Assembly: GCA_001002285.1 (NCBI GenBank)
Contig: LCLX01000005.1
Coordinates: 1-50,493 of the forward strand
Source of the DNA: Microgenomates group bacterium GW2011_GWC1_46_15
GTDB taxonomy: Bacteria > Patescibacteriota > Microgenomatia > UBA1400 > UBA12028
Direction: 5' to 3'
Length of the DNA stretch: 50,493 nt
Shown here: in pieces, positions 1 through 50,493 of the stretch
Layout of the letters: each line of letters starts with the position of its first letter
Numbering within the stretch: the first letter of the stretch is position 1
Program-made: the position numbers and the translations under genes
Notes under the pieces: model-generated
Database searches by the model: none
Told to the model about the DNA's origin: nothing
The model's input: the letters and a program-made list of their open reading frames with translations, nothing else

Positions 1-98
1 CTTGAAGGAATCTGAGTTCAGATGGAATTATCGGAAACAAATGTACAAAGTAATGCTTAAAAAGCTGAGAGAAAGTCCGCTTTAAGTTTACTAGCCCC
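1..98 (+). mobile_element. 3' end of an IS1595-family (IS1016-group) insertion sequence: transposase C-terminus plus terminal inverted repeat
   Basis: Frame 2 (2-85) reads LKESEFRWNYRKQMYKVMLKKLRESPL*, like the 'HLKECEFRFN' C-terminus of ISXO2/IS1016 transposases. It ends in TAAGTTTACTAGCCCC (GGGGC terminus typical of the IS1016 group). Bases 2-99 are the exact reverse complement of 50396-50493. Confidence 0.85.
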
Positions 99-660
99 TG
101 ACCAAATTACAACCAACAGCACGACTACGAGTAATTTTTGCATCTTTTGGTCCTTTGCCCTCCACGAAAACAACCCCCCCTGGAACAAGCAAGTGATCTA
201 ACTCAAAAGCGAGTTTATACATTGTCGTATCATCAATATGCAAAGCGCTCCTTGCGTAAAAAGCATCAACTGACTCGGGGATATCCGTAAGTGGAAAACA
301 TCCCCGACCTATATCCCATAAAATTGGAGTAACCATCTCGACTACCATCTGTTCTATTGCCAACTCCTTCATCTGCTCCAATGCTACATCAGAAAAATCG
401 ATAGCCAATACATTATGCCCAAGAGACGCCCAATACCGCGCATCTCGCCCGTTGGCAGAACCAACTTCCAGAATAGTCGACCCCTTTTTTAAATGTTGGG
501 AAAACTCTATAGCAGAATTATTAGGAGTAAATTTTAGGGACTCACTACCCTCTAGTGCCAAGCCACGCGTAGCATGCTGACGGTTCCATAACTGTCTCTG
601 GTCTGGTATTTCATGATTATATCTGGACATAAGGCGTAATTCTACACATTCACACGACAT
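91..660 (-). pseudogene. Class I SAM-dependent methyltransferase, C-terminus cut by the IS
   Basis: Motif I ILEVGSANGRDA, plus 'LAIDFS', 'DAFYARSALH' and 'LVPGG'. The stop codon (91-93) lies inside the IS terminal repeat. Confidence 0.75.
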
Positions 661-736
661 CAGTCAATAAGTTATAGGATATTATCTCCTACATCAATCA
701 AAGTGAAGATAGGTTTTGCCATGCTACACTTTATAT

Positions 737-2209
737 ATGAAAAAGTCTGGGTTACTCCTCAGCATCCTTCTTCTCGCCTTTCTCGTCCGCCTTGTTCTTC
801 TCAATCAATCTTTTTGGCTTGATGAAGCCGCGCAAGCACTAGAAAGTATTCGGCCGTTTTCACACCAACTGCAGATTAGGTATGACTTCCAACCACCGTT
901 ATACCATGTGTTCGTTCACTTCCTCACCAAAGTTTCTGTTAAAGAATGGTGGCTCCGTAGTCTTTCCCTGCTGGCGGGGGTGGGAACGGTGTATCTGACC
1001 TATTTGATTGGCATTGAAACAAGTGAAAATAAGAAAAAAGGTGTTGTCGTTGGGTTATTGGCAAGCCTATTTCTTTCACTTTCTGTCATCCATATTTTCT
1101 ATTCTCAGGAACTTCGGCCATACGCGCTGGCGGCGTGGTGGGGGACGCTTTCGTGGTATGTTTTGCTCAAGCGCAACCAAAACAAAACCACTCAATTAGT
1201 ATTTACGATATCTTCACTTGCAGGAATCTACACGATGTATGTGTATCCGTTCCTTTTATTTTCCCAGGCAGCATATGTGTTTTTTCACACGAAATCTTTA
1301 TGGAAACAGATGGTCCGCTCACTAGGAATCATCGCGCTTTTCTCGCTCCCCCTCGCGCCGCTTTTCTTCAACCAACTACACATTGGGACACAATTGAGAG
1401 TCCAACTCCCGGGGTGGGAACAGGTGGTAAGCCTGCCTCAATGGAAAGCACTCCCGCTTGTCGGGGTAAAGTTTTTGTCGGGATTGGATAAAGTATCGTT
1501 TTCTACTGTGCTTAGCAGTATCTATGCCATTGGGCCATTGATACTTGTGGGAGCACTAAGTATGTGGTTTTTCCTCAAGAAAAAAACGTCGACACCCATC
1601 GCACCATACCTCTACTGGTTCGGCGTTTCTATCCTCACGGCTTGGCTTGTTTCGTTTATTGTACCGGTCATTCAGCCCAAGCGCGTGTTATTTGCGCTCC
1701 CCGCAATGTACCTCTTGATCGCATATATGGCTATGGAGCTTCCCGTACGGTACAAAAAAACATTTATTGTACTTTTTATGATTCTGCAAGTTTGGATGAT
1801 CGGGTCATACTGGACCAAGCCAGCGAATCACCGCGAAGACTGGCGGGGTGCCGTAACAACGCTGCATGCACAGTTTCCCACCGACTCCACAATTATTGTA
1901 TTTGGTTCGTACGAGCCGTTTGCGCCGTGGATTTGGTATGAACGCACGGCACCCCTAAAGTTCCGCACGCTCCCGGTTGCTTCGGTTCGCAGCGTAACTC
2001 CTCAAGACGTCGAAAAAAACATGCCAACCGTTTTGCCCTATACACATGTGTTAGTGTTCGACTATCTCCGTGATCTCACCGATCCATCCCGCGGTATCGA
2101 GCGCTGGCTGGAAAGCCACGGATACAAAGGGGTGGCTTCTCTGGATACTACAAATATTGGGTTTATCCGGCAGTATGAAAAACAGCAGTTTCTCTCGAGT
2201 GGCCAATAG
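737..2209 (+). CDS. GT-C (PMT/ArnT, GT39-like) membrane glycosyltransferase
   Basis: 'QSFWLDEA', 'QPPLY', 'YSQELRPY' and many TM segments. ATG 737 chosen because it lies 6 nt after TGcTACACT. Confidence 0.85.
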   Translation: MKKSGLLLSILLLAFLVRLVLLNQSFWLDEAAQALESIRPFSHQLQIRYDFQPPLYHVFVHFLTKVSVKEWWLRSLSLLAGVGTVYLTYLIGIETSENKKKGVVVGLLASLFLSLSVIHIFYSQELRPYALAAWWGTLSWYVLLKRNQNKTTQLVFTISSLAGIYTMYVYPFLLFSQAAYVFFHTKSLWKQMVRSLGIIALFSLPLAPLFFNQLHIGTQLRVQLPGWEQVVSLPQWKALPLVGVKFLSGLDKVSFSTVLSSIYAIGPLILVGALSMWFFLKKKTSTPIAPYLYWFGVSILTAWLVSFIVPVIQPKRVLFALPAMYLLIAYMAMELPVRYKKTFIVLFMILQVWMIGSYWTKPANHREDWRGAVTTLHAQFPTDSTIIVFGSYEPFAPWIWYERTAPLKFRTLPVASVRSVTPQDVEKNMPTVLPYTHVLVFDYLRDLTDPSRGIERWLESHGYKGVASLDTTNIGFIRQYEKQQFLSSGQ

Positions 2210-2263
2210 CACGAAAGTACCTGTTCTCAAGACAAACGTGGCTCAATCCGCTACAATACGTCT

Positions 2264-3367
2264 ATGCAGATGCGTGTTGGCATAGACATCAGCGCGATTC
2301 AGTACAACAGGGGGGTGTCGCGGTATACCTCCAATCTGGTGCGCGCGCTTTATGAGCACAAACATGATGTGGCACTCAAACTCTTTGGCGCCTCGTTCCG
2401 CCAGCGCGCGGTCCTTCAAACATTTGCAAAAAAAACCTGTCCAACCGCGCTTTCCCGTATTCTCCCGCACCCTGCTCGTATCATGGATATCGTGTGGAAT
2501 CAGTTTCATGTGTTTTCTCCAGAGCGCCTCCTTGGTAAAATGGACGTGTTTCACTCTTGGGAAGTTCAGCCGCCACTTCAGCACGCGGCGCTGGTAAGTA
2601 CGATTCATGACTTGGCGATGCTCCGTTTCCCTAAAACGACCGATCCAACCGTTCTTGCCATGAACGAGCGCTCATGGAAATATCTCAAAAAAGAAGCCAA
2701 GGCGGTTATCGCGGTTTCTGAAGTAACAAAAAAGGACATTATTGAACTTTTACAGATTGATCCATCAAAAGTTTTTGTCGTACATGAAGCATTGACCGAA
2801 GAATCACAACAAAAAGTTTCGGTTGAACGGAAAAAAGAACTTCTCGCATTTTTTGGTCTTATAAAACCATACTTTCTCTTTGTCGGCACGATTGAACCAC
2901 GTAAAAACCTCAAGCGATTGATCCAGGCTTGGCAGCCAATGAAAAAGGAGTACGACCTTGTGATTGCGGGTGCCGCGGGATGGGAAAACATTACACAGGA
3001 AGATGGTTTGCGCATTGTTGGCACCGTCACCAACGAAGAGTTGGTCGCGCTCTACGCAGGCGCGGAACTTCTCGCGTATCCATCGCTCTACGAAGGATTT
3101 GGTTTGCCGATCCTTGACGCGTTTTACCACGGGATTCCGGTTGTAACTTCGAATGTTTCAAGCATGCCAGAGCTTGCGGGTGATGCTGCGGTGCTGGTGA
3201 ATCCGCACGAAGTTGAGAGCATCACGATTGGCCTCAAACGCGCGTTGGAGAAAAAGAGTTACTTTACAGAAAAGGGAAAACAACGGCTTCAACAATTTTC
3301 TTGGGAAAAAGCGGCGAAACAAACCATTGAGGTGTACAGAAAGGCAAGCGATGCGCATAGGAATTAA
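2264..3367 (+). CDS. GT4 (family 1) glycosyltransferase
   Basis: 'TIHDLA', 'VGTIEPRKN', 'PSLYEGFGLPILDA'. Confidence 0.92.
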   Translation: MQMRVGIDISAIQYNRGVSRYTSNLVRALYEHKHDVALKLFGASFRQRAVLQTFAKKTCPTALSRILPHPARIMDIVWNQFHVFSPERLLGKMDVFHSWEVQPPLQHAALVSTIHDLAMLRFPKTTDPTVLAMNERSWKYLKKEAKAVIAVSEVTKKDIIELLQIDPSKVFVVHEALTEESQQKVSVERKKELLAFFGLIKPYFLFVGTIEPRKNLKRLIQAWQPMKKEYDLVIAGAAGWENITQEDGLRIVGTVTNEELVALYAGAELLAYPSLYEGFGLPILDAFYHGIPVVTSNVSSMPELAGDAAVLVNPHEVESITIGLKRALEKKSYFTEKGKQRLQQFSWEKAAKQTIEVYRKASDAHRN

Positions 3368-4493
3368 CGCCTACGAGGCAAATGTTGCCAACCGTGTTGG
3401 AAGCAACGAGTTTGCGTACCAAGTACTCATTCACCTCGAGAAGCTTTTGCGCGATGATGACGTTATTATCTACTTGCCATCACCCCCTTTGCAGGATATG
3501 CCGAAATCAAGAAAAGGATGGATGTACGCCGTTATTCCACCAGCAGGTTTGTGGTCGGTATGGCGCCTGCCGCTCGCACTATTGAGGAAAAAATTATTTG
3601 GAAAATCGTTTGATGTATTTTTTTCGCTTGGCCATTACGCTCCGCTCATCTGCCCGTTCCCCAGCGTTATTTCGATTATGGACTTGGCGTATGAAAAGTT
3701 TCCGCAGTTTTTCAAGAAAAGCGATGTGATGAAACTGAAAGTATTCACCCGCGCGAGCGTTAAAAAAGCCGCGCACATGATCGCAATTTCTCAGCACACG
3801 AAACAGGACTTGGTCAAACTGTACGGCGTTTCGGCAAATCATATTACGGTCGCGTATCCCGGAGTTGAAGAACACCAACTCGTTGGTTCATCTGTGCGCA
3901 TTTTGCAGGGATTAAAAGTGCGGGAGCCATACATTGTATACGTCGGCACGATTCAGCCACGGAAAAATATTGCCCGATTGGTGAAAGCGTTTGAGAAAGT
4001 GAAACAGAAAAAAAAGTATGCCGATCTTTCACTCGTGATTGCTGGCAAGGTAGGGTGGATGGCTGATGACGTGATGCACGCGATTCAACATAGTCTCGTC
4101 AAACATCACGTTAAGCTTCTTGGCTTTGTTACAGAGGAGCAAAAATTGACGTTGTACAAACATGCGGTAGCGGCGGTTCTTGTTGGATTGTATGAAGGAT
4201 TTGGCATTCCTCCACTGGAAGCGATGCTGGCAGGAACGGTGCCTCTCGTATCCAACACCGCGAGTTTACCAGAGGTAGTTGGCGGTACTGGTGTTCAAGT
4301 TGACCCGCTCAATAGTGACGACATTGCGCGAGGCATTGAAGAAGTTCTAGAATATACTACACGCCAACGCCAGGAAATGATCGCGCAGGGGAAAGTACAA
4401 GCAAGTCAATTTTCTTGGGAGAACACCGCGTTGCGCGTTGCACGAGTTTTACATGAAGTAGGGGCGCGCCAAATAGGAGGAAAAACAGCATGA
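3351..4493 (+). CDS. GT4 (family 1) glycosyltransferase
   Basis: 'MRIGIN' start overlapping the previous gene, 'VGTIQPRKN', 'YEGFGIPPLEAM'. Confidence 0.92.
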   Translation: MRIGINAYEANVANRVGSNEFAYQVLIHLEKLLRDDDVIIYLPSPPLQDMPKSRKGWMYAVIPPAGLWSVWRLPLALLRKKLFGKSFDVFFSLGHYAPLICPFPSVISIMDLAYEKFPQFFKKSDVMKLKVFTRASVKKAAHMIAISQHTKQDLVKLYGVSANHITVAYPGVEEHQLVGSSVRILQGLKVREPYIVYVGTIQPRKNIARLVKAFEKVKQKKKYADLSLVIAGKVGWMADDVMHAIQHSLVKHHVKLLGFVTEEQKLTLYKHAVAAVLVGLYEGFGIPPLEAMLAGTVPLVSNTASLPEVVGGTGVQVDPLNSDDIARGIEEVLEYTTRQRQEMIAQGKVQASQFSWENTALRVARVLHEVGARQIGGKTA

Positions 4494-5095
4494 GTTCACC
4501 GTTTACAGATCGCATGGGCCGTCCACTATCCTGGAGTGAGGCCGTTCAAAAAATTGCAGTAAGGTTCTACAACTATTGGCTGGAACTTGTGACAGGTTTC
4601 CTCTGGTATATTGTTGGCGCTATGCCGTCCCACGTTGTCCGCCGGTTTTTCTACAGAATGTCGGGTGTCCAAATTGGCAAGGGCTCCACAATTCACATGT
4701 TCGCGCGGTTTTATGATCCCACACACGTGCGGATTGGTGAAGGAACACTCATTGGTGATCAAGTAGTGCTAGACGGTAGGGCGTCGTTAACCATTGGGAA
4801 TCACGTAGATGTTGGAACGGGCGTCATGTTTTTTAACGCGGAACACGATCTTCGCACCGATGATTTTCGCCCAATCGAAGAACCTATTGAGGTTGGCGAC
4901 TACGTGTTTATTGGTCCGCGCGCGATCATTCTTCCGGGAGTCAAAATTGGCAAAGGTGCAGTTGTTGCGGCAGGTGCGGTAGTGACAAAAGATGTGCTCG
5001 CAATGAGTATTGTTGGTGGTGTTCCTGCCAAAGAGATTGGAAAACGGTCTGGGGAACTCAAGTATCGGCTTGGGAGACCACGCCTTTTCCAATAG
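4490..5095 (+). CDS. Hexapeptide-repeat (left-handed beta-helix) sugar O-acyltransferase
   Basis: Repeats 'IGEGTLIG', 'VGDYVFIGPRAIILPGVKIGKGAVVAAGAVVTKDV', 'GGVPAK'. SD GGAGG; ATGA overlap with the previous stop. Confidence 0.9.
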   Translation: MSSPFTDRMGRPLSWSEAVQKIAVRFYNYWLELVTGFLWYIVGAMPSHVVRRFFYRMSGVQIGKGSTIHMFARFYDPTHVRIGEGTLIGDQVVLDGRASLTIGNHVDVGTGVMFFNAEHDLRTDDFRPIEEPIEVGDYVFIGPRAIILPGVKIGKGAVVAAGAVVTKDVLAMSIVGGVPAKEIGKRSGELKYRLGRPRLFQ

Positions 5096-5129
5096 TGTGT
5101 GTAATCCGCGTCCCGTAAAGAAAGTGAGC

Positions 5130-6041
5130 ATGCCTACAGAAGTTTCTATTATCATCGTGTCGTACAACACAAAAGCGCTCACAAAACAGGCAGTGGCGGC
5201 GGCGTACGCATCGTCCCAAACACATGGTCTTGAGGTGATTGTCGTAGATAACGGTTCCACTGATGGTTCTCAAGAGGCACTCAAAAAAGCCTTTCCCATG
5301 CTCGTGTTGATTCAGCAAAAAACCAACGGAGGATTTTCTCAGGCGAATAATCGTGGGGCGCAAGAAGCAAAAGGGAAGTATCTGTTCTTCTTAAACTCGG
5401 ATACAGAAATAGAACAGGGAGCTACCGATGTGTTGGTAAAAGAGCTTGAACGGTCAAGTAAAGTCGGCATCGTAAGTGGGATGTTGCTCAATGAAGATGG
5501 GTCGGTCCAACCTCAAGGAGGCGCGCTTCCGAATCTTCTCAATATTAAGGCGTGGATGATGTTTGTGGATGACTTTCCTTTGGTAAATAGGCTTTTTCTG
5601 CCATACCAGCAAAGCCGTTCTTCCTACTTTACCGCCAGGCACCAGATGGGGTGGATAGGCGGTACCGCGGTTATGATGCGTAAAACGGTATTTTCACAGA
5701 TCGGAGCGTGGGATGAGCATATCTTTCTGTACGGAGAGGATATTGAGCTCTGTTTACGCCTGCACAAGGCCGGATTTTTGTCTGTTTATACTCCGGAAGC
5801 AAAGATTGTCCACCTCAAGCACCAAAGCGCTGGAGCAGAGCGGGCGGCCAAGGGGGAGGTTGAAGGGCTTTTGTATATCTGGAAGAAGCACTTTCCCGCC
5901 TGGCAGTTACCTTTTCTCCGTCTGATTTTGCTCACCGGCGCATGGTTACGCATCCTTATTTTTGGTATACTGCTCGGTGATGACGAAAAAAAGCGCACCT
6001 ACACCGAGATTGCACGCTCTTTGGCAGTGGCTGGACGATAA
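5130..6041 (+). CDS. GT2 glycosyltransferase (WbbL/rhamnosyltransferase-like)
   Basis: 'SIIIVSYN', 'VVDNGSTDGS', 'GFSQANN', 'FLNSDT', 'FLYGEDIELC'. Confidence 0.9.
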   Translation: MPTEVSIIIVSYNTKALTKQAVAAAYASSQTHGLEVIVVDNGSTDGSQEALKKAFPMLVLIQQKTNGGFSQANNRGAQEAKGKYLFFLNSDTEIEQGATDVLVKELERSSKVGIVSGMLLNEDGSVQPQGGALPNLLNIKAWMMFVDDFPLVNRLFLPYQQSRSSYFTARHQMGWIGGTAVMMRKTVFSQIGAWDEHIFLYGEDIELCLRLHKAGFLSVYTPEAKIVHLKHQSAGAERAAKGEVEGLLYIWKKHFPAWQLPFLRLILLTGAWLRILIFGILLGDDEKKRTYTEIARSLAVAGR

Positions 6042-7710
6042 AAAAGTTCTCTTTGCGCTTACCGCGTTTTTGTTTGCGCTTATTCCTCTCTACCCAAAAC
6101 TTCCGCTTGCAGACCTCATTACGGGCTATATTGTCCGCCTCCGACTTGAGGACTTAATTATTGGCATAGCGGGTGTTGTCTGGCTTATTCAGCTCATTCG
6201 GAGAAAAATCAGCCTCAAAACGCCACTTACCATCATCATTACGCTGTATCTTTTGGTGGGACTCGCATCGTCTTACTCGGCGGTGTTTGTGCTTTATACG
6301 GTTCCGGTTCCAATCAACATGAAGCCATCTATCATCAAAATGATCACAACACAAAGTTTGCCGCTCGAGTTGTTCCATGTCGCAAAACTTCTTTTGCATT
6401 ACTTCCGCCGCGTCGAGTATTTTGCGCTCTTTTTTATTGCGTATGCCGCGATAAAAGAAAAGCAGCAGGTTAAAAAATTGATCGCAATTTTTTCGATTTC
6501 TGCACTTCTTGTCGCGGTGTATGGGTTTGGACAGAAGTACTTGTATTGGCCGGTGTACTCGACAATGAATAGGGAGTTTAGCAAGGGCCTTCGGTTGTAT
6601 CTTACGGAACACGCGCGTGTACAATCTACGTTTGGCGGACACTACGACTTTGCTGCGTATCTGGTGATGGCGCTTCCGCTGGTTCTTTCCCTTTTCTTTT
6701 ACTTTAAGAATAGAAACACAAAAATACTGTTGGCGGTTACATATCTCTTGAGTTTGTGGGGGTTGATGATGACCTCTTCCCGGTCCTCATTTCTTGCCTA
6801 TGTTGCGGCAATTACAATCGTGCTTGTATTGTTCGCGTTTCGCAAGGGACTTATTTGGTTTTTGACTCGAGCAGCGGTGGTGTATGGATGCACCGCGGTG
6901 TTCTTTTATATGTTCGGCGACTTAAGTCAGCGGTTTAGCCAAATTTTTACCGGTAGCGGAGCGCTCGACACATTTCAGACGACGGTTGAAGAAATCAAAA
7001 CAAAGGCACAACAGCCGTTTGTTGAGCCGCCAAAAGATGGTATTTCTATTGATGATGTAGCAAAAGCGGCCGCGGAAGCGGAGAAAATAGCTGCAAAAAA
7101 ACCGGTTATTGACCAAAGCGACACGCAACCAACCCCAGTTGAACCACTTCCCCCGGATGTGTTTGTTGATGTTCCCGCAGAAGTGATAACGACGACTTCT
7201 CCAACGGGCAAAGAGGTAACGGTGGAAATTCCGCGCGTGTTTTCTGAAAACGCGCACCGCCTTGGCCTTTCCGCGGCGATCCGTTTGGATACGTTGTGGC
7301 CATTCGCGATCCGTGGCTTCCTCCGCAACCCGTGGCTCGGGTCGGGTTACTCAACGCTCACGAAGTACACAAATCTTGAGTTTACGGAAGCAGAGTCCAC
7401 AGACAACGATTTTCTCCGCACGCTTGGGGAAACGGGGGCGCTTGGGTTTATCACGTTCTACGGAGTCATGGTTGTCGCGCTTGTTTCAACATGGAGAGCG
7501 GTGTGGAAAACGGATGACGCGTATCTGTCTGTTCTCGCCATTGCGTTTACCGCGGCAACGGTTGGTCTGCTGATTAACGCGGTCTACATTGACGTATTTA
7601 TCTCTTCAAAAGTGATCCAAGTGTACTGGATCTTTACTGCCCTTGTCCTTGCGTACGCGAAGCTTTCGGTCCGTCCGGAGCAAAAGGCGGTAAGCAAGGC
7701 AAAAGCTTGA
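5980..7710 (+). CDS. O-antigen ligase/polymerase (Wzy_C) family membrane protein
   Basis: Multiple TM segments, 'RVQSTFG', 'TSSRSS', 'NPWLGSG', 'DNDFLRTLGETGALG'. Contains a large Pro/acidic soluble loop. Confidence 0.8.
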   Translation: MTKKSAPTPRLHALWQWLDDKKVLFALTAFLFALIPLYPKLPLADLITGYIVRLRLEDLIIGIAGVVWLIQLIRRKISLKTPLTIIITLYLLVGLASSYSAVFVLYTVPVPINMKPSIIKMITTQSLPLELFHVAKLLLHYFRRVEYFALFFIAYAAIKEKQQVKKLIAIFSISALLVAVYGFGQKYLYWPVYSTMNREFSKGLRLYLTEHARVQSTFGGHYDFAAYLVMALPLVLSLFFYFKNRNTKILLAVTYLLSLWGLMMTSSRSSFLAYVAAITIVLVLFAFRKGLIWFLTRAAVVYGCTAVFFYMFGDLSQRFSQIFTGSGALDTFQTTVEEIKTKAQQPFVEPPKDGISIDDVAKAAAEAEKIAAKKPVIDQSDTQPTPVEPLPPDVFVDVPAEVITTTSPTGKEVTVEIPRVFSENAHRLGLSAAIRLDTLWPFAIRGFLRNPWLGSGYSTLTKYTNLEFTEAESTDNDFLRTLGETGALGFITFYGVMVVALVSTWRAVWKTDDAYLSVLAIAFTAATVGLLINAVYIDVFISSKVIQVYWIFTALVLAYAKLSVRPEQKAVSKAKA

Positions 7711-7713
7711 GGT

Positions 7714-9156
7714 ATGAAACACCACTCTTTCGTCGCAGAGTTTGTTATTGTAAGTATTCTTCTTGTCCTCACGCTCTTCCCGCGCCTGTACCGCATCACA
7801 TATCCATTAACCGATTGGCATTCATGGCGGCAGGCGGACACCGCTTCGGTTACGCGCGAGTTTGTCAAACATGGCATTGATCTTTTGCATCCAACGTTCC
7901 AGGATTTATCGAACATCCAGTCAAACATGGAAAACCCGCAGGGGTACCGGATGGTGGAGTTTCCGCTGTTAAACGCGGGAACGGCACTCTTAATAAGCAC
8001 ATTTCATCTTGAAAAAAACGAAGTGATTGTAGGGCGATCGGTTTCTATTTTCTTTTCACTTATTACTGCACTGTGTATTTACGTGATTGGCCGCAATCTG
8101 ACAAACAAACGAGTTGGTGTTCTTGCTACACTTCTTTTTGCATTTCTCCCGTACTCTGTCTACTATGGGCGGACCATTTTGCCCGATGTTCCCATGCTTT
8201 CGTTCGCGATGGTGGCGTTTGTATTCCATATGGTATGGCTGCGGAGTAAAAACCATGGGCGGATATGGTATCTCCTTTCTTTGGTGAGTTTTGCTGTTGC
8301 ACTACTGTTAAAACCATTTGTTCTTGTGTTTGCGTTGGTGTTTGCCGCGCTTGCCGTTCAAGAAAAAGGGAAGAAAGCGTTGGTCTTGCCGGGCATGTAT
8401 CTTTTCCCACTTCTTGCCCTGGCGCCGTTTGTGCTGTGGCGGCAGTGGATGACGCAGTATCCCGCAGGTATTCCAGGGTCATCTTGGTTGTTTAACGAAA
8501 CGGACCTCCGGTTTACCGGCGCGTTCTGGCATTGGCTGTTCGAGGTACGTGTATCTTCACTCATCTTAGGTATTGGACTGATTGTTCCGTGTGTGATGGG
8601 GTTGGTGAGAAAAGGAAAAGATTGGCTTGTATACACTGCTTGGGCCATCGCGATGTTTACGTATCTTTCCATTGTGGCTGGCGGAAACATCCGGCACGAC
8701 TACTACCAAATTATGCTGATTCCATTCTTGGTATTAACCGTCGCGCGTGGCATGGATACATTGCTGCGTTTACCCAGTACGTTTGTACACCCACTGGCAG
8801 TAAAAGCGAGTTTGGTTCTTTTGACAGCATTCTCGATCTTTGTTTCGTGGTACGTTGTTCGCGGATACTTTAACGTGAATAAGTGGGAGCTTACAGAAGC
8901 GGGCCAAGCCATTGACCGTTTAACTCCGCCAGACGCAAAAGTAATCGCTCCGTATGGAGCAGATACCGCGTTTTTATTCCAAACAAACCGCACAGGGTGG
9001 CCGGTGGACGGGGAAATTGAAAAACGCATTACGCAGGGCGCGACATACTACTCGAGTATTACGTATGATGATGAAACAAACGCAATGATGAAAACGTACC
9101 AGGTTATAGAAAAAACACCAAGATACGTGATTGTGAAGCTACAAAAACACCTGTAG
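7714..9156 (+). CDS. GT-C (ArnT/PMT-like) membrane glycosyltransferase
   Basis: 'DWHSWRQADT', 'EFP', 'GRTILPD', 'KP' motif, many TM segments. Confidence 0.85.
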   Translation: MKHHSFVAEFVIVSILLVLTLFPRLYRITYPLTDWHSWRQADTASVTREFVKHGIDLLHPTFQDLSNIQSNMENPQGYRMVEFPLLNAGTALLISTFHLEKNEVIVGRSVSIFFSLITALCIYVIGRNLTNKRVGVLATLLFAFLPYSVYYGRTILPDVPMLSFAMVAFVFHMVWLRSKNHGRIWYLLSLVSFAVALLLKPFVLVFALVFAALAVQEKGKKALVLPGMYLFPLLALAPFVLWRQWMTQYPAGIPGSSWLFNETDLRFTGAFWHWLFEVRVSSLILGIGLIVPCVMGLVRKGKDWLVYTAWAIAMFTYLSIVAGGNIRHDYYQIMLIPFLVLTVARGMDTLLRLPSTFVHPLAVKASLVLLTAFSIFVSWYVVRGYFNVNKWELTEAGQAIDRLTPPDAKVIAPYGADTAFLFQTNRTGWPVDGEIEKRITQGATYYSSITYDDETNAMMKTYQVIEKTPRYVIVKLQKHL

Positions 9157-9168
9157 TAGAGGATCTCT

Positions 9169-10365
9169 ATGAAAGTTTTGATGTTGACACCATACTTGCC
9201 ATATCCATTGCTTTCTGGTGGGCAGATCCGTACGTACAACTTGCTTAAAAACCTCAGCAAAACAAACGAGATCACGTTATTTGCGCTGATTAAAGACGAA
9301 AGCGAGAAACAATACATCGCTGAACTGGAAAAGTACTGCACAAAGGTTCAAGTATTCAAGCGGTCGAAGCATCCGTTTACACTGCGCAACATTTTGCGCG
9401 CGGGTTTTTCCGCGTTTCCGTTTCTAGTGGCGCGAAATCTTGTTGATGAAGTGCGCGGCGCGGTGGAAAAAGAACTGCAGGAGAATCAGTACGATCTCAT
9501 CCACGCAGAAACGTTTTACATGATGCCGAACATTCCGCGGACGTCAATTCCTGTTCTGTTGGTGGAGCAGACGATTGAGTACCTTGGCTACCTAAGCTAT
9601 GCAAACTCATCCAAGTTTTGGTTGATCAAACCACTTCTTCATATTGATATTGCAAAAATCCGTTTTTGGGAAGAGAACTTTTGGAAAACATGTTCGCGGC
9701 TGGTTGTTATGTCCGAGGATGACAAGCAGTACATGCTCAAAACAGCTCGCCAGGTGCAGAACATTGACGTGGTAGAGAACGGCGTTGATATCGAGTACTT
9801 TGAACAAACCGTAAAAAATCTGCCAAAAGAGCCAACCGTGTTGTTTGTTGGTACGTTCAAATGGCTGCCGAATATTGAGGCGGTCCGCTTTCTTATTAAA
9901 GAAATTTGGCCACGTGTCCGCAAAAGTGTTGGCAATGCGCAGTTGCTGATTGTTGGAAACTCGCCCACGACCGAAGTGTACGCGCTGGCGAAAAAAGATG
10001 ACTCCATTACAATCCGTGGCAACGTACAGGATATCCGTGAGGCATACAGCCAGGCACATGTGCTGCTGGCGCCGGTGTTTAGCGGAAAGGGAACACGGTA
10101 CAAGGTGCTCGAAGCGATGGCGACGCGCACCCCCGTGGTTGGCACAAAACTGGCGGTTGAAGGGATCGCGATTCAATCGGGTGTGCACGCGCTCATCGGC
10201 AACACGGCAGATCAGTTGGCAAAACAAACGGTGCGTGTGCTTAAAGATGCTAAGTTGCGCGAAACATTGGCGGCAAAAGGAAAAACGCTCGTGTTCGATC
10301 AGTACAACTGGAAAAAAATCTCGAATAAACTCAACGCGATTTATCAGGAAGTGGGGCGGGCATGA
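9169..10365 (+). CDS. GT4 glycosyltransferase
   Basis: 'PYLPYPLLSGGQIR', 'VENGVD', 'GTRYKVLEAMA'. Confidence 0.9.
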   Translation: MKVLMLTPYLPYPLLSGGQIRTYNLLKNLSKTNEITLFALIKDESEKQYIAELEKYCTKVQVFKRSKHPFTLRNILRAGFSAFPFLVARNLVDEVRGAVEKELQENQYDLIHAETFYMMPNIPRTSIPVLLVEQTIEYLGYLSYANSSKFWLIKPLLHIDIAKIRFWEENFWKTCSRLVVMSEDDKQYMLKTARQVQNIDVVENGVDIEYFEQTVKNLPKEPTVLFVGTFKWLPNIEAVRFLIKEIWPRVRKSVGNAQLLIVGNSPTTEVYALAKKDDSITIRGNVQDIREAYSQAHVLLAPVFSGKGTRYKVLEAMATRTPVVGTKLAVEGIAIQSGVHALIGNTADQLAKQTVRVLKDAKLRETLAAKGKTLVFDQYNWKKISNKLNAIYQEVGRA

Positions 10366-11147
10366 CGAGGTTGTCAATTATTATTTTGAGTTATAACACA
10401 AAGCAGTATCTCGAACAGGTATTGCGCTCGCTTGCCCGCGTAAAGAAAAATGATTGGGAAGTGATTGTTGTGGATAATGCTTCGCAGGACGGATCGGCGC
10501 AGATGGTGAAAGAAGAGTTTCCATTTGTGAAGTGCATCATGAATAAGAAAAATGTTGGATTTTCTGCTGGGAATAACAGTGGTATCCGCAGAGCACAGGG
10601 AGCGTATGTGCTTTTATTGAACTCCGACACCGAGGTTCATGATGCCGAAAGTATTCCAACACTCTTATCCTACATGGACAAACATCCCGACGTTGGTGTG
10701 GTAACGCCAAAGGTTGTATTGGCAGATGGAACGATGGACATGGCAAGTCACCAAACATGGAAAGGTGTTGAGTATACACACGAAGTTGACGCGTGTACCG
10801 CCGCCGCGATGCTTGTCCGTGCCGCGGCAATCGATGAGGTCGGCCTCCTAGACGAACAATTTTTCATGTACGGTGAGGATCTTGACTGGTGCTATCGTTT
10901 CCGCAAAGCAGGATGGAAAATTGTGTACAATCCGGAGGCCACTATTATTCACCATAAAAATAAGTCCGGAGTTCAGGTAGAAACAAACGACGAAATCGGA
11001 AAAATGACAAAGAAGCAAGCAACATCCCAGTTTTTTGATACAATGGAGCTGTTCTACAGGAAACACTACGGAAAAGTATATCCACGGTGGTTTCTGGGTG
11101 TTGTTCAATTCGGTGTCCGCTGTATACGAAGTATGAAAGGAGTTTGA
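10362..11147 (+). CDS. GT2 glycosyltransferase, apparently with an in-frame internal deletion
   Basis: 'SIIILSYN', 'VVDNASQDGS', 'LLNSDT', 'FFMYGEDLDWC'. Central region is about 30 aa shorter than the paralog at 5130. Confidence 0.85.
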   Translation: MTRLSIIILSYNTKQYLEQVLRSLARVKKNDWEVIVVDNASQDGSAQMVKEEFPFVKCIMNKKNVGFSAGNNSGIRRAQGAYVLLLNSDTEVHDAESIPTLLSYMDKHPDVGVVTPKVVLADGTMDMASHQTWKGVEYTHEVDACTAAAMLVRAAAIDEVGLLDEQFFMYGEDLDWCYRFRKAGWKIVYNPEATIIHHKNKSGVQVETNDEIGKMTKKQATSQFFDTMELFYRKHYGKVYPRWFLGVVQFGVRCIRSMKGV

Positions 11148-11148
11148 C

Positions 11149-11469
11149 ATGATAAGTGATATGAAAATGGCAAAAGCAGACCTTCAGTTTGCGATTGACC
11201 AAATGAGAAAAGACAAAATGATTTATGGAGTTGAGGCGCTTGTCGTCTCATTTTTGTGTGTGTTATCCGCGGTGTTTCTTCCCGAAGCGTTGTACCGCAT
11301 TGTGTTTAGCTCGGGAAAAATACAGTCGAATCTTGATCTTTTGAACTGGATTCCAACCGCTTCCTACGTGATCGCAGCGGCGTACTCACTCTTTGTTTTG
11401 GTGAGCAACGGGATGCGCTTGAAAAGCATCCGCATGATGGAAATGGCGCTGAAGTCTGCAAAGAAATAA
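11149..11469 (+). CDS. Small two-TM membrane protein, unknown function
   Basis: SD AAGGAG, two hydrophobic segments, starts 1 nt after the previous stop. Confidence 0.7.
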   Translation: MISDMKMAKADLQFAIDQMRKDKMIYGVEALVVSFLCVLSAVFLPEALYRIVFSSGKIQSNLDLLNWIPTASYVIAAAYSLFVLVSNGMRLKSIRMMEMALKSAKK

Positions 11470-11470
11470 C

Positions 11471-11631
11471 GAACTCATTGTAAAACTCGCTTTCGTAATG
11501 AAACCCAGGAAGTTTGAGCAAAAAAGGAGGGATTCTGACGAAGGACTAGCAGAGCTAATTCAAGGAAGAATCCGTTCTTTTTTGCCAAAATACCTGGTGT
11601 TGTAGTAGAAATGGAGTTTTGCAATGAGTTC
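11471..11631. mobile_element. 161-bp MITE-like element folding into one long imperfect hairpin
   Basis: 18-bp terminal IR GAACTCATTGTAAAACTC / GAGTTTTGCAATGAGTTC (17/18). Inner paired segments CCAGG/CCTGG, GCAAAAAAGGA/TTCTTTTTTGC, GGATTCT/AGAATCC, TAGC/GCTA. ATAA at 11466-69 and 11633-36 is a possible target duplication. Confidence 0.65.
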
Positions 11632-11647
11632 AATAAGTTCAAATACG

Positions 11648-12745
11648 ATGCGCATTGGTATAGATGCACGTTTAGCAGGGCCACGGCATGCCGGAATCGG
11701 CCGGTACATTGAGGAACTTCTCAAGCATCTTTTCGCGCTCAAGACTCAACATGAGTGGGTTGTGTTTCTTGGTGAGAAAAATCAACTGCCATGGTTGAGT
11801 TCGTTTCCGCGTGTCAAACAAGTGTTAGCTCCTGTCTGCCACTACACGCTTCAAGAGCAACTTGCGATGCCAAAGATTTTCGCGCGTGAAAAACTCGATC
11901 TTCTCCATGTTCCGCACTTCAATGCTCCGTTGTTGTATGCCGGTCCGTACGTTGTAACAATCCACGATTTGTTGTGGCACGAACGCCGCGATCCAACCGC
12001 GACAACGCTTACTCCATGGATGCACGCGTTCAAGCATAAAGCATATTTGTTTGTTGCCGAAATGGCGATGCGGAGGGCAAAAGCGGTATTTGTTCCCACC
12101 CAGTTTGTAAAAAAAGTGGTTGCACGGTATGTTGATGCACAACGCATTACCGTTACACCGGAAGGCGTTGCAGATGCATACGTTCACGCACCACTCGTTA
12201 AAGAATCGCCATTCCCATATCCGTATGTGTTGTATGTTGGAAGTTTGTATCCGCACAAAAATGTTCCAGTGATCGTACGCGCGCTCGCATCGTTGCCAAA
12301 TATGCAGTTTGTCGTGATTTCCGGCCGGTCGGTGTTTCAAGAATCTTTTTTTACTCTCGTCAAAAAAATGGGAGTTGAGAACCGCGTCCACATGTTAGGA
12401 TATGTCCCAGATACCGATGCCGCGCGGATCATGCAGTCCGCAGTTGCGTTGATTCAGCCATCAAAATCAGAGGGATTCGGCCTTTCCGGTGTTGAAGCAA
12501 TGGCTGCGGGAACACCCGTTATCGCATCGGATATTGATGTCTTTCATGAAGTGTATAAAGATGCCGCGGCGTATTTTAATCCCGATGATGCTTCAGCGTT
12601 GGCAAAGCAAGTCCGTGGACTGCTTGTTCCAGCGTGGCGTAAAACAGCAATACGCCGGGGAAAAACCATTGCAAAAACGTACTCATGGAAAACAATGGCA
12701 GACCAAACGCTATCAGCATATCAAAAAGTTAGAAGTTCTCAGTAG
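11648..12745 (+). CDS. GT4 (family 1) glycosyltransferase
   Basis: 'MRIGIDAR', 'GIGRY', 'TIHDL', 'VGSLYPHKN', 'SEGFGLSGVEAMAAG'. Confidence 0.92.
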   Translation: MRIGIDARLAGPRHAGIGRYIEELLKHLFALKTQHEWVVFLGEKNQLPWLSSFPRVKQVLAPVCHYTLQEQLAMPKIFAREKLDLLHVPHFNAPLLYAGPYVVTIHDLLWHERRDPTATTLTPWMHAFKHKAYLFVAEMAMRRAKAVFVPTQFVKKVVARYVDAQRITVTPEGVADAYVHAPLVKESPFPYPYVLYVGSLYPHKNVPVIVRALASLPNMQFVVISGRSVFQESFFTLVKKMGVENRVHMLGYVPDTDAARIMQSAVALIQPSKSEGFGLSGVEAMAAGTPVIASDIDVFHEVYKDAAAYFNPDDASALAKQVRGLLVPAWRKTAIRRGKTIAKTYSWKTMADQTLSAYQKVRSSQ

Positions 12746-12752
12746 GTTACGC

Positions 12753-13880
12753 ATGAAAAACACAACGCCTCAGCCTTTACGTGTGGCACTCGTGTACGAC
12801 CGGGTAAACACATTTGGCGGAGCGGAACGCGTGCTCCGAAATCTACACGAGTTGTATCCGCATGCGCCGCTGTATACCTCGGTGTATGACCTCGCGGGTG
12901 CGGCGTGGACAAAAGGATGGGATGTTCGGCCGTCATTTCTCCAACGAGTTCCTTTTGTACGAACGCACCATCAATGGTTAGCTTTGTTCATGCCGCTTGC
13001 GTTTGAGTCTTTTGATTTTTCTGCATTCGATCTCGTAATTTCTGTAAGCAGTGAAGCGGCAAAAGGTATCATCACAAAACCTGGAACACGGCATGTATGT
13101 TATTTGCTCACGCCAACGCGGTATGTGTGGAGCCACGTTCACCAATATGAGCGTGACTACTTTCCTGGAATATTAAAGATTTTTTTACCGGTATATCGAT
13201 TTTTTTTACGGTACTTGCGAGCATGGGACAGTATTGCCGCACAGCGGCCTGACCTCATTATTCCAATTTCACAAACAGTGAAACAACGAGTAGAAAAATA
13301 CTACAAAAGAAAAACAGCCAACGTAATATATCCACCGGTCGCGACACATCTTTTTGAGTCGCATACTATTTCTTCCACATCACCATTTCCGTGGAAACAA
13401 TGGTATCTTTGTGTGTCTCGCCTTGTTCCATACAAACGCATTGATGCAGCAATCCGCGCATGCATCCTTATGAAGCGGCATCTTGTTGTTGTGGGTAAGG
13501 GGCATGATGAACAAAGACTGCGCGGGATTACCGGTGATTCCGAATATATTCACTTCGTTGGCTATTTGACAGATGATGAGCTTGTCGGCTACTATCAGCA
13601 CTGTTCTGCGTTGCTTCTTCCGGGTGAAGAGGATTTTGGTATTGTTGCTGTTGAAGCAATGGCCGCGGGTGTTCCGGTCGCAACATATGTAAAGAGTGGA
13701 AACGCGGAAGTTGTGATTCCAGGAAAAACTGGAGTGCACATACAAATACAGACAACACAAGGGGTACGGGAAGCAATTCAAATGCTTGAGAAAACGCAGT
13801 TCACAAAACAGGTCATTCGGGAGTATGCTAAACAGTACAGTGAGGCGGTATTCAAGCGCGCATGGGAGGAACAGATATGA
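12753..13880 (+). CDS. GT4 glycosyltransferase (WbaZ-like mannosyltransferase)
   Basis: 'VALVYD..GGAERVL', 'FESFDFS', 'SRLVPYKR', 'EEDFGIVAVEAMA'. Confidence 0.9.
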   Translation: MKNTTPQPLRVALVYDRVNTFGGAERVLRNLHELYPHAPLYTSVYDLAGAAWTKGWDVRPSFLQRVPFVRTHHQWLALFMPLAFESFDFSAFDLVISVSSEAAKGIITKPGTRHVCYLLTPTRYVWSHVHQYERDYFPGILKIFLPVYRFFLRYLRAWDSIAAQRPDLIIPISQTVKQRVEKYYKRKTANVIYPPVATHLFESHTISSTSPFPWKQWYLCVSRLVPYKRIDAAIRACILMKRHLVVVGKGHDEQRLRGITGDSEYIHFVGYLTDDELVGYYQHCSALLLPGEEDFGIVAVEAMAAGVPVATYVKSGNAEVVIPGKTGVHIQIQTTQGVREAIQMLEKTQFTKQVIREYAKQYSEAVFKRAWEEQI

Positions 13881-14980
13881 CTGATCACGTCTATGCTTTA
13901 ATTCTTGCCGGTGGTGGCGGAACACGGTTGTGGCCAAAGTCACGCGAGAAAACACCGAAACAGTTTCTTAAACTCGGTGCCGAAAAAACACTGTTGCGCG
14001 CAACAGCAGAGCGCGTGCAAAAACTTGCTGATTGGGATCACATCTATGTGATTACAAACATTACACAGTTGAAAGATGTTCAGCGCGAACTCCCCGAAGT
14101 TTCAAAAGCACATATTATTTGTGAACCACAAAAACGCGAAACGGCAATGGCAATGGCGGTGGGATCATTGGTCATTCAACAACGCGATCCCGACGCGGTT
14201 ATCATGAACTTTGCCTCGGATCACATTGTGCAGGATGTTGAAGAGTTTGTGCGTGTGATGCACACCGCGGCAAGTACCGCGGAAGATCCAAATGTGATGG
14301 TGACGGTTGGCATTTCGCCAACGTTTGCGCACACCGGCCTGGGGTACATTCGCATTGGCAAGGAGCTGCGTAAGACCAACCGCCTTCCCGTTTTCCACGT
14401 TGATAGCTTTACCGAAAAGCCGAACTTTGCAACGGCAAAAGCATTTCTCGCAACGGGCAAGTATTTTTGGAACGCAAACAACTATGTGTGGTCGTGCAAA
14501 TCACTTGAGGCCGCATTCTTAAAACACGCGCCAAAAATTGCTGATGCTTTGGATGAGCTTCGCAAGCACGTTGGCAAAAGCAGTTGGGATCAGGCGTTGG
14601 AAAAAGCGTACGACAGTGTGGAAAGTATCTCGATTGATTACGCGATCAGTGAGAAAGCGGATAACCTTGTTTTAATTCCCGGAGATTTTGGATGGAACGA
14701 CATTGGTGATTGGAAAGTTGTGTATGACTTAGGAAAGAAAGATCCGGACGGAAACGTGATTTTGCAAGATAACGAAAATCATAACGGTGAGATTATCACA
14801 CACGAGGCGCGGGAGAACTTAGTGAGCGTGAATGGACGGCTCGTTGCGCTTGTTGATATTGAAAACATGATTGTTATTGATACGCCAGAAATTTTACTCA
14901 TCATGCCGAAAGCGAAATCACAGGACGTGAAAGAAATTGTCGAACGGTTGAAAGCAGAAAAAAGAAAAGAATTTCTATGA
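13877..14980 (+). CDS. manC: Mannose-1-phosphate guanylyltransferase
   Basis: 'ILAGGGGTRLWPKSR..PKQF', 'SDH', 'FTEKP', 'SIDYAISEK', 'GWNDIGDW'. SD GGAGGA. Confidence 0.92.
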   Translation: MTDHVYALILAGGGGTRLWPKSREKTPKQFLKLGAEKTLLRATAERVQKLADWDHIYVITNITQLKDVQRELPEVSKAHIICEPQKRETAMAMAVGSLVIQQRDPDAVIMNFASDHIVQDVEEFVRVMHTAASTAEDPNVMVTVGISPTFAHTGLGYIRIGKELRKTNRLPVFHVDSFTEKPNFATAKAFLATGKYFWNANNYVWSCKSLEAAFLKHAPKIADALDELRKHVGKSSWDQALEKAYDSVESISIDYAISEKADNLVLIPGDFGWNDIGDWKVVYDLGKKDPDGNVILQDNENHNGEIITHEARENLVSVNGRLVALVDIENMIVIDTPEILLIMPKAKSQDVKEIVERLKAEKRKEFL

Positions 14981-15597
14981 CCTACGATCAACAGAAACGG
15001 ATCCTCGATCTCGTTATTGCCTCCGTGCTTACGGTTATTTTTCTGCCGATTTGGGTGATTGTTCCGTTATTAATTTTGCTTGACTCCAGCGGTCCCATCA
15101 TTTTTACGCACCGGCGCGTTGGAAAAAACGGTAGGACAATTTACTTGTACAAGTTCCGTTCCATGGTTGAAGACGCCGATGAAATTCTGCACAAGAGGGA
15201 TAAAAAATTGCTCAAAGAGTTCAAAAAGGGCGATTGGAAATTGAAAAACGATCCCCGTATTACGCGGCTTGGGCGTATTCTCCGCGCGCTCACCATTGAT
15301 GAGTTCCCGCAACTGTTTAACGTGTTCAAAGGAGAAATGAGCATGGTTGGCCCGCGCGCGTATGTTGCGCGTGAGTTGGAAGAACAACAGCACAAGTATC
15401 CCGAGACAAAAAAACTTGTCATAGACATCTTATCGGTCAAACCCGGAATTACCGGTCCGTGGCAGACTTCCGGAAGAAATGAGCTGCCATTTAGCACGCG
15501 GGCAAAAATGGATGCGGAGTATGCTAGACACCGCTCTATCTGGCATGATATCCTGATTCTACTGAGAACACCCAAAGCGATGATCTCAAAATGGTAG
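14977..15597 (+). CDS. Priming (undecaprenyl-phosphate) sugar transferase, WcaJ/WbaP catalytic-domain type
   Basis: 'KRILD', 'KFRSM', 'DPRITRLG..LR', 'DEFPQL', 'MSMVGPR', 'KPGITG'. Confidence 0.92.
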   Translation: MTYDQQKRILDLVIASVLTVIFLPIWVIVPLLILLDSSGPIIFTHRRVGKNGRTIYLYKFRSMVEDADEILHKRDKKLLKEFKKGDWKLKNDPRITRLGRILRALTIDEFPQLFNVFKGEMSMVGPRAYVARELEEQQHKYPETKKLVIDILSVKPGITGPWQTSGRNELPFSTRAKMDAEYARHRSIWHDILILLRTPKAMISKW

Positions 15598-15613
15598 AAC
15601 GTACTGTGTCGTA

Positions 15614-17632
15614 GTGAAGGATGTGCCGCCCATGGATGATACTTCAAAAGAGCCTCTTCTTGCCGAAGGCAGTGACGCGCCGGAAATTTCAAGTACAGTA
15701 ACCACACCTTTTGCTTCTGTGAACTCTACGGAGTCCCCCAGTGCTTCTCCCAAAAAACCAAAAGTTTGGGTCAAAATTGTGTTGAGTATTGTGGTTATTC
15801 TTCTTGTCCTTGGTATTTTCCTTGGAGTTATTGGTGGTGTGGTCTATCTTAAGGCACGTGAAATGATGGGAAGTGGGACGGCACTCCAGCAGTCATTGCA
15901 GGCTTCGTACACCGCGATAAAATCACAAAATCTTGTTGAGTCGAAGGCGAAGCTCGTTGAAGCGCAAGCACAGCTTCAGGAAGTTAAGAAAAAGTATGAC
16001 GGACTCGGATTTATGCGGTTTATTCCGTTTGCCGGAGCCTATTACAACGATGGCAAGCACGGCTTGAAAGCAGGCCAGTCTGCGCTCGAAGCCGCTGATG
16101 TTGCTTTGCAAGCCATTGAGCCGTACGCCGATGTACTTGGATTTAGCGGTGCGGGAACGTTTACTGGTGGTTCCGTTGAAAACCGCATTCAGCTTGCGCT
16201 GGCAACGCTCCCCAAGATTATGCCCGTTATGGATCAGCTTTCAGGGAAGTTGGAGAACGTACAAAGTGAGTTGGCGCAGATTGACGAACGCAGATACCCT
16301 GAGTCATTTCGTGGAATGGTGATTCGTGAAAAAATAACATCAGCGAAAGCATTTGCGGCTGGCGCAAAAGAAGTTGTGACGCAGGGCAAACCGGTACTGG
16401 AAGTTTTACCCGATATTGCAGGAGCAACGGGAAAGCGCAAGCGATACTTTATTTTATTCCAGAATGATAATGAGCGCCGGCCGACTGGTGGATTCATGAC
16501 GGCGTTTGCAACGCTTCTTGTTGAAAATGGGCATGTTACACCCGAACGATCGGATGACATTTATGAGTTGGATAAGAAGTTCCGCAACAAACCGGAAATT
16601 CCCGCGATTCTTAAAACGTATCTCAAAACAGAGACGCGGTGGAATCTTCGTGATATGAACCTTTCGCCGGACTTCAAAAACTCTATGGACGTGTTCTGGT
16701 CGTACTACTCAAAGCTTCCTGGAGAAAATGCAAAAGATGTTGATGGCATTATCACGGTAGACACTGCCGTGCTGGAAAATCTCGTCGCGGTGCTTGGGCC
16801 GGTAGAAGTTCCGGGCTATGGCACGTTCTCCGCGGAGAATGATAAGCGGTGTGATTGTCCCCAAATTATCTACGCGCTTTCTGAGATTGTTGACCGGCCA
16901 ACACCATTCCTCCGTGCAAATCGAAAAGGTATTATCGGTCCGATGATGCAGGCGGTCCTGCAAAAGGCGTATACCGCGCCAAAACAACTTTGGCCCGCGC
17001 TCTTTGGCAGCGCGTGGAAAAACATCGAGGAAAAGCACGTCCAGTTTTACTTCTTTGATGAGAAAACGCAAGCTGCCGCGGAGAGTATTAACGCTGCGGG
17101 CCGTGTAAAACCGACGCCAGCGAACAGCGATTACTTGTTTATCGTTGACGCAAACCTTGGCGGCGCAAAGTCCAATCTGTTTGTGAAAACATCAATCGAA
17201 CAAGATGTTGAAGTTCCGCAAAACGGCGTGCTGAAGAAAACGATTACCATGACATACAAAAATCCGTTCCCGCCGTCCAACTGCAATCTTGAGGCTGGCC
17301 AACTCTGTTTGAACGGTAAACTTACCGACTGGCTGCGTATTTATCTGCCGGAAGGCGCGAAAGTAACAGACTCGCTTGGATTTGATACCGGAACGACCAA
17401 AACAAGCGAAGACCTTGGGCATGCAGTATTTGAAGGGGTGTTTACGCTCCAGCCACTCAACCAAGTAAAAGTGAAAATTACATACACCGTCCCATACACC
17501 GACACAAAAACGTACCGCCTGTTTATGCAAAAGCAAGGGGGAGCGGAAGACATCACCCATCTTATGACCGTGAACGGCGGACAACAGCAAGTCGTGTTGG
17601 ATAAAGATAAAGCAGTGGCGATTCCGTTCTAA
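15614..17632 (+). CDS. DUF4012-family membrane-anchored protein
   Basis: One N-terminal TM, coiled coil, 'LFQNDNERRPTGGF', 'RDMNLSPDF', 'DGIITVD', 'DANLGGAKSN', 'QKQGG'. Alternative start ATG 15632. Confidence 0.8.
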   Translation: MKDVPPMDDTSKEPLLAEGSDAPEISSTVTTPFASVNSTESPSASPKKPKVWVKIVLSIVVILLVLGIFLGVIGGVVYLKAREMMGSGTALQQSLQASYTAIKSQNLVESKAKLVEAQAQLQEVKKKYDGLGFMRFIPFAGAYYNDGKHGLKAGQSALEAADVALQAIEPYADVLGFSGAGTFTGGSVENRIQLALATLPKIMPVMDQLSGKLENVQSELAQIDERRYPESFRGMVIREKITSAKAFAAGAKEVVTQGKPVLEVLPDIAGATGKRKRYFILFQNDNERRPTGGFMTAFATLLVENGHVTPERSDDIYELDKKFRNKPEIPAILKTYLKTETRWNLRDMNLSPDFKNSMDVFWSYYSKLPGENAKDVDGIITVDTAVLENLVAVLGPVEVPGYGTFSAENDKRCDCPQIIYALSEIVDRPTPFLRANRKGIIGPMMQAVLQKAYTAPKQLWPALFGSAWKNIEEKHVQFYFFDEKTQAAAESINAAGRVKPTPANSDYLFIVDANLGGAKSNLFVKTSIEQDVEVPQNGVLKKTITMTYKNPFPPSNCNLEAGQLCLNGKLTDWLRIYLPEGAKVTDSLGFDTGTTKTSEDLGHAVFEGVFTLQPLNQVKVKITYTVPYTDTKTYRLFMQKQGGAEDITHLMTVNGGQQQVVLDKDKAVAIPF

Positions 17633-17650
17633 GCGGTGCGCGAAGAACAT

Positions 17651-18196
17651 ATGCGGACAGTTTCGACCGAAGGCATTGTGTTAAAGCGGATGAACGTGGG
17701 CGAAGCCGATCGGTTTGTTACAATCTTTACCCGCGATCTTGGAAAAATTTCCGCGTTGGCAAAAGGCGTGCGCAAGATTACCTCTTCCCGCAGTGCGGCG
17801 CTGGAGCCCGGAACGCACACAAAACTTCTTTTGAGCCGGTCGCACGAAACATTTATCGTGTCGCAGGCGCAAGTCATTGACGCGTTCTCGCGCGCGAAAG
17901 AAACGCTGGCGGGCGCAAAACAAGTGATGCAAGTGTTGGAGATTGTTGACGCCGTGATGGTTGAAGAGGAACAACAGGATGTGTTTGATGACGTGCTTCA
18001 CATTCTGAGAGAAGTAGATAAAACACACAGCGTGCGAAGCGTTGTAACAAAAACGCTCACAACAATGCTACAACGGCTTGGTTTTCAAGACATGCGTGAT
18101 ACCCCGTACGCGACTATCACGGAGTATGTTGAGTTCATCGCGGAAAAAAAGATGAAGAGTTATCCGTACTTGACAGTTAAAACATCGCAGACGTAA
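17651..18196 (+). CDS. recO: DNA repair protein RecO (short form)
   Basis: 'TEGIVLKR..GEADR.VTIFTRDLGKI.A.AKGVRKITS.R'; recO-glyQS synteny. Confidence 0.9.
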   Translation: MRTVSTEGIVLKRMNVGEADRFVTIFTRDLGKISALAKGVRKITSSRSAALEPGTHTKLLLSRSHETFIVSQAQVIDAFSRAKETLAGAKQVMQVLEIVDAVMVEEEQQDVFDDVLHILREVDKTHSVRSVVTKTLTTMLQRLGFQDMRDTPYATITEYVEFIAEKKMKSYPYLTVKTSQT

Positions 18197-18199
18197 GAT
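18170..18199 (+). promoter_or_regulatory. Sigma70-type promoter for the glyQS leader
   Basis: TTGACA (18170-75), 18-nt spacer, TAAGAT (18194-99). Confidence 0.7.
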
Positions 18200-18205
18200 G
18201 GAGAA

Positions 18206-18335
18206 AAGCGTGACGATCGGGTTGGCAGCCGGGAGCGCAAAAAGTGAGCGCATTTCTTCAAGATGAAGAGATGAAGTAGGGTGGAACCGCCCAAAGATGG
18301 GTCCCTGCAGTACATATGTGCTGGAGGGATTTTTT
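18206..18335 (+). promoter_or_regulatory. Glycine T-box riboswitch, minimal architecture, transcription-attenuator type
   Basis: T-box AGGG-TGGAACC-GCCC/GGGT-CCCT (18278-18306). Specifier GGC (18224-26) in the 8-nt loop of TCGG/CCGG. Stem III ATTTCTTCA/TGAAGAGAT. Terminator ends in T6. Lies directly upstream of GlyRS. Confidence 0.85.
18302..18335 (+). terminator. Intrinsic terminator of the glyQS T-box
   Basis: TCCCT-GCAGTACA-TA-TGTGCTGG-AGGGA followed by TTTTTT; overlaps the 3' strand of the antiterminator. Confidence 0.85.
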
Positions 18336-18349
18336 GTAGGGAGGGATCT

Positions 18350-19726
18350 ATGAGCGTTACACTCGATGACATTACCGCGCTGGCAAAACGCCGCGGATTT
18401 GTATTCCAAAGCTCGGAGCTCTATGGCGGGCTTGCTAACTTGTATGACTACGGGCCGATGGGAACAGCGCTTCTGCGCAATATCCGTAATCTCTGGTGGA
18501 AAACATTTGTTGATGACCGTGACGACATGGTTGGACTTGATGCCAGCACGATCTCGCATGCAAAAATTTGGGAGGCTTCGGGACACGTTGCGGGATTTGC
18601 CGACGCGATGATTGACTGCAAGTCATGCCACGTCCGTATGCGCGCGGACCATTTGATCGAAGATTACTTCACGAAAAAAGGAAAAGAAGAAAAAGTTGAG
18701 GGAAAGTCGCTGGAAGAGTTGGACGTGCTCATCGCGAAAGAAAAAATCCCGTGCCCAACGTGTGGAAAACACACATGGACAACGGTGCGGAAGTTTAATC
18801 TCTTGTTCCCCGTTCACCTTGGAATTTTGGAAGAGTCGCAGTCGCTTGCGTACCTCCGTGGAGAAACTGCACAGGGAATGTTTGTAAACTTCAAGAATGT
18901 GTTGGACTCTACCCGCGTTCGCCTGCCGTTTGGAGTTGCCCAGCTTGGAAAAAGTTTCCGTAACGAGATTACGAAAGGAAACTTTGTGTTCCGCACACTT
19001 GAGTTTGAGCAGGGGGAGATTGAGTACTTCTTTGATCCCGAACAAACCAAATGGGAAACGCTGTACGAAGAATGGAAAAAAACAATGTGGGAGTTCGTGA
19101 CGACCACGCTTGGAGTGAATAAGAGCAACTTGCGATGGCGCGCGCACACCGATGAAGAGCGCAGTTTTTATAGTAAGCGCACCGAAGACTTAGAGTACAA
19201 CTATCCGTTTGGATACAAAGAGTTGTGGGGACTAGCGTATCGTACCGATTACGATCTCAGCCAGCACATCAAGTTTTCCGGAAAAGATTTGTCGTATACC
19301 GATCCACAGTCTAACAAAAAGTTTGTGCCGCACGTGATTGAACCGGCGGTTGGAATCAATAGATTGTTTTTAATGGTGTTAGCTGATGCGTACTGGAAAG
19401 ATGAACAACGTGGGCGAATAGTGCTGAAGCTGAATAAAACGTTGGCTCCGTATCGTGCCGCAGTGTTTCCGCTCGTATCAAACAAGCCGGAGATTGTTGC
19501 AAAGGCGCGCAGTGTCTATACTGCGCTGAAATCAGCCTATCCTACGGTCTGGGATGATCGTGGAAACATTGGAAAGCGATACCTCGCGCAGGATGAAATC
19601 GGAACGCCATTTTGCGTTACAATAGATTATCAAACGCTGGAAGATAACACCGTGACCGTGCGCAACAGAGATACGGCAGAACAACAACGGGTGAAGATTG
19701 ATGAGTTGAAAGGAGCAGTAGCATGA
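18350..19726 (+). CDS. glyQS: Glycine--tRNA ligase, alpha2 (homodimeric) type
   Basis: 'KRRGFVFQSSELYGG..YDYGP.G', 'YLRGETAQG', 'FRNEIT', 'IEPAVG', 'IGKRYLAQDEIGTP'. ATG 18350 follows SD GGAGG; the ORF-track start at 18281 lies inside the T-box. Confidence 0.96.
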   Translation: MSVTLDDITALAKRRGFVFQSSELYGGLANLYDYGPMGTALLRNIRNLWWKTFVDDRDDMVGLDASTISHAKIWEASGHVAGFADAMIDCKSCHVRMRADHLIEDYFTKKGKEEKVEGKSLEELDVLIAKEKIPCPTCGKHTWTTVRKFNLLFPVHLGILEESQSLAYLRGETAQGMFVNFKNVLDSTRVRLPFGVAQLGKSFRNEITKGNFVFRTLEFEQGEIEYFFDPEQTKWETLYEEWKKTMWEFVTTTLGVNKSNLRWRAHTDEERSFYSKRTEDLEYNYPFGYKELWGLAYRTDYDLSQHIKFSGKDLSYTDPQSNKKFVPHVIEPAVGINRLFLMVLADAYWKDEQRGRIVLKLNKTLAPYRAAVFPLVSNKPEIVAKARSVYTALKSAYPTVWDDRGNIGKRYLAQDEIGTPFCVTIDYQTLEDNTVTVRNRDTAEQQRVKIDELKGAVA

Positions 19727-20505
19727 AAAAGCGAAACCTTTTGATTGGTGTAATGGTTGTAGCGGCAGTTGTACTCAGTGGGTGTGGGAAAAAAACAACA
19801 TCGCTTCAACCTACCCCAAAGCCAAAGTTAGTGCTTCCAAGTAATGTTATTCCTGTTTCTGAACGCCCTTTTGTGACGATTGCTCCAACCGCGGCGCGTG
19901 AAGTTGTTCTCACTATTGGAAGTCTCAAAAAATCAGCAGAATCTGTTGATTTCGAACTTCAGTACTCTGCGGGAGAAAAAGAAGAAGCGGCGATTGGATC
20001 GCTTGATTTGGCAAAAGGAAAAGATCGGTGGAGCAAAACAATTTTGCTGGGATCAAAGAGTGGCGGCGGAAAGATTACGTATCACGAAAATGTTACAGGC
20101 GGCACACTCGCGCTTACGTTCTACAACGAAAACTACAAAATCTCGAATGACTGGGCGTACATTGATAACCGCAAGCCAACTTCACTCTTTGCGTCCCGCG
20201 ACGGCAAGTTTAGCATTGAGACGGGGAAGTTGTTAAAGAGTATGCCGTATGTCATCGTGTACCAAAATCCAGGACTACCGGCTCCAACCACGGGAACTGT
20301 TGTCAGTGGGCCGTACTCTCTTTCGGGAACGAGTACCCTTCCAAGTGGAACAGGAACGGTAACAATGCGGACTTCCGAGGTCGGGCAAGCACAGATTTTA
20401 GGGTGGACTGGAAAGGAATGGAAAATGTTCCCGACCAAAGTTGACGGAAAAATGGCAACGGCGCAGGTTGATATGCTTCAAACATATGTTGCGGTAAGCA
20501 AATAA
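19723..20505 (+). CDS. Lipoprotein of unknown function
   Basis: Basic N-terminus, hydrophobic stretch, lipobox LSGC; ATGA overlap with glyQS. Confidence 0.75.
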   Translation: MKKRNLLIGVMVVAAVVLSGCGKKTTSLQPTPKPKLVLPSNVIPVSERPFVTIAPTAAREVVLTIGSLKKSAESVDFELQYSAGEKEEAAIGSLDLAKGKDRWSKTILLGSKSGGGKITYHENVTGGTLALTFYNENYKISNDWAYIDNRKPTSLFASRDGKFSIETGKLLKSMPYVIVYQNPGLPAPTTGTVVSGPYSLSGTSTLPSGTGTVTMRTSEVGQAQILGWTGKEWKMFPTKVDGKMATAQVDMLQTYVAVSK

Positions 20506-20599
20506 CCAGTTTTTAGTTTTCCACTGGGCTCTTTTTCTTTAGTTATATCCATATCTCACTACGTCATTTTTCCTTGGTGATTTTCGTGTTTTGTTTGTC

Positions 20600-20660
20600 T
20601 TGACACCAGGGATGAAAAGGTATTTACTTGAGGAAGTTAAAACAGTGGTAAAAAATGGTA
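20600..20660 (+). promoter_or_regulatory. dcw promoter with probable MraZ-binding repeats
   Basis: TTGACA (20600-05) with a weak -10 near 20621-28. GTGGTA (20645-50) and ATGGTA (20655-60) are 10 bp apart, like the GTGG-type MraZ boxes. Confidence 0.55.
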
Positions 20661-20674
20661 AATAAACCTAGAAC

Positions 20675-21127
20675 ATGTACCTCGGCACATACTATCATAC
20701 GGTTGAGGAAAAAGGCAGAATCTCTCTGCCGGTCAAGTTTCGCACTCAACTGGGAAAGAAGCCGATTATGACAAGAGGACTTGATGGGTGTTTATTCATT
20801 TTTTCCCAAGCAGAATGGGTTGATTTTTCCCAGGGTATCGAAGAAACGACAATCACAAAAAAAACACACCGCGATTTTGCCCGCTTGATGGCCAACGAGG
20901 CAACAGAACTCGAGATTGACGCCCAGGGCCGCGCACTGGTTCCGGAGCACCTCCGCAAACTCGCCAAACTCAACAAAAACGTCGTGTTTGCGGGTTCCGT
21001 AAACCGCGTTGAACTCTGGGACCGTGCGGTGTACCACGAGTACGCCGAAGGTCTGGAGAAAAAAGCCGAAGATATTGCCGAGTCAATCGAACTTCCTGCC
21101 CGGAAGGTTGGAGCAGATGACAAGTGA
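20675..21127 (+). CDS. mraZ: Division/cell-wall cluster transcriptional regulator MraZ
   Basis: 'MYLGTY.H..EEKGRISLPVKFR', 'RGLDGCL', 'DAQGR', 'VELWD'. Confidence 0.95.
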   Translation: MYLGTYYHTVEEKGRISLPVKFRTQLGKKPIMTRGLDGCLFIFSQAEWVDFSQGIEETTITKKTHRDFARLMANEATELEIDAQGRALVPEHLRKLAKLNKNVVFAGSVNRVELWDRAVYHEYAEGLEKKAEDIAESIELPARKVGADDK

Positions 21128-22052
21128 ACATACACACATCCCCGTCCTCCTTAGCGAGGCGGTGGATGCGTTGGCAGTAAAACAGGGCGAGTGGTATATA
21201 GATGCGACATTTGGTCGGGGAGGACACACACAGCGCATCCTAGAACTCGGCGGAAAAGTGATTGGGATAGACCACGACGAGGAAGCGATTGAGACAGGAA
21301 AAAAAATGTTTGCAGAAGAAATAGCGAAAGGGAATCTTGTGTTAGTCCGCGAAAACTTTGACAAGCTTGGTGAGTTAGCAGACCTCAAAGACAAGGCAGT
21401 GTATGGCGTGTTGTTTGATTTTGGCATTAACAGCGTTCAGTTGGATACGCCGGAGCGCGGATTTAGTTTCCAGCACGATACCGCACTGGATATGCGTATG
21501 GATTCACGTTTAGGGGTGACAGCGAAGGATTTGGTAAACGCGCTAGGAAAGAAAGAATTATACGACTTGCTCACGACATACGCGCAAGAGTATCGCGCGC
21601 GGATTATTGTTGATGCCATTTTGCAGAGCCGAGCAAAACAGCCAATTGAAACAACACAAGAGTTGGCCAATCTTGTGGAGAAAGCGGTTGGTGGACGTGA
21701 AGAGGGTGGTCGCGGTCGTCTGCATCCGGCGACAAAAACATTTATGGCATTGCGTATGGTTGTAAACGATGAACTGGGGAATATCGAGCGGGCCCTGCCC
21801 CCCGCCCTCGATCTTCTCCAGCAGGGCGGTCGGATGGTAACGATCAGCTTCCAAGAAGGCGAAGACCGATTGGTAAAGCACACGATGCGCCAATGGGAAG
21901 CCGATGGAAAAGGTGAACAGCTCACAAAGAGACCAGTTACACCGTTGGGCGAAGAGTTGCAAAGAAACCCAAGAAGCAGGAGCGCGAAACTCCGGGTCTT
22001 CGCAAAAGGCATGAAAACAAAATCGAGTCTAGTAGTGGGAGGAACTCTGTGA
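21117..22052 (+). CDS. rsmH: 16S rRNA m4C1402 methyltransferase
   Basis: 'HIPVLL.E', 'DATFGRGGH', 'RGFSF..D..LDMRMD', 'HPATKTFMALR', 'NPRSRSAKLR'. Confidence 0.96.
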   Translation: MTSEHTHIPVLLSEAVDALAVKQGEWYIDATFGRGGHTQRILELGGKVIGIDHDEEAIETGKKMFAEEIAKGNLVLVRENFDKLGELADLKDKAVYGVLFDFGINSVQLDTPERGFSFQHDTALDMRMDSRLGVTAKDLVNALGKKELYDLLTTYAQEYRARIIVDAILQSRAKQPIETTQELANLVEKAVGGREEGGRGRLHPATKTFMALRMVVNDELGNIERALPPALDLLQQGGRMVTISFQEGEDRLVKHTMRQWEADGKGEQLTKRPVTPLGEELQRNPRSRSAKLRVFAKGMKTKSSLVVGGTL

Positions 22053-22324
22053 AATCAATACTTTTTATTGGCCCACTCTTGTTTGTCACCCTTCTCATCG
22101 GGTTAAACGTTGCGTTTTCCGGCAACATGATCGGTAACGGCGAACGCCTCCATACACTCGAGAAAAATGTGCACGCGCTTCAACTCCAACAAAAAGAGTT
22201 GGCATCAACATTGGCCTCTTCTCAGTCACTTCAGCGCGTATACGATGAGGCATTAGCACAGGGCTACGTTCCAATTAGTCAAGTCGCATATCTTGATACC
22301 ACACGCACCGTCGCTTCACGCTAA
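22049..22324 (+). CDS. FtsL-like small bitopic coiled-coil division protein
   Basis: TM plus coiled coil; sits in the ftsL position between rsmH and the PBP gene. Confidence 0.6.
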   Translation: MKSILFIGPLLFVTLLIGLNVAFSGNMIGNGERLHTLEKNVHALQLQQKELASTLASSQSLQRVYDEALAQGYVPISQVAYLDTTRTVASR

Positions 22325-22350
22325 ACCAAAAACTGCGGTAGGATACATGC

Positions 22351-24135
22351 ATGCCAAGAGCGTACGCACTTCATGAAGGTCCCGATCTTAACAGTCGTAT
22401 TCGTGTGGTCCGCGCATTTTTATTCATCTGTTTATTCGGCGTGCTCGCGCGTCTTTTTTACTGGCAAATCATGAAGGCCGATGATTTACGCAGTGCTGCC
22501 GAGTCACAGTACAGTTCGATTTACCGTACGACTGGTAGTCGTGGGAGTATTTTAACTGCGGATGGGTACGCGCTTGCCGCAAATCAAGATGTGTATACGC
22601 TATTTGCTCAGCCAAAACTGATTGAAAAAACGCCGGAAGAGATCGCGGATCAACTTGCACCGATGATTGCGCCGTTGGAGGAAACTGATAGCGCAACAGT
22701 TTCTGCTGATACGACTCCAATATTACCGGAAGATTTGCTTGTGCAGTGGAAGAAAACGATTATTGAAAAACTGCGTAACTCTGGTTTGAGTTGGGTATCA
22801 CTCAAGCGAAAAATTCCACGGAACGTCAAAGATCGCATGGTTGCGTTAAACATGAAAGGCATTGGTTTTGACCAGGAAGAGATGCGGTACTACCCGGAGG
22901 CTTCTATGGCCGCGCAGGTGCTTGGATTTGTCGGCAACGACGCGCGTGGGCAAGAACAAGGCTACTTTGGTATCGAAGGGTTGTTTGACCGTGAACTGCG
23001 CGGGCGGGCGGGTGTCGTAAAGCAGGAAAAAGATGCCGCCGGCCTTCCGATTGCAATCGGAGGGTACGATGCGATCAACGCGCAGGATGGGCGCGATTTG
23101 GTGCTCACGATCCGTAGAGATCTTCAGTTTATGTTAGAAGATCAGCTCAAAAAAGGCATGGTACGGTATGGAAGCAAAACGGCTGAAGCAGTTGTCATGG
23201 ATCCCAAAACTGGTGCGATTTTGGCGATGGCAGCATTTCCTACCTACGATCCTGCCAAGTTTTATCAATTCGACCCTCAGCTCTATAAAAATCCTATTGT
23301 AAACGACGTATATGAACCGGGTTCAACAATGAAGATTTTCACCATTTCCGCGGGCATTGATACCGGTGCAATTACGCCGGAAATGCAGTGCGATCAGTGC
23401 ACTGGTCCGCGTGTGATTTCCGGCTACACCATTAAAACGTGGAATAACGAGTACACACCCAACACAACAATGCTTGAAGGGCTTGTCCGTTCCGATAACA
23501 CCGCGATGATTTTTGCCGCAGAACGTATAGGTCTTGATACGTATGTGAAAGAACTCCGCAAGTTTGGATTTGGTGAAAAGACAAACATTGATTTGCAGGA
23601 AGAGGCTTTGCCGCCATTCCGCGACACATGGAAAGAGCTGGACATGGCAACCGCATCGTTTGGCCAGGGTATTGCCGTAACGGGGATTCAAATGCTCCGG
23701 GTGGCGCAGGCAATTGCCAATCGCGGAGTGATGATGCGTCCCATGATTGTACAGGCAGTGAAACAAGACGATCGTACAATCACGGTCCAGCCCAAAGAAT
23801 ACCGCCAAGTCATGAGTTTGGAAACCGCGCAGACTGTAACGGGGATGATGGAACAGTCCGCGTTGCATGGAGATGCGAAGTGGGCGATTCCGAAAGGATA
23901 CCGTATTGCCGGAAAAACAGGAACAGCGCAGGTCGCGGTCGCGGGCCACTACGACGCGGAAAAAACAGTCGCGAGTTTCATTGGTTTTGCTCCGGCCGAA
24001 GATCCAAAGTTTGTGATGCTCGTGAAGTTGCGCGAGCCCTCCAGTTCTCCATGGGGATCGGAAACCGCGGCGCCACTATGGTTTAGCATCGCGAGGCAGT
24101 TATTTTTGCGGATGAATATTGCGCCGAGCAGATAG
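22351..24135 (+). CDS. ftsI: Class B penicillin-binding protein (FtsI-like)
   Basis: 'RGSILTADG', 'RYYP', SxxK 'EPGSTMK', SxN 'SDN', 'KTGTAQ'; dcw position. Confidence 0.9.
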   Translation: MPRAYALHEGPDLNSRIRVVRAFLFICLFGVLARLFYWQIMKADDLRSAAESQYSSIYRTTGSRGSILTADGYALAANQDVYTLFAQPKLIEKTPEEIADQLAPMIAPLEETDSATVSADTTPILPEDLLVQWKKTIIEKLRNSGLSWVSLKRKIPRNVKDRMVALNMKGIGFDQEEMRYYPEASMAAQVLGFVGNDARGQEQGYFGIEGLFDRELRGRAGVVKQEKDAAGLPIAIGGYDAINAQDGRDLVLTIRRDLQFMLEDQLKKGMVRYGSKTAEAVVMDPKTGAILAMAAFPTYDPAKFYQFDPQLYKNPIVNDVYEPGSTMKIFTISAGIDTGAITPEMQCDQCTGPRVISGYTIKTWNNEYTPNTTMLEGLVRSDNTAMIFAAERIGLDTYVKELRKFGFGEKTNIDLQEEALPPFRDTWKELDMATASFGQGIAVTGIQMLRVAQAIANRGVMMRPMIVQAVKQDDRTITVQPKEYRQVMSLETAQTVTGMMEQSALHGDAKWAIPKGYRIAGKTGTAQVAVAGHYDAEKTVASFIGFAPAEDPKFVMLVKLREPSSSPWGSETAAPLWFSIARQLFLRMNIAPSR

Positions 24136-24204
24136 AGTTGTAGTGACAGAGAGCAGTTTCCATTCCGTACGGTCATTGTTAGATTAGGACATTACAATAA
24201 TGGA

Positions 24205-24432
24205 ATGCAAACAACGCATATCGCACTTAAAACATGTGGAAATCTTTTGTATGAACTATCAAAAGGAAGCTTACTTACTGCAATCACAACTCCGATTATT
24301 TTACCAAAAACGTCTTGGAAACAGCTTGTAATATTGTATGTTGTTGGAGTTTTCTGTACGATACTATCTATTAAAACAAGGAAATCATATTATTCTACAA
24401 TAGAAGAAAGGAGTGTTCATGTCGGGAAATGA
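24205..24432 (+). CDS. Possible small AT-rich hypothetical membrane protein
   Basis: TACAAT 6 nt upstream of the ATG; one hydrophobic stretch; no recognisable motif. Confidence 0.3.
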   Translation: MQTTHIALKTCGNLLYELSKGSLLTAITTPIILPKTSWKQLVILYVVGVFCTILSIKTRKSYYSTIEERSVHVGK

Positions 24433-24601
24433 CCTTTTTGTTTTAAGTCTTTTACTTTGTGCAGTACTTTTATTTCTTCTTACATTGTTTTCCATTATTG
24501 CCGATAAAGTTGAGTTAGATCGCAAGAAAATCCGTCTTTTGGAAGAGATAAAATCCGGCAAGAAAACATTGCGCCAACTTACACTTGCCGACCTAGAGTG
24601 A
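24419..24601 (+). CDS. Small single-TM hypothetical protein
   Basis: SD AAGGAG before ATG 24419; TM followed by a charged tail; its stop overlaps the convergent gene. Confidence 0.55.
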   Translation: MSGNDLFVLSLLLCAVLLFLLTLFSIIADKVELDRKKIRLLEEIKSGKKTLRQLTLADLE

Positions 24602-26149
24602 GTTTAGTTTGTTTGCCAACGTTTGTTGTTCTTCAGCAAGTGTGTTGTCGCGCTGAATCATCGCTTTTTCATTATCGTTGAACCATTGGTTTGCAGACAT
24701 TTTTGCATATATCGTTTGCGCAATATTTAGCCGCTCGTGCAGAATTGAAATCATGCGTTCATAATCCTGTTTGTGATCTTCATACTGTCCGCCGTAGCTC
24801 CGGGCGCGCTCCCAGCTTGGGAGAATTTCCTGGAGTCTGGTGATAAGCGTCTGCCAACTTTCAATATCTTCTTTTTTGTAGTTTGGTGGGACATATCCAG
24901 CAACGTGCTGGACAATGATTTGCGTGGGGCATCCACGAACTTCACCCAACACCGCCGCAATGCCGGTATCCTGATACTGTTTATCCAATAGGAATGCCTC
25001 CCATTGCGGAAACTGCGCATAGTTTTCCAGCAACTCTTCAGCAGTGTAGTATCCAAGCGTTGGCGCTTCACCGTACACAATGTTGGCATATCCCACTTGG
25101 TTGAGCGCTTTTCGCATGGTGTATCCGCTTTTTGTTGCTTCAAAAGACAAATCGTTATACTTGAGCATTGTTTTTGCCCGAAACGCCGCAGACTGCGCGA
25201 GCTTGTCGTTGTACTTCAGCGGCTTGACGTTGTGTGATGCGCGGATTTCATTGAGTCGGCGGAGATACTCTTGCGGATCAAGCGTGACGGTGTTCGCTTG
25301 TTCATTATCGTTTGACGGATCGTGCCATTGTGCTTCAAACGGCGTTTGTTCTTCAAGCGGGAGTACCTGGTGGATATCTTCGAGATTCACAAGGCCAAGC
25401 GTATGGCGGGAGTCAAGGCTTCCTTTTCTGTTATCACCCATCACAAATACTTTGCCGGTTGGAATTGAAAGTGCTATACAGTTCGGCAAAAATTCACCGC
25501 CAAATGTTGAACGGGCGGACGCGGTATATGGTTCGGGCAACCGTTCGCCATTGCGGAGGACAAAACCATCACGGATTTCAATCGTATCGCCAGGCAAACC
25601 AATGACGCGTTTTACAAATCCGGAGAGTAGTGATCCAGAAAGCGTTGCGGAGTTAGCACTACCATTAGTGCTGTCCGTGTTATTGTTATTTTCGCCATCG
25701 CCACCAGCAATAATTTTTTCTGTTGTATCGTTGATAAAACTCACAACATCGCCGTGCTTGAGCGTATACGACAAATAGTGTTTGCCAAAAAGAGTAAAAC
25801 CACCAGGGTAGGCTCGCATATTTGGCGCGGCAACGGTTTCCTGTTCTTTTTCTTTAGTTGTTTTGCTGGTGCCTTTTGGAAAAGTCGGGTACATGGACCC
25901 CGTTCCCGCAATGTACACGGGCGTGCGGGTAAGTCCCGCCTGCCAGACGAGGGAAGATGTGGCGCGAGCGACCGCCAAGCCAATGACCGCATCAGCAGCC
26001 AGCCAGAGTGGAAGAAGAAAAATGACAAGAACAATGCCGGCAAAAAAACGCTCGAGGTACCACAAAAATCCAAGCCGTTTCTTTTGAGGAACTCGAAGGA
26101 GAAGTTTGAGCAAGTAAAGTGGGTAAAACGCGAGCTTCACAAGGAACAT
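24593..26149 (-). CDS. lepB: Signal peptidase I (S26) fused to a CAP/SCP domain and a helical C-terminal tail
   Basis: Ser motif 'GTGSMYPT', Lys motif 'FVKRVIGLPGD', 'MGDNR.GS.DSR'. Then 'LNEIRASHNVKPLKYNDKLAQSAAFRA...GE...QDTGIA' (CAP-like). Start 26149 follows TTGCAT-17-TACCGT. Confidence 0.85.
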   Translation of the reverse strand: MFLVKLAFYPLYLLKLLLRVPQKKRLGFLWYLERFFAGIVLVIFLLPLWLAADAVIGLAVARATSSLVWQAGLTRTPVYIAGTGSMYPTFPKGTSKTTKEKEQETVAAPNMRAYPGGFTLFGKHYLSYTLKHGDVVSFINDTTEKIIAGGDGENNNNTDSTNGSANSATLSGSLLSGFVKRVIGLPGDTIEIRDGFVLRNGERLPEPYTASARSTFGGEFLPNCIALSIPTGKVFVMGDNRKGSLDSRHTLGLVNLEDIHQVLPLEEQTPFEAQWHDPSNDNEQANTVTLDPQEYLRRLNEIRASHNVKPLKYNDKLAQSAAFRAKTMLKYNDLSFEATKSGYTMRKALNQVGYANIVYGEAPTLGYYTAEELLENYAQFPQWEAFLLDKQYQDTGIAAVLGEVRGCPTQIIVQHVAGYVPPNYKKEDIESWQTLITRLQEILPSWERARSYGGQYEDHKQDYERMISILHERLNIAQTIYAKMSANQWFNDNEKAMIQRDNTLAEEQQTLANKLNSL

Positions 26150-26228
26150 AGATCTACGGTACGGTTTGGAGGTGGGAAATGCAAATCCAGACGAAAGAAT
26201 GGTACAATGTTTTCCGCATTCATTCCAT

Positions 26229-27440
26229 ATGTTGAACATCTCCCTCATCAGCGCCACCCTCAAGTCACCCTTCCACTGGGTGAAGGGTTTGTCCGCTATG
26301 ATCTGGTATGGATTTCCCGCCCGCCGCCTCACGATTATTGGCGTGACCGGAACCGATGGAAAAACAACTACCGCAACAATGGTCTATCACGTTCTTAAGC
26401 ACGCCGGCAAAAAAGTTGCGCTCATTAGTACGGTGTCGGCATATATGGGTGACGAGGAAATTGATACGGGTTTTCATGTCACGACACCGGAACAGTTTCC
26501 ATTTCAGCGCCTTTTGCGCCGCATTGTAAACTCTGGGCATACTCACGTCGTACTCGAGGTAACGTCACACGGTATCGCCCAACACAGAATTTTTGGTATC
26601 CGTCCAACCATCGCTATTCTTACGAATATTACGCACGAACATCTTGATTATCACGGAAGCTATGCTGCGTACCTTAAGACAAAGGCGCGATTTTTATCAC
26701 GTGCAAAGACCGCAATTATCAACCATGATGATTCCTCGTTTGATGAGGTGAAAGCATATATTAAAAAACACTCTTGGAACACGCGCATAGTTCCGTATGC
26801 GTATCGTTTACTTGACGCCCAGTCAAAGCGTATTGTGCTTGACCGGTTTCCGGAGGGATACAACAGACAAAATGGTGCGGCGGTTATCACTGCGGCCGAG
26901 TACTTACACCTCCCGCTTGCTCAGACATTAGATGCGATAAAACGGTTTCCATCCGTACTTGGCCGGATGCAGGAAGTTCCAAACACCCGTGGTCTTACGC
27001 TCATTGTTGATTTTGCGCACACGCCAAATGCGCTGGAACACGCGCTAAAAGCATTGCGTGGCGGTGTGAAGTCGGGAAAAAAGTTGATTGCAGTGTGTGG
27101 TGCGGCAGGACTACGGGATGCAATGAAGCGCCCCATGATGGGAAAAATTGCAGCAGAGTTGGCCGACGAGATTGTATTCACTGCTGAAGATCCCCGTATA
27201 GAAGACGTGAACGTTATCATTCGCCAGATGAAAGAGGGTGTGCGTGAAAACCACGGACATGTCCATGAACTTGCTGATCGTCGGACCGCTATCCGGTTTG
27301 CGATTCAAACGCTCGCGCGGCCGGGAGATACGATTGGTATATTCGGAAAGGGGCATGAGACAAGCATGAATCTGGACGGGAAACACGAAGTTCCGTGGTC
27401 GGATGCTGAAGAGGCGCGATTAGCATTGGAAGGAATATGA
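26229..27440 (+). CDS. murE: UDP-MurNAc-tripeptide synthetase MurE
   Basis: 'GVTGTDGKTTT', 'HVTTP', 'EVTSHG', 'TNITHEHLDYH', 'VDFAHTP', 'EDPR', 'GKGHE'. TGgTACAAT promoter at 26200-08. Confidence 0.93.
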   Translation: MLNISLISATLKSPFHWVKGLSAMIWYGFPARRLTIIGVTGTDGKTTTATMVYHVLKHAGKKVALISTVSAYMGDEEIDTGFHVTTPEQFPFQRLLRRIVNSGHTHVVLEVTSHGIAQHRIFGIRPTIAILTNITHEHLDYHGSYAAYLKTKARFLSRAKTAIINHDDSSFDEVKAYIKKHSWNTRIVPYAYRLLDAQSKRIVLDRFPEGYNRQNGAAVITAAEYLHLPLAQTLDAIKRFPSVLGRMQEVPNTRGLTLIVDFAHTPNALEHALKALRGGVKSGKKLIAVCGAAGLRDAMKRPMMGKIAAELADEIVFTAEDPRIEDVNVIIRQMKEGVRENHGHVHELADRRTAIRFAIQTLARPGDTIGIFGKGHETSMNLDGKHEVPWSDAEEARLALEGI

Positions 27441-27622
27441 CAGAGCACGCTGATACAAAGTTTTCGGTGCGAGACTGGGTAAAGTATCAGGACGAGGTGT
27501 TTCAAATCGTTGATATTCAAAATTTTGGTCATGGAAATATGTATGTTCTTCATTCAAATACGGCATCTTGGACGGCAGTTGTTCCAGAACAAGACGGGAA
27601 TAAATATTTTAGAAAAATGTAA
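27437..27622 (+). CDS. Small hypothetical protein, possibly an SH3/KOW-like beta-barrel
   Basis: ATGA overlap with the murE stop, SD GGAAGG, 'KFSVRDWVKY..EVFQIVDI' pattern. Confidence 0.5.
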   Translation: MTEHADTKFSVRDWVKYQDEVFQIVDIQNFGHGNMYVLHSNTASWTAVVPEQDGNKYFRKM

Positions 27623-27637
27623 TGAGAAGTCATATCT

Positions 27638-28612
27638 ATGACGAAAAAAAACATTGTGGTTATTGGCGGCGGTACGGGAATTTCAAGCGTGGTGTCCGGG
27701 CTTAAAAATGAACCGGTTGAGTTAACCGCGCTTGTTTCTGTCGCGGACTCTGGTGGTTCAACGGGCCGCCTGCGCGACGAGTTTGGATTTCAGCCTGTCG
27801 GTGACTTGCGGCAGTCCTTAGCAGCGCTTGCAAAAGAAAAAAGTCAGGAATGGATCCGCAAACTCTTACTATACCGTTTTGAAAAGGGAACAGGGCTTAA
27901 TGGTCACAATCTTGGTAACCTTATTCTTACCGCCCTGCAAGATATGGCTGGTTCAACGACAAGTGCATTAGAAGTTGCGGAAAAAATCTTTCAACTCAAT
28001 GGGAAAATTTACCCTGTCACTTCGCAGAATGTTCAGCTCGTTGTGGAGTATGTTGATGGATCGGTTGTGGTTGGTGAGCATCGGTTGGATGACAACGGCG
28101 CGGGGAACAAAAAAATTAAACGGATCCGGTTGTCACCGCGCGCGAAGATTTATAAAAAGGCTGAACAATCAATTTTAAACGCTGATCTCATTGTGATTGG
28201 GCCCGGCGATTACTATGGAAGTATTCTGGCCGCGCTTTCTGTTAATGGAATAAAACGGTGTATGCACGCAACCTCTGCCAAAATTGTCTATGTTGTGAAC
28301 CTTATGACACGGTTTACGCAGACCTATGGAATGACCGCGCGTGATCATCAGCGAGGTATTGAAGAAGCCATTGGACGCACGTGCGATTTGACAATCGTGA
28401 ACTCCAAACCAATTCCTGCTGAAATTCTTGCGATGTATGTGCATGAGCAGGAGTATCCTATTGTGAACGATCTGGCTAAAGGAAAGTATATCTCTGCAGA
28501 TCTTCTTTCTTCTGTACGGTTTACAAAAGTATCTTCTGATCTTGCCCATCGTTCATATCTACGTCATGATGCGAAAAAACTTGCAAAAGTACTCATGCGC
28601 GTGGTGAAATAA
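27638..28612 (+). CDS. yvcK: YvcK/GlmR (CofD-like) family protein
   Basis: 'VVIGGGTG', 'VADSGGSTGRLRDEFG..PVGDLR', 'GHNLGNL', 'IGPG', 'RHD'. Confidence 0.92.
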   Translation: MTKKNIVVIGGGTGISSVVSGLKNEPVELTALVSVADSGGSTGRLRDEFGFQPVGDLRQSLAALAKEKSQEWIRKLLLYRFEKGTGLNGHNLGNLILTALQDMAGSTTSALEVAEKIFQLNGKIYPVTSQNVQLVVEYVDGSVVVGEHRLDDNGAGNKKIKRIRLSPRAKIYKKAEQSILNADLIVIGPGDYYGSILAALSVNGIKRCMHATSAKIVYVVNLMTRFTQTYGMTARDHQRGIEEAIGRTCDLTIVNSKPIPAEILAMYVHEQEYPIVNDLAKGKYISADLLSSVRFTKVSSDLAHRSYLRHDAKKLAKVLMRVVK

Positions 28613-28619
28613 GGAGCGC

Positions 28620-29384
28620 ATGACTACACCACTTCCAACTTTTTCCACAGTCCAAGCCATTGTCCTCGCCGGTGGCCGTGGTACCCGCATGAAAGCGGTT
28701 GAAAAAAACAAGGTGATGTACGAAGTCGGCGGCAAGCCAATGATCTCGTACTCGGTTTCCGCGCTCAAAGAACTAGGAATAGAAAGACCGATTGTTGTGA
28801 TAGGGTTCTCTAAGGAGAGTATTCAGGAGTACCTCAAGGATACTGTTGAGTACGCAATTCAGGCTGAAGCCAAAGGAACCGCTGATGCTGTCCGTTCAGC
28901 TATGCCGCAGATCAAACCAGACACACAAAATGTTTTTGTACTCTACGGCGACCATACCACTTTTTACACCGCAAAAGTTCTTCGCCAATTATTCGATCAT
29001 CACATTGCCAGTGGGGCTGGTATGACATTAATTACCACGCACACCGAACCTGCCGGGTATGGCCGGGTTCTGCGCGATGCAAACGGCGCAATGATCGGCG
29101 TTGTAGAAGAAAAAGTTGCGACTGAGGAACAGAAAAAAATCCGTGAGATTAATACAGGTAACGCGGTATACACCGCGGAGTTTCTCAAGAAATATCTGTC
29201 AAAAATTGAGATGAACCCAGTTTCCGGCGAGTACTACTTCACCGATATTATCGAGCTTGGCTTCCGCGGGCACGAGAAAATCGAAACGTTTGTTGTTGAG
29301 GATGAACTTGTCGCGGTGGGTATTAACACACCAGATCAGCTCCAGAATGCCGAGCAGCTCATGAAAGGTGTGAAAAAGGGCTAG
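28620..29384 (+). CDS. GlmU-like N-acetylglucosamine-1-phosphate uridyltransferase, N-terminal domain only
   Basis: 'LAGGRGTRMK', 'GTADAV', 'YGD', 'GYGRVLR', 'VEEK', 'EINTG', 'GEYYFTD', 'GINT..QL..AE'. Ends exactly where the hexapeptide acetyltransferase domain would start. Confidence 0.85.
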   Translation: MTTPLPTFSTVQAIVLAGGRGTRMKAVEKNKVMYEVGGKPMISYSVSALKELGIERPIVVIGFSKESIQEYLKDTVEYAIQAEAKGTADAVRSAMPQIKPDTQNVFVLYGDHTTFYTAKVLRQLFDHHIASGAGMTLITTHTEPAGYGRVLRDANGAMIGVVEEKVATEEQKKIREINTGNAVYTAEFLKKYLSKIEMNPVSGEYYFTDIIELGFRGHEKIETFVVEDELVAVGINTPDQLQNAEQLMKGVKKG

Positions 29385-29386
29385 GT

Positions 29387-30088
29387 GTGACACACGCTTC
29401 CAAACTTGAAATGTTTCCAGGATGTTTTGCGGCGTACTCTACCCGCGCAGATGGTTCAATGGATACACCTGAACAGGCATTAGCGTGGGTTCATATACGC
29501 ACTCCGAGCAAAAATGGGACATATCTCCATTTGGAACACGGAACAACCGTTGTTCTCGATGAAAACCCAGCACATGAACTTCAAGGTGACGCAATTATTT
29601 CTCAGCAGATTAACCACGCTCTACTATTCCGTGTCGCCGATTGTGTGCCAATAGCGCTTTTCCACTCTCAATCGCATACTTTTGGACTGATTCACGGCGG
29701 CTGGCGGTCTTTGGCGGGTGGTATTGTAGAAAAAACACTGAACCAGTTTTTGCGTGTTTCCCATGCAGATCCTCAAGAAATATGCGTGTGGATAGGCCCA
29801 TCACTGCGTTCATGCTGTAACGTTATTGAGCGTGATAACCCATTATCCAAGCTTCCAGAATGGAAATCCTTTTTACACATCGAGAAAAACGAAAAAACAA
29901 GTGTGGATTTACAAGGTTTTTGTTCAGCTGAATTGGCGCAGGCAGGAGTTTCTCGTGTACACATCAAAGATTCTGGTCTTTGCACCTATCACAACCCCGA
30001 TTTTTACTCGTACCGCCACTTTAGGCGGGAACAAGACCAGTCGGCGCATGGTAGAATAGCTGTTGGTATCTGGATGAACAACACATGA
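29387..30088 (+). CDS. pgeF: PgeF/YfiH/YlmD (polyphenol oxidase-like) peptidoglycan editing factor
   Basis: His-Cys-His triad 'EHG', 'ADCVPI', 'HGGWR'; also 'IGPS', 'CT', 'FYSYR'. Confidence 0.88.
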   Translation: MTHASKLEMFPGCFAAYSTRADGSMDTPEQALAWVHIRTPSKNGTYLHLEHGTTVVLDENPAHELQGDAIISQQINHALLFRVADCVPIALFHSQSHTFGLIHGGWRSLAGGIVEKTLNQFLRVSHADPQEICVWIGPSLRSCCNVIERDNPLSKLPEWKSFLHIEKNEKTSVDLQGFCSAELAQAGVSRVHIKDSGLCTYHNPDFYSYRHFRREQDQSAHGRIAVGIWMNNT

Positions 30089-31437
30089 CCTCTGCCACAA
30101 CACTTCCTTTTCAAGACAGTACACACATCCATCTTGTTGGTATGAAAGGTGTTGCGATGACCGCGCTTGCGCAATGTCTTTTGGATTTGGGGAAACAGGT
30201 GACAGGTAGTGATGTAGAAGAAGATTTTGTAACAAAACACCTTTTGGACACATTTCATGTTCCAGTGAAAATAGGTTTTCATGCGAGCAATATAAGTGAA
30301 CAAACAGATTGTGTGATATACACAGGAGCGCACAACGGAAGTAAAAATCCAGAAGTCATTGAAGCAAAAAAAAGAGGTATTCTTGTACTCAGCCATGCTG
30401 AGGCACTTGGTCTTTTCATGCGTGGAAAACGCGGTGTTGCAGTCTGCGGTGTGGGTGGAAAAACGACCACGACGGCAATGTTGGCATGGATTTTAGAGTC
30501 TGCTGGCCAGAAGTCAAGCTATGCCATTGGTGTGGGAAATGTTTTCAACCTCCAGCGTACCGGTGTGTATCATAAAGAAAGTGAATGGTTTATCACTGAA
30601 GCCGATGAGTATGCCACCGACCCAGGCCACGACAATACACCGCGGTTTATGCATCTAAACCCGGAGGTCATTATCTGTACGCGTGTTGCGTATGACCATC
30701 CTGATATGTACCCCGGGTTTAAGGAAACGCAAGATGCGTACCTTGCATTTTTTGCAAAACTTCCACAGAACGGAGTCTTCATTGTGCCGGAAGAAGCTGT
30801 TGCTCTTTTTGGCAAACGGTTAAGTGTCCTTCAAGAAGAAAAGAAGTTTTCGGTGTTCACATATATCCAGCCGGACTCTGCTATCAATCTTAAAATCCCC
30901 GGAGAGTATAACAGAATGAATGCACAGGCGGCATTGTTGGCTGCAACACACATGGGGATTTCTCAGGAAGCTGCCGTGCGCGCGCTTGCACAATTTTCCG
31001 GGACAATGCGGAGATTTGAACATGTAGGCAATACGGGGGGTATTGAGCGGTACGATGACTACGCGCATCACCCGGATGAAATAACGGCAGTCCTGCGTTC
31101 TCTCAAGGAAAAATATCCAAAGAGTACTAAGGTTGTTCTTTTTCAACCACATACATACAGTAGAACACTTTCGTTGCTCAATGAGTTTTCACAGTGTTTC
31201 ACGGACGCCGATCAAGTATATCTTCTTGATATCTTCGCTTCCGCGCGCGAAAAAGAAAATCCAGGAGTATCTTCCGATATGCTTGCAGAACTCATGAAAA
31301 AACAAGGAAAACAGGCAGAAAACCTTAAAACGCTTCCTTTGGCGGCAGAAAAACTCAATACAATTCTTAAGCCTGGTGATGTGTTCATGACCCTTGGGGC
31401 GGGAGATGTTTATCACGTCCATTCCATGATAAAATAA
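30085..31437 (+). CDS. murC: UDP-MurNAc--L-alanine ligase
   Basis: 'IHLVGMKGVAMTALA', 'GKTTTT', 'EADEY', 'DDYAHHP.EI', 'FQPHTYSRT', 'GAGD'. Confidence 0.95.
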   Translation: MTSATTLPFQDSTHIHLVGMKGVAMTALAQCLLDLGKQVTGSDVEEDFVTKHLLDTFHVPVKIGFHASNISEQTDCVIYTGAHNGSKNPEVIEAKKRGILVLSHAEALGLFMRGKRGVAVCGVGGKTTTTAMLAWILESAGQKSSYAIGVGNVFNLQRTGVYHKESEWFITEADEYATDPGHDNTPRFMHLNPEVIICTRVAYDHPDMYPGFKETQDAYLAFFAKLPQNGVFIVPEEAVALFGKRLSVLQEEKKFSVFTYIQPDSAINLKIPGEYNRMNAQAALLAATHMGISQEAAVRALAQFSGTMRRFEHVGNTGGIERYDDYAHHPDEITAVLRSLKEKYPKSTKVVLFQPHTYSRTLSLLNEFSQCFTDADQVYLLDIFASAREKENPGVSSDMLAELMKKQGKQAENLKTLPLAAEKLNTILKPGDVFMTLGAGDVYHVHSMIK

Positions 31438-32372
31438 TGGGAATGGAATCACCCCTTATACATCGTCTGAAAACGCGGTTCCCAACGGCGCAGTTTCAGG
31501 AGCATGAAAAGCTTTCCAATCATACGTATTTTAAAATTGGCGGACCCGCTGAAGTGTTTATTGTTGTTCGCGAGACTCAACTTTTAGCCGACCTTGTCTC
31601 ATTGTGTGTCAAAGAACATATCCATTTCATAATTTTTGGCGGCGGAAGCAATGTGCTTGTTACTGACGACCTCATTCCCGGCCTTGTCATAAAAAATCTT
31701 ACGCAGGGCGTTCGCATCGAAAAAACACCAGATGGTGGCAGTATCTTTGTGGAAAGTGGTGTGCCGACAAACGTGCTGGTCCGCAGGGCTATTGATGAGG
31801 GGCTCGCTGGTCTTGAGTACTTTCTCGGCGTTCCTGGCTCTGTTGGCGGGGCAGTGTACAACAACTCGCACTACATGAATCAACTCATTGGCGAACACAT
31901 CGAAAGCATTGACGTTATTGAAGCAAAAACCGGCGAAAAGAAAACAATGAAAAACGTTGAGCTTCAGTATAAATACGACTACTCGATTTTGCAGGAAACA
32001 CACGATATTGTGCTGTCGGCAAAGTTTGTTCTTAAAACGGGAAATAAAGAAGAGCTTGAACAGCGGGCGCGTGAAGCGACCACAAAACGCGCCAACACTC
32101 AGCCACTTGGTATTCCAAGTTCCGGGTGCATGTTTCAAAACGCAATCATGCCCGATGGGAAAATGGTTTCTGCGGGCTACTTAATCGACCAAGCGGGACT
32201 TAAAGGGACGCGCGTTGGTGATGCGATGGTGAGCGACAAACACGCGAGTTTTATTGTGAATGTTGGTTCTGCAACCGCAAAACAGGTTGATGAGTTAGCA
32301 GAGTTAGTAAAAAACACCGTGAAGGACAAGTTCGGTGTAGTATTGAAACGGGAAGTGTTCTCATTAGGATAA
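31437..32372 (+). CDS. murB: UDP-N-acetylenolpyruvoylglucosamine reductase
   Basis: 'TYFKIGGPA', 'GGGSNVL', 'GVPGSVGGAVYNN', 'QP..PSSGCMFQN' (Cys at the usual catalytic Ser), 'VSDKHA.FIVN'. Confidence 0.95.
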   Translation: MGMESPLIHRLKTRFPTAQFQEHEKLSNHTYFKIGGPAEVFIVVRETQLLADLVSLCVKEHIHFIIFGGGSNVLVTDDLIPGLVIKNLTQGVRIEKTPDGGSIFVESGVPTNVLVRRAIDEGLAGLEYFLGVPGSVGGAVYNNSHYMNQLIGEHIESIDVIEAKTGEKKTMKNVELQYKYDYSILQETHDIVLSAKFVLKTGNKEELEQRAREATTKRANTQPLGIPSSGCMFQNAIMPDGKMVSAGYLIDQAGLKGTRVGDAMVSDKHASFIVNVGSATAKQVDELAELVKNTVKDKFGVVLKREVFSLG

Positions 32373-32373
32373 T

Positions 32374-33723
32374 ATGCACCATCAATCATTCATCATTCAT
32401 GGGGGAAAGCCGTTATTTGGTTCAGTGCGTTTGGGTGGCGCGAAAAATGCAAGTTTCAAGTTGATGATTGCTTCGCTGCTGGCAAAGGGTGAGACGCGGC
32501 TCCTCAATTTTTCGCACATTAAAGATGTTGAGATCACGCGCGAAATTCTCGAAGAACTTGGTGCTTCCACGCGAAATGCGGGAGAACGCACGGTGTTTAT
32601 TTCCACACAAGGTTTACATTCACACGTTATTTCGGAAAAGTATGGAAAACTTTCCCGCGCTTCCACCCTCTTTTTGGGACCGCTTCTTGCGCGTTTTTGC
32701 AAAGCCGTTGTTCCTTTTCCTGGTGGAGATCAAATTGGCGCGCGTCCGATTGATCGGCATTTGGATGGACTCATCGCGCTTGGAGCAAAAATACACCGTA
32801 CAGCAAGCACCATTGAGGCGGAGTGTGATGGCAGACTCCATGGCACAACGTATACATTTGAAAAAAGCACACATACCGGAACCGAAACGATGATTATGGC
32901 TGCGGTGCTTGCGGAGGGAAAAACAGTTTTGAACAATGTCGCACTGGAACCGGAAATTGACGATCTCATCGAGTTTTTAAACAACATGGGCGCGAAAATT
33001 CAACGGCACGCCAATCGCGTGATTGAAATTGAAGGCGTCAAAGAACTTACTCCAACGATTCATCGCATTATGCCAGACAGAAACGAAGCCGTGTCGTACG
33101 CGTGCGCGGCAATCGCGACCCACGGAGACATCATTGTTGAAAACGCACGGCACCAACACTTAAAAGCATTTTTAGACAAACTAGATGAGATGGGCGCGGG
33201 GTATGAAGTTGGAACGTACGGTATCCGGTTTTTTGCGAAGAACGGGCTAAAAGCAGTTGACGTCGTAACGGCCCCGCATCCCGGCTTTATGACCGACTGG
33301 CAACCACTGTGGGCGGTTTTACTCACGCAAACACAAGGAAAAAGCGTGATTCATGAGACCGTTTCGGAAAATCGGTTTCAATATGTTCCACTGTTGCAAA
33401 ACATGGGTGCCGAAATCCGTTTATTCAATCCAGAAGTGAAAAAATTGGAAGATGTGTACGAGTTTGACGTATCGCATGGTCCTCCGGAAGGGTATCGCGC
33501 GGCAGAGATCACCGGCGTTTCCCCGCTCAAAGCGGGTGAGTTTACGGTTCCCGACCTTCGTGCCGGAGCAACGTTAGTTTTGGCTGGTTTAGTTGCGCAC
33601 GGAACAACAACGCTGCACAATATTGAGCAGATCGATCGTGGATACGAAGAACTGGATAGTAGATTACGAGGTATGGGTGCAGAAGTAGTGCGTTCGACGG
33701 AAAACGAAGAAAAAACGGAGTAA
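32374..33723 (+). CDS. murA: UDP-GlcNAc 1-carboxyvinyltransferase
   Basis: 'GAKNA', 'RAS', 'PGGDQIGARPIDRH', 'EPEI', 'PHPGFMTD.Q', 'ENRF', 'DLRAGA', 'IDRGY'. Confidence 0.95.
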   Translation: MHHQSFIIHGGKPLFGSVRLGGAKNASFKLMIASLLAKGETRLLNFSHIKDVEITREILEELGASTRNAGERTVFISTQGLHSHVISEKYGKLSRASTLFLGPLLARFCKAVVPFPGGDQIGARPIDRHLDGLIALGAKIHRTASTIEAECDGRLHGTTYTFEKSTHTGTETMIMAAVLAEGKTVLNNVALEPEIDDLIEFLNNMGAKIQRHANRVIEIEGVKELTPTIHRIMPDRNEAVSYACAAIATHGDIIVENARHQHLKAFLDKLDEMGAGYEVGTYGIRFFAKNGLKAVDVVTAPHPGFMTDWQPLWAVLLTQTQGKSVIHETVSENRFQYVPLLQNMGAEIRLFNPEVKKLEDVYEFDVSHGPPEGYRAAEITGVSPLKAGEFTVPDLRAGATLVLAGLVAHGTTTLHNIEQIDRGYEELDSRLRGMGAEVVRSTENEEKTE

Positions 33724-33726
33724 TGT

Positions 33727-34758
33727 ATGGCACTTATTTTAGGTTTATTGCTATTTTCATTCATCGTAACAAGTGTGTGTATTGTGCCGTTCATTAACAC
33801 GCTGTACGCGTTAAAGTTTCAGCGGAAAAACAAAAAAAGCAAAGATATGTTTGGATTTGCAACGCCTATTTTTGACGCATTGCACAAACACAAAACAGGA
33901 ACACCGATCGGCGCGGGACTTCTTTTAATTGCTGTTGTATCGCTCTTATTTGCCTCTATTTTCCCTTTGCTTAAGTACTTGGGCATCTCAATCACACAAG
34001 TCTATCCGTTGGAGAAAGAATTAAACGTGATTTTCTTCACCTTCCTATCTTTTGGTCTTCTTGGGTTGTATGACGATATTAAAAAGTTTTTTGGATTTGA
34101 AAAATCTGGATTTTTTGGATTACGGTTATCGCAGAAACTTGCTGTGCAACTCGGTCTTGCGGTCATTATTTCATTGATGTTGTATGGATCGCTTGGAATC
34201 TCCATCGTAAACATTCCGTTTTTTGGCGTTGTGCACATGGGTTTATGGTTTATTCCATTTGCCGCGTTTGTGATTGTGTCGTTTGCCAACGCGGTAAACA
34301 TCACCGATGGTTTAGATGGACTTGCGGGTGGCGTGTTAATGATCTGCCTTTTTGGTTTATGGTTTCTTTCCGCGGCAATTTTAGATACACCGCTGGCCAT
34401 TTTTCTCACGCTGTGGATTGGTTCATTAATCGCGTTTCTTTACTTCAATGTGTATCCTGCAAGAATCATGATGGGCGACGTTGGCGCGCTTGCGTTTGGA
34501 GCAACGTTGGCGGTTGTCGGTCTCCTACTTGGGAAAATTATGGCCCTGCTCATTATTGGTGGAATCTTTGTTGTTGAAGTTGGTTCAAGTCTTTTGCAGA
34601 TTCTTTCCAAACGCATACGCAAACAAAAACTTTTCTCAGCTTCACCTGTGCATTTATGGTTGCAGCACCGCGGATGGCACGAAACAAAAATTGTTCAGCG
34701 CGCCTGGCTTACCGGCATCGTACTTACCCTATTCGGGGTGTGGCTTGCGTTTGTATAA
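33727..34758 (+). CDS. mraY: Phospho-MurNAc-pentapeptide transferase
   Basis: 'HKTGTP', 'GLYDD', 'NAVNITDGLDGLA', 'FNVYPARIMMGDVG', 'P.H'. Confidence 0.93.
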   Translation: MALILGLLLFSFIVTSVCIVPFINTLYALKFQRKNKKSKDMFGFATPIFDALHKHKTGTPIGAGLLLIAVVSLLFASIFPLLKYLGISITQVYPLEKELNVIFFTFLSFGLLGLYDDIKKFFGFEKSGFFGLRLSQKLAVQLGLAVIISLMLYGSLGISIVNIPFFGVVHMGLWFIPFAAFVIVSFANAVNITDGLDGLAGGVLMICLFGLWFLSAAILDTPLAIFLTLWIGSLIAFLYFNVYPARIMMGDVGALAFGATLAVVGLLLGKIMALLIIGGIFVVEVGSSLLQILSKRIRKQKLFSASPVHLWLQHRGWHETKIVQRAWLTGIVLTLFGVWLAFV

Positions 34759-34764
34759 TCCGTT

Positions 34765-35853
34765 ATGAAACTTCATTTTTTTCGTGCGCTATCAAAGCAT
34801 CCTGAACGTCTGATGTTTTTGACAATCTTGCTGTTATTAATTGCAGGAGTGTTGTTTGTGTTCGATGCGTCGGTTGCGGAAGCGTTTTATCAGTTCGGAG
34901 ATAAGTATTACTTTGCAAAACAACAAATGATATGGGTTGGCCTTGGACTGTCCGCGCTTGTTGTGTGCTCTTTTATTCCGGTGAGAGTATGGAAAATGGT
35001 CAGCACACCAGTATTTTTTCTTTCCGTTGCCCTGCTGGTGTTGGTTCTCATTCCTGGTGTTGGTACGACAGTTCAAGGCGCGCAGCGATGGATTGTGTAC
35101 GGTGGGTTTCGGTTTCAGCCTGCGGAGTTAGCAAAGTTGGCGGTGATTTTTTACTTTCCTACCTGGCTGATACACCACCAGCGCATTGGTCCATTCGCGT
35201 TTTTTACATCTTTATTGTTTGGACTGCTTTTGTTTCAGCCAGATCTTGGTACCGCCCTCGTGCTCATGGCAATCTGCGTGGGGCTATACGTTTCCGCAGG
35301 GGGGTCGTGGAAGTACATCGTAGGGTTTGGTGGTGTTGGTATACTCGGAGTTTTATTGATTGTGCTGGTGTCTCCGTATCGTATGCAAAGAATTACTGCT
35401 TTTTTAAATCCTGAAACGGATCCCTTGGGCGCGTCATATCACATCCGGCAGATTACAATCGCGCTTGGTTCCGGCGGGTTGTTCGGACAGGGTATCGGAC
35501 AGTCTCGGCAGAAGTATCAATACATTCCTGAAGCGAGTACTGACTCCATTTTCGCGATCGCGGCAGAAGAGATTGGGTTTATCGGCGCGCTCGTCATGCT
35601 TGGACTTTTCAGCGTCGTGTTTATCCAAGGCTTTGCTATTGCGGAAAAAACGAAAGATCCATATGAAAAACTGGTCGCAACAGGAATTGTGATTTGGGTA
35701 ACGGCACAAACGATATTGAATCTGGGGTCAATTGTTGCGCTGGTCCCGTTAACAGGTGTTCCACTGCCATTTATTTCGTATGGAGGCTCTTCTTTGATCT
35801 CTTTACTTGCAGGCAGCGGTATACTCATTGGTATTGGAAGGAGAACGGCGTGA
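34765..35853 (+). CDS. ftsW: SEDS peptidoglycan polymerase FtsW
   Basis: 'GAQRWI', 'FQPAELAK', 'QPDLGT', 'PEASTDSIFA', 'P.TG.PLPFISYGGSS'; located between mraY and murG. Confidence 0.93.
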   Translation: MKLHFFRALSKHPERLMFLTILLLLIAGVLFVFDASVAEAFYQFGDKYYFAKQQMIWVGLGLSALVVCSFIPVRVWKMVSTPVFFLSVALLVLVLIPGVGTTVQGAQRWIVYGGFRFQPAELAKLAVIFYFPTWLIHHQRIGPFAFFTSLLFGLLLFQPDLGTALVLMAICVGLYVSAGGSWKYIVGFGGVGILGVLLIVLVSPYRMQRITAFLNPETDPLGASYHIRQITIALGSGGLFGQGIGQSRQKYQYIPEASTDSIFAIAAEEIGFIGALVMLGLFSVVFIQGFAIAEKTKDPYEKLVATGIVIWVTAQTILNLGSIVALVPLTGVPLPFISYGGSSLISLLAGSGILIGIGRRTA

Positions 35854-36995
35854 AGATTTTAATCTCTGGAGGTCATCTTACCCCGGCGCTTGCGGTGATT
35901 CATGCGATCCGGCAACGCTCACCAAGAACGCAGGTTGTGTTTGTTGGACGCGAGTACATGCAGGAAAAAGAAAAAATGCAAAGCCGCGAGCGGGAAGAGA
36001 TTGAAAAACAGCACATGAAGTTTTATGAAATTCCTGCGGCAAAGTTTCACCGCACGCACGTATTCCGCAACGCTGAAGAGTTTTTCCGTTTCATTCCATC
36101 AATTAAAAAGTCGTACGACATTATTCACTCAGAAAAACCCGATATCTTTTTGTCGTTTGGTGGGTACTTGGCGGTTCCACTTGCGCTCGTTTCACGAGGC
36201 CTTGGTATCCCAGTACTGACGCACGAGCAAACAAAGACCGCGGGCATGGCAAATCAGCTTATCGCGCATATTGCGACAAAAGTATTAATTTCATACGAAG
36301 ATTCCAAACAATTTTTCCCACGCAAGAAAACATTATTTACGGGCAACCCTTTGCGTCCATCGTTTGCGCGTAACTTCCGCAAAAAACCAGAATGGCTCAA
36401 ACAAGTTCCGCTCACTCTTCCGCTTGTGTATGTAACAGGAGGAAGCCAAGGGTCGCATATTATCAATCAGACGCTGCGGAATATTTTGCCGGAACTCACA
36501 CAGTCATACCTCGTGGTACACCAATGTGGAGCATCACAAGGTTCGAGTTATTTGCACGATCTAGAAGAGGCGAAAGCGGTTCTTCCTCCGCAGAAGCAAA
36601 AACGGTATATTCTCCGCGAATGGATTAGTGAGGAAGATGTTGCGTGGTTGTTCCAGCATGCCGCGCTTGTTGTCGCGCGGTCGGGTGCAAACACGGTGCA
36701 CGAAATTGCTGTGAGCAAAGTTCCGGCAATTTTTATTCCGCTTCCATTTGCGCACAATAATGAGCAGGTTAAAAATGCCATGCCGTTAGTTGACCAAGGA
36801 AGCGCGGTGATCCTTCCACAAAAAGATCTTGTTCCGTCAATTCTTTTACAAACTATCCGAGGAGCAATACGGAGAAAAGAAACGATGCAGAAACATGCCG
36901 ATTTGGCGGGAACACAAGAAATGAACGATGCCGCGTCCCGCATCGCGGAGTACTGCTTTACCCTGTATGAATACACAAAACATCACAAGAAATAA
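35850..36995 (+). CDS. murG: MurG GlcNAc transferase
   Basis: 'SGGHLTPA', 'FGGY', 'HEQ', 'TGNPLR', 'TGGSQG', 'RSGANTV.E', 'EQVKNA'. GTG overlaps the ftsW stop. Confidence 0.95.
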   Translation: MKILISGGHLTPALAVIHAIRQRSPRTQVVFVGREYMQEKEKMQSREREEIEKQHMKFYEIPAAKFHRTHVFRNAEEFFRFIPSIKKSYDIIHSEKPDIFLSFGGYLAVPLALVSRGLGIPVLTHEQTKTAGMANQLIAHIATKVLISYEDSKQFFPRKKTLFTGNPLRPSFARNFRKKPEWLKQVPLTLPLVYVTGGSQGSHIINQTLRNILPELTQSYLVVHQCGASQGSSYLHDLEEAKAVLPPQKQKRYILREWISEEDVAWLFQHAALVVARSGANTVHEIAVSKVPAIFIPLPFAHNNEQVKNAMPLVDQGSAVILPQKDLVPSILLQTIRGAIRRKETMQKHADLAGTQEMNDAASRIAEYCFTLYEYTKHHKK

Positions 36996-37719
36996 GAGCG
37001 CAGACACGCCGTTTCTCCGTAGAAATAAAAAACTCATCTTTACGCTCGTTTTTGTTGCGTTGTGGATTGTTGCGATTGTGTTTGGGTTACAGATCACAAA
37101 GATTTCACGCGTAGAATGTTTTATGCAGGACGATAAAGTGTGTGAGGAAGCAGTTCAGGCAGAGTTTAATGGACTGCGTGGATCGTCACTTTTTTCATTT
37201 TATCCAAACGACATTGAGAAAAAAGTAAAAAGGGCCCGGCCGGAAGTTCAATACATTTCGTACAAAAAAATACTGCCAAACACACTGCGCGTTCTTCTTG
37301 TTTCATATCCAGAATCTTTCCAGTTTTCATCAACAGGAAACCCGCCGTACGCGATTGTAAATGAAGCTGGAGTTGTGATGAGTGTTGAGCAGGATCTCCG
37401 CGATGGCGCGGTGTATACGTTAGCTACCGCAAGTTCCCGCATATACAGTCCAGGAGAAAAACTTGAAGGAGAGATAGGGAATGCTCTTGTTGTTGTTGCG
37501 CAAGCGGTGAAAAAAACATCGTTGCGCGTGCGTATCTGCCGGTACGCGAATCAGGATGAAATAACGTGTACGCTTGAAACCAACAGGATGTTCCTTATCC
37601 ATGCGCGGGATGTTGATAAAGAGCTCACCACTTTACAGCGTATCTTGAATGACGCTACAATGAACGAGTATATGGGCGTTATTGACGTCCGTTTTGCACA
37701 GCCTGTTTTCCGCGAGTAA
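36967..37719 (+). CDS. ftsQ: FtsQ/DivIB-like protein
   Basis: Basic N-terminus, one TM, POTRA-like 'KKILPNTLRV', C-terminal 'IDVRFAQPV'; immediately before ftsA. Confidence 0.75.
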   Translation: MNTQNITRNKSADTPFLRRNKKLIFTLVFVALWIVAIVFGLQITKISRVECFMQDDKVCEEAVQAEFNGLRGSSLFSFYPNDIEKKVKRARPEVQYISYKKILPNTLRVLLVSYPESFQFSSTGNPPYAIVNEAGVVMSVEQDLRDGAVYTLATASSRIYSPGEKLEGEIGNALVVVAQAVKKTSLRVRICRYANQDEITCTLETNRMFLIHARDVDKELTTLQRILNDATMNEYMGVIDVRFAQPVFRE

Positions 37720-37757
37720 TGCGGGAGTGGGTAGAGGAAGAGAAAAAGAAAGTATTC

Positions 37758-39068
37758 ATGCCGAAACACAAAACCATAGCAGCAATAGATATTGGAACAG
37801 AAAAAATCTGCACACTGATCTCTGTACTGCATGAGGGAACCCGGGAACCGCAAGTGGTTGGTGTTGCATCGGTCCCAAGCCGTGGTTTGCGGAAAAGCCA
37901 AATTGTTGATCTCGATGAAGCGATCAGCGCGATGACCGAAAGTGTGGATGCTGCGGAACGAATGGCGGGAACAGGAATAAAGTCGGCATTTGTTTCGGTT
38001 GGCGGAGCGCACATTCAATCGCAAAACTCGAAAGGTGTTGTCGCCGCGTCTAATCCGCAGGGTGAGATTACAGAAGAAGACGTCCGCAGAGTCATTGAGG
38101 CGGCGCGTGCCGTTTCTTTACCAAATGCCCGCGAAGTTATTCATGTGATCCCGCGCGACTACCAAGTAGACTCGCAGTCGGGGATTAAAGATCCGATTGG
38201 GATGTCTGGTGTCCGGCTGGAAGCAGAAGCGCACATTATCACCGGTTCCTCAACCGCGATGCGCAACATTACAAAATGTTTATCCGAGCTTGGTATCCAA
38301 TGCTCCGGTTTTGTTTTTTCAGGTTTGGCGTCCGCGCACGCGGTTCTTTCCGAGACCGAGCGCGAACTTGGCGTTGTCGTTGTGGATATTGGCGCGGGCT
38401 CAACATCAATTTGCGCGTTTGTAGAAGGTTCGTTGGCGTACAGCGGTGTATTGCCGATTGGCGCACGGCACATTTCTGCTGATATTGCATTGGGATTGCG
38501 CATGAGTTTGCAGTCAGCTGAAAAAATTAAGCTGTCTCTGGCACGCGTGTACACGCAAAGCACTGAGCCTTTGCCCGGCGAAACGCGTGAGCAAGCACGC
38601 GAACGCAAAAAGAAACACGACGAACTCGATCCGCACGCGATTGGTGTTACGGAAGAGGTTGGAATGCTTTCAAAGAAAACACTGGTTGAAGGGATTATTG
38701 TTCCGCGGTTGCAGGAAATGTTTAAACTCATTGGTGAAGAACTTGAAAAACAGAACTTGTACCCGCTTATTCCCGCCGGCATTGTGTTAACAGGAGGCGG
38801 TGCAGAAACAGTACAGATTGTTGAGGTGTGTAAGCGCATGTTGAACTTGCCAACGCGTATTGGTGAGCCAGGTGGATTAACGGGTTTGACTGATGAAATT
38901 CATTCCCCCATGTACTCTGCAACGTCTGGCCTGTTGGTGTACGGGGTAAAAACGGGTGCTGAGGAAAGCACTCCAAAAGGACAGGATTTAACGGTATTTT
39001 TTAAGCACTTGCGCGTCAAACAACTTATTGAGAAGTCGGTAAAGTTTGTCCGGTCGCTTTTTCCGTAG
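37758..39068 (+). CDS. ftsA: Cell division protein FtsA
   Basis: 'AIDIGTEKI', 'DPIGMSGVRLE', 'VDIGAGST', 'GIVLTGGGA'. Confidence 0.95.
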   Translation: MPKHKTIAAIDIGTEKICTLISVLHEGTREPQVVGVASVPSRGLRKSQIVDLDEAISAMTESVDAAERMAGTGIKSAFVSVGGAHIQSQNSKGVVAASNPQGEITEEDVRRVIEAARAVSLPNAREVIHVIPRDYQVDSQSGIKDPIGMSGVRLEAEAHIITGSSTAMRNITKCLSELGIQCSGFVFSGLASAHAVLSETERELGVVVVDIGAGSTSICAFVEGSLAYSGVLPIGARHISADIALGLRMSLQSAEKIKLSLARVYTQSTEPLPGETREQARERKKKHDELDPHAIGVTEEVGMLSKKTLVEGIIVPRLQEMFKLIGEELEKQNLYPLIPAGIVLTGGGAETVQIVEVCKRMLNLPTRIGEPGGLTGLTDEIHSPMYSATSGLLVYGVKTGAEESTPKGQDLTVFFKHLRVKQLIEKSVKFVRSLFP

Positions 39069-39110
39069 GTTTGCCAAAAGGAGCCTTTATACACCTCCTT
39101 CTTGCGAACC
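39068..39110 (+). promoter_or_regulatory. Intergenic stem-loop between ftsA and ftsZ
   Basis: GGTTTGC..AAGGAG / CTCCTT..GCGAACC with no U-tract. A -10-like TAGAAT and SD GAGAGG follow before ftsZ. Confidence 0.4.
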
Positions 39111-39193
39111 CAAAGATAATACAGTAGGATAAACGGCATATTGTCTAGTATGTAGAATGTAATTTCCAGCCCGCCCAACATGAAGAGAGGATT

Positions 39194-40387
39194 ATGGCGC
39201 TTGTTAAGCCGAGTAACACAACGTTTGCAAAAATTAAAGTGATCGGCGTTGGAGGCGGGGGTGGAAACGCGATCAACTCAATGATCTCGTCAAACTTAAT
39301 TCAAGGTGTTGAGTTTGTGGCCGTGAATACCGACGCGCAGGCGCTCCTCACAAATAAAGCTGACACAAAGTTTCAGATTGGCTCAAACTATACGCGCGGA
39401 CTTGGCTCCGGTGCCGATCCTGAGGTCGGCCGGCAAGCTGCGGAAGAGTCGCGTGAAAAACTCAAAGAACTCGTGTTCGATACCGACATGGTATTTATCA
39501 CCGCTGGAATGGGCGGTGGGACGGGGACAGGAGCCTGCCCCATTATTGCTGAGTTAGCCAAAGAGGCCGGTGCGCTTACCGTGGCCGTGGTCACGAAACC
39601 ATTTGTATTTGAAGGCGTACGCCGTATGGGTGTTGCCGAAGAAGGCATCGAACAACTCCGAGACAAAGTTGACACTCTGATTGTGATTCCAAACCAGCGG
39701 TTGTTAGATGTTGTTGACCGCAAGATGACGCTCATGGACGCGTTCCACCTTGCTGATAACGTGTTGGGTCAAGGCGTGCAGGCAATTTCCGATCTCATTA
39801 TTGTTCCAGGTTTGATTAATGTGGACTTTGCCGATGTCAAAACCGTCATGTCGGACTCTGGTACCGCGCTTATGGGTATTGGAACGGCATCCGGTGAAAA
39901 TCGTGCCATTACCGCAGCCCGTGCCGCGATTTCCTCACCATTGCTTGAACTTTCTATCGAAGGAGCGAAAGGTATTTTGTACACCGTCACAGGTGGCGAC
40001 GATCTCACGCTTGCCGAGGTTTCTGAGGCCTCTACTATTATTCAACAGACCGCCGATCCCGACGCCAACATTATTTTCGGCGCCAACATTGATAAAGAGT
40101 TGGGAAATACCGTCAAAATCAGTGTTATTGCGACAGGATTTGACGAGAACAAACTACGATATGGTGGATATCGGCCACGGTTTGGCGCATATGACGCCGC
40201 GGCAAAGGCAAAAGTGGCTTCGCAACAAGGAGGCGCGGGAGCGTTTGGAGCTGTGCAATCTAGCCAACAGCCACAACAAAATATGCAGTCGAATCCCGTA
40301 ATCAACGATCAACCCGTACAAGAAGATAAAAAAGACGAATTCGAAGATGAGTTTGATATCCCAGCATTTTTGAGACAAGGAAAGTAA
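39194..40387 (+). CDS. ftsZ: Cell division protein FtsZ
   Basis: 'GVGGGGGNA', 'NTD.QAL', 'GMGGGTGTG', 'INVDFAD', C-terminal 'DIPAFLR'. Confidence 0.98.
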
Positions 40388-40400
40388 TAAAAGAGGAAAT

Positions 40401-40720
40401 ATGCCACCCGTTGCAGAACAAATTGATAGTTTTTGCTACACTCCTGGACAAGGAGAGGGGCGACCCGCAAGATTCGAAATTGTTGTTGCCAATGGAGAAG
40501 GAGGACAGCAATCATACACTTTTCCCTTTTTGAACTCATAAAAGTTTTACAGTTACCTAATTCTAATCCAGTTCTTCTCAATCTTTGGAATATGGTCAAT
40601 CAGGCAGCCGAAGCAGAAAAACTTGACGCAGAATCTCTTTCAGCATTTACGACATTTTTAATGCAGTTGTCTGGATACATGTCTGGGAATGTGGGTGCTG
40701 AATATGCGGGAAAGGAATAA
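40401..40720 (+). pseudogene. Frameshifted orphan gene (about 106 aa if repaired)
   Basis: SD GAGG and ATG 40401 give 46 aa ending at TAA 40539-41. One extra base in the run ACTTTTCCCTTTTTG (40518-32) joins it to the -1 frame '...SLFELIKVLQ...AGKE*', whose stop overlaps the next ATG. Confidence 0.6.
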
Positions 40721-40977
40721 TGGCAGAAACTTTTTCTCCCACTGCTGGGTATGAACGACACTTCATTATTGGTAATTTTGTAGGGGCACCATACTACACA
40801 TATCCTTTTGGAGAACGCGTGACCCCTGAAAAAGATATTCCTCAAAAATATCGTGTCAGACGCCCACTTCCAGGTGGTAAAACTCAAGTCTGTGATAGTA
40901 GAATCGCATATACTTTTCATCCCAAAGTTGGTGCATACCTTGAATGCGCTGATGTTGCGTTTGATGAAGAGTGGTGA
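40720..40977 (+). CDS. Hypothetical protein (85 aa)
   Basis: SD AAGGA, TAATG coupling to the upstream frame; no recognisable motif. Confidence 0.55.
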   Translation: MAETFSPTAGYERHFIIGNFVGAPYYTYPFGERVTPEKDIPQKYRVRRPLPGGKTQVCDSRIAYTFHPKVGAYLECADVAFDEEW

Positions 40978-41002
40978 TCATTTCCTGACTGCAGTTCACC
41001 TG

Positions 41003-41180
41003 TGTTATACTATTCCCAAATAAATAAAAGCATACTCCCCGCCCATCATCGGGGTGCTGATCGAAGAAATCCTTCGGGAAAGTAGAACGATCCGGGTAAG
41101 CCCGAGACAGCAGGATTGAGAAGCAAGTAAGGTGGAACCACGCGGAAGCGTCCTTGAAGGACAGTGAGCGTGGTTTTTTT
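41003..41180 (+). promoter_or_regulatory. Isoleucine T-box riboswitch with ultrashort Stem I and an intrinsic terminator, plus its promoter
   Basis: TGtTATACT (41003-11). Stem I AGCA-tact-CCCCG[CCCATCAT]CGGGG-TGCT with ATC at 41045-47. Stem II GATCG..GAA..cTTCGg..AGTA..CGATC. Stem IIA CGGG/CCCG. Antiterminator AAGG-TGGAACC-ACGC-GGAA-GCGT-CCTT. Terminator CCACGC/GCGTGG plus T7. Confidence 0.88.
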
Positions 41181-41211
41181 ATGCCAACATATGACACAAT
41201 AGGAGTGCGCA

Positions 41212-44031
41212 ATGAAACATATAGATAGTTTTCAAACTCAGCCAAATCTTCCTCAACTCGAAGAGGAAGTGCTCAAGCATTGGGACGAAACAGACGCATT
41301 TGCCAAATCCGTTAGCCAGCGTCCGGCCACCAAGCCCTACATTTTCTACGATGGCCCTCCATTTGCGACGGGTTTGCCGCACTATGGCCATCTCTTGGCT
41401 TCAACCATTAAGGACGTGATTCCGCGGTACTGGACGATGAAAGGCTACCGCGTGGAGCGTGTGTGGGGTTGGGACTGCCATGGAGTTCCGATCGAAAACA
41501 TGATCGAAAAAGAACTTGATCTCAAAGGTGGGAAAAAAGGCATTGAAGAAATGGGAATTGGCAAGTTTAACGCTGCGTGCCGCGCGGCAATTTTGCGATT
41601 CGACAAAGATTGGGAAATCATCATTAAACGCCTTGGCCGGTGGGTGGACTTCAAACACTCCTACAAGACAATGGATAACACATACATGGAATCGGTGTGG
41701 TGGGCATTTTCGCAGCTCCACACTGGTGGATTGGTGTACGAAGGGCACAAAGTCATTTTGTACTGCCCGCGATGCGCCACACCGTTGTCGAACTTTGAGA
41801 TTGTAATGGATAACTCGTACAAAGACGTCGAGGATAACTCGGTTTATGTAAAGTTCAAGGCGGTTGGCATCGAAAACGAGTACTTTATCGCGTGGACAAC
41901 TACACCATGGACACTCATTGGCAATGTCGCATTAGCAGTAGATGCTAAAGCGGAGTATGCGCAGGTTGAACTCAATGGGGAGCTGCTTTGGGTGGCAAAA
42001 AAGCTTGTCAAAACAGTATTTAAGGGTGATAAACCGGTCGTTAAGCAAACAATCAAAGGCAAAGACCTTGTTGGTCGGCAGTATGAGCCACTTTATACGT
42101 TTATGCCTTTGGATGGAAAAAAGGCGCACTACATCGCATCTGCTGATTTTGTGAGTTTGGAAGATGGAACGGGTATTGTTCATACCGCCGCGATTTATGG
42201 TGAAGATGACTATGCGCTAGCGCAAAAACTTAATCTTCCGTGTGTCCCAACGATGGATGACCAAGGGCGATTCTTGGAGTTTGTAACTCCGCTCGCCGGT
42301 GTGTTTTACAAAAAAGCAGAAGACTGGATTATTGAGGACTTAACCAAACGCGCTCTCATGTATGCCGCACAAAAAACAACGCACTCATATCCATTCTGCT
42401 ACCGCTGTTCCACACCGCTGTACTACAATGCTGTGCCGGCATGGTTTATCAACGTACAAAAAATCAAGCCGGAATTAGTAAAACAGAATGAAAAGATTAA
42501 CTGGTATCCGGAATTTTTGAAACACGGACGGTTTGGTAAGGGGCTAGAAACGGCACCGGATTGGAACATTTCACGCTCCCGCTATTGGGGAACGCCGATG
42601 CCGGTATGGGTGGGTGAAAAGACTGGCAAGCAACGCATTTTGAGTTCGTTTGCAGAGTTAGAGAAGTGGGCGGTAAAGCCGGATTCTGTTCGAACATTAA
42701 CGGATTACCACCGCGAGTTTCTCGATGATATTGAAGTTTGGGTTGACGACGCAAAAACAGAAAAAGGCCGCCGCATTCCCGATGTGTTTGACTGCTGGGT
42801 TGAGTCTGGTTCAATGCCGTACGCGTCTATCCACTATCCGTTTGAGCATAAGGACAAGTTTGAGGCGAGTTATCCCGCGCAGTTTATTTCTGAGTACATC
42901 GCGCAAACCCGCGCGTGGTTTTACACACTGCACGTGATGTCAGTTGGACTGTTTGGAAAGCCGGCGTTTGAAAATGCTGTTACGACAGGGACAATTTTGG
43001 CAGCAGATGGGTCCAAAATGAGCAAGTCCAAGAAAAACTATCCCGATCCGATGCTTCTCATCGATAAACATGGTGTAGATTCTTTGCGCCTGTACTTGAT
43101 GAGTTCAACCGTGATGAAAGCAGATAACGTAAACTTTAGCGAAGACGGAGTGAACGAGATTCGCAAAAAAGTATTTGGCATTTGGTGGAATGTATTTTCA
43201 TTCTACAAACTTTATGCAGATCAAACAAAACCATTAGAGTTGCCCAAAAAGATTACACATGTCATGGATGTGTGGATTGTGTCTCGGATAACTCGCCTTA
43301 TTCAAGAGGTAACGGCATACATGGATGCGTATGATGTGGTCAACACTTCCCGCGTGCTCATGACGTTTGTTGATGAACTGTCCACGTGGTATCTGCGTGA
43401 GAGCCGTGATCGCCTGCGGGATAAAGCAACGAATGGTGAAGCAAGCCAAGTGTTTGGATGGGTACTGCTTACGCTCGCAAAATTGTTTGCCCCGATCACA
43501 CCGTTTTTCCCGGAGTTGTTATATCAGCATCTTGGACAGATAAAAGGGGAGTCTATTCACTTGGAAGATTGGCCTGTTGCAGAACCTACGTACATACACG
43601 ATCAGCTTGAGCAGATGATGAAACTTGTTCGTGAAGTTGTAGAAAAAGTGCACGCAGCCCGTAAGGAACAACATATAAAGGTTCGTCAGCCTCTTGCACG
43701 TGTAATAGTGACGGCCTCTGCACAACCGATGGACAATGTACTTGATATTCTTAAACAAGAAATCAATGTAGAGGAAGTTGTGTGGACTGAAAAAGCAGAA
43801 AGTGAACTTACTGTTACCCTCGACACAACACTCACTGACAATCTCAAAGCCAAAGGAGAGATGCGTGAAGTCATGCGTGTTATTCAAGATCTCCGCAAAG
43901 AATCGAACGTTGGATTTGACGCGTACGTAAATGTTCAGCTTCCAAGTTGGCCGAAACAGTTTGAAGATGAGATCAAAAAGAAGACGCTAGTGAAAAACCT
44001 CACAGCTGGTGATGTTCCGAAGATTGTATGA
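41212..44031 (+). CDS. ileS: Isoleucine--tRNA ligase, type 2 (eukaryote-like)
   Basis: 'FYDGPPFATGLPHYGH', 'GWDCHG', 'WTTTPWTL', 'DWNISRSRYWGTP', 'KMSKSKKNYPDP'; type-2 C-terminus 'RE..R.IQDLRK' without the type-1 Zn finger. Confidence 0.96.
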   Translation: MKHIDSFQTQPNLPQLEEEVLKHWDETDAFAKSVSQRPATKPYIFYDGPPFATGLPHYGHLLASTIKDVIPRYWTMKGYRVERVWGWDCHGVPIENMIEKELDLKGGKKGIEEMGIGKFNAACRAAILRFDKDWEIIIKRLGRWVDFKHSYKTMDNTYMESVWWAFSQLHTGGLVYEGHKVILYCPRCATPLSNFEIVMDNSYKDVEDNSVYVKFKAVGIENEYFIAWTTTPWTLIGNVALAVDAKAEYAQVELNGELLWVAKKLVKTVFKGDKPVVKQTIKGKDLVGRQYEPLYTFMPLDGKKAHYIASADFVSLEDGTGIVHTAAIYGEDDYALAQKLNLPCVPTMDDQGRFLEFVTPLAGVFYKKAEDWIIEDLTKRALMYAAQKTTHSYPFCYRCSTPLYYNAVPAWFINVQKIKPELVKQNEKINWYPEFLKHGRFGKGLETAPDWNISRSRYWGTPMPVWVGEKTGKQRILSSFAELEKWAVKPDSVRTLTDYHREFLDDIEVWVDDAKTEKGRRIPDVFDCWVESGSMPYASIHYPFEHKDKFEASYPAQFISEYIAQTRAWFYTLHVMSVGLFGKPAFENAVTTGTILAADGSKMSKSKKNYPDPMLLIDKHGVDSLRLYLMSSTVMKADNVNFSEDGVNEIRKKVFGIWWNVFSFYKLYADQTKPLELPKKITHVMDVWIVSRITRLIQEVTAYMDAYDVVNTSRVLMTFVDELSTWYLRESRDRLRDKATNGEASQVFGWVLLTLAKLFAPITPFFPELLYQHLGQIKGESIHLEDWPVAEPTYIHDQLEQMMKLVREVVEKVHAARKEQHIKVRQPLARVIVTASAQPMDNVLDILKQEINVEEVVWTEKAESELTVTLDTTLTDNLKAKGEMREVMRVIQDLRKESNVGFDAYVNVQLPSWPKQFEDEIKKKTLVKNLTAGDVPKIV

Positions 44032-45224
44032 AAAATATTTTCCCACTCTCTCACATAAAAAATATCAAATTGTTTTATATTCTCACGATTTTGACAAATT
44101 GTTGGTTTATTTCCGCAAACTGGATTTTCTTCTGGACTCGGTTAATGACATATAAACAGTTGGGCATTGTAGATGCCTCTGCATTCGCATTCGGTCTTTT
44201 AATGGAAATACCAACAGGAGCTATTGCGGACATGTTGGGGAAAAAGAAAACATTGCTTACATCCTTGTTCATTTCCGCGTGCTCAGTTTTATTTATTACA
44301 TTCTCAAACTCCTTATTTTCTTTTTGGGCTGGATTTTTTATTCTCCAGTTAGGTTGGGCATTATATTCAGGAACTGCTGAAGCATTCGCATATGATACTC
44401 TTGTTGATCATAAAAAAGAGAAATCATTTGATCAAGTTATTTCAACAAGCGGCACTTTAATGGGAATCACTTCTATTTCGGCACTTGCGTTAGGAGGAAT
44501 TGCCTATGCTATTAATTTCCGTCTTTCTCATTTTTTCTGGGGCATAGCGTATTTGATTGGTTTTTTCTTAGCATTTGGTCTTACTGAACCCAAAATGGAT
44601 ACAGAGAAATTTTCATTAAAAGCATATTTTGCAAAAATTTTAGAAGGAGTTAAGTATCTTTTTCAACGATCATTACGACCATTCTTAGTTATTATTCTTG
44701 TACTGATGGGTTCTGACTACATGTTCCATTGGAGATTGATAAAACCAGCAATGGGCATGATGTTTCATTTTGATGCAAACATGATGTCAATACTTTTTAC
44801 GATATTCGGTATTATAAGCGTGGGTGTTATAAAGTTTCTTCCGCAAATTCGCCGGTTAATCAACGATACTCTAGGACTATATCTTTTAGCGATTGTTATG
44901 GCTGTTGGTTTTGGCTTAGCCTTTTTTGATTTAGGATATTGGGGAGCAATTGCGATATTACTGATCTGGTTGGCTGGAACACTTACTCAACCATGGATTT
45001 CTGTTGTTGTTAATCAAAAAATACCTTCAGCATCTCGGGCAACAACGTTATCAACTGTTGCACTCATTACGAAGATTCCATATGTTTTTACGGCAGTTAT
45101 CGCAGGACAAATGTTACAAGAGGGTAAATTGAATGTCTTCAGCCTCGGTGTTGCAATATTTATTCTTACGTCAATACTCGTAAGTTCTATAGTGATGTTT
45201 ATTCAGAAACGACCCGCACAATAA
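44028..45224 (+). CDS. MFS transporter
   Basis: 'EIPTGAIADMLGKKKTL' motif A, 'SGT.EA..YD', 'RAT.LS', about 12 TM segments. Visibly AT-rich; ATGA overlap with ileS. Confidence 0.88.
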   Translation: MKNIFPLSHIKNIKLFYILTILTNCWFISANWIFFWTRLMTYKQLGIVDASAFAFGLLMEIPTGAIADMLGKKKTLLTSLFISACSVLFITFSNSLFSFWAGFFILQLGWALYSGTAEAFAYDTLVDHKKEKSFDQVISTSGTLMGITSISALALGGIAYAINFRLSHFFWGIAYLIGFFLAFGLTEPKMDTEKFSLKAYFAKILEGVKYLFQRSLRPFLVIILVLMGSDYMFHWRLIKPAMGMMFHFDANMMSILFTIFGIISVGVIKFLPQIRRLINDTLGLYLLAIVMAVGFGLAFFDLGYWGAIAILLIWLAGTLTQPWISVVVNQKIPSASRATTLSTVALITKIPYVFTAVIAGQMLQEGKLNVFSLGVAIFILTSILVSSIVMFIQKRPAQ

Positions 45225-45227
45225 TTC

Positions 45228-46109
45228 TTATTCCTGCGTATCGGTGCTTGTATCCCCACCGCCATACTGCTTTATGAGTGCATCAATTTCAGCTTGGCTT
45301 GGTCCTTCTGAACCACCTGTTCCACTTGAGCCACTGCCACCACTGTTGCTTCCGCCTCCCGTAGTTCCAGCTCCTGCCGGCGCGTACATCATCTCAAACG
45401 CGGACTTTCCTTCGGGAACGTCTTTGGTCGGAGACGGCACGGTAACAGAAGTGTCATCGTACGAGTACACCATGGTTGAGGTGAACTCGCCGAACTTTGA
45501 CTCCTCTTTTCTCAGCAAGTACTGCTTATCGTCAAACCAGAACGTACGTTTCCCCTCTGGGTTATCGGTTGCGGACTCCTCATATTTGTAACACATGAGA
45601 GTTCCACACGCTTCTTTCCCAAGGCTCTTATACACAGTCTTGTCTTTCTGCTCTTCAAATTGTTTCTTCATCTCATCCGGTGAAAACTTGAATGTATCTT
45701 CTGCCGGTGACTTTTTGTCATCCTTTTTCGCAACTTCTTTCCACCACTTACCATCTTTTTGATCTTTCAGATATGTGGTATCACCCATCATGATGTAATC
45801 CATTGTTTCTTTTCCATTGTCAACGGATGTTGTGCGGAAGTTTGCCGTACTTCCCTTGACTTCCATGCGCATCGTTGTGGTTCCCTCACCTTTTCCGGAC
45901 GACGTACTCACGATTTTGTATGCCATTTTAGAAAACTGTGCGGCGAGGTGTTTGCGCAATACATCGTCTTTAATGTTAACGAGCATTGTTTCGATTGCCG
46001 ATTTTGCCGCTTGTTCGGTTGCTTTTTGTTGGACATTCTGCGCGAGCGTGCATCCGCCGAATACAAGACTCGAACACAAAAGGAGAGCTACAGCATGTGT
46101 TTTTATCAT
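45228..46109 (-). CDS. Lipoprotein, possibly LolA/LppX-like beta-rich fold, with a Gly/Ser-rich tail
   Basis: Lipobox FGGC; 'LGKEACG..CYKY', 'TFWFDDK.YL'; C-terminal GS low-complexity region. Confidence 0.7.
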   Translation of the reverse strand: MIKTHAVALLLCSSLVFGGCTLAQNVQQKATEQAAKSAIETMLVNIKDDVLRKHLAAQFSKMAYKIVSTSSGKGEGTTTMRMEVKGSTANFRTTSVDNGKETMDYIMMGDTTYLKDQKDGKWWKEVAKKDDKKSPAEDTFKFSPDEMKKQFEEQKDKTVYKSLGKEACGTLMCYKYEESATDNPEGKRTFWFDDKQYLLRKEESKFGEFTSTMVYSYDDTSVTVPSPTKDVPEGKSAFEMMYAPAGAGTTGGGSNSGGSGSSGTGGSEGPSQAEIDALIKQYGGGDTSTDTQE

Positions 46110-46167
46110 ATGCACCTACTGTACAAAACTTATATGCGGATTGCAAATAGACGTGTACACTAGGGAA

Positions 46168-47244
46168 GTGAAGCAATCTGTACTCGTGCTACTGGGCACT
46201 CTTTTTCTTTTTTCGCTGATATCTCTACTCGTGCTTTCGAGTGTTTCTCCACAATCTCTTTGGTCGCAGGCAATTGCATTTCTGATTGGAGGTGTTGTGT
46301 TGTACATGAGTGCTCGCCTGCCGTTCTCTGCGTGGAAAAAACTTGCCATTCCGCTTTTGCTCTCCGTAATTTTCCTTTTTCTCCTCACGTTTATTCTTGG
46401 GAAAACAACGAAAGGCTCGACGCGGTGGATTTCGTTGGGGATTGGCCAGTTCCAACCTTCGCAGTTTGGTAAACCAATATATGCGCTTGCGCTAACAGTA
46501 TTGGCGGGGGCATCGTTAAAAAAACCAAGAAAGATCATGAAGTTTTTAGGATACGCTCTTGTTCCCGCAGGCTTGGTGTTTTTCCAGCCCGATCTTGGAA
46601 CGGCAGTCATCTATATAACAATCGCGGGGGCCGTTATTTTGGCTTCGGATATGCCAGTTCAGTATCTTTTAGGCCTATTAGTTGTGTGTGTGGTGCTGGG
46701 GACGCTGAGTTGGTTTGTTGTACTCCGTGACTACCAGCGCCAGCGGATATATAGCTTTGTTCACCCGGATCAAAATGCGTTGCACGCTGGGTACAACGCA
46801 AGGCAGGCGATGATCGCGGTGGGTTCGGGAAAAATTTTTGGTAGGGGACTCGGGCACGGGATTCAGTCGGGCTTGAAGTTTCTGCCGGAAAAACACACGG
46901 ATTTCTTCTTTTCGTCCATTTCCGAGGAATTAGGGTTGATCGGCGGGGGAATAGTGCTTGTGCTGTACGGAATGCTATTTTCAGTTCTCCACCGCATAAT
47001 GCACACTGCCCGCGATCCCGTTAGTAAAATTTTCATGTTTGCGCTTATTTCCGGCTTATTTGCGCAAACGGCCATCAACATTGGAATGAACATCGGCTTG
47101 CTTCCAATTACCGGTATTACACTCCCCCTGCTCTCGTTTGGCGGAAGCTCGGTGGTTTCCACGTGTCTTTTCCTTGGTATCGCCTCCAGCGCCGCGAAAA
47201 CAGCAAAGCCTGGTTCGGTCGTTGAATTCCGGTCGTTCCTCTGA
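46168..47244 (+). CDS. rodA: SEDS protein RodA
   Basis: 'GSTRWI', 'FQPSQFGK', 'QPDLGT', 'YQRQRI', 'GYNARQA.IAVGSG', 'LPEKHTDF', 'PITGITLP..SFGGSS'. GTG start avoids overlap with the divergent lipoprotein. Confidence 0.88.
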   Translation: MKQSVLVLLGTLFLFSLISLLVLSSVSPQSLWSQAIAFLIGGVVLYMSARLPFSAWKKLAIPLLLSVIFLFLLTFILGKTTKGSTRWISLGIGQFQPSQFGKPIYALALTVLAGASLKKPRKIMKFLGYALVPAGLVFFQPDLGTAVIYITIAGAVILASDMPVQYLLGLLVVCVVLGTLSWFVVLRDYQRQRIYSFVHPDQNALHAGYNARQAMIAVGSGKIFGRGLGHGIQSGLKFLPEKHTDFFFSSISEELGLIGGGIVLVLYGMLFSVLHRIMHTARDPVSKIFMFALISGLFAQTAINIGMNIGLLPITGITLPLLSFGGSSVVSTCLFLGIASSAAKTAKPGSVVEFRSFL

Positions 47245-47258
47245 TACAATCGCCAAAT

Positions 47259-47576
47259 ATGAAATACGCCGTTATTCTTTTCCAGGGCAAACAGTACCGT
47301 GTTGAGGAAGGCATGAGCCTGACACTCGACCGCGTAGCCGAGGAAGAGAAGAAATCATTGACGCTCAAAGATGTGTTGCTTTTTGTTGATGGCGATACCG
47401 TAAAGATTGGCGCGCCGTATGTTGACGGTGCAACAGTCAAGGCAACAGTGCTTTCTCATGGCCGTGGTGAAAAAATCCGCGTTGCAACATTTAAAGCAAA
47501 ATCAAAAGAACGCAAAACGATTGGACACCGCCAGGCAGAAACAGTGCTCAAGATTGATACGATCTCTGCAAAATAA
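47259..47576 (+). CDS. rplU: 50S ribosomal protein L21
   Basis: 'YAVI..GKQYRV.EG', 'IGAPYV', 'GHRQ'. Promoter TTGAAT-17-TACAAT (47222-50). Confidence 0.96.
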   Translation: MKYAVILFQGKQYRVEEGMSLTLDRVAEEEKKSLTLKDVLLFVDGDTVKIGAPYVDGATVKATVLSHGRGEKIRVATFKAKSKERKTIGHRQAETVLKIDTISAK

Positions 47577-47615
47577 CCGTGAAAGATGAACCGTGCATAA
47601 CGGAAATACCCTGCC

Positions 47616-48767
47616 ATGAACTACCTTTTTTTCCTTGGACGAGTGCGCGACATTTCCCTAGCTGAGCTGGATGTTGTTTTGCGCCGTTTTCATGCAACAC
47701 AGCCACCTGAAGAGGTCATTCCAGGCATTGTGCGGGCAGATGTTGATGCTTCTGCCGATGAGTTAATGTCAATCTTGGGCGGAACGATAAAGATTGCCGA
47801 AGTACTCGAGATTTCCGCGAGCACGATCACGGCCGATTTACAGGAACGGGTAGTTGAAGTGTTGGCCGGATTTGGCACACAGGGTGAAAAGTTGGTGTTT
47901 TCGCTTGCCGAGTTAGGCCGAGGGTCAAGTGATCATATTGGAGCCGACGAAGTCAAGGATGCGCTACGGGAAAAACTTCAGGCAAACATCCGGTACATCG
48001 AGTCTCCACAGGAAGGTCTGGGGGCGGCTCAGCTCACACACCACAAAATTCATGAAATATATGTAATTCAACAGGGCGAGGTGACATTAATCGCAAAAAT
48101 CATGGCGGCGCAGGATATTGACGCCTGGGGGAAACGCGATTTTGGCAAGCCGTACCGCGATCCAAAAAAAGGCATGCTTCCGCCAAAACTCGCGCGTATG
48201 ATGGTCAACTTGGCAGTTCAAGACAGTGATCCGGCAAAAATGACGATCTTTGATCCGTTTTGCGGTTCCGGAACGGTCCTCATGGAAGCACTGCTCATGG
48301 GATGTGCGGTGATTGGATCGGATATTGATAAGGATGCGGTGCACGGAACGGGAGCAAATCTGGCATGGTTTTCTAAGGCCTTTAATACAGCGCCGGCAGA
48401 TGCGCTGGGCGTGCAGGATGCGACAAACATCATGTTGGCAGATATCAAAAAACAGGTTGATTGTATTGTGACAGAGCCATTTTTAGGCCGGCCAAATCCA
48501 ACATTGGCTCAACTTCCCAATGTGATGAAGGGATTGGAAAAAATGTACCTAGGCGTATTTAAATCGTTCCGATCACTCTTAAAACCAGGGGGACGGATAA
48601 GTGTTGTGATTCCGGCATTTGCCGTTGGTGAAAGCGTGAAAACTCTGAATTCTCTCATTGACAGGCTGGAAACGCTTGGCTATACTCGTGAAAAGGGTCC
48701 ATTCACATATACGCGGCCGCAAACAACGGTTCAGCGTCAAATATTTGTTTATCGAGTAAAAGGATAA
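47616..48767 (+). CDS. Trm11/UPF0020-like SAM-dependent RNA methyltransferase
   Basis: 'GGTIKIA', 'GMLPPKLARMMVNL', 'DPFCGSGTVLMEA', 'GSDI', 'DA', 'IVTEPFLG'. Confidence 0.8.
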   Translation: MNYLFFLGRVRDISLAELDVVLRRFHATQPPEEVIPGIVRADVDASADELMSILGGTIKIAEVLEISASTITADLQERVVEVLAGFGTQGEKLVFSLAELGRGSSDHIGADEVKDALREKLQANIRYIESPQEGLGAAQLTHHKIHEIYVIQQGEVTLIAKIMAAQDIDAWGKRDFGKPYRDPKKGMLPPKLARMMVNLAVQDSDPAKMTIFDPFCGSGTVLMEALLMGCAVIGSDIDKDAVHGTGANLAWFSKAFNTAPADALGVQDATNIMLADIKKQVDCIVTEPFLGRPNPTLAQLPNVMKGLEKMYLGVFKSFRSLLKPGGRISVVIPAFAVGESVKTLNSLIDRLETLGYTREKGPFTYTRPQTTVQRQIFVYRVKG

Positions 48768-48776
48768 AGAAAAACT

Positions 48777-49028
48777 ATGGCACACGTTAAATCAGGTGGC
48801 GCGACACGTCAAGCTTCTAAGCGACCAGGCAAGCGCCGTGGTCTCAAAAAAGCTGGTGGAGAAAAAATTACGACTGGTCAAATCATCATTCGACAAAAAG
48901 GTATGGTGTATAAGGCTGGAAAAAATGTCGGCATCGGTCGCGATCACACATTGTTTGCTCTCACAAACGGTTTAGTCCAGTTTGGCAAGCGATTTGGTAA
49001 AACCGTCGTACATGTGTTGTCTACGTAA
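48777..49028 (+). CDS. rpmA: 50S ribosomal protein L27
   Basis: 'MAHVKSGG', 'KRRGLKK.GG', 'IIIRQKG', 'NVG.GRDHTLFAL'. Confidence 0.96.
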   Translation: MAHVKSGGATRQASKRPGKRRGLKKAGGEKITTGQIIIRQKGMVYKAGKNVGIGRDHTLFALTNGLVQFGKRFGKTVVHVLST

Positions 49029-49073
49029 ACTGCCGATGCGTGTACACATCAGCCTGTCCCAGAAAAGGCGCGT

Positions 49074-49904
49074 ATGCAGACCAGTCAGCAGGTTCAACAG
49101 ATCCAGCAGATCCCAATTGACAATCTTCAACCGAATCCGCTTCAACCGCGGGGCGTTATTCATCCAGAGTCCGTTGCGGATCTCGTTGTTTCTATTAAAA
49201 AGCATGGAGTTCTTGAGCCGTTGGTGATTGCCCACACTCCCGCCGGGTACCAAATTATCGCGGGTGAGCGCCGGTGGCGCGCTTCCAAGTTGGCGGGTCT
49301 TTCGCACGTGCCGGTGATTGTCAAAGAAACAACCCCACTTGGCATGCTCGAAATGGCAATTATCGAGAACGTTCAGCGCGTTGATTTAAACGCGATTGAT
49401 CGTGCAAAAGCATTTGAGAAACTATTGTCTGATTTTCGACTAAGTTCAAGTGAAATTTCCGAGCGCATTGGAAAGTCTGCAGCGTATGTTTCCAACTCTC
49501 TGCGTTTGTTAAAGCTGCCGGAAGCGCTGATTGACGGATTATTGAGTGGTTCGATCACCGAAGGCCACGCCCGTGCGCTTGCCGCGATTGATGATGCTCG
49601 CCTCATGGTGGAGGCCTACAAAATCATCATGAAAGAGAATGGATCGGTCCGCCGTGCCGAAGATTTGGCCCGCCGCATGAAAGTGCAGTCCGGCCAACCG
49701 CTTGCCTCAAATCCTGGCCACCGGCCGTATATGGTGAGTAAGGAAATTGATGAATGGATACAAAAATTACAGAAGGCGTTTGGCGATAACTCGAAGGTCA
49801 AACTCACGCGGTCTAAGCGTGAAACAAAAGTGGTGATCGCGCTCAAAGGTGATCCAGAAAAAACGCAGAAACAGTTGGAAAAAATATTAAAAATAACAGA
49901 GTAA
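49074..49904 (+). CDS. parB: ParB/Spo0J chromosome partitioning protein
   Basis: 'PNPLQPR', 'SIKKHGVLEP', 'IIAGERRWRA', 'ENVQR.DLN', HTH 'GKS.AYVSNSLRLLKLP', 'EGHARAL'. Confidence 0.93.
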   Translation: MQTSQQVQQIQQIPIDNLQPNPLQPRGVIHPESVADLVVSIKKHGVLEPLVIAHTPAGYQIIAGERRWRASKLAGLSHVPVIVKETTPLGMLEMAIIENVQRVDLNAIDRAKAFEKLLSDFRLSSSEISERIGKSAAYVSNSLRLLKLPEALIDGLLSGSITEGHARALAAIDDARLMVEAYKIIMKENGSVRRAEDLARRMKVQSGQPLASNPGHRPYMVSKEIDEWIQKLQKAFGDNSKVKLTRSKRETKVVIALKGDPEKTQKQLEKILKITE

Positions 49905-49924
49905 AAAATAAAAAAGGAGGAAAT

Positions 49925-50278
49925 ATGGCAGTACTACTGGATGCGCGGGAAAGAACAATCACGGAAGGAACGTCTTTTCGTGACATTTTATCTTTTCTAT
50001 TAGGACCTGGAGAACTACAAGAAGTGTGAGATCCAAAAAGTGGGGAAACACACATACGACTTTTCCATACTTTAGGTGTGATTGAAGAAGCCATTTCTAA
50101 CGGAAGAATTCGTGTTTCTCAATTTGATATGGTTTTCAATGCCCTTGTATCCGCTGCACAAACGGACACGTTTTTTGAATCCCGTGAAGTAGTAATTTCA
50201 TTGACTACAAGGTTAAAAGAATATATGGATGGTTATCGTGCGGGAGAAAAAGCTATTTTAAGTGCTGTTACGTATTAA
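49925..50278 (+). pseudogene. Orphan gene with one in-frame TGA (117 codons if read through)
   Basis: SD AGGAGG and ATG 49925 give MAVLLDARERTITEGTSFRDILSFLLGPGELQEV, then TGA (50027-29), then DPKSGETHIRLFHTLG, continuing in frame into ORF 50078-50278. Confidence 0.7.
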
Positions 50279-50303
50279 AAACTAAGTTTTAAAAGGAGGA
50301 AAT

Positions 50304-50396
50304 ATGTCGGTAAGACCAGTAGATACCCGAGAAGTAACGATAATGGAAGGAATGTCTTTACGCGATATGTTGTCTGCAATAAACGGATTATCCGAA
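50304..50396 (+). pseudogene. Paralog of the 49925 gene, interrupted by the IS
   Basis: Same AAAAGGAGGAAATATG start. MSVRPVDTREVTIMEGMSLRDMLSAI aligns with MAVLLDARERTITEGTSFRDILSFL. Runs into the IS end after 31 codons. Confidence 0.7.
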
Positions 50397-50493
50397 GGGG
50401 CTAGTAAACTTAAAGCGGACTTTCTCTCAGCTTTTTAAGCATTACTTTGTACATTTGTTTCCGATAATTCCATCTGAACTCAGATTCCTTCAA
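50397..50493 (-). mobile_element. 3' end of the same IS1595-family (IS1016-group) element, inverted copy
   Basis: Begins GGGGCTAGTAAACTTA; exact reverse complement of bases 2-98. Confidence 0.85.

What the first reader, a model, noticed from the sequence alone, without database searches (positions are those of the whole stretch)
18170..18350. Extremely minimal glycine T-box: ultrashort Stem I and no apparent Stem II
Seen: a promoter (TTGACA-18-TAAGAT) fixes the 5' end near 18206. A ~31-nt Stem I follows (GCG-tgacga-TCGG[GTTGGCAG]CCGG-gag-CGC) with the Gly codon GGC in the apical loop, then a short A-rich linker, Stem III, a canonical antiterminator with a UGGA bulge (fits U73 of bacterial tRNA-Gly) and a terminator. 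Only about 55 nt separate specifier and bulge. Established: Firmicute glyQS T-boxes lack Stem II but keep the long Stem I with interdigitated T-loops that bind the tRNA elbow; actinobacterial ileS T-boxes lose the T-loops but keep Stem II. Inference: this element lacks both aids and may read tRNA through anticodon and 3' end alone, a minimal T-box class I do not recognise as described. Caveat: GCGC-AAAAAGTGA-GCGC (18235-51) could form an alternative or vestigial Stem II.
Basis: partly seen in the sequence, partly recalled or inferred. Interest (0 to 1): 0.85.

Follow-up and report, generated by a model that had tools for sequence, protein, structure and literature searches.

The report
Minimal glycine T-box leader of glyS
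This is a very small tRNA-sensing RNA switch ahead of the glycyl-tRNA synthetase gene, shared by many ultra-small (CPR) bacteria, that lacks two RNA parts thought necessary to hold the tRNA.

Summary
Between recO and glyS (18197-18349) lies a T-box leader. Stem I is a 31-nt hairpin made of a K-turn, four pairs and an 8-nt apical loop holding U-GGC-A. A 12-nt A-rich linker, Stem III, an antiterminator with a UGGA bulge and a terminator follow. The genome's tRNA-Gly(GCC) has U73, which fits UGGA.

Rfam scores the leader at 30.3 bits against a cut-off of 93 and aligns only the 3' half. A model built from relatives finds the same design directly upstream of glyS in 36 of 151 genomes of the order, and in 7 further CPR genomes.

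In 43 parsed leaders the loop always holds a glycine codon (GGC 41, GGA 2). U precedes it in 43 of 43 and a purine follows in 42 of 43. All eight Stem I pairs covary.

None of 48 glyS leaders has a Stem IIA/B pseudoknot motif, whereas serS and ileS leaders of the same genome have it. Canonical long-Stem-I glyS T-boxes occur in the same order.

I found no description in the papers I could search. tRNA binding and readthrough are inferred, not shown. Verdict: a real, conserved, new variant of a known riboswitch class.

The parts
17636..18196 (+). recO, the upstream gene. Its last 27 bases hold the -35 box and its stop codon overlaps the -10 box.
   Evidence: ORF; Pfam RecO_N, E 6.9e-22.
18170..18199 (+). 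Sigma-70-like promoter: TTGACA, 18-nt spacer, TAAGAT. Inferred transcription start near 18206.
   Evidence: 10 of 12 matches. Alone this is about chance level (shuffle mean 0.8 per kb). A promoter-like site within 80 nt upstream of Stem I was found in 23 of 48 related leaders. The start site is not mapped.
18208..18238 (+). Ultrashort Stem I.
- C-stem: 18208-18211 with 18235-18238.
- K-turn: bulge 18212-18214, G.A/A.G 18215-18216 with 18233-18234.
- Upper stem: 18217-18220 with 18229-18232.
- Apical loop: 18221-18228.
   Evidence: MFE fold. RNAalifold on an unfitted MAFFT alignment recovers both helices. All 8 pairs show changes on both sides in 48 leaders.
18224..18226 (+). Specifier codon GGC (glycine), preceded by U18223 and followed by A18227.
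   Evidence: GGC in 41 and GGA in 2 of 43 parsed leaders; U before it in 43 of 43; a purine after it in 42 of 43. The genome has tRNA-Gly(GCC).
18239..18250 (+). Single-stranded A-rich linker. No Stem II and no IIA/B pseudoknot.
   Evidence: Unpaired in the MFE. Pseudoknot motif in 0 of 48 glyS leaders, against 14 of 20 other short T-boxes of relatives and the ileS leader of this window.
18251..18273 (+). Stem III: 10 pairs and a 3-nt loop, flanked by purines.
   Evidence: MFE fold; aligned to Stem III of RF00230 with high posterior probability.
18278..18306 (+). Antiterminator.
- Helix A1: 18278-18281 with 18303-18306.
- 7-nt T-box bulge: 18282-18288, with UGGA at 18282-18285.
- Helix A2: 18289-18293 with 18298-18302, starting with a G.U pair.
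   Evidence: RF00230 alignment. -9.8 kcal/mol. GGUGGAACC is invariant in the 25 leaders of A2. UGGA complements U73-C-C-A of tRNA-Gly.
18299..18335 (+). Intrinsic terminator hairpin plus U6 (18330-18335). Its 5' arm reuses the 3' arms of A2 and A1, so the two folds exclude each other.
   Evidence: MFE fold: the terminator-containing fold is -28.6 kcal/mol against -9.8 for the antiterminator. A run of 5 or more T follows in 44 of 48 related leaders.
18340..18344 (+). Shine-Dalgarno GGAGG of glyS, outside the terminator hairpin.
   Evidence: Read from the sequence.
18350..19726 (+). glyS, a single-chain (alpha2-type) glycyl-tRNA synthetase of 458 aa. This is the regulated gene.
   Evidence: Pfam tRNA-synt_2b and HGTP_anticodon. 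Relatives are 50-79% identical.

Best explanation
This is a glycine-specific T-box transcription attenuator of glyS in a reduced form.

Proposed sequence of events:
1. RNA polymerase starts near 18206.
2. The nascent RNA folds a 31-nt Stem I. A K-turn at its base bends the chain, and a short helix presents an apical loop in which U-GGC-A is laid out like an anticodon loop: U before the triplet, a purine after it.
3. The GCC anticodon of tRNA-Gly pairs with GGC (three G-C pairs).
4. The 12-nt linker lets the Stem III/antiterminator domain reach the acceptor end.
5. If the tRNA is uncharged, its U73-C-C-A end pairs with UGGA in the bulge and stabilises the weak antiterminator. The polymerase then reads into glyS.
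6. If the tRNA is charged or absent, the much more stable terminator forms.

Unlike known T-boxes, there is no distal Stem I platform for the tRNA elbow, and no Stem II or pseudoknot to clamp the codon-anticodon helix.

Shown here: the anatomy, its conservation and covariation, and the matches of codon and discriminator base to the gene and the tRNA.

Inferred: tRNA binding, sensing of charging, readthrough, and the absence of a third contact.
For: **T-box identity.**
- RF00230 matches at E 4.8e-5, with Stem III and the antiterminator aligned at high posterior probability.
- The terminator and antiterminator share strands.
- The specifier GGC lies upstream of glyS.
- All three tRNA-Gly genes have U73, matching UGGA. 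In the same genome the serS leader has AGC in the apical loop and UGGC, matching G73 of tRNA-Ser.

**Conservation.** Model R1 hits directly upstream of glyS in 38 of 151 genomes of the order (my cross-match). Of these, 36 have a short Stem I and 2 have a long canonical one. In the window's family 11 of 13 other genomes have the leader. In a phylum-wide sample, 7 further genomes outside the order have it upstream of glyS.

**Structure.**
- RNAalifold on an unfitted alignment gives Stem I, A1 and A2, with 9 of 15 pairs compensated.
- On 48 leaders 91.2% of cells pair, against 72.9% in shuffles. The covariation score is 0.457, against 0.158 in shuffles (0 of 500 reach it) and at most 0.068 when partners are slid.

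**Loop rule.** The apical loop follows the rule in all or nearly all of 43 parsed leaders:

| Feature | Count |
|---|---|
| Glycine codon in a 6-9-nt apical loop | 43 of 43 |
| U before the codon | 43 of 43 |
| Purine after the codon | 42 of 43 |

**No Stem II.** The pseudoknot motif occurs in 0 of 48 leaders, and most have a single hairpin between Stem I and the T-box.

**No long Stem I.**
- recO ends 11 nt before Stem I.
- Rfam deletes 87 Stem I positions.
- Promoter-like sites sit just 5' of the hairpin in 23 of 48 leaders.

**Literature.** In B. subtilis glyQS, a mutation that disables the elbow contact weakens only the first binding step, about 50-fold, and leaves the 3'-end step intact (PMC6197855, passages). 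A two-contact T-box is therefore physically plausible.
Against: - There is no experimental or expression evidence. No RNA run holds this DNA, so the start site, termination and tRNA dependence are unverified.
- Reviews state that transcriptional T-boxes generally need the elbow-binding platform, and that truncated Stem I's barely bind tRNA without Stem II (PMC7583486, passages). Function without both runs against current experience.
- The match is far below Rfam's cut-off (30.3 against 93 bits).
- The covariation count on A3 uses an alignment fitted to the model, and its sequences are related, so the shuffle control overstates significance.
- Only 26 of 43 short leaders keep the GA/GA K-turn in the aligned columns, so the K-turn is not universal.
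- A subset has an extra hairpin between Stem I and Stem III or an outer closing helix. Clear cases by eye are the G013, G133, G145, G070 and G037 leaders and L009. These may not be minimal.
- The closest glyS relatives in one collection (L005-L008) have no leader at all, so the element is dispensable in some lineages.
Confidence: 0.8

Rival explanations
1. The leader is a working glycine T-box but is not truly two-contact. A third, unrecognised contact replaces the elbow platform or Stem II. [quoted passage not shown]
For: - The linker is purine-rich, and the run just 5' of Stem III is similar in the leaders listed.
- The commonest loop core is the exact reverse complement of the 7-nt anticodon loop of this genome's tRNA-Gly(GCC).
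- Truncated Stem I alone binds tRNA poorly in studied systems (PMC7583486).
Against: - The purine run before Stem III is also present in the two canonical glyS leaders of the order and is a known part of the discriminator domain (PMC7583486). It is therefore not a new element.
- In G030 the bases two positions either side of the codon differ, while the tRNA-Gly(GCC) anticodon loop is the same as here. Pairing beyond five bases is therefore not conserved.
- No L7Ae-family K-turn-binding protein was found in this genome (0 hits, PF01248).
Confidence: 0.25
2. The leader is a decayed T-box remnant that no longer senses tRNA and acts only as a constitutive or leaky terminator.
For: - It is far below Rfam's cut-off.
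- It lacks two domains.
- Some close relatives have no leader at all.
Against: A remnant would not keep all of the following:
- a glycine codon in 43 of 43 loops, with U before it in 43 of 43;
- an invariant GGUGGAACC in 25 of 25 leaders;
- compensatory changes in all Stem I pairs;
- a terminator that overlaps the antiterminator, across different CPR families.
Confidence: 0.05
3. Transcription starts further upstream inside recO, and a conventional long Stem I forms from coding sequence.
For:
- The promoter match alone is at chance level.
Against: - That part of the Rfam alignment has low posterior probability (0.2-0.5) and still deletes 87 Stem I positions.
- Orthologous leaders share the short hairpin but not the sequence upstream of it.
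- Promoter-like sites lie directly 5' of the hairpin in 23 of 48 leaders.
Confidence: 0.03

Closest known systems
Firmicute glyQS/glyS glycine T-box riboswitches (Bacillus subtilis, Geobacillus kaustophilus, Oceanobacillus iheyensis; Rfam RF00230)
   Same: - Regulates a glycyl-tRNA synthetase gene.
- GGC specifier followed by a purine.
- K-turn at the base of Stem I.
- No Stem II and no IIA/B pseudoknot.
- Short single-stranded linker, then Stem III with flanking purines.
- UGGA bulge for U73.
- Competition between terminator and antiterminator.
- The spacing from specifier to bulge is similar: 55 nt here, 61 nt in a canonical leader of the same order.
   Different: - The whole distal Stem I is missing. 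That is the S-turn side of the specifier loop, the hinge, and the interdigitated T-loop platform that stacks on the tRNA elbow.
- The specifier sits in a 6-9-nt hairpin loop instead of an internal loop.
- It scores 30.3 bits against the cut-off of 93.
Actinobacterial ileS T-boxes with 'ultrashort' Stem I (Mycobacterium, Nocardia; Sherwood et al. 2015, known to me only through citing reviews)
   Same: Stem I is truncated so that the elbow platform is absent. By my recollection, which no call here checked, the specifier there also lies in the terminal loop, with a K-turn below it.
   Different: - Those keep an S-turn-bearing Stem II and a IIA/B pseudoknot, which are reported as essential for tRNA binding (PMC7583486).
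- They act on translation and are isoleucine-specific.
- The glyS leader here has neither domain and ends in an intrinsic terminator.
- The serS and ileS leaders of this same genome resemble the actinobacterial design but carry terminators.
Complexes between two tRNAs with complementary anticodons, and kissing hairpin loops (recalled from the older literature; no call)
   Same: A triplet presented in a 7-nt-type loop, with U on its 5' side and a purine on its 3' side, pairs with a complementary anticodon loop. Such complexes are recalled to be far more stable than free trinucleotide duplexes.
   Different: This is an analogy only. Here one loop belongs to an mRNA leader, and binding is coupled to a second contact at the tRNA 3' end.

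Membership tests
T-box leader (Rfam RF00230) | [quoted passage not shown] | tested here: met
   UGGAACC at 18282-18288. tRNA-Gly has U73. GGUGGAACC is invariant in 25 of 25 leaders.
T-box leader (Rfam RF00230) | Mutually exclusive antiterminator and terminator (or sequestrator) | tested here: met
   The two folds share strands 18299-18306. Energies are -9.8 against -28.6 kcal/mol. A T5+ run follows in 44 of 48 leaders.
T-box leader (Rfam RF00230) | Specifier codon that matches the amino acid of the regulated gene | tested here: met
   GGC before glyS here. A glycine codon is present in 43 of 43 parsed glyS leaders. In the same genome AGC precedes serS and AUC precedes ileS.
T-box leader (Rfam RF00230) | K-turn (GA motif) at the base of Stem I | tested here: met
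   3-nt bulge plus tandem G.A/A.G at 18212-18216 and 18233-18234. GA/GA is in the aligned columns of 26 of 43 leaders.
T-box leader (Rfam RF00230) | Long Stem I with distal bulge and apical loop forming the elbow-binding platform | tested here: not met
   87 Stem I model positions are deleted. Stem I is 31 nt. recO ends 11 nt upstream.
T-box leader (Rfam RF00230) | Score at or above Rfam's gathering cut-off | tested here: not met
   0 matches at gathering. 30.3 bits against 93.
T-box leader (Rfam RF00230) | Readthrough dependent on uncharged tRNA | not testable with these tools
   No RNA run holds the DNA. This needs in vitro transcription.
Glycine (glyQS-type) T-box subclass | No Stem II and no IIA/B pseudoknot; linker runs directly to Stem III | tested here: met
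   12-nt unpaired linker. Pseudoknot motif in 0 of 48 leaders.
Glycine (glyQS-type) T-box subclass | Long Stem I contacting the tRNA elbow | tested here: not met
   As for the long Stem I row above. Canonical examples do exist in the same order: G018 at 97.2 bits and G034 at 66.2 bits.
Ultrashort-Stem-I (class II, actinobacterial ileS-type) T-box | Truncated Stem I with the specifier near or in the terminal loop | tested here: met
Ultrashort-Stem-I (class II, actinobacterial ileS-type) T-box | Stem II with S-turn plus IIA/B pseudoknot | tested here: not met
   In the Rfam alignment these positions fall on low-probability sequence. By contrast, the serS leader aligns them at high probability.
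Ultrashort-Stem-I (class II, actinobacterial ileS-type) T-box | Control of translation by sequestering the Shine-Dalgarno sequence | tested here: not met
   In the window a terminator with U6 precedes a free GGAGG. One relative, G069, does appear to sequester its Shine-Dalgarno sequence.

The most novel reading that the evidence does not exclude
CPR bacteria carry a natural class of two-contact T-box attenuators about 100-130 nt long. These would recognise tRNA only through an anticodon-loop-like specifier hairpin and the 3' end, with no elbow platform and no Stem II. If so, both 'auxiliary' tRNA contacts are dispensable even for co-transcriptional decisions. The design may not be limited to glycine. 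One tryptophan leader (L215) shows the same plan, and three threonine leaders (L214, L216, L218) have the short Stem I but an unassigned hairpin after it.
Probability: 0.5. Interest if true: 0.8.

Novelty: new variant of a known kind. Interest (0 to 1): 0.72.

Why it matters
**Mechanism.** Current accounts hold that tRNA is kept on a T-box by at least three contacts. They also hold that transcriptional T-boxes need the elbow platform, and that short-Stem-I forms need Stem II. A conserved natural family with neither would set the lower limit of what a tRNA-sensing riboswitch needs.

**A within-family comparison.** The same bacterial order holds both long and short glyS leaders, so the contribution of each contact can be compared directly.

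**Engineering.** The family offers a compact scaffold of about 100 nt for engineered tRNA sensors.

**Annotation.** Standard annotation misses most T-boxes of CPR genomes. In the order sampled, 93 of 151 genomes have a T-box-like match at E <= 0.001, but only 12 have one above Rfam's cut-off.

Tried and rejected
- **Extended loop-loop pairing.** The commonest loop core is the exact complement of the tRNA-Gly(GCC) anticodon loop. I tested whether the loop flanks covary with the tRNA. Of 5 genomes searched, only G030 yielded the GCC isoacceptor. Its anticodon loop is the same as here although its specifier-loop flanks differ. There is therefore no support beyond the five bases U-GGC-A, and the sample is too small to settle it.
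- **K-turn-binding protein.** PF01248 gives 0 hits in the own genome.
- **Expression.** No RNA holder is listed for this DNA. This says nothing about expression.
- **Predicted complex.** No job was sent, because that tool handles proteins.
- **GCGC...GCGC alternative hairpin (18235-18251).** It is weak (-5.8 kcal/mol), and I saw no matching pairing at that position in G007 or G084 by eye. Rejected as a vestigial Stem II.
- **Occurrence outside CPR.**
  - In 151 genomes of the phylum of G299 (a genome whose record title names Flexilinea), 2 weak matches lie upstream of glyS (L207, L208). Their Stem I looked short, but I could not resolve it.
  - In 151 genomes of the phylum of G300 (record title Clostridia), 5 matches reach E <= 1e-7. 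By my reading of their 5' flanks all five look like canonical long Stem I's. tblastn found no GlyRS in those five loci.
- **Papers, what I saw.**
  - Passages by 'find' only: PMC7583486, PMC11404447, PMC7778990, PMC6197855.
  - Not held, so known only through citing text or recall: Sherwood 2015, Vitreschak 2008, Gutierrez-Preciado 2009.
  - Supplements are closed. TBDB's supplementary figures on 'truncated Stem I' hits may already list such leaders.
- **Claim of 'not in print'.** It rests on searches.
  - One search found 0 papers holding T-box, tRNA, riboswitch and 'candidate phyla radiation' together.
  - In some searches none of the listed papers held both T-box and a CPR name. Those listings showed only 15 of 1,125 and 10 of 85 papers.
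- **Rows dropped.**
  - parsed 43 of the 48 rows of A3. Left out were the two canonical leaders (L092, L134), two with an inserted hairpin (L179, L124) and one misaligned row (L190).
  - The 40 glyS upstream regions were not a random sample. The first 23 were chosen because Rfam had hit near glyS. 28 of the 40 hold the T-box motif.
Full report
**What is there.** The window is contig C5 of a 914-kb genome in 8 contigs. Named records with the nearest GlyRS are labelled as CPR/Patescibacteria groups. recO (17636-18196; RecO_N, E 6.9e-22) is followed 153 nt later by a single-chain glycyl-tRNA synthetase gene (18350-19726).

The spacer folds at -52.8 kcal/mol, against a mean of -39.1 for 200 shuffles (z = -3.77, none as good). 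It holds, in order:
- a sigma-70-like promoter, TTGACA at 18170 and TAAGAT ending at 18199, 10 of 12 matches;
- Stem I, 18208-18238;
- a 12-nt A-rich linker;
- Stem III, 18251-18273;
- an antiterminator, 18278-18306, with the bulge UGGAACC;
- a terminator, 18299-18329, plus U6;
- GGAGG and the ATG.

The antiterminator is worth -9.8 kcal/mol. The competing terminator-containing fold is worth -28.6. The default state is therefore off, as in other T-boxes.

**Stem I in detail.**
- a 4-pair C-stem (18208-18211 with 18235-18238);
- a 3-nt bulge (18212-18214);
- tandem G.A/A.G (18215-18216 with 18233-18234);
- four further pairs (18217-18220 with 18229-18232).

The 8-nt loop holds U-GGC-A (18223-18227).

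**Match to the T-box family.** Rfam finds nothing in the window at gathering thresholds. In E-value mode RF00230 matches at 30.3 bits (cut-off 93, E 4.8e-5). Stem III and the antiterminator align at high posterior probability, 87 Stem I positions are deleted, and the Stem II/IIA positions are forced onto low-probability sequence.

**Match to the tRNA.** The genome encodes tRNA-Gly with anticodons GCC, UCC and CCC. All three have U73, the base that UGGA requires.

**Two other T-boxes in the same genome.** They serve as internal controls.

| Leader | Apical loop | T-box bulge | tRNA discriminator | Stem II and IIA/B |
|---|---|---|---|---|
| serS | AGC then A, in a 7-nt loop | UGGC | G73 (fits) | present; Rfam aligns both well |
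| ileS (window 41024-41190) | AUC then A | UGGA | A73 (does not fit; unexplained) | present |

Apical specifiers are therefore the rule in this genome, and only the glycine leader lacks Stem II.

**Relatives.**
- Among 80 GlyRS loci from one public collection, only two CPR-like loci (L009, L020) had a leader. The nearest four, L005-L008, had none.
- In 151 genomes of the window's order, RF00230 hits 93 at E <= 0.001 but only 12 above its cut-off. GlyRS is found in 147.
- I fetched 40 glyS upstream regions, the first 23 chosen because Rfam had hit nearby. 28 of them hold the T-box core.
- A MAFFT alignment of 25 leaders (A2) has GGUGGAACC and UGGC invariant.
- RNAalifold on that unfitted alignment returns both Stem I helices, A1 and A2, with compensatory changes in 9 of 15 pairs.

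**Census with a custom model.** Covariance model R1, built from A2, finds matches in 54 of 151 genomes of the order at E <= 0.01.
- By my cross-match with the GlyRS places, 38 genomes including this one have the match directly upstream of glyS.
- Of those, 36 have a short Stem I. Two (G018, G034) have a canonical long Stem I, which Rfam scores at 97.2 and 66.2 bits.
- In the window's family, 11 of 13 other genomes have it.
- A phylum-wide sample gives 13 of 151 at E <= 1e-4. Seven of these, outside the order, lie upstream of a GlyRS gene. One of them uses GGA instead of GGC.

**Covariation and the loop rule.**
- On 48 leaders aligned to R1 (A3), 91.2% of cells pair, against 72.9% in shuffles.
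- The covariation score is 0.457, against 0.158 in shuffles (0 of 500 reach it) and at most 0.068 when partners are slid by 1-3 columns.
- All eight Stem I pairs show changes on both sides. The alignment is fitted to the model and the sequences are related, so this overstates significance. The unfitted result points the same way.
- I parsed 43 short leaders, dropping 5 rows of 48 as listed under Tried and rejected:

| Feature | Count in 43 |
|---|---|
| Loop length | 6-9 nt in all |
| Codon | GGC 41, GGA 2 |
| Base before the codon | U 43 |
| Base after the codon | A 36, G 6, C 1 |
| GA/GA K-turn in the aligned columns | 26 |

**No Stem II.**
- Between Stem I and the T-box, most leaders fold as one hairpin (Stem III) preceded by 7-22 unpaired, A-rich bases.
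- A IIA/B pseudoknot motif occurs in 0 of 48 glyS leaders. It occurs in 14 of 20 other short T-boxes taken from relatives, and in the ileS leader of this window.
- A minority of glyS leaders carry an extra hairpin or an outer closing helix and may not be minimal. Clear cases by eye are the G013, G133, G145, G070 and G037 leaders and L009.

**No long Stem I.**
- recO ends 11 nt before the C-stem.
- Orthologous leaders share nothing upstream of the hairpin.
- A promoter-like site lies within 80 nt upstream in 23 of 48 leaders.

**Mode of control.** A run of five or more T follows in 44 of 48 leaders. One relative, G069, has no such run and pairs its Shine-Dalgarno sequence instead. Both transcriptional and translational versions therefore seem to exist.

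**Mechanism.** I conclude that this is a working glycine T-box attenuator.
1. tRNA-Gly(GCC) pairs with GGC, which is presented in an anticodon-loop-like hairpin.
2. The K-turn and linker aim the discriminator domain at the acceptor end.
3. An uncharged U73-CCA end pairs with UGGA, holds the antiterminator and allows readthrough.

The portion from the specifier to the T-box has the same layout and similar length as in canonical glycine leaders: 55 nt against 61 nt, and linkers of 12 nt against 13-16 nt. The variant looks like a glyQS-type leader whose distal Stem I has been removed and whose specifier loop has been closed.

[quoted passage not shown] A review argues that the strong GGC:GCC pairing is why glycine leaders can do without Stem II (PMC7583486). 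Both make a two-contact glycine T-box plausible.

The resemblance of the loop to an anticodon loop (U before the triplet, a purine after it) suggests an anticodon-anticodon type of complex. That such complexes are unusually stable is my recollection of older literature, not a result here.

**Beyond glycine.** Other R1 matches in relatives include:
- a tryptophan leader (L215): UGG then A in the apical loop, UGGC bulge, TrpRS-like ORF downstream, one hairpin before the T-box;
- three threonine leaders (L214, L216, L218): ACC then A in the loop. A ThrRS-like ORF follows in L214 and L216. L218 is assigned by its close likeness to L214, because the ORF the script found there is not recognisable.

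None shows the usual pseudoknot motif by eye. The ORF names are my reading of their first residues; no family search was run on them. I did not analyse these leaders further.

**Novelty.**
- The reviews I could read in passages state that transcriptional T-boxes generally require the long Stem I, that short and 'ultrashort' forms are translational and depend on Stem II, and that all characterised glycyl T-boxes lack Stem II but keep Stem I.
- My literature searches found no paper linking T-boxes with CPR and none describing a glycine T-box with an apical specifier.
- Key primary papers and all supplements were not available, so prior listing in a database cannot be excluded.
- I rate this a new variant of a known kind.

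Noticed in passing
window 41024-41190 (+), upstream of the ORF at 41212-44031: A second T-box in the window, ahead of an isoleucyl-tRNA synthetase-like gene.
- Ultrashort Stem I (41037-41054) with AUC then A in the apical loop.
- Stem II, a IIA/B pseudoknot motif and an intrinsic terminator follow.
- So this is a short-Stem-I T-box that appears transcriptional.
- Its bulge reads UGGA although this genome's tRNA-Ile(GAU) has A73, a mismatch I cannot explain.
   Followed up: partly
G000:C4:27597-27745 (-), locus L001: A serS T-box with an ultrashort Stem I (AGC then A in a 7-nt loop), a short Stem II, a IIA/B element and a terminator. Its UGGC fits G73 of tRNA-Ser. Rfam scores it at 45.1 bits, below the cut-off.
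   Followed up: partly
relatives: L219-L238: Most T-boxes of this CPR order seem to have ultrashort Stem I's with apical specifiers. By eye I read CCC before a ProRS-like gene, UGG before TrpRS-like genes and UGC before a CysRS-like gene. They end in T-runs. 14 of 20 keep the pseudoknot motif. Rfam's cut-off misses nearly all of them.
   Followed up: partly
L215 (G034:C10), L214, L216, L218: One tryptophan and three threonine leaders have a short Stem I and no pseudoknot motif, so the minimal plan may not be limited to glycine.
   Followed up: partly
L166 (G069) and L175 (G024): These glyS leaders have no T-run after the T-box. In G069 the strand that would form the antiterminator pairs with the Shine-Dalgarno sequence, which suggests translational control.
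   Followed up: partly
L188 (G175) and L182 (G021): The specifier is GGA instead of GGC in two short leaders. L188 lies upstream of glyS. L182 lies at a contig end, no GlyRS was found in that genome, and its downstream gene is unknown. GGA would select tRNA-Gly(UCC).
   Followed up: no
L207, L208 (genomes of the phylum of G299): Two glyS leaders outside CPR give weak R1 matches (38.6 and 36.6 bits) and seem to have short Stem I's. I could not resolve their structure.
   Followed up: partly
G000:C1:56421-56504: ARAGORN calls a tRNA-Ser with anticodon ACT right after a tRNA-Ser(TGA). An unmodified-A34 serine tRNA would be unusual.
   Followed up: no
window 15614-17632 (+): A 672-aa ORF with a DUF4012 domain (E 4.4e-23) lies upstream of recO.
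   Followed up: no
whole genome G000: No L7Ae-family (PF01248) protein was found, so the K-turns of these leaders would fold without a YbxF-like partner.
   Followed up: yes

Follow-up and report, generated by a model that had tools for sequence, protein, structure and literature searches.

The genes glyS and ileS in the window, the whole 50,493-nt stretch of DNA analysed here, are preceded by leaders that are probably T-box riboswitches controlling their genes by transcription attenuation. The leaders belong to a truncated kind of T-box that is common in ultra-small (CPR) bacteria. T-boxes are a model for how RNA recognises RNA, and what is new here is that an ultrashort Stem I, known from translational actinobacterial ileS T-boxes, is joined to terminators; the Gly type is also without Stem II. 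Both leaders lack the long Stem I and, with it, the distal platform for docking the tRNA elbow, and the glyS leader is without two tRNA-gripping parts that textbooks hold to be necessary for transcription-stopping switches.

In both leaders, the specifier lies in Stem I, matches the amino acid of the regulated gene, and is followed by a purine. As the original prediction had described, the codon (GGC before glyS and ATC before ileS) occupies positions 4-6 of an 8-nt loop and is followed by A, and AAGTA(G/A)GGTGGAACC lies downstream of both loops, with GGTGGAACC at 18280-18288 (glyS) and 41131-41139 (ileS). The features of the glyS region are as follows.

17636-18196: recO (Pfam RecO_N), overlapped by the glyS promoter-like site
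18170-18199, + strand: promoter-like site, TTGACA, 18-nt spacer and TAAGAT, overlapping the end of recO
18208-18238, + strand: ultrashort Stem I (RNAfold, RNAalifold, covariation)
18221-18228, + strand: specifier loop GTTGGCAG, closed by the stem TCGG/CCGG (18217-18220 / 18229-18232)
18224-18227, + strand: specifier GGC (18224-18226) and the next A (18227), read directly
18239-18250, + strand: A-rich linker preceding Stem III
18251-18273, + strand: Stem III, a 10-bp hairpin (fold; aligned by Rfam to Stem III positions with high posterior probability)
18276-18308, + strand: T-box sequence and antiterminator (Rfam alignment; fold of 18206-18308)
18282-18288, + strand: 7-nt bulge UGGAACC, whose UGGA (18282-18285) could pair with the tRNA 3' end UCCA
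18299-18335, + strand: predicted intrinsic terminator, hairpin 18299-18332 and U tract 18330-18335
18350-19726, + strand: glyS, dimeric-type glycine--tRNA ligase (NCBIfam NF003211, 618.9 bits, cut-off 312)

The 3' end of glyS overlaps the next ORF (19723-20505) by 4 nt. The promoter-like site has 10 of 12 consensus matches (shuffles mean 0.2), and the predicted transcription start near 18206 would leave no space for a long Stem I. Stem I stands directly downstream of the recO stop and the promoter-like site, giving the leader a tight 5' boundary. It is built of a 4-bp base helix, an asymmetric GA-containing internal loop that appears K-turn-like by inspection and a simple pattern, an upper helix of only 4 bp including one G-U pair, and the 8-nt terminal specifier loop. 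The leader anatomy, the Gly alignments and the spacing all lack a Stem II or IIA/B element. The terminator uses the antiterminator's 3' strand again as its own 5' arm, has a predicted energy of -21.3 kcal/mol (z -5.0, equalled by 0 of 200 shuffles) and goes unlisted by a simple terminator scanner because its stem has a mismatch.

The ileS leader is constructed differently downstream of a comparably reduced Stem I.

41003-41011, + strand: extended -10-like element (TGnTAnnnT), read directly; the pattern occurs in relatives' short leaders
41030-41057, + strand: ultrashort Stem I (fold; Rfam alignment)
41042-41049, + strand: specifier loop CCCATCAT, closed by the stem CCCCG/CGGGG (41037-41041 / 41050-41054)
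41045-41048, + strand: specifier ATC (41045-41047) and the next A (41048), read directly
41059-41092, + strand: Stem II, with internal-loop strands AAGAAA and AAGUAGA (RNAalifold; Rfam alignment)
41093-41114, + strand: Stem IIA hairpin CGGG/CCCG (41093-41104) and a conserved linker (Rfam; RNAalifold)
41128-41156, + strand: T-box sequence and antiterminator (Rfam alignment; fold)
41133-41139, + strand: bulge UGGAACC within the antiterminator
41134-41180, + strand: predicted intrinsic terminator, hairpin 41134-41177 and 7-U tract 41174-41180
41212-44031, + strand: ileS (NCBIfam TIGR00392, 854.7 bits, cut-off 621.4)

Here Stem I has a 3-bp base (41030-41032 / 41055-41057) and a 5-bp helix (41037-41041 / 41050-41054) below its 8-nt terminal loop; a pattern test found no GA/K-turn motif in it, and a consensus scanner found no -35/-10 pair upstream of the leader. 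The Rfam alignment places 22 nt in Stem I, with 91 of the model's positions for that stem deleted, and 0 nt at Stem III positions, Stem III being absent. In Stem II, two pairs vary on both sides, in 8 and 7 sequences, in the RNAalifold alignment of 11 Ile leaders. The terminator (-21.6 kcal/mol, z -3.6, equalled by 0 of 200 shuffles) takes its 5' arm from the T-box bulge and the inner antiterminator helix, and the full leader folds into the terminator form. At its 3' end, ileS overlaps an ORF for an MFS transporter (44028-45224, Pfam MFS_1) by 4 nt.

Both leaders thus have mutually exclusive terminators and antiterminators that share a strand, and both carry the 7-nt UGGNACC bulge in the antiterminator, a motif that is invariant in alignments A1 and A3. 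The Rfam T-box model RF00230, with a curated gathering score of 93 bits, matches neither leader at that threshold. Local searches with the same model give 30.3 bits (E 3.2e-5) for the glyS leader and 26.8 bits (E 2.6e-4) for the ileS leader, in alignments that span the K-turn/Stem I base, Stem II/IIA, Stem III (gly) and the T-box/antiterminator; the shortfall arises because Stem I positions are deleted.

The 0.9-Mb genome holds four short T-box leaders, upstream of glyS, ileS, serS and aspS, and all four present the cognate codon (GGC, ATC, AGC and GAC, respectively). The matching tRNA genes, Gly-GCC, Ile-GAU, Ser-GCU and Asp-GUC, are present in the genome. None of the four leaders scores above the Rfam cut-off, and the one upstream of aspS is missed altogether by the Rfam model. 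The geometry of positions 4-6 in a loop of 8, which the original prediction had put forward as shared, holds for the glyS and ileS pair but not as an invariant of the family: in the serS and aspS leaders the codon occupies positions 3-5 of a 7-nt loop, and loops in relatives range from 5 to 10 nt.

A survey of 40 relatives of the same family or order yielded 49 T-box matches upstream of aminoacyl-tRNA synthetase genes. In 43 of these, which form our curated set of short leaders, a short Stem I presents the cognate codon in its terminal loop, and together they cover 8 amino acids. Under looser rules blind to the gene labels, the cognate codon was found in 42 of the 49 matches, compared with 21.5 expected (mean of 20,000 label shuffles; maximum 33), so the proposal that the loop triplet tracks the downstream synthetase is upheld, and among Ser leaders both AGC and TCC, which are unrelated codons, occur. 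A purine follows the codon in 40 of the 43 short leaders and a pyrimidine precedes it in 41, in contrast to the A in the canonical-type Gly leader of relative G030 (GAAGGCAC). A predicted hairpin that starts inside the antiterminator and abuts a run of at least 5 T is seen in 37 of the 43, and 24 of them carry an extended -10 pattern at a distance of 15-42 nt before Stem I, versus 6% of random 60-nt windows.

The stems of these leaders covary while the codon stays fixed. UGGC is invariant across 15 aligned Gly leaders, and in a set of 22 Gly leaders, three of the four Stem I pairs vary on both sides; 94.8% of the Stem I cells are paired, compared with 83.2% in shuffles (0 of 500 as high) and about 50% with the partners slid. 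Likewise, all 12 curated Ile leaders have ATC in the loop, with 11 different stem sequences among them.

The UGGN base also tracks the discriminators of our genome's own tRNAs, being A where the discriminator is U73 (Gly, Thr, Cys), C or U where it is G73 (Ser, Asp, Trp), and U where it is A73 (Arg, 8 of the 12 Ile leaders, and the leaders for Ala, Lys and Pro). The exception is the ileS leaders of our genome's own subclade. In this genome, the gly (A/U73), ser (C/G73) and asp (C/G73) leaders are complementary, and the ile leader (A/A73) is mismatched; the same mismatch occurs in the ileS leaders of G002, G007 and G009. The tRNA-Ile genes of G002 and G007 have 100% identity to our genome's own over 74 matched bases, and no tRNA-Ile match was found in G009. 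Because the A of UGGN stands opposite A73, the response of the ileS leader may be weak.

In terms of distribution, 34 of 41 genomes of the same family or order have a match at E ≤ 0.01 and 3 of 41 have one above the cut-off, while in a sample of the phylum the corresponding numbers are 51 of 151 (E ≤ 0.001) and 5 of 151; 69 of the 101 full-model matches in that sample are 200 nt or shorter. The expectation that standard models would score such leaders poorly is therefore confirmed. The proposed lineage-wide family of miniaturised T-boxes finds support in the four leaders of this genome and the 43 of 49 in relatives, yet its coverage is patchy rather than universal. Full-length Stem I in other synthetase leaders, which the original prediction had named as evidence against itself, was seen in some relatives, upstream of glyS in G030 (97 bits), lysS in G019 (77 bits) and a TyrRS-like gene in G002 and G007, but no long T-box was found in the leaders' own genome. 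Many CPR glyS genes are without any leader.

For the glyS and ileS leaders, we infer a start site, tRNA binding and regulation that would work as follows. Transcription would begin just upstream of the very short Stem I, and the cognate tRNA would read, through its anticodon, the GGC or AUC (with a purine after it) displayed in the terminal loop. Pairing of the NCCA end of an uncharged cognate tRNA with the UGGN of the 7-nt T-box bulge would then stabilise the weak antiterminator and let RNA polymerase read into the synthetase gene. With a charged tRNA, or none at all, the terminator, which is much stronger, would form and transcription would stop at the U tract.

In weighing other readings, it is worth considering how much a single hairpin can say. 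Neither specifier hairpin is beyond chance by itself: the gly upper helix, taken as an isolated hairpin, is no stabler than shuffles (z -0.4), 14-15% of all codon-plus-purine sites in this genome fall in loosely defined hairpin loops, and a loose scan of a leader returns qualifying loops for about 6.9 of the 20 amino acids. The weight of the case comes instead from context, namely the Rfam alignments, the terminators, the same hairpin position with covarying stems in relatives, and the tracking of codon with gene. These leave very little room for the already disfavoured idea that the hairpins are accidental, with only the 3' T-box and antiterminator being real and the true specifier lying elsewhere. 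Although the Rfam alignment of the gly leader sets Stem I inside recO, it does so with low posterior probability, and the region it chooses is coding sequence upstream of the promoter. RNAfold recovers both specifier hairpins, and the gly hairpin is also recovered by RNAalifold from 15 Gly leaders and by a covariance model. It sits at the same place, with UGGCA in its loop, in 12 Gly leaders of the order, and UGGC followed by A, C or G is found at 3 further loci, upstream of glyS relatives, and at some loci of the phylum sample.

Two further explanations accept the leaders as T-box derivatives, and we consider each of them improbable. One holds that they act on translation by Shine-Dalgarno sequestration, as in the actinobacterial class with a short Stem I, a pairing of structure and mechanism that the literature makes in the excerpts cited below. 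The Gly leaders of two relatives, L026 (G001) and L031 (G036), do lack a T run after the T-box, and in L026 pairing is possible between the ribosome-binding GGGAGG and the antiterminator's CCCU strand; in the glyS leader of the window, the terminator's 3' arm contains GGAGGGA, which repeats the ribosome-binding site found 11 nt further downstream. Against this stand the strong hairpin and immediate run of 6-7 U in both leaders, with a free ribosome-binding site downstream of the hairpin, and the hairpin and T-run layout in 37 of the 43 short leaders of relatives. The other explanation, which we regard as equally improbable, is that these are decaying remnants of full-length T-boxes in a shrinking genome, functioning as constitutive or leaky attenuators without tRNA sensing. 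The inventory of lost parts (both leaders are without the distal Stem I, the gly leader is without Stem II and the ile leader is without Stem III and the K-turn), the discriminator mismatch of the ile leader and the many leaderless CPR glyS genes could all be read in this way. Decay is harder to reconcile with a codon, next purine, UGGN base and T-box bulge that are conserved across families of the phylum alongside a covarying Stem I helix, or with a specifier that tracks gene identity in 8 amino-acid classes. Moreover, an unrelieved constitutive terminator before an essential synthetase gene would presumably be costly. Transcription attenuation by tRNA-sensing T-boxes thus appears to be the best account of both leaders.

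The Gly form may be more reduced still. Since the glyS leader keeps the K-turn-like motif and Stem III but is without the Stem II domain, its predicted tRNA contacts are the anticodon and the 3' end only. We raise tentatively, and with some doubt, the idea that it is the smallest natural T-box, at about 100 nt counted from the K-turn through the antiterminator, in which termination is decided by just two contacts with tRNA-Gly. These would be a kissing pair between the anticodon loop and the specifier loop and the pairing of NCCA with UGGA, with neither elbow docking nor Stem II. All 7 nt of the loop at 18222-18228 (UUGGCAG) are pairable with the anticodon loop of the genome's own tRNA-Gly(GCC) (UUGCCAA), through 6 Watson-Crick pairs and one G-U. 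If the two-contact form is real, the kinetic argument for an elbow platform in co-transcriptional T-boxes would fail for these bacteria; the missing contacts might otherwise be compensated by a slow polymerase or an unknown factor.

Our findings bear on how T-boxes are found and used. Dozens of natural leaders from ultra-small bacteria, serving at least 8 amino acids, combine a short Stem I with a terminator and could allow a direct test of which tRNA contacts are required, and they may also offer very compact tRNA-sensing parts for engineering. Because curated thresholds hide most T-boxes of the phylum (5 versus 51 of 151 genomes), such organisms would wrongly appear to be without this control of their aminoacyl-tRNA synthetase genes.

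Compared with canonical class I transcriptional T-boxes (RF00230; Bacillus subtilis tyrS and glyQS), the leaders share the 7-nt UGGNACC bulge, the opposition of antiterminator and intrinsic terminator, the codon followed by a purine, a UGGN that matches the discriminator (gly), a GA/K-turn-like motif at the base of Stem I (gly) and a Stem II with IIA/B (ile). Unlike them, they have no Stem I above the specifier, which consequently lies in a terminal rather than an internal loop, with no platform for elbow docking. The glyS leader resembles the glyQS type of glycyl T-box, which is naturally without Stem II and IIA/B, in its GGC specifier, UGGA bulge, A-rich linker and Stem III, and a canonical glyQS-like leader (177 nt; locus L006 of G030) precedes the same type of glyS. 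Whereas glyQS captures its tRNA through a long Stem I platform, in the form described here the specifier loop sits on top of a helix of 3-5 bp.

Intermediate or "ultrashort" Stem I is described for ileS T-boxes of Mycobacterium and other actinobacteria (Sherwood, Grundy and Henkin 2015, as presented in parts of PMC7583486, PMC7778990 and PMC11297988), and the same excerpts treat these short-Stem-I T-boxes as translational, acting by SD sequestration, and as mostly actinobacterial. Section 6.2 of PMC7583486 ties short Stem I to translational control and deems the elbow platform necessary for co-transcriptional decisions. To the extent that these excerpts describe them, the actinobacterial T-boxes share with both of our leaders a truncated Stem I without an elbow platform, and with our ileS leader a retained Stem II and IIA/B, an AUC specifier and an ileS target. 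Our ileS leader differs from them in having no Stem III, and the Gly members lack the Stem II domain that the review, in the part cited, calls essential when Stem I is truncated. The SD-sequestering platform of TBDB class II, as characterised in those excerpts, is found in neither leader, each having a hairpin and U tract with the ribosome-binding site outside. Thus, the leaders described here are set apart from the actinobacterial ileS T-boxes of these sources by their predicted intrinsic terminators, their Patescibacteria host and a family that serves at least 8 amino acids.

The hairpins, loops and codons of the two leaders in the window are as the original prediction described them, which reading the sequence confirmed. 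Upstream of glyS (18350-19726; GlyRS by NCBIfam, 618.9 bits against a cut-off of 312), an 8-nt loop, GTTGGCAG (18221-18228), is closed by a 4-bp helix (18217-18220 with 18229-18232) and holds GGC at positions 4-6, then A. Upstream of ileS (41212-44031; IleRS by NCBIfam, 854.7 bits against 621.4), the loop CCCATCAT (41042-41049), closed by a 5-bp helix (41037-41041 with 41050-41054), holds ATC at positions 4-6, likewise followed by A. Downstream of the hairpin, both leaders carry AAGTA(G/A)GGTGGAACC. The features around these hairpins are as follows.

Features of the glyS and ileS leaders in the window
17636-18196: recO, directly before the gly leader (Pfam RecO_N)
18170-18199: promoter-like TTGACA-18-TAAGAT before gly Stem I
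18251-18273: gly Stem III
18276-18308: weak glyS antiterminator with the 7-nt bulge UGGAACC, from folding
18299-18335: glyS terminator, sharing a strand with the antiterminator, then a U tract, from folding
41059-41092: ile Stem II
41093-41114: ile Stem IIA and linker
41128-41156: weak ileS antiterminator with the 7-nt bulge UGGAACC, from folding
41134-41180: ileS terminator, sharing a strand with the antiterminator, then a U tract, from folding

As folded, both leaders would work as a standard T-box switch, in which a weak antiterminator is set against a terminator that uses a common strand. The terminators (-21.3 kcal/mol, z -5.0, for glyS; -21.6 kcal/mol, z -3.6, for ileS) were each equalled by 0 of 200 shuffles and run into tracts of 6-7 U, with the ribosome-binding sites of both leaders lying downstream of these tracts. 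They are taken from folding; a simple terminator scanner found neither of them in the window and reported two unrelated sites. That the standard model would score such miniature T-boxes poorly was borne out: the Rfam T-box model RF00230 has no match anywhere in the window at its gathering threshold of 93 bits, and a local search gave 30.3 bits (E 3.2e-5) for glyS and 26.8 bits (E 2.6e-4) for ileS, in each case as an end-to-end alignment with most Stem I positions deleted.

In the gly leader, a GA-containing K-turn-like internal loop and the 4-bp helix lead to the specifier loop; an A-rich linker is then followed by Stem III and the T-box, with Stem II and IIA/B absent. Because recO and the promoter-like site lie directly upstream, there is no room for a long Stem I. 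The Gly form is the most reduced, having neither an elbow platform nor Stem II. The leader is also complementary to the whole anticodon loop of its tRNA, a property that we rejected as a rule because the own Ile leader, unlike Gly, makes 4 pairs. In the glyS terminator the 3' arm reads GGAGGGA (18323-18329), and an exact repeat stands 11 nt on at the ribosome-binding region (18340-18346); this copy hints that the terminator was born by duplication of a sequestered Shine-Dalgarno sequence, or the reverse. A 260-aa ORF without a Pfam match (19723-20505) overlaps glyS by 4 nt, as an MFS transporter ORF (44028-45224) does ileS, and because of these overlaps each T-box may govern a two-gene operon.

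The ile leader is ordered differently, as a short Stem I without the GA motif, Stem II, Stem IIA and linker, and then the T-box directly, Stem III being absent. RNAalifold, run on 11 Ile leaders, backs Stem II, where two of the pairs have both bases changed (in 8 and 7 sequences), and likewise Stem IIA. It did not call Ile Stem I because the alignment of these leaders, A3, has a one-column register shift there. RNAalifold also pairs A3 columns 33-35 with 101-103 (41055-41057 with 41110-41112 in the window), joining (A/U)GC after Stem I to GC(U/A) in the linker that follows Stem IIA and so enclosing Stems II and IIA; the first pair of this helix flips from A-U to U-A (5 AU, 3 UA, 3 unpaired). 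In the own ileS leader two pairings compete here, since the same UGC is also predicted to form the 3' side of the Stem I base.

A hairpin displaying a codon is by itself weak evidence, because 14-15% of all codon-plus-purine sites in the own genome sit in a comparably defined hairpin loop. This genome (914 kb in 8 contigs, the window being one complete contig) has two more leaders built alike. One precedes serS on contig C4 (loop TTAGCAG, codon AGC, UGGC), which Rfam finds at 45.1 bits, and the other aspS on contig C1 (loop CCGACAC, codon GAC, UGGC), which the motif scan finds and Rfam misses. The motif scan gave no additional T-box with a downstream U run in this genome. tRNA genes matching the leaders are present, with discriminators U (Gly), G (Ser), G (Asp) and A (Ile); ARAGORN also reports a tRNA-Ser(ACU) beside tRNA-Ser(UGA) (C1:56421-56504) and a tRNA-Ile(UAU) (C3:107647-107720).

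The bulge bases UGGN pair properly with the discriminator in the gly, ser and asp leaders. The ileS UGGA (41133-41136) faces the discriminator A of tRNA-Ile(GAU) in an A-A mismatch. Three other genomes of the own subclade (G002, G007 and G009; loci L070, L079 and L080) also have UGGA in their ileS leaders, and the remaining 8 Ile leaders read UGGU. The tRNA-Ile(GAU) genes of G002 and G007 (L183 and L184) show 100% identity with the own gene across the 74 matched bases; no tRNA-Ile gene match was found in G009. The ileS leader of the own subclade combines a discriminator mismatch with the lack of Stem III.

At E<=0.01, RF00230 matched 34 of 41 genomes that share the family or order of the own genome, which is itself counted, with 79 matches in total and scores over the cut-off in only 3 genomes. 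All 79 loci were fetched, and for 76 of them the first ORF downstream of 80 aa or more could be taken and was named by NCBIfam. Synthetases account for 49: Gly 13, Ile 13, Ser 5, Arg 5, Trp 3, Thr 3, Asp 3, and Cys, Pro, Ala and Lys 1 each. Under a loose, label-blind rule (a hairpin with a stem of 3 bp or more, a loop of 5-10 nt, and a codon then a purine at most 3 nt from the 3' stem), which in each leader admits about 6.9 of the 20 amino acids, the cognate codon was present in 42 of the 49. The predicted tracking of the downstream synthetase by the loop triplet is upheld by comparison with 20,000 label shuffles (mean 21.5, sd 3.1, maximum 33); label swaps between whole classes gave a mean of 16.8 and a maximum of 34. 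In many leaders a label-blind 'best hairpin' rule settled on Stem II or on another hairpin, and the permutation test was used instead.

We curated the homologous hairpin in 43 short leaders among the 49, leaving out two long leaders (L006, L011), one intermediate leader with an internal specifier loop (L017) and three without a specifier assignment (L035, L048, L064). The cognate codon lies in or at the terminal loop in all 43.

Specifier codons of the curated short leaders
GGC: 12
ATC: 12
CGC: 5
AGC: 4
ACC: 3
GAC: 3
TGG: 2
TCC: 1
TGC: 1

The Arg loops read GUCGCGA, in which CGC+G was chosen from gene context only and GCG+A (Ala) is a second possible reading.

The codon at positions 4-6 of an 8-nt loop, proposed as the common geometry, is not conserved, as loops of the 43 leaders span 5-10 nt. 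What is conserved is a pyrimidine-codon-purine arrangement near the 3' side of the terminal loop, with a pyrimidine before the codon in 41/43 and a purine after it in 40/43. A terminator abutting a T run, with an overlapping antiterminator, is present in 37/43, and an extended -10 pattern lies 15-42 nt upstream of Stem I in 24/43, compared with 6% of random windows. We take neither the K-turn, whose strict pattern fits only 9/43, nor anticodon-loop mimicry, with 7-nt loops in only 12/43, as a rule for the class.

A MAFFT alignment of 24 mixed-class short leaders misaligned the 5' domain and was excluded from the counts. On 15 Gly leaders, RNAalifold alone predicts the Stem I hairpin and antiterminator. 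The covariance model R1 was built from this alignment, and 22 Gly-type leaders were re-aligned with it. In the result, which favours the structure to which it was fitted, 94.8% of cells are paired versus 83.2% in shuffles (0/500 reach it) and 49-56% with slid partners, and both bases vary in 3 of the 4 pairs of Stem I. In two Gly leaders of relatives, at L026 (1440-1613, minus strand; genome G001) and L031 (1437-1606, minus strand; genome G036), the T-box is not followed by a run of T. The ribosome-binding GGGAGG of L026 could pair with the antiterminator's CCCU strand; if real, this pairing would mean that L026 is the same short leader in a translational form.

When the phylum was sampled evenly, RF00230 at E<=0.001 matched 51/151 genomes, 5/151 over the cut-off. 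Of 101 full-model matches (median 187 nt), 69 are no longer than 200 nt and 5 reach 93 bits. R1 matches 19/151 genomes; NCBIfam checks on 14 of the 18 non-own R1 matches placed 6 before glyS and 7 before thrS, with one ORF unmatched, and UGGA is common to Gly- and Thr-type leaders. Many CPR glyS genes lack a T-box altogether. The truncated-Stem-I, terminator-type T-box is common but patchy in the phylum, and its coverage of the lineage is not universal. Long Stem I leaders, which would tell against the original prediction, were absent from the own genome but do occur in relatives, where they exist alongside short ones: a canonical glyQS-like leader in G030, a long lysS leader in G019, and further cases in G002 and G007. 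In relatives they count in part against the prediction. Clostridia-type glyS loci also have long Stem I leaders. A ~1-Mb MAG labelled uncultured Bacilli (G189) has a short Gly T-box of 107 nt before glyS (L141 449-555, plus strand), with a K-turn, a 4-bp helix and the loop CUUUGGCAA. It scores 80 bits against the CPR-derived R1, above the 59 bits of the own leader, and the other nine T-box matches in this MAG are longer or higher-scoring. Transfer of glyS with its leader and a mislabelled bin are both possible.

Some T-boxes precede ORFs not named as synthetases. A T-box ahead of a tRNA gene is unusual, and in three genomes one stands before a tRNA-Tyr(GUA) gene followed by an ORF of 276-304 aa.

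T-box/tRNA-Tyr loci
L010 1501-2825, plus strand (G002): T-box of 281 nt
L066 442-1757, minus strand (G007): T-box of at least 260 nt, running to the locus end
L024 544-1701, minus strand (G015): T-box of 201 nt

The specifier region of L010 and L066 reads ...GAAAUAC... (UAC, Tyr). These ORFs are homologous to one another (32-46% identity), with no NCBIfam match and no Pfam match at E<=1e-5 (none at E<=1 for L010); tblastn found no homologue in the own genome. Structure and language-model leads (feature score 0.90; TM 0.58 to archaeal TyrRS models) point to a predicted class I Trp/Tyr synthetase fold that is highly divergent. Two more families of soluble 342-375 aa ORFs without family assignment stand after T-boxes.

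Unassigned ORF families
First family (pairs 23-32% identical): L005 454-1792, minus strand; L007 411-1748, minus strand; L018 1501-2900, plus strand
Second family (24% identical): L012 310-1783, minus strand; L014 1501-3046, plus strand

The T-boxes are long in L005, L007 and L012 and 183-218 nt in L014 and L018. The second family has AAG (Lys?) in the specifier region and a weak GNAT match (E 8e-4). Both families are possibly novel tRNA- or amino-acid-linked enzymes. At L044 (530-874, plus strand; G006) and L057 (1647-2072, plus strand; G004), the first ORF after the T-box match encodes a GIY-YIG nuclease-domain protein.

We conclude that the two leaders are true T-box riboswitches, belonging to a terminator-type variant with a truncated Stem I, and we infer their function. 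The T-boxes of Sherwood et al. 2015 and 2018 reportedly have the specifier in the terminal loop. Our literature search found no paper joining T-boxes with Patescibacteria or CPR, and nothing on short-Stem-I terminator T-boxes. According to PMC11404447, the glycyl T-boxes characterised earlier all lack Stem II, barring one exception reported there. PMC7778990 describes the TBDB short-Stem-I model as applied only to Actinobacteria and to class I matches with truncated Stem I. In the review PMC7583486, transcriptional T-boxes generally require a long Stem I platform, an 'ultrashort' Stem I is a mark of T-boxes that act on translation and come mostly from Actinobacteria, and the Stem II domain is held to be essential where Stem I is shortened. 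Whereas those ultrashort-Stem-I T-boxes are described as translational, the leaders in the window have predicted terminators.
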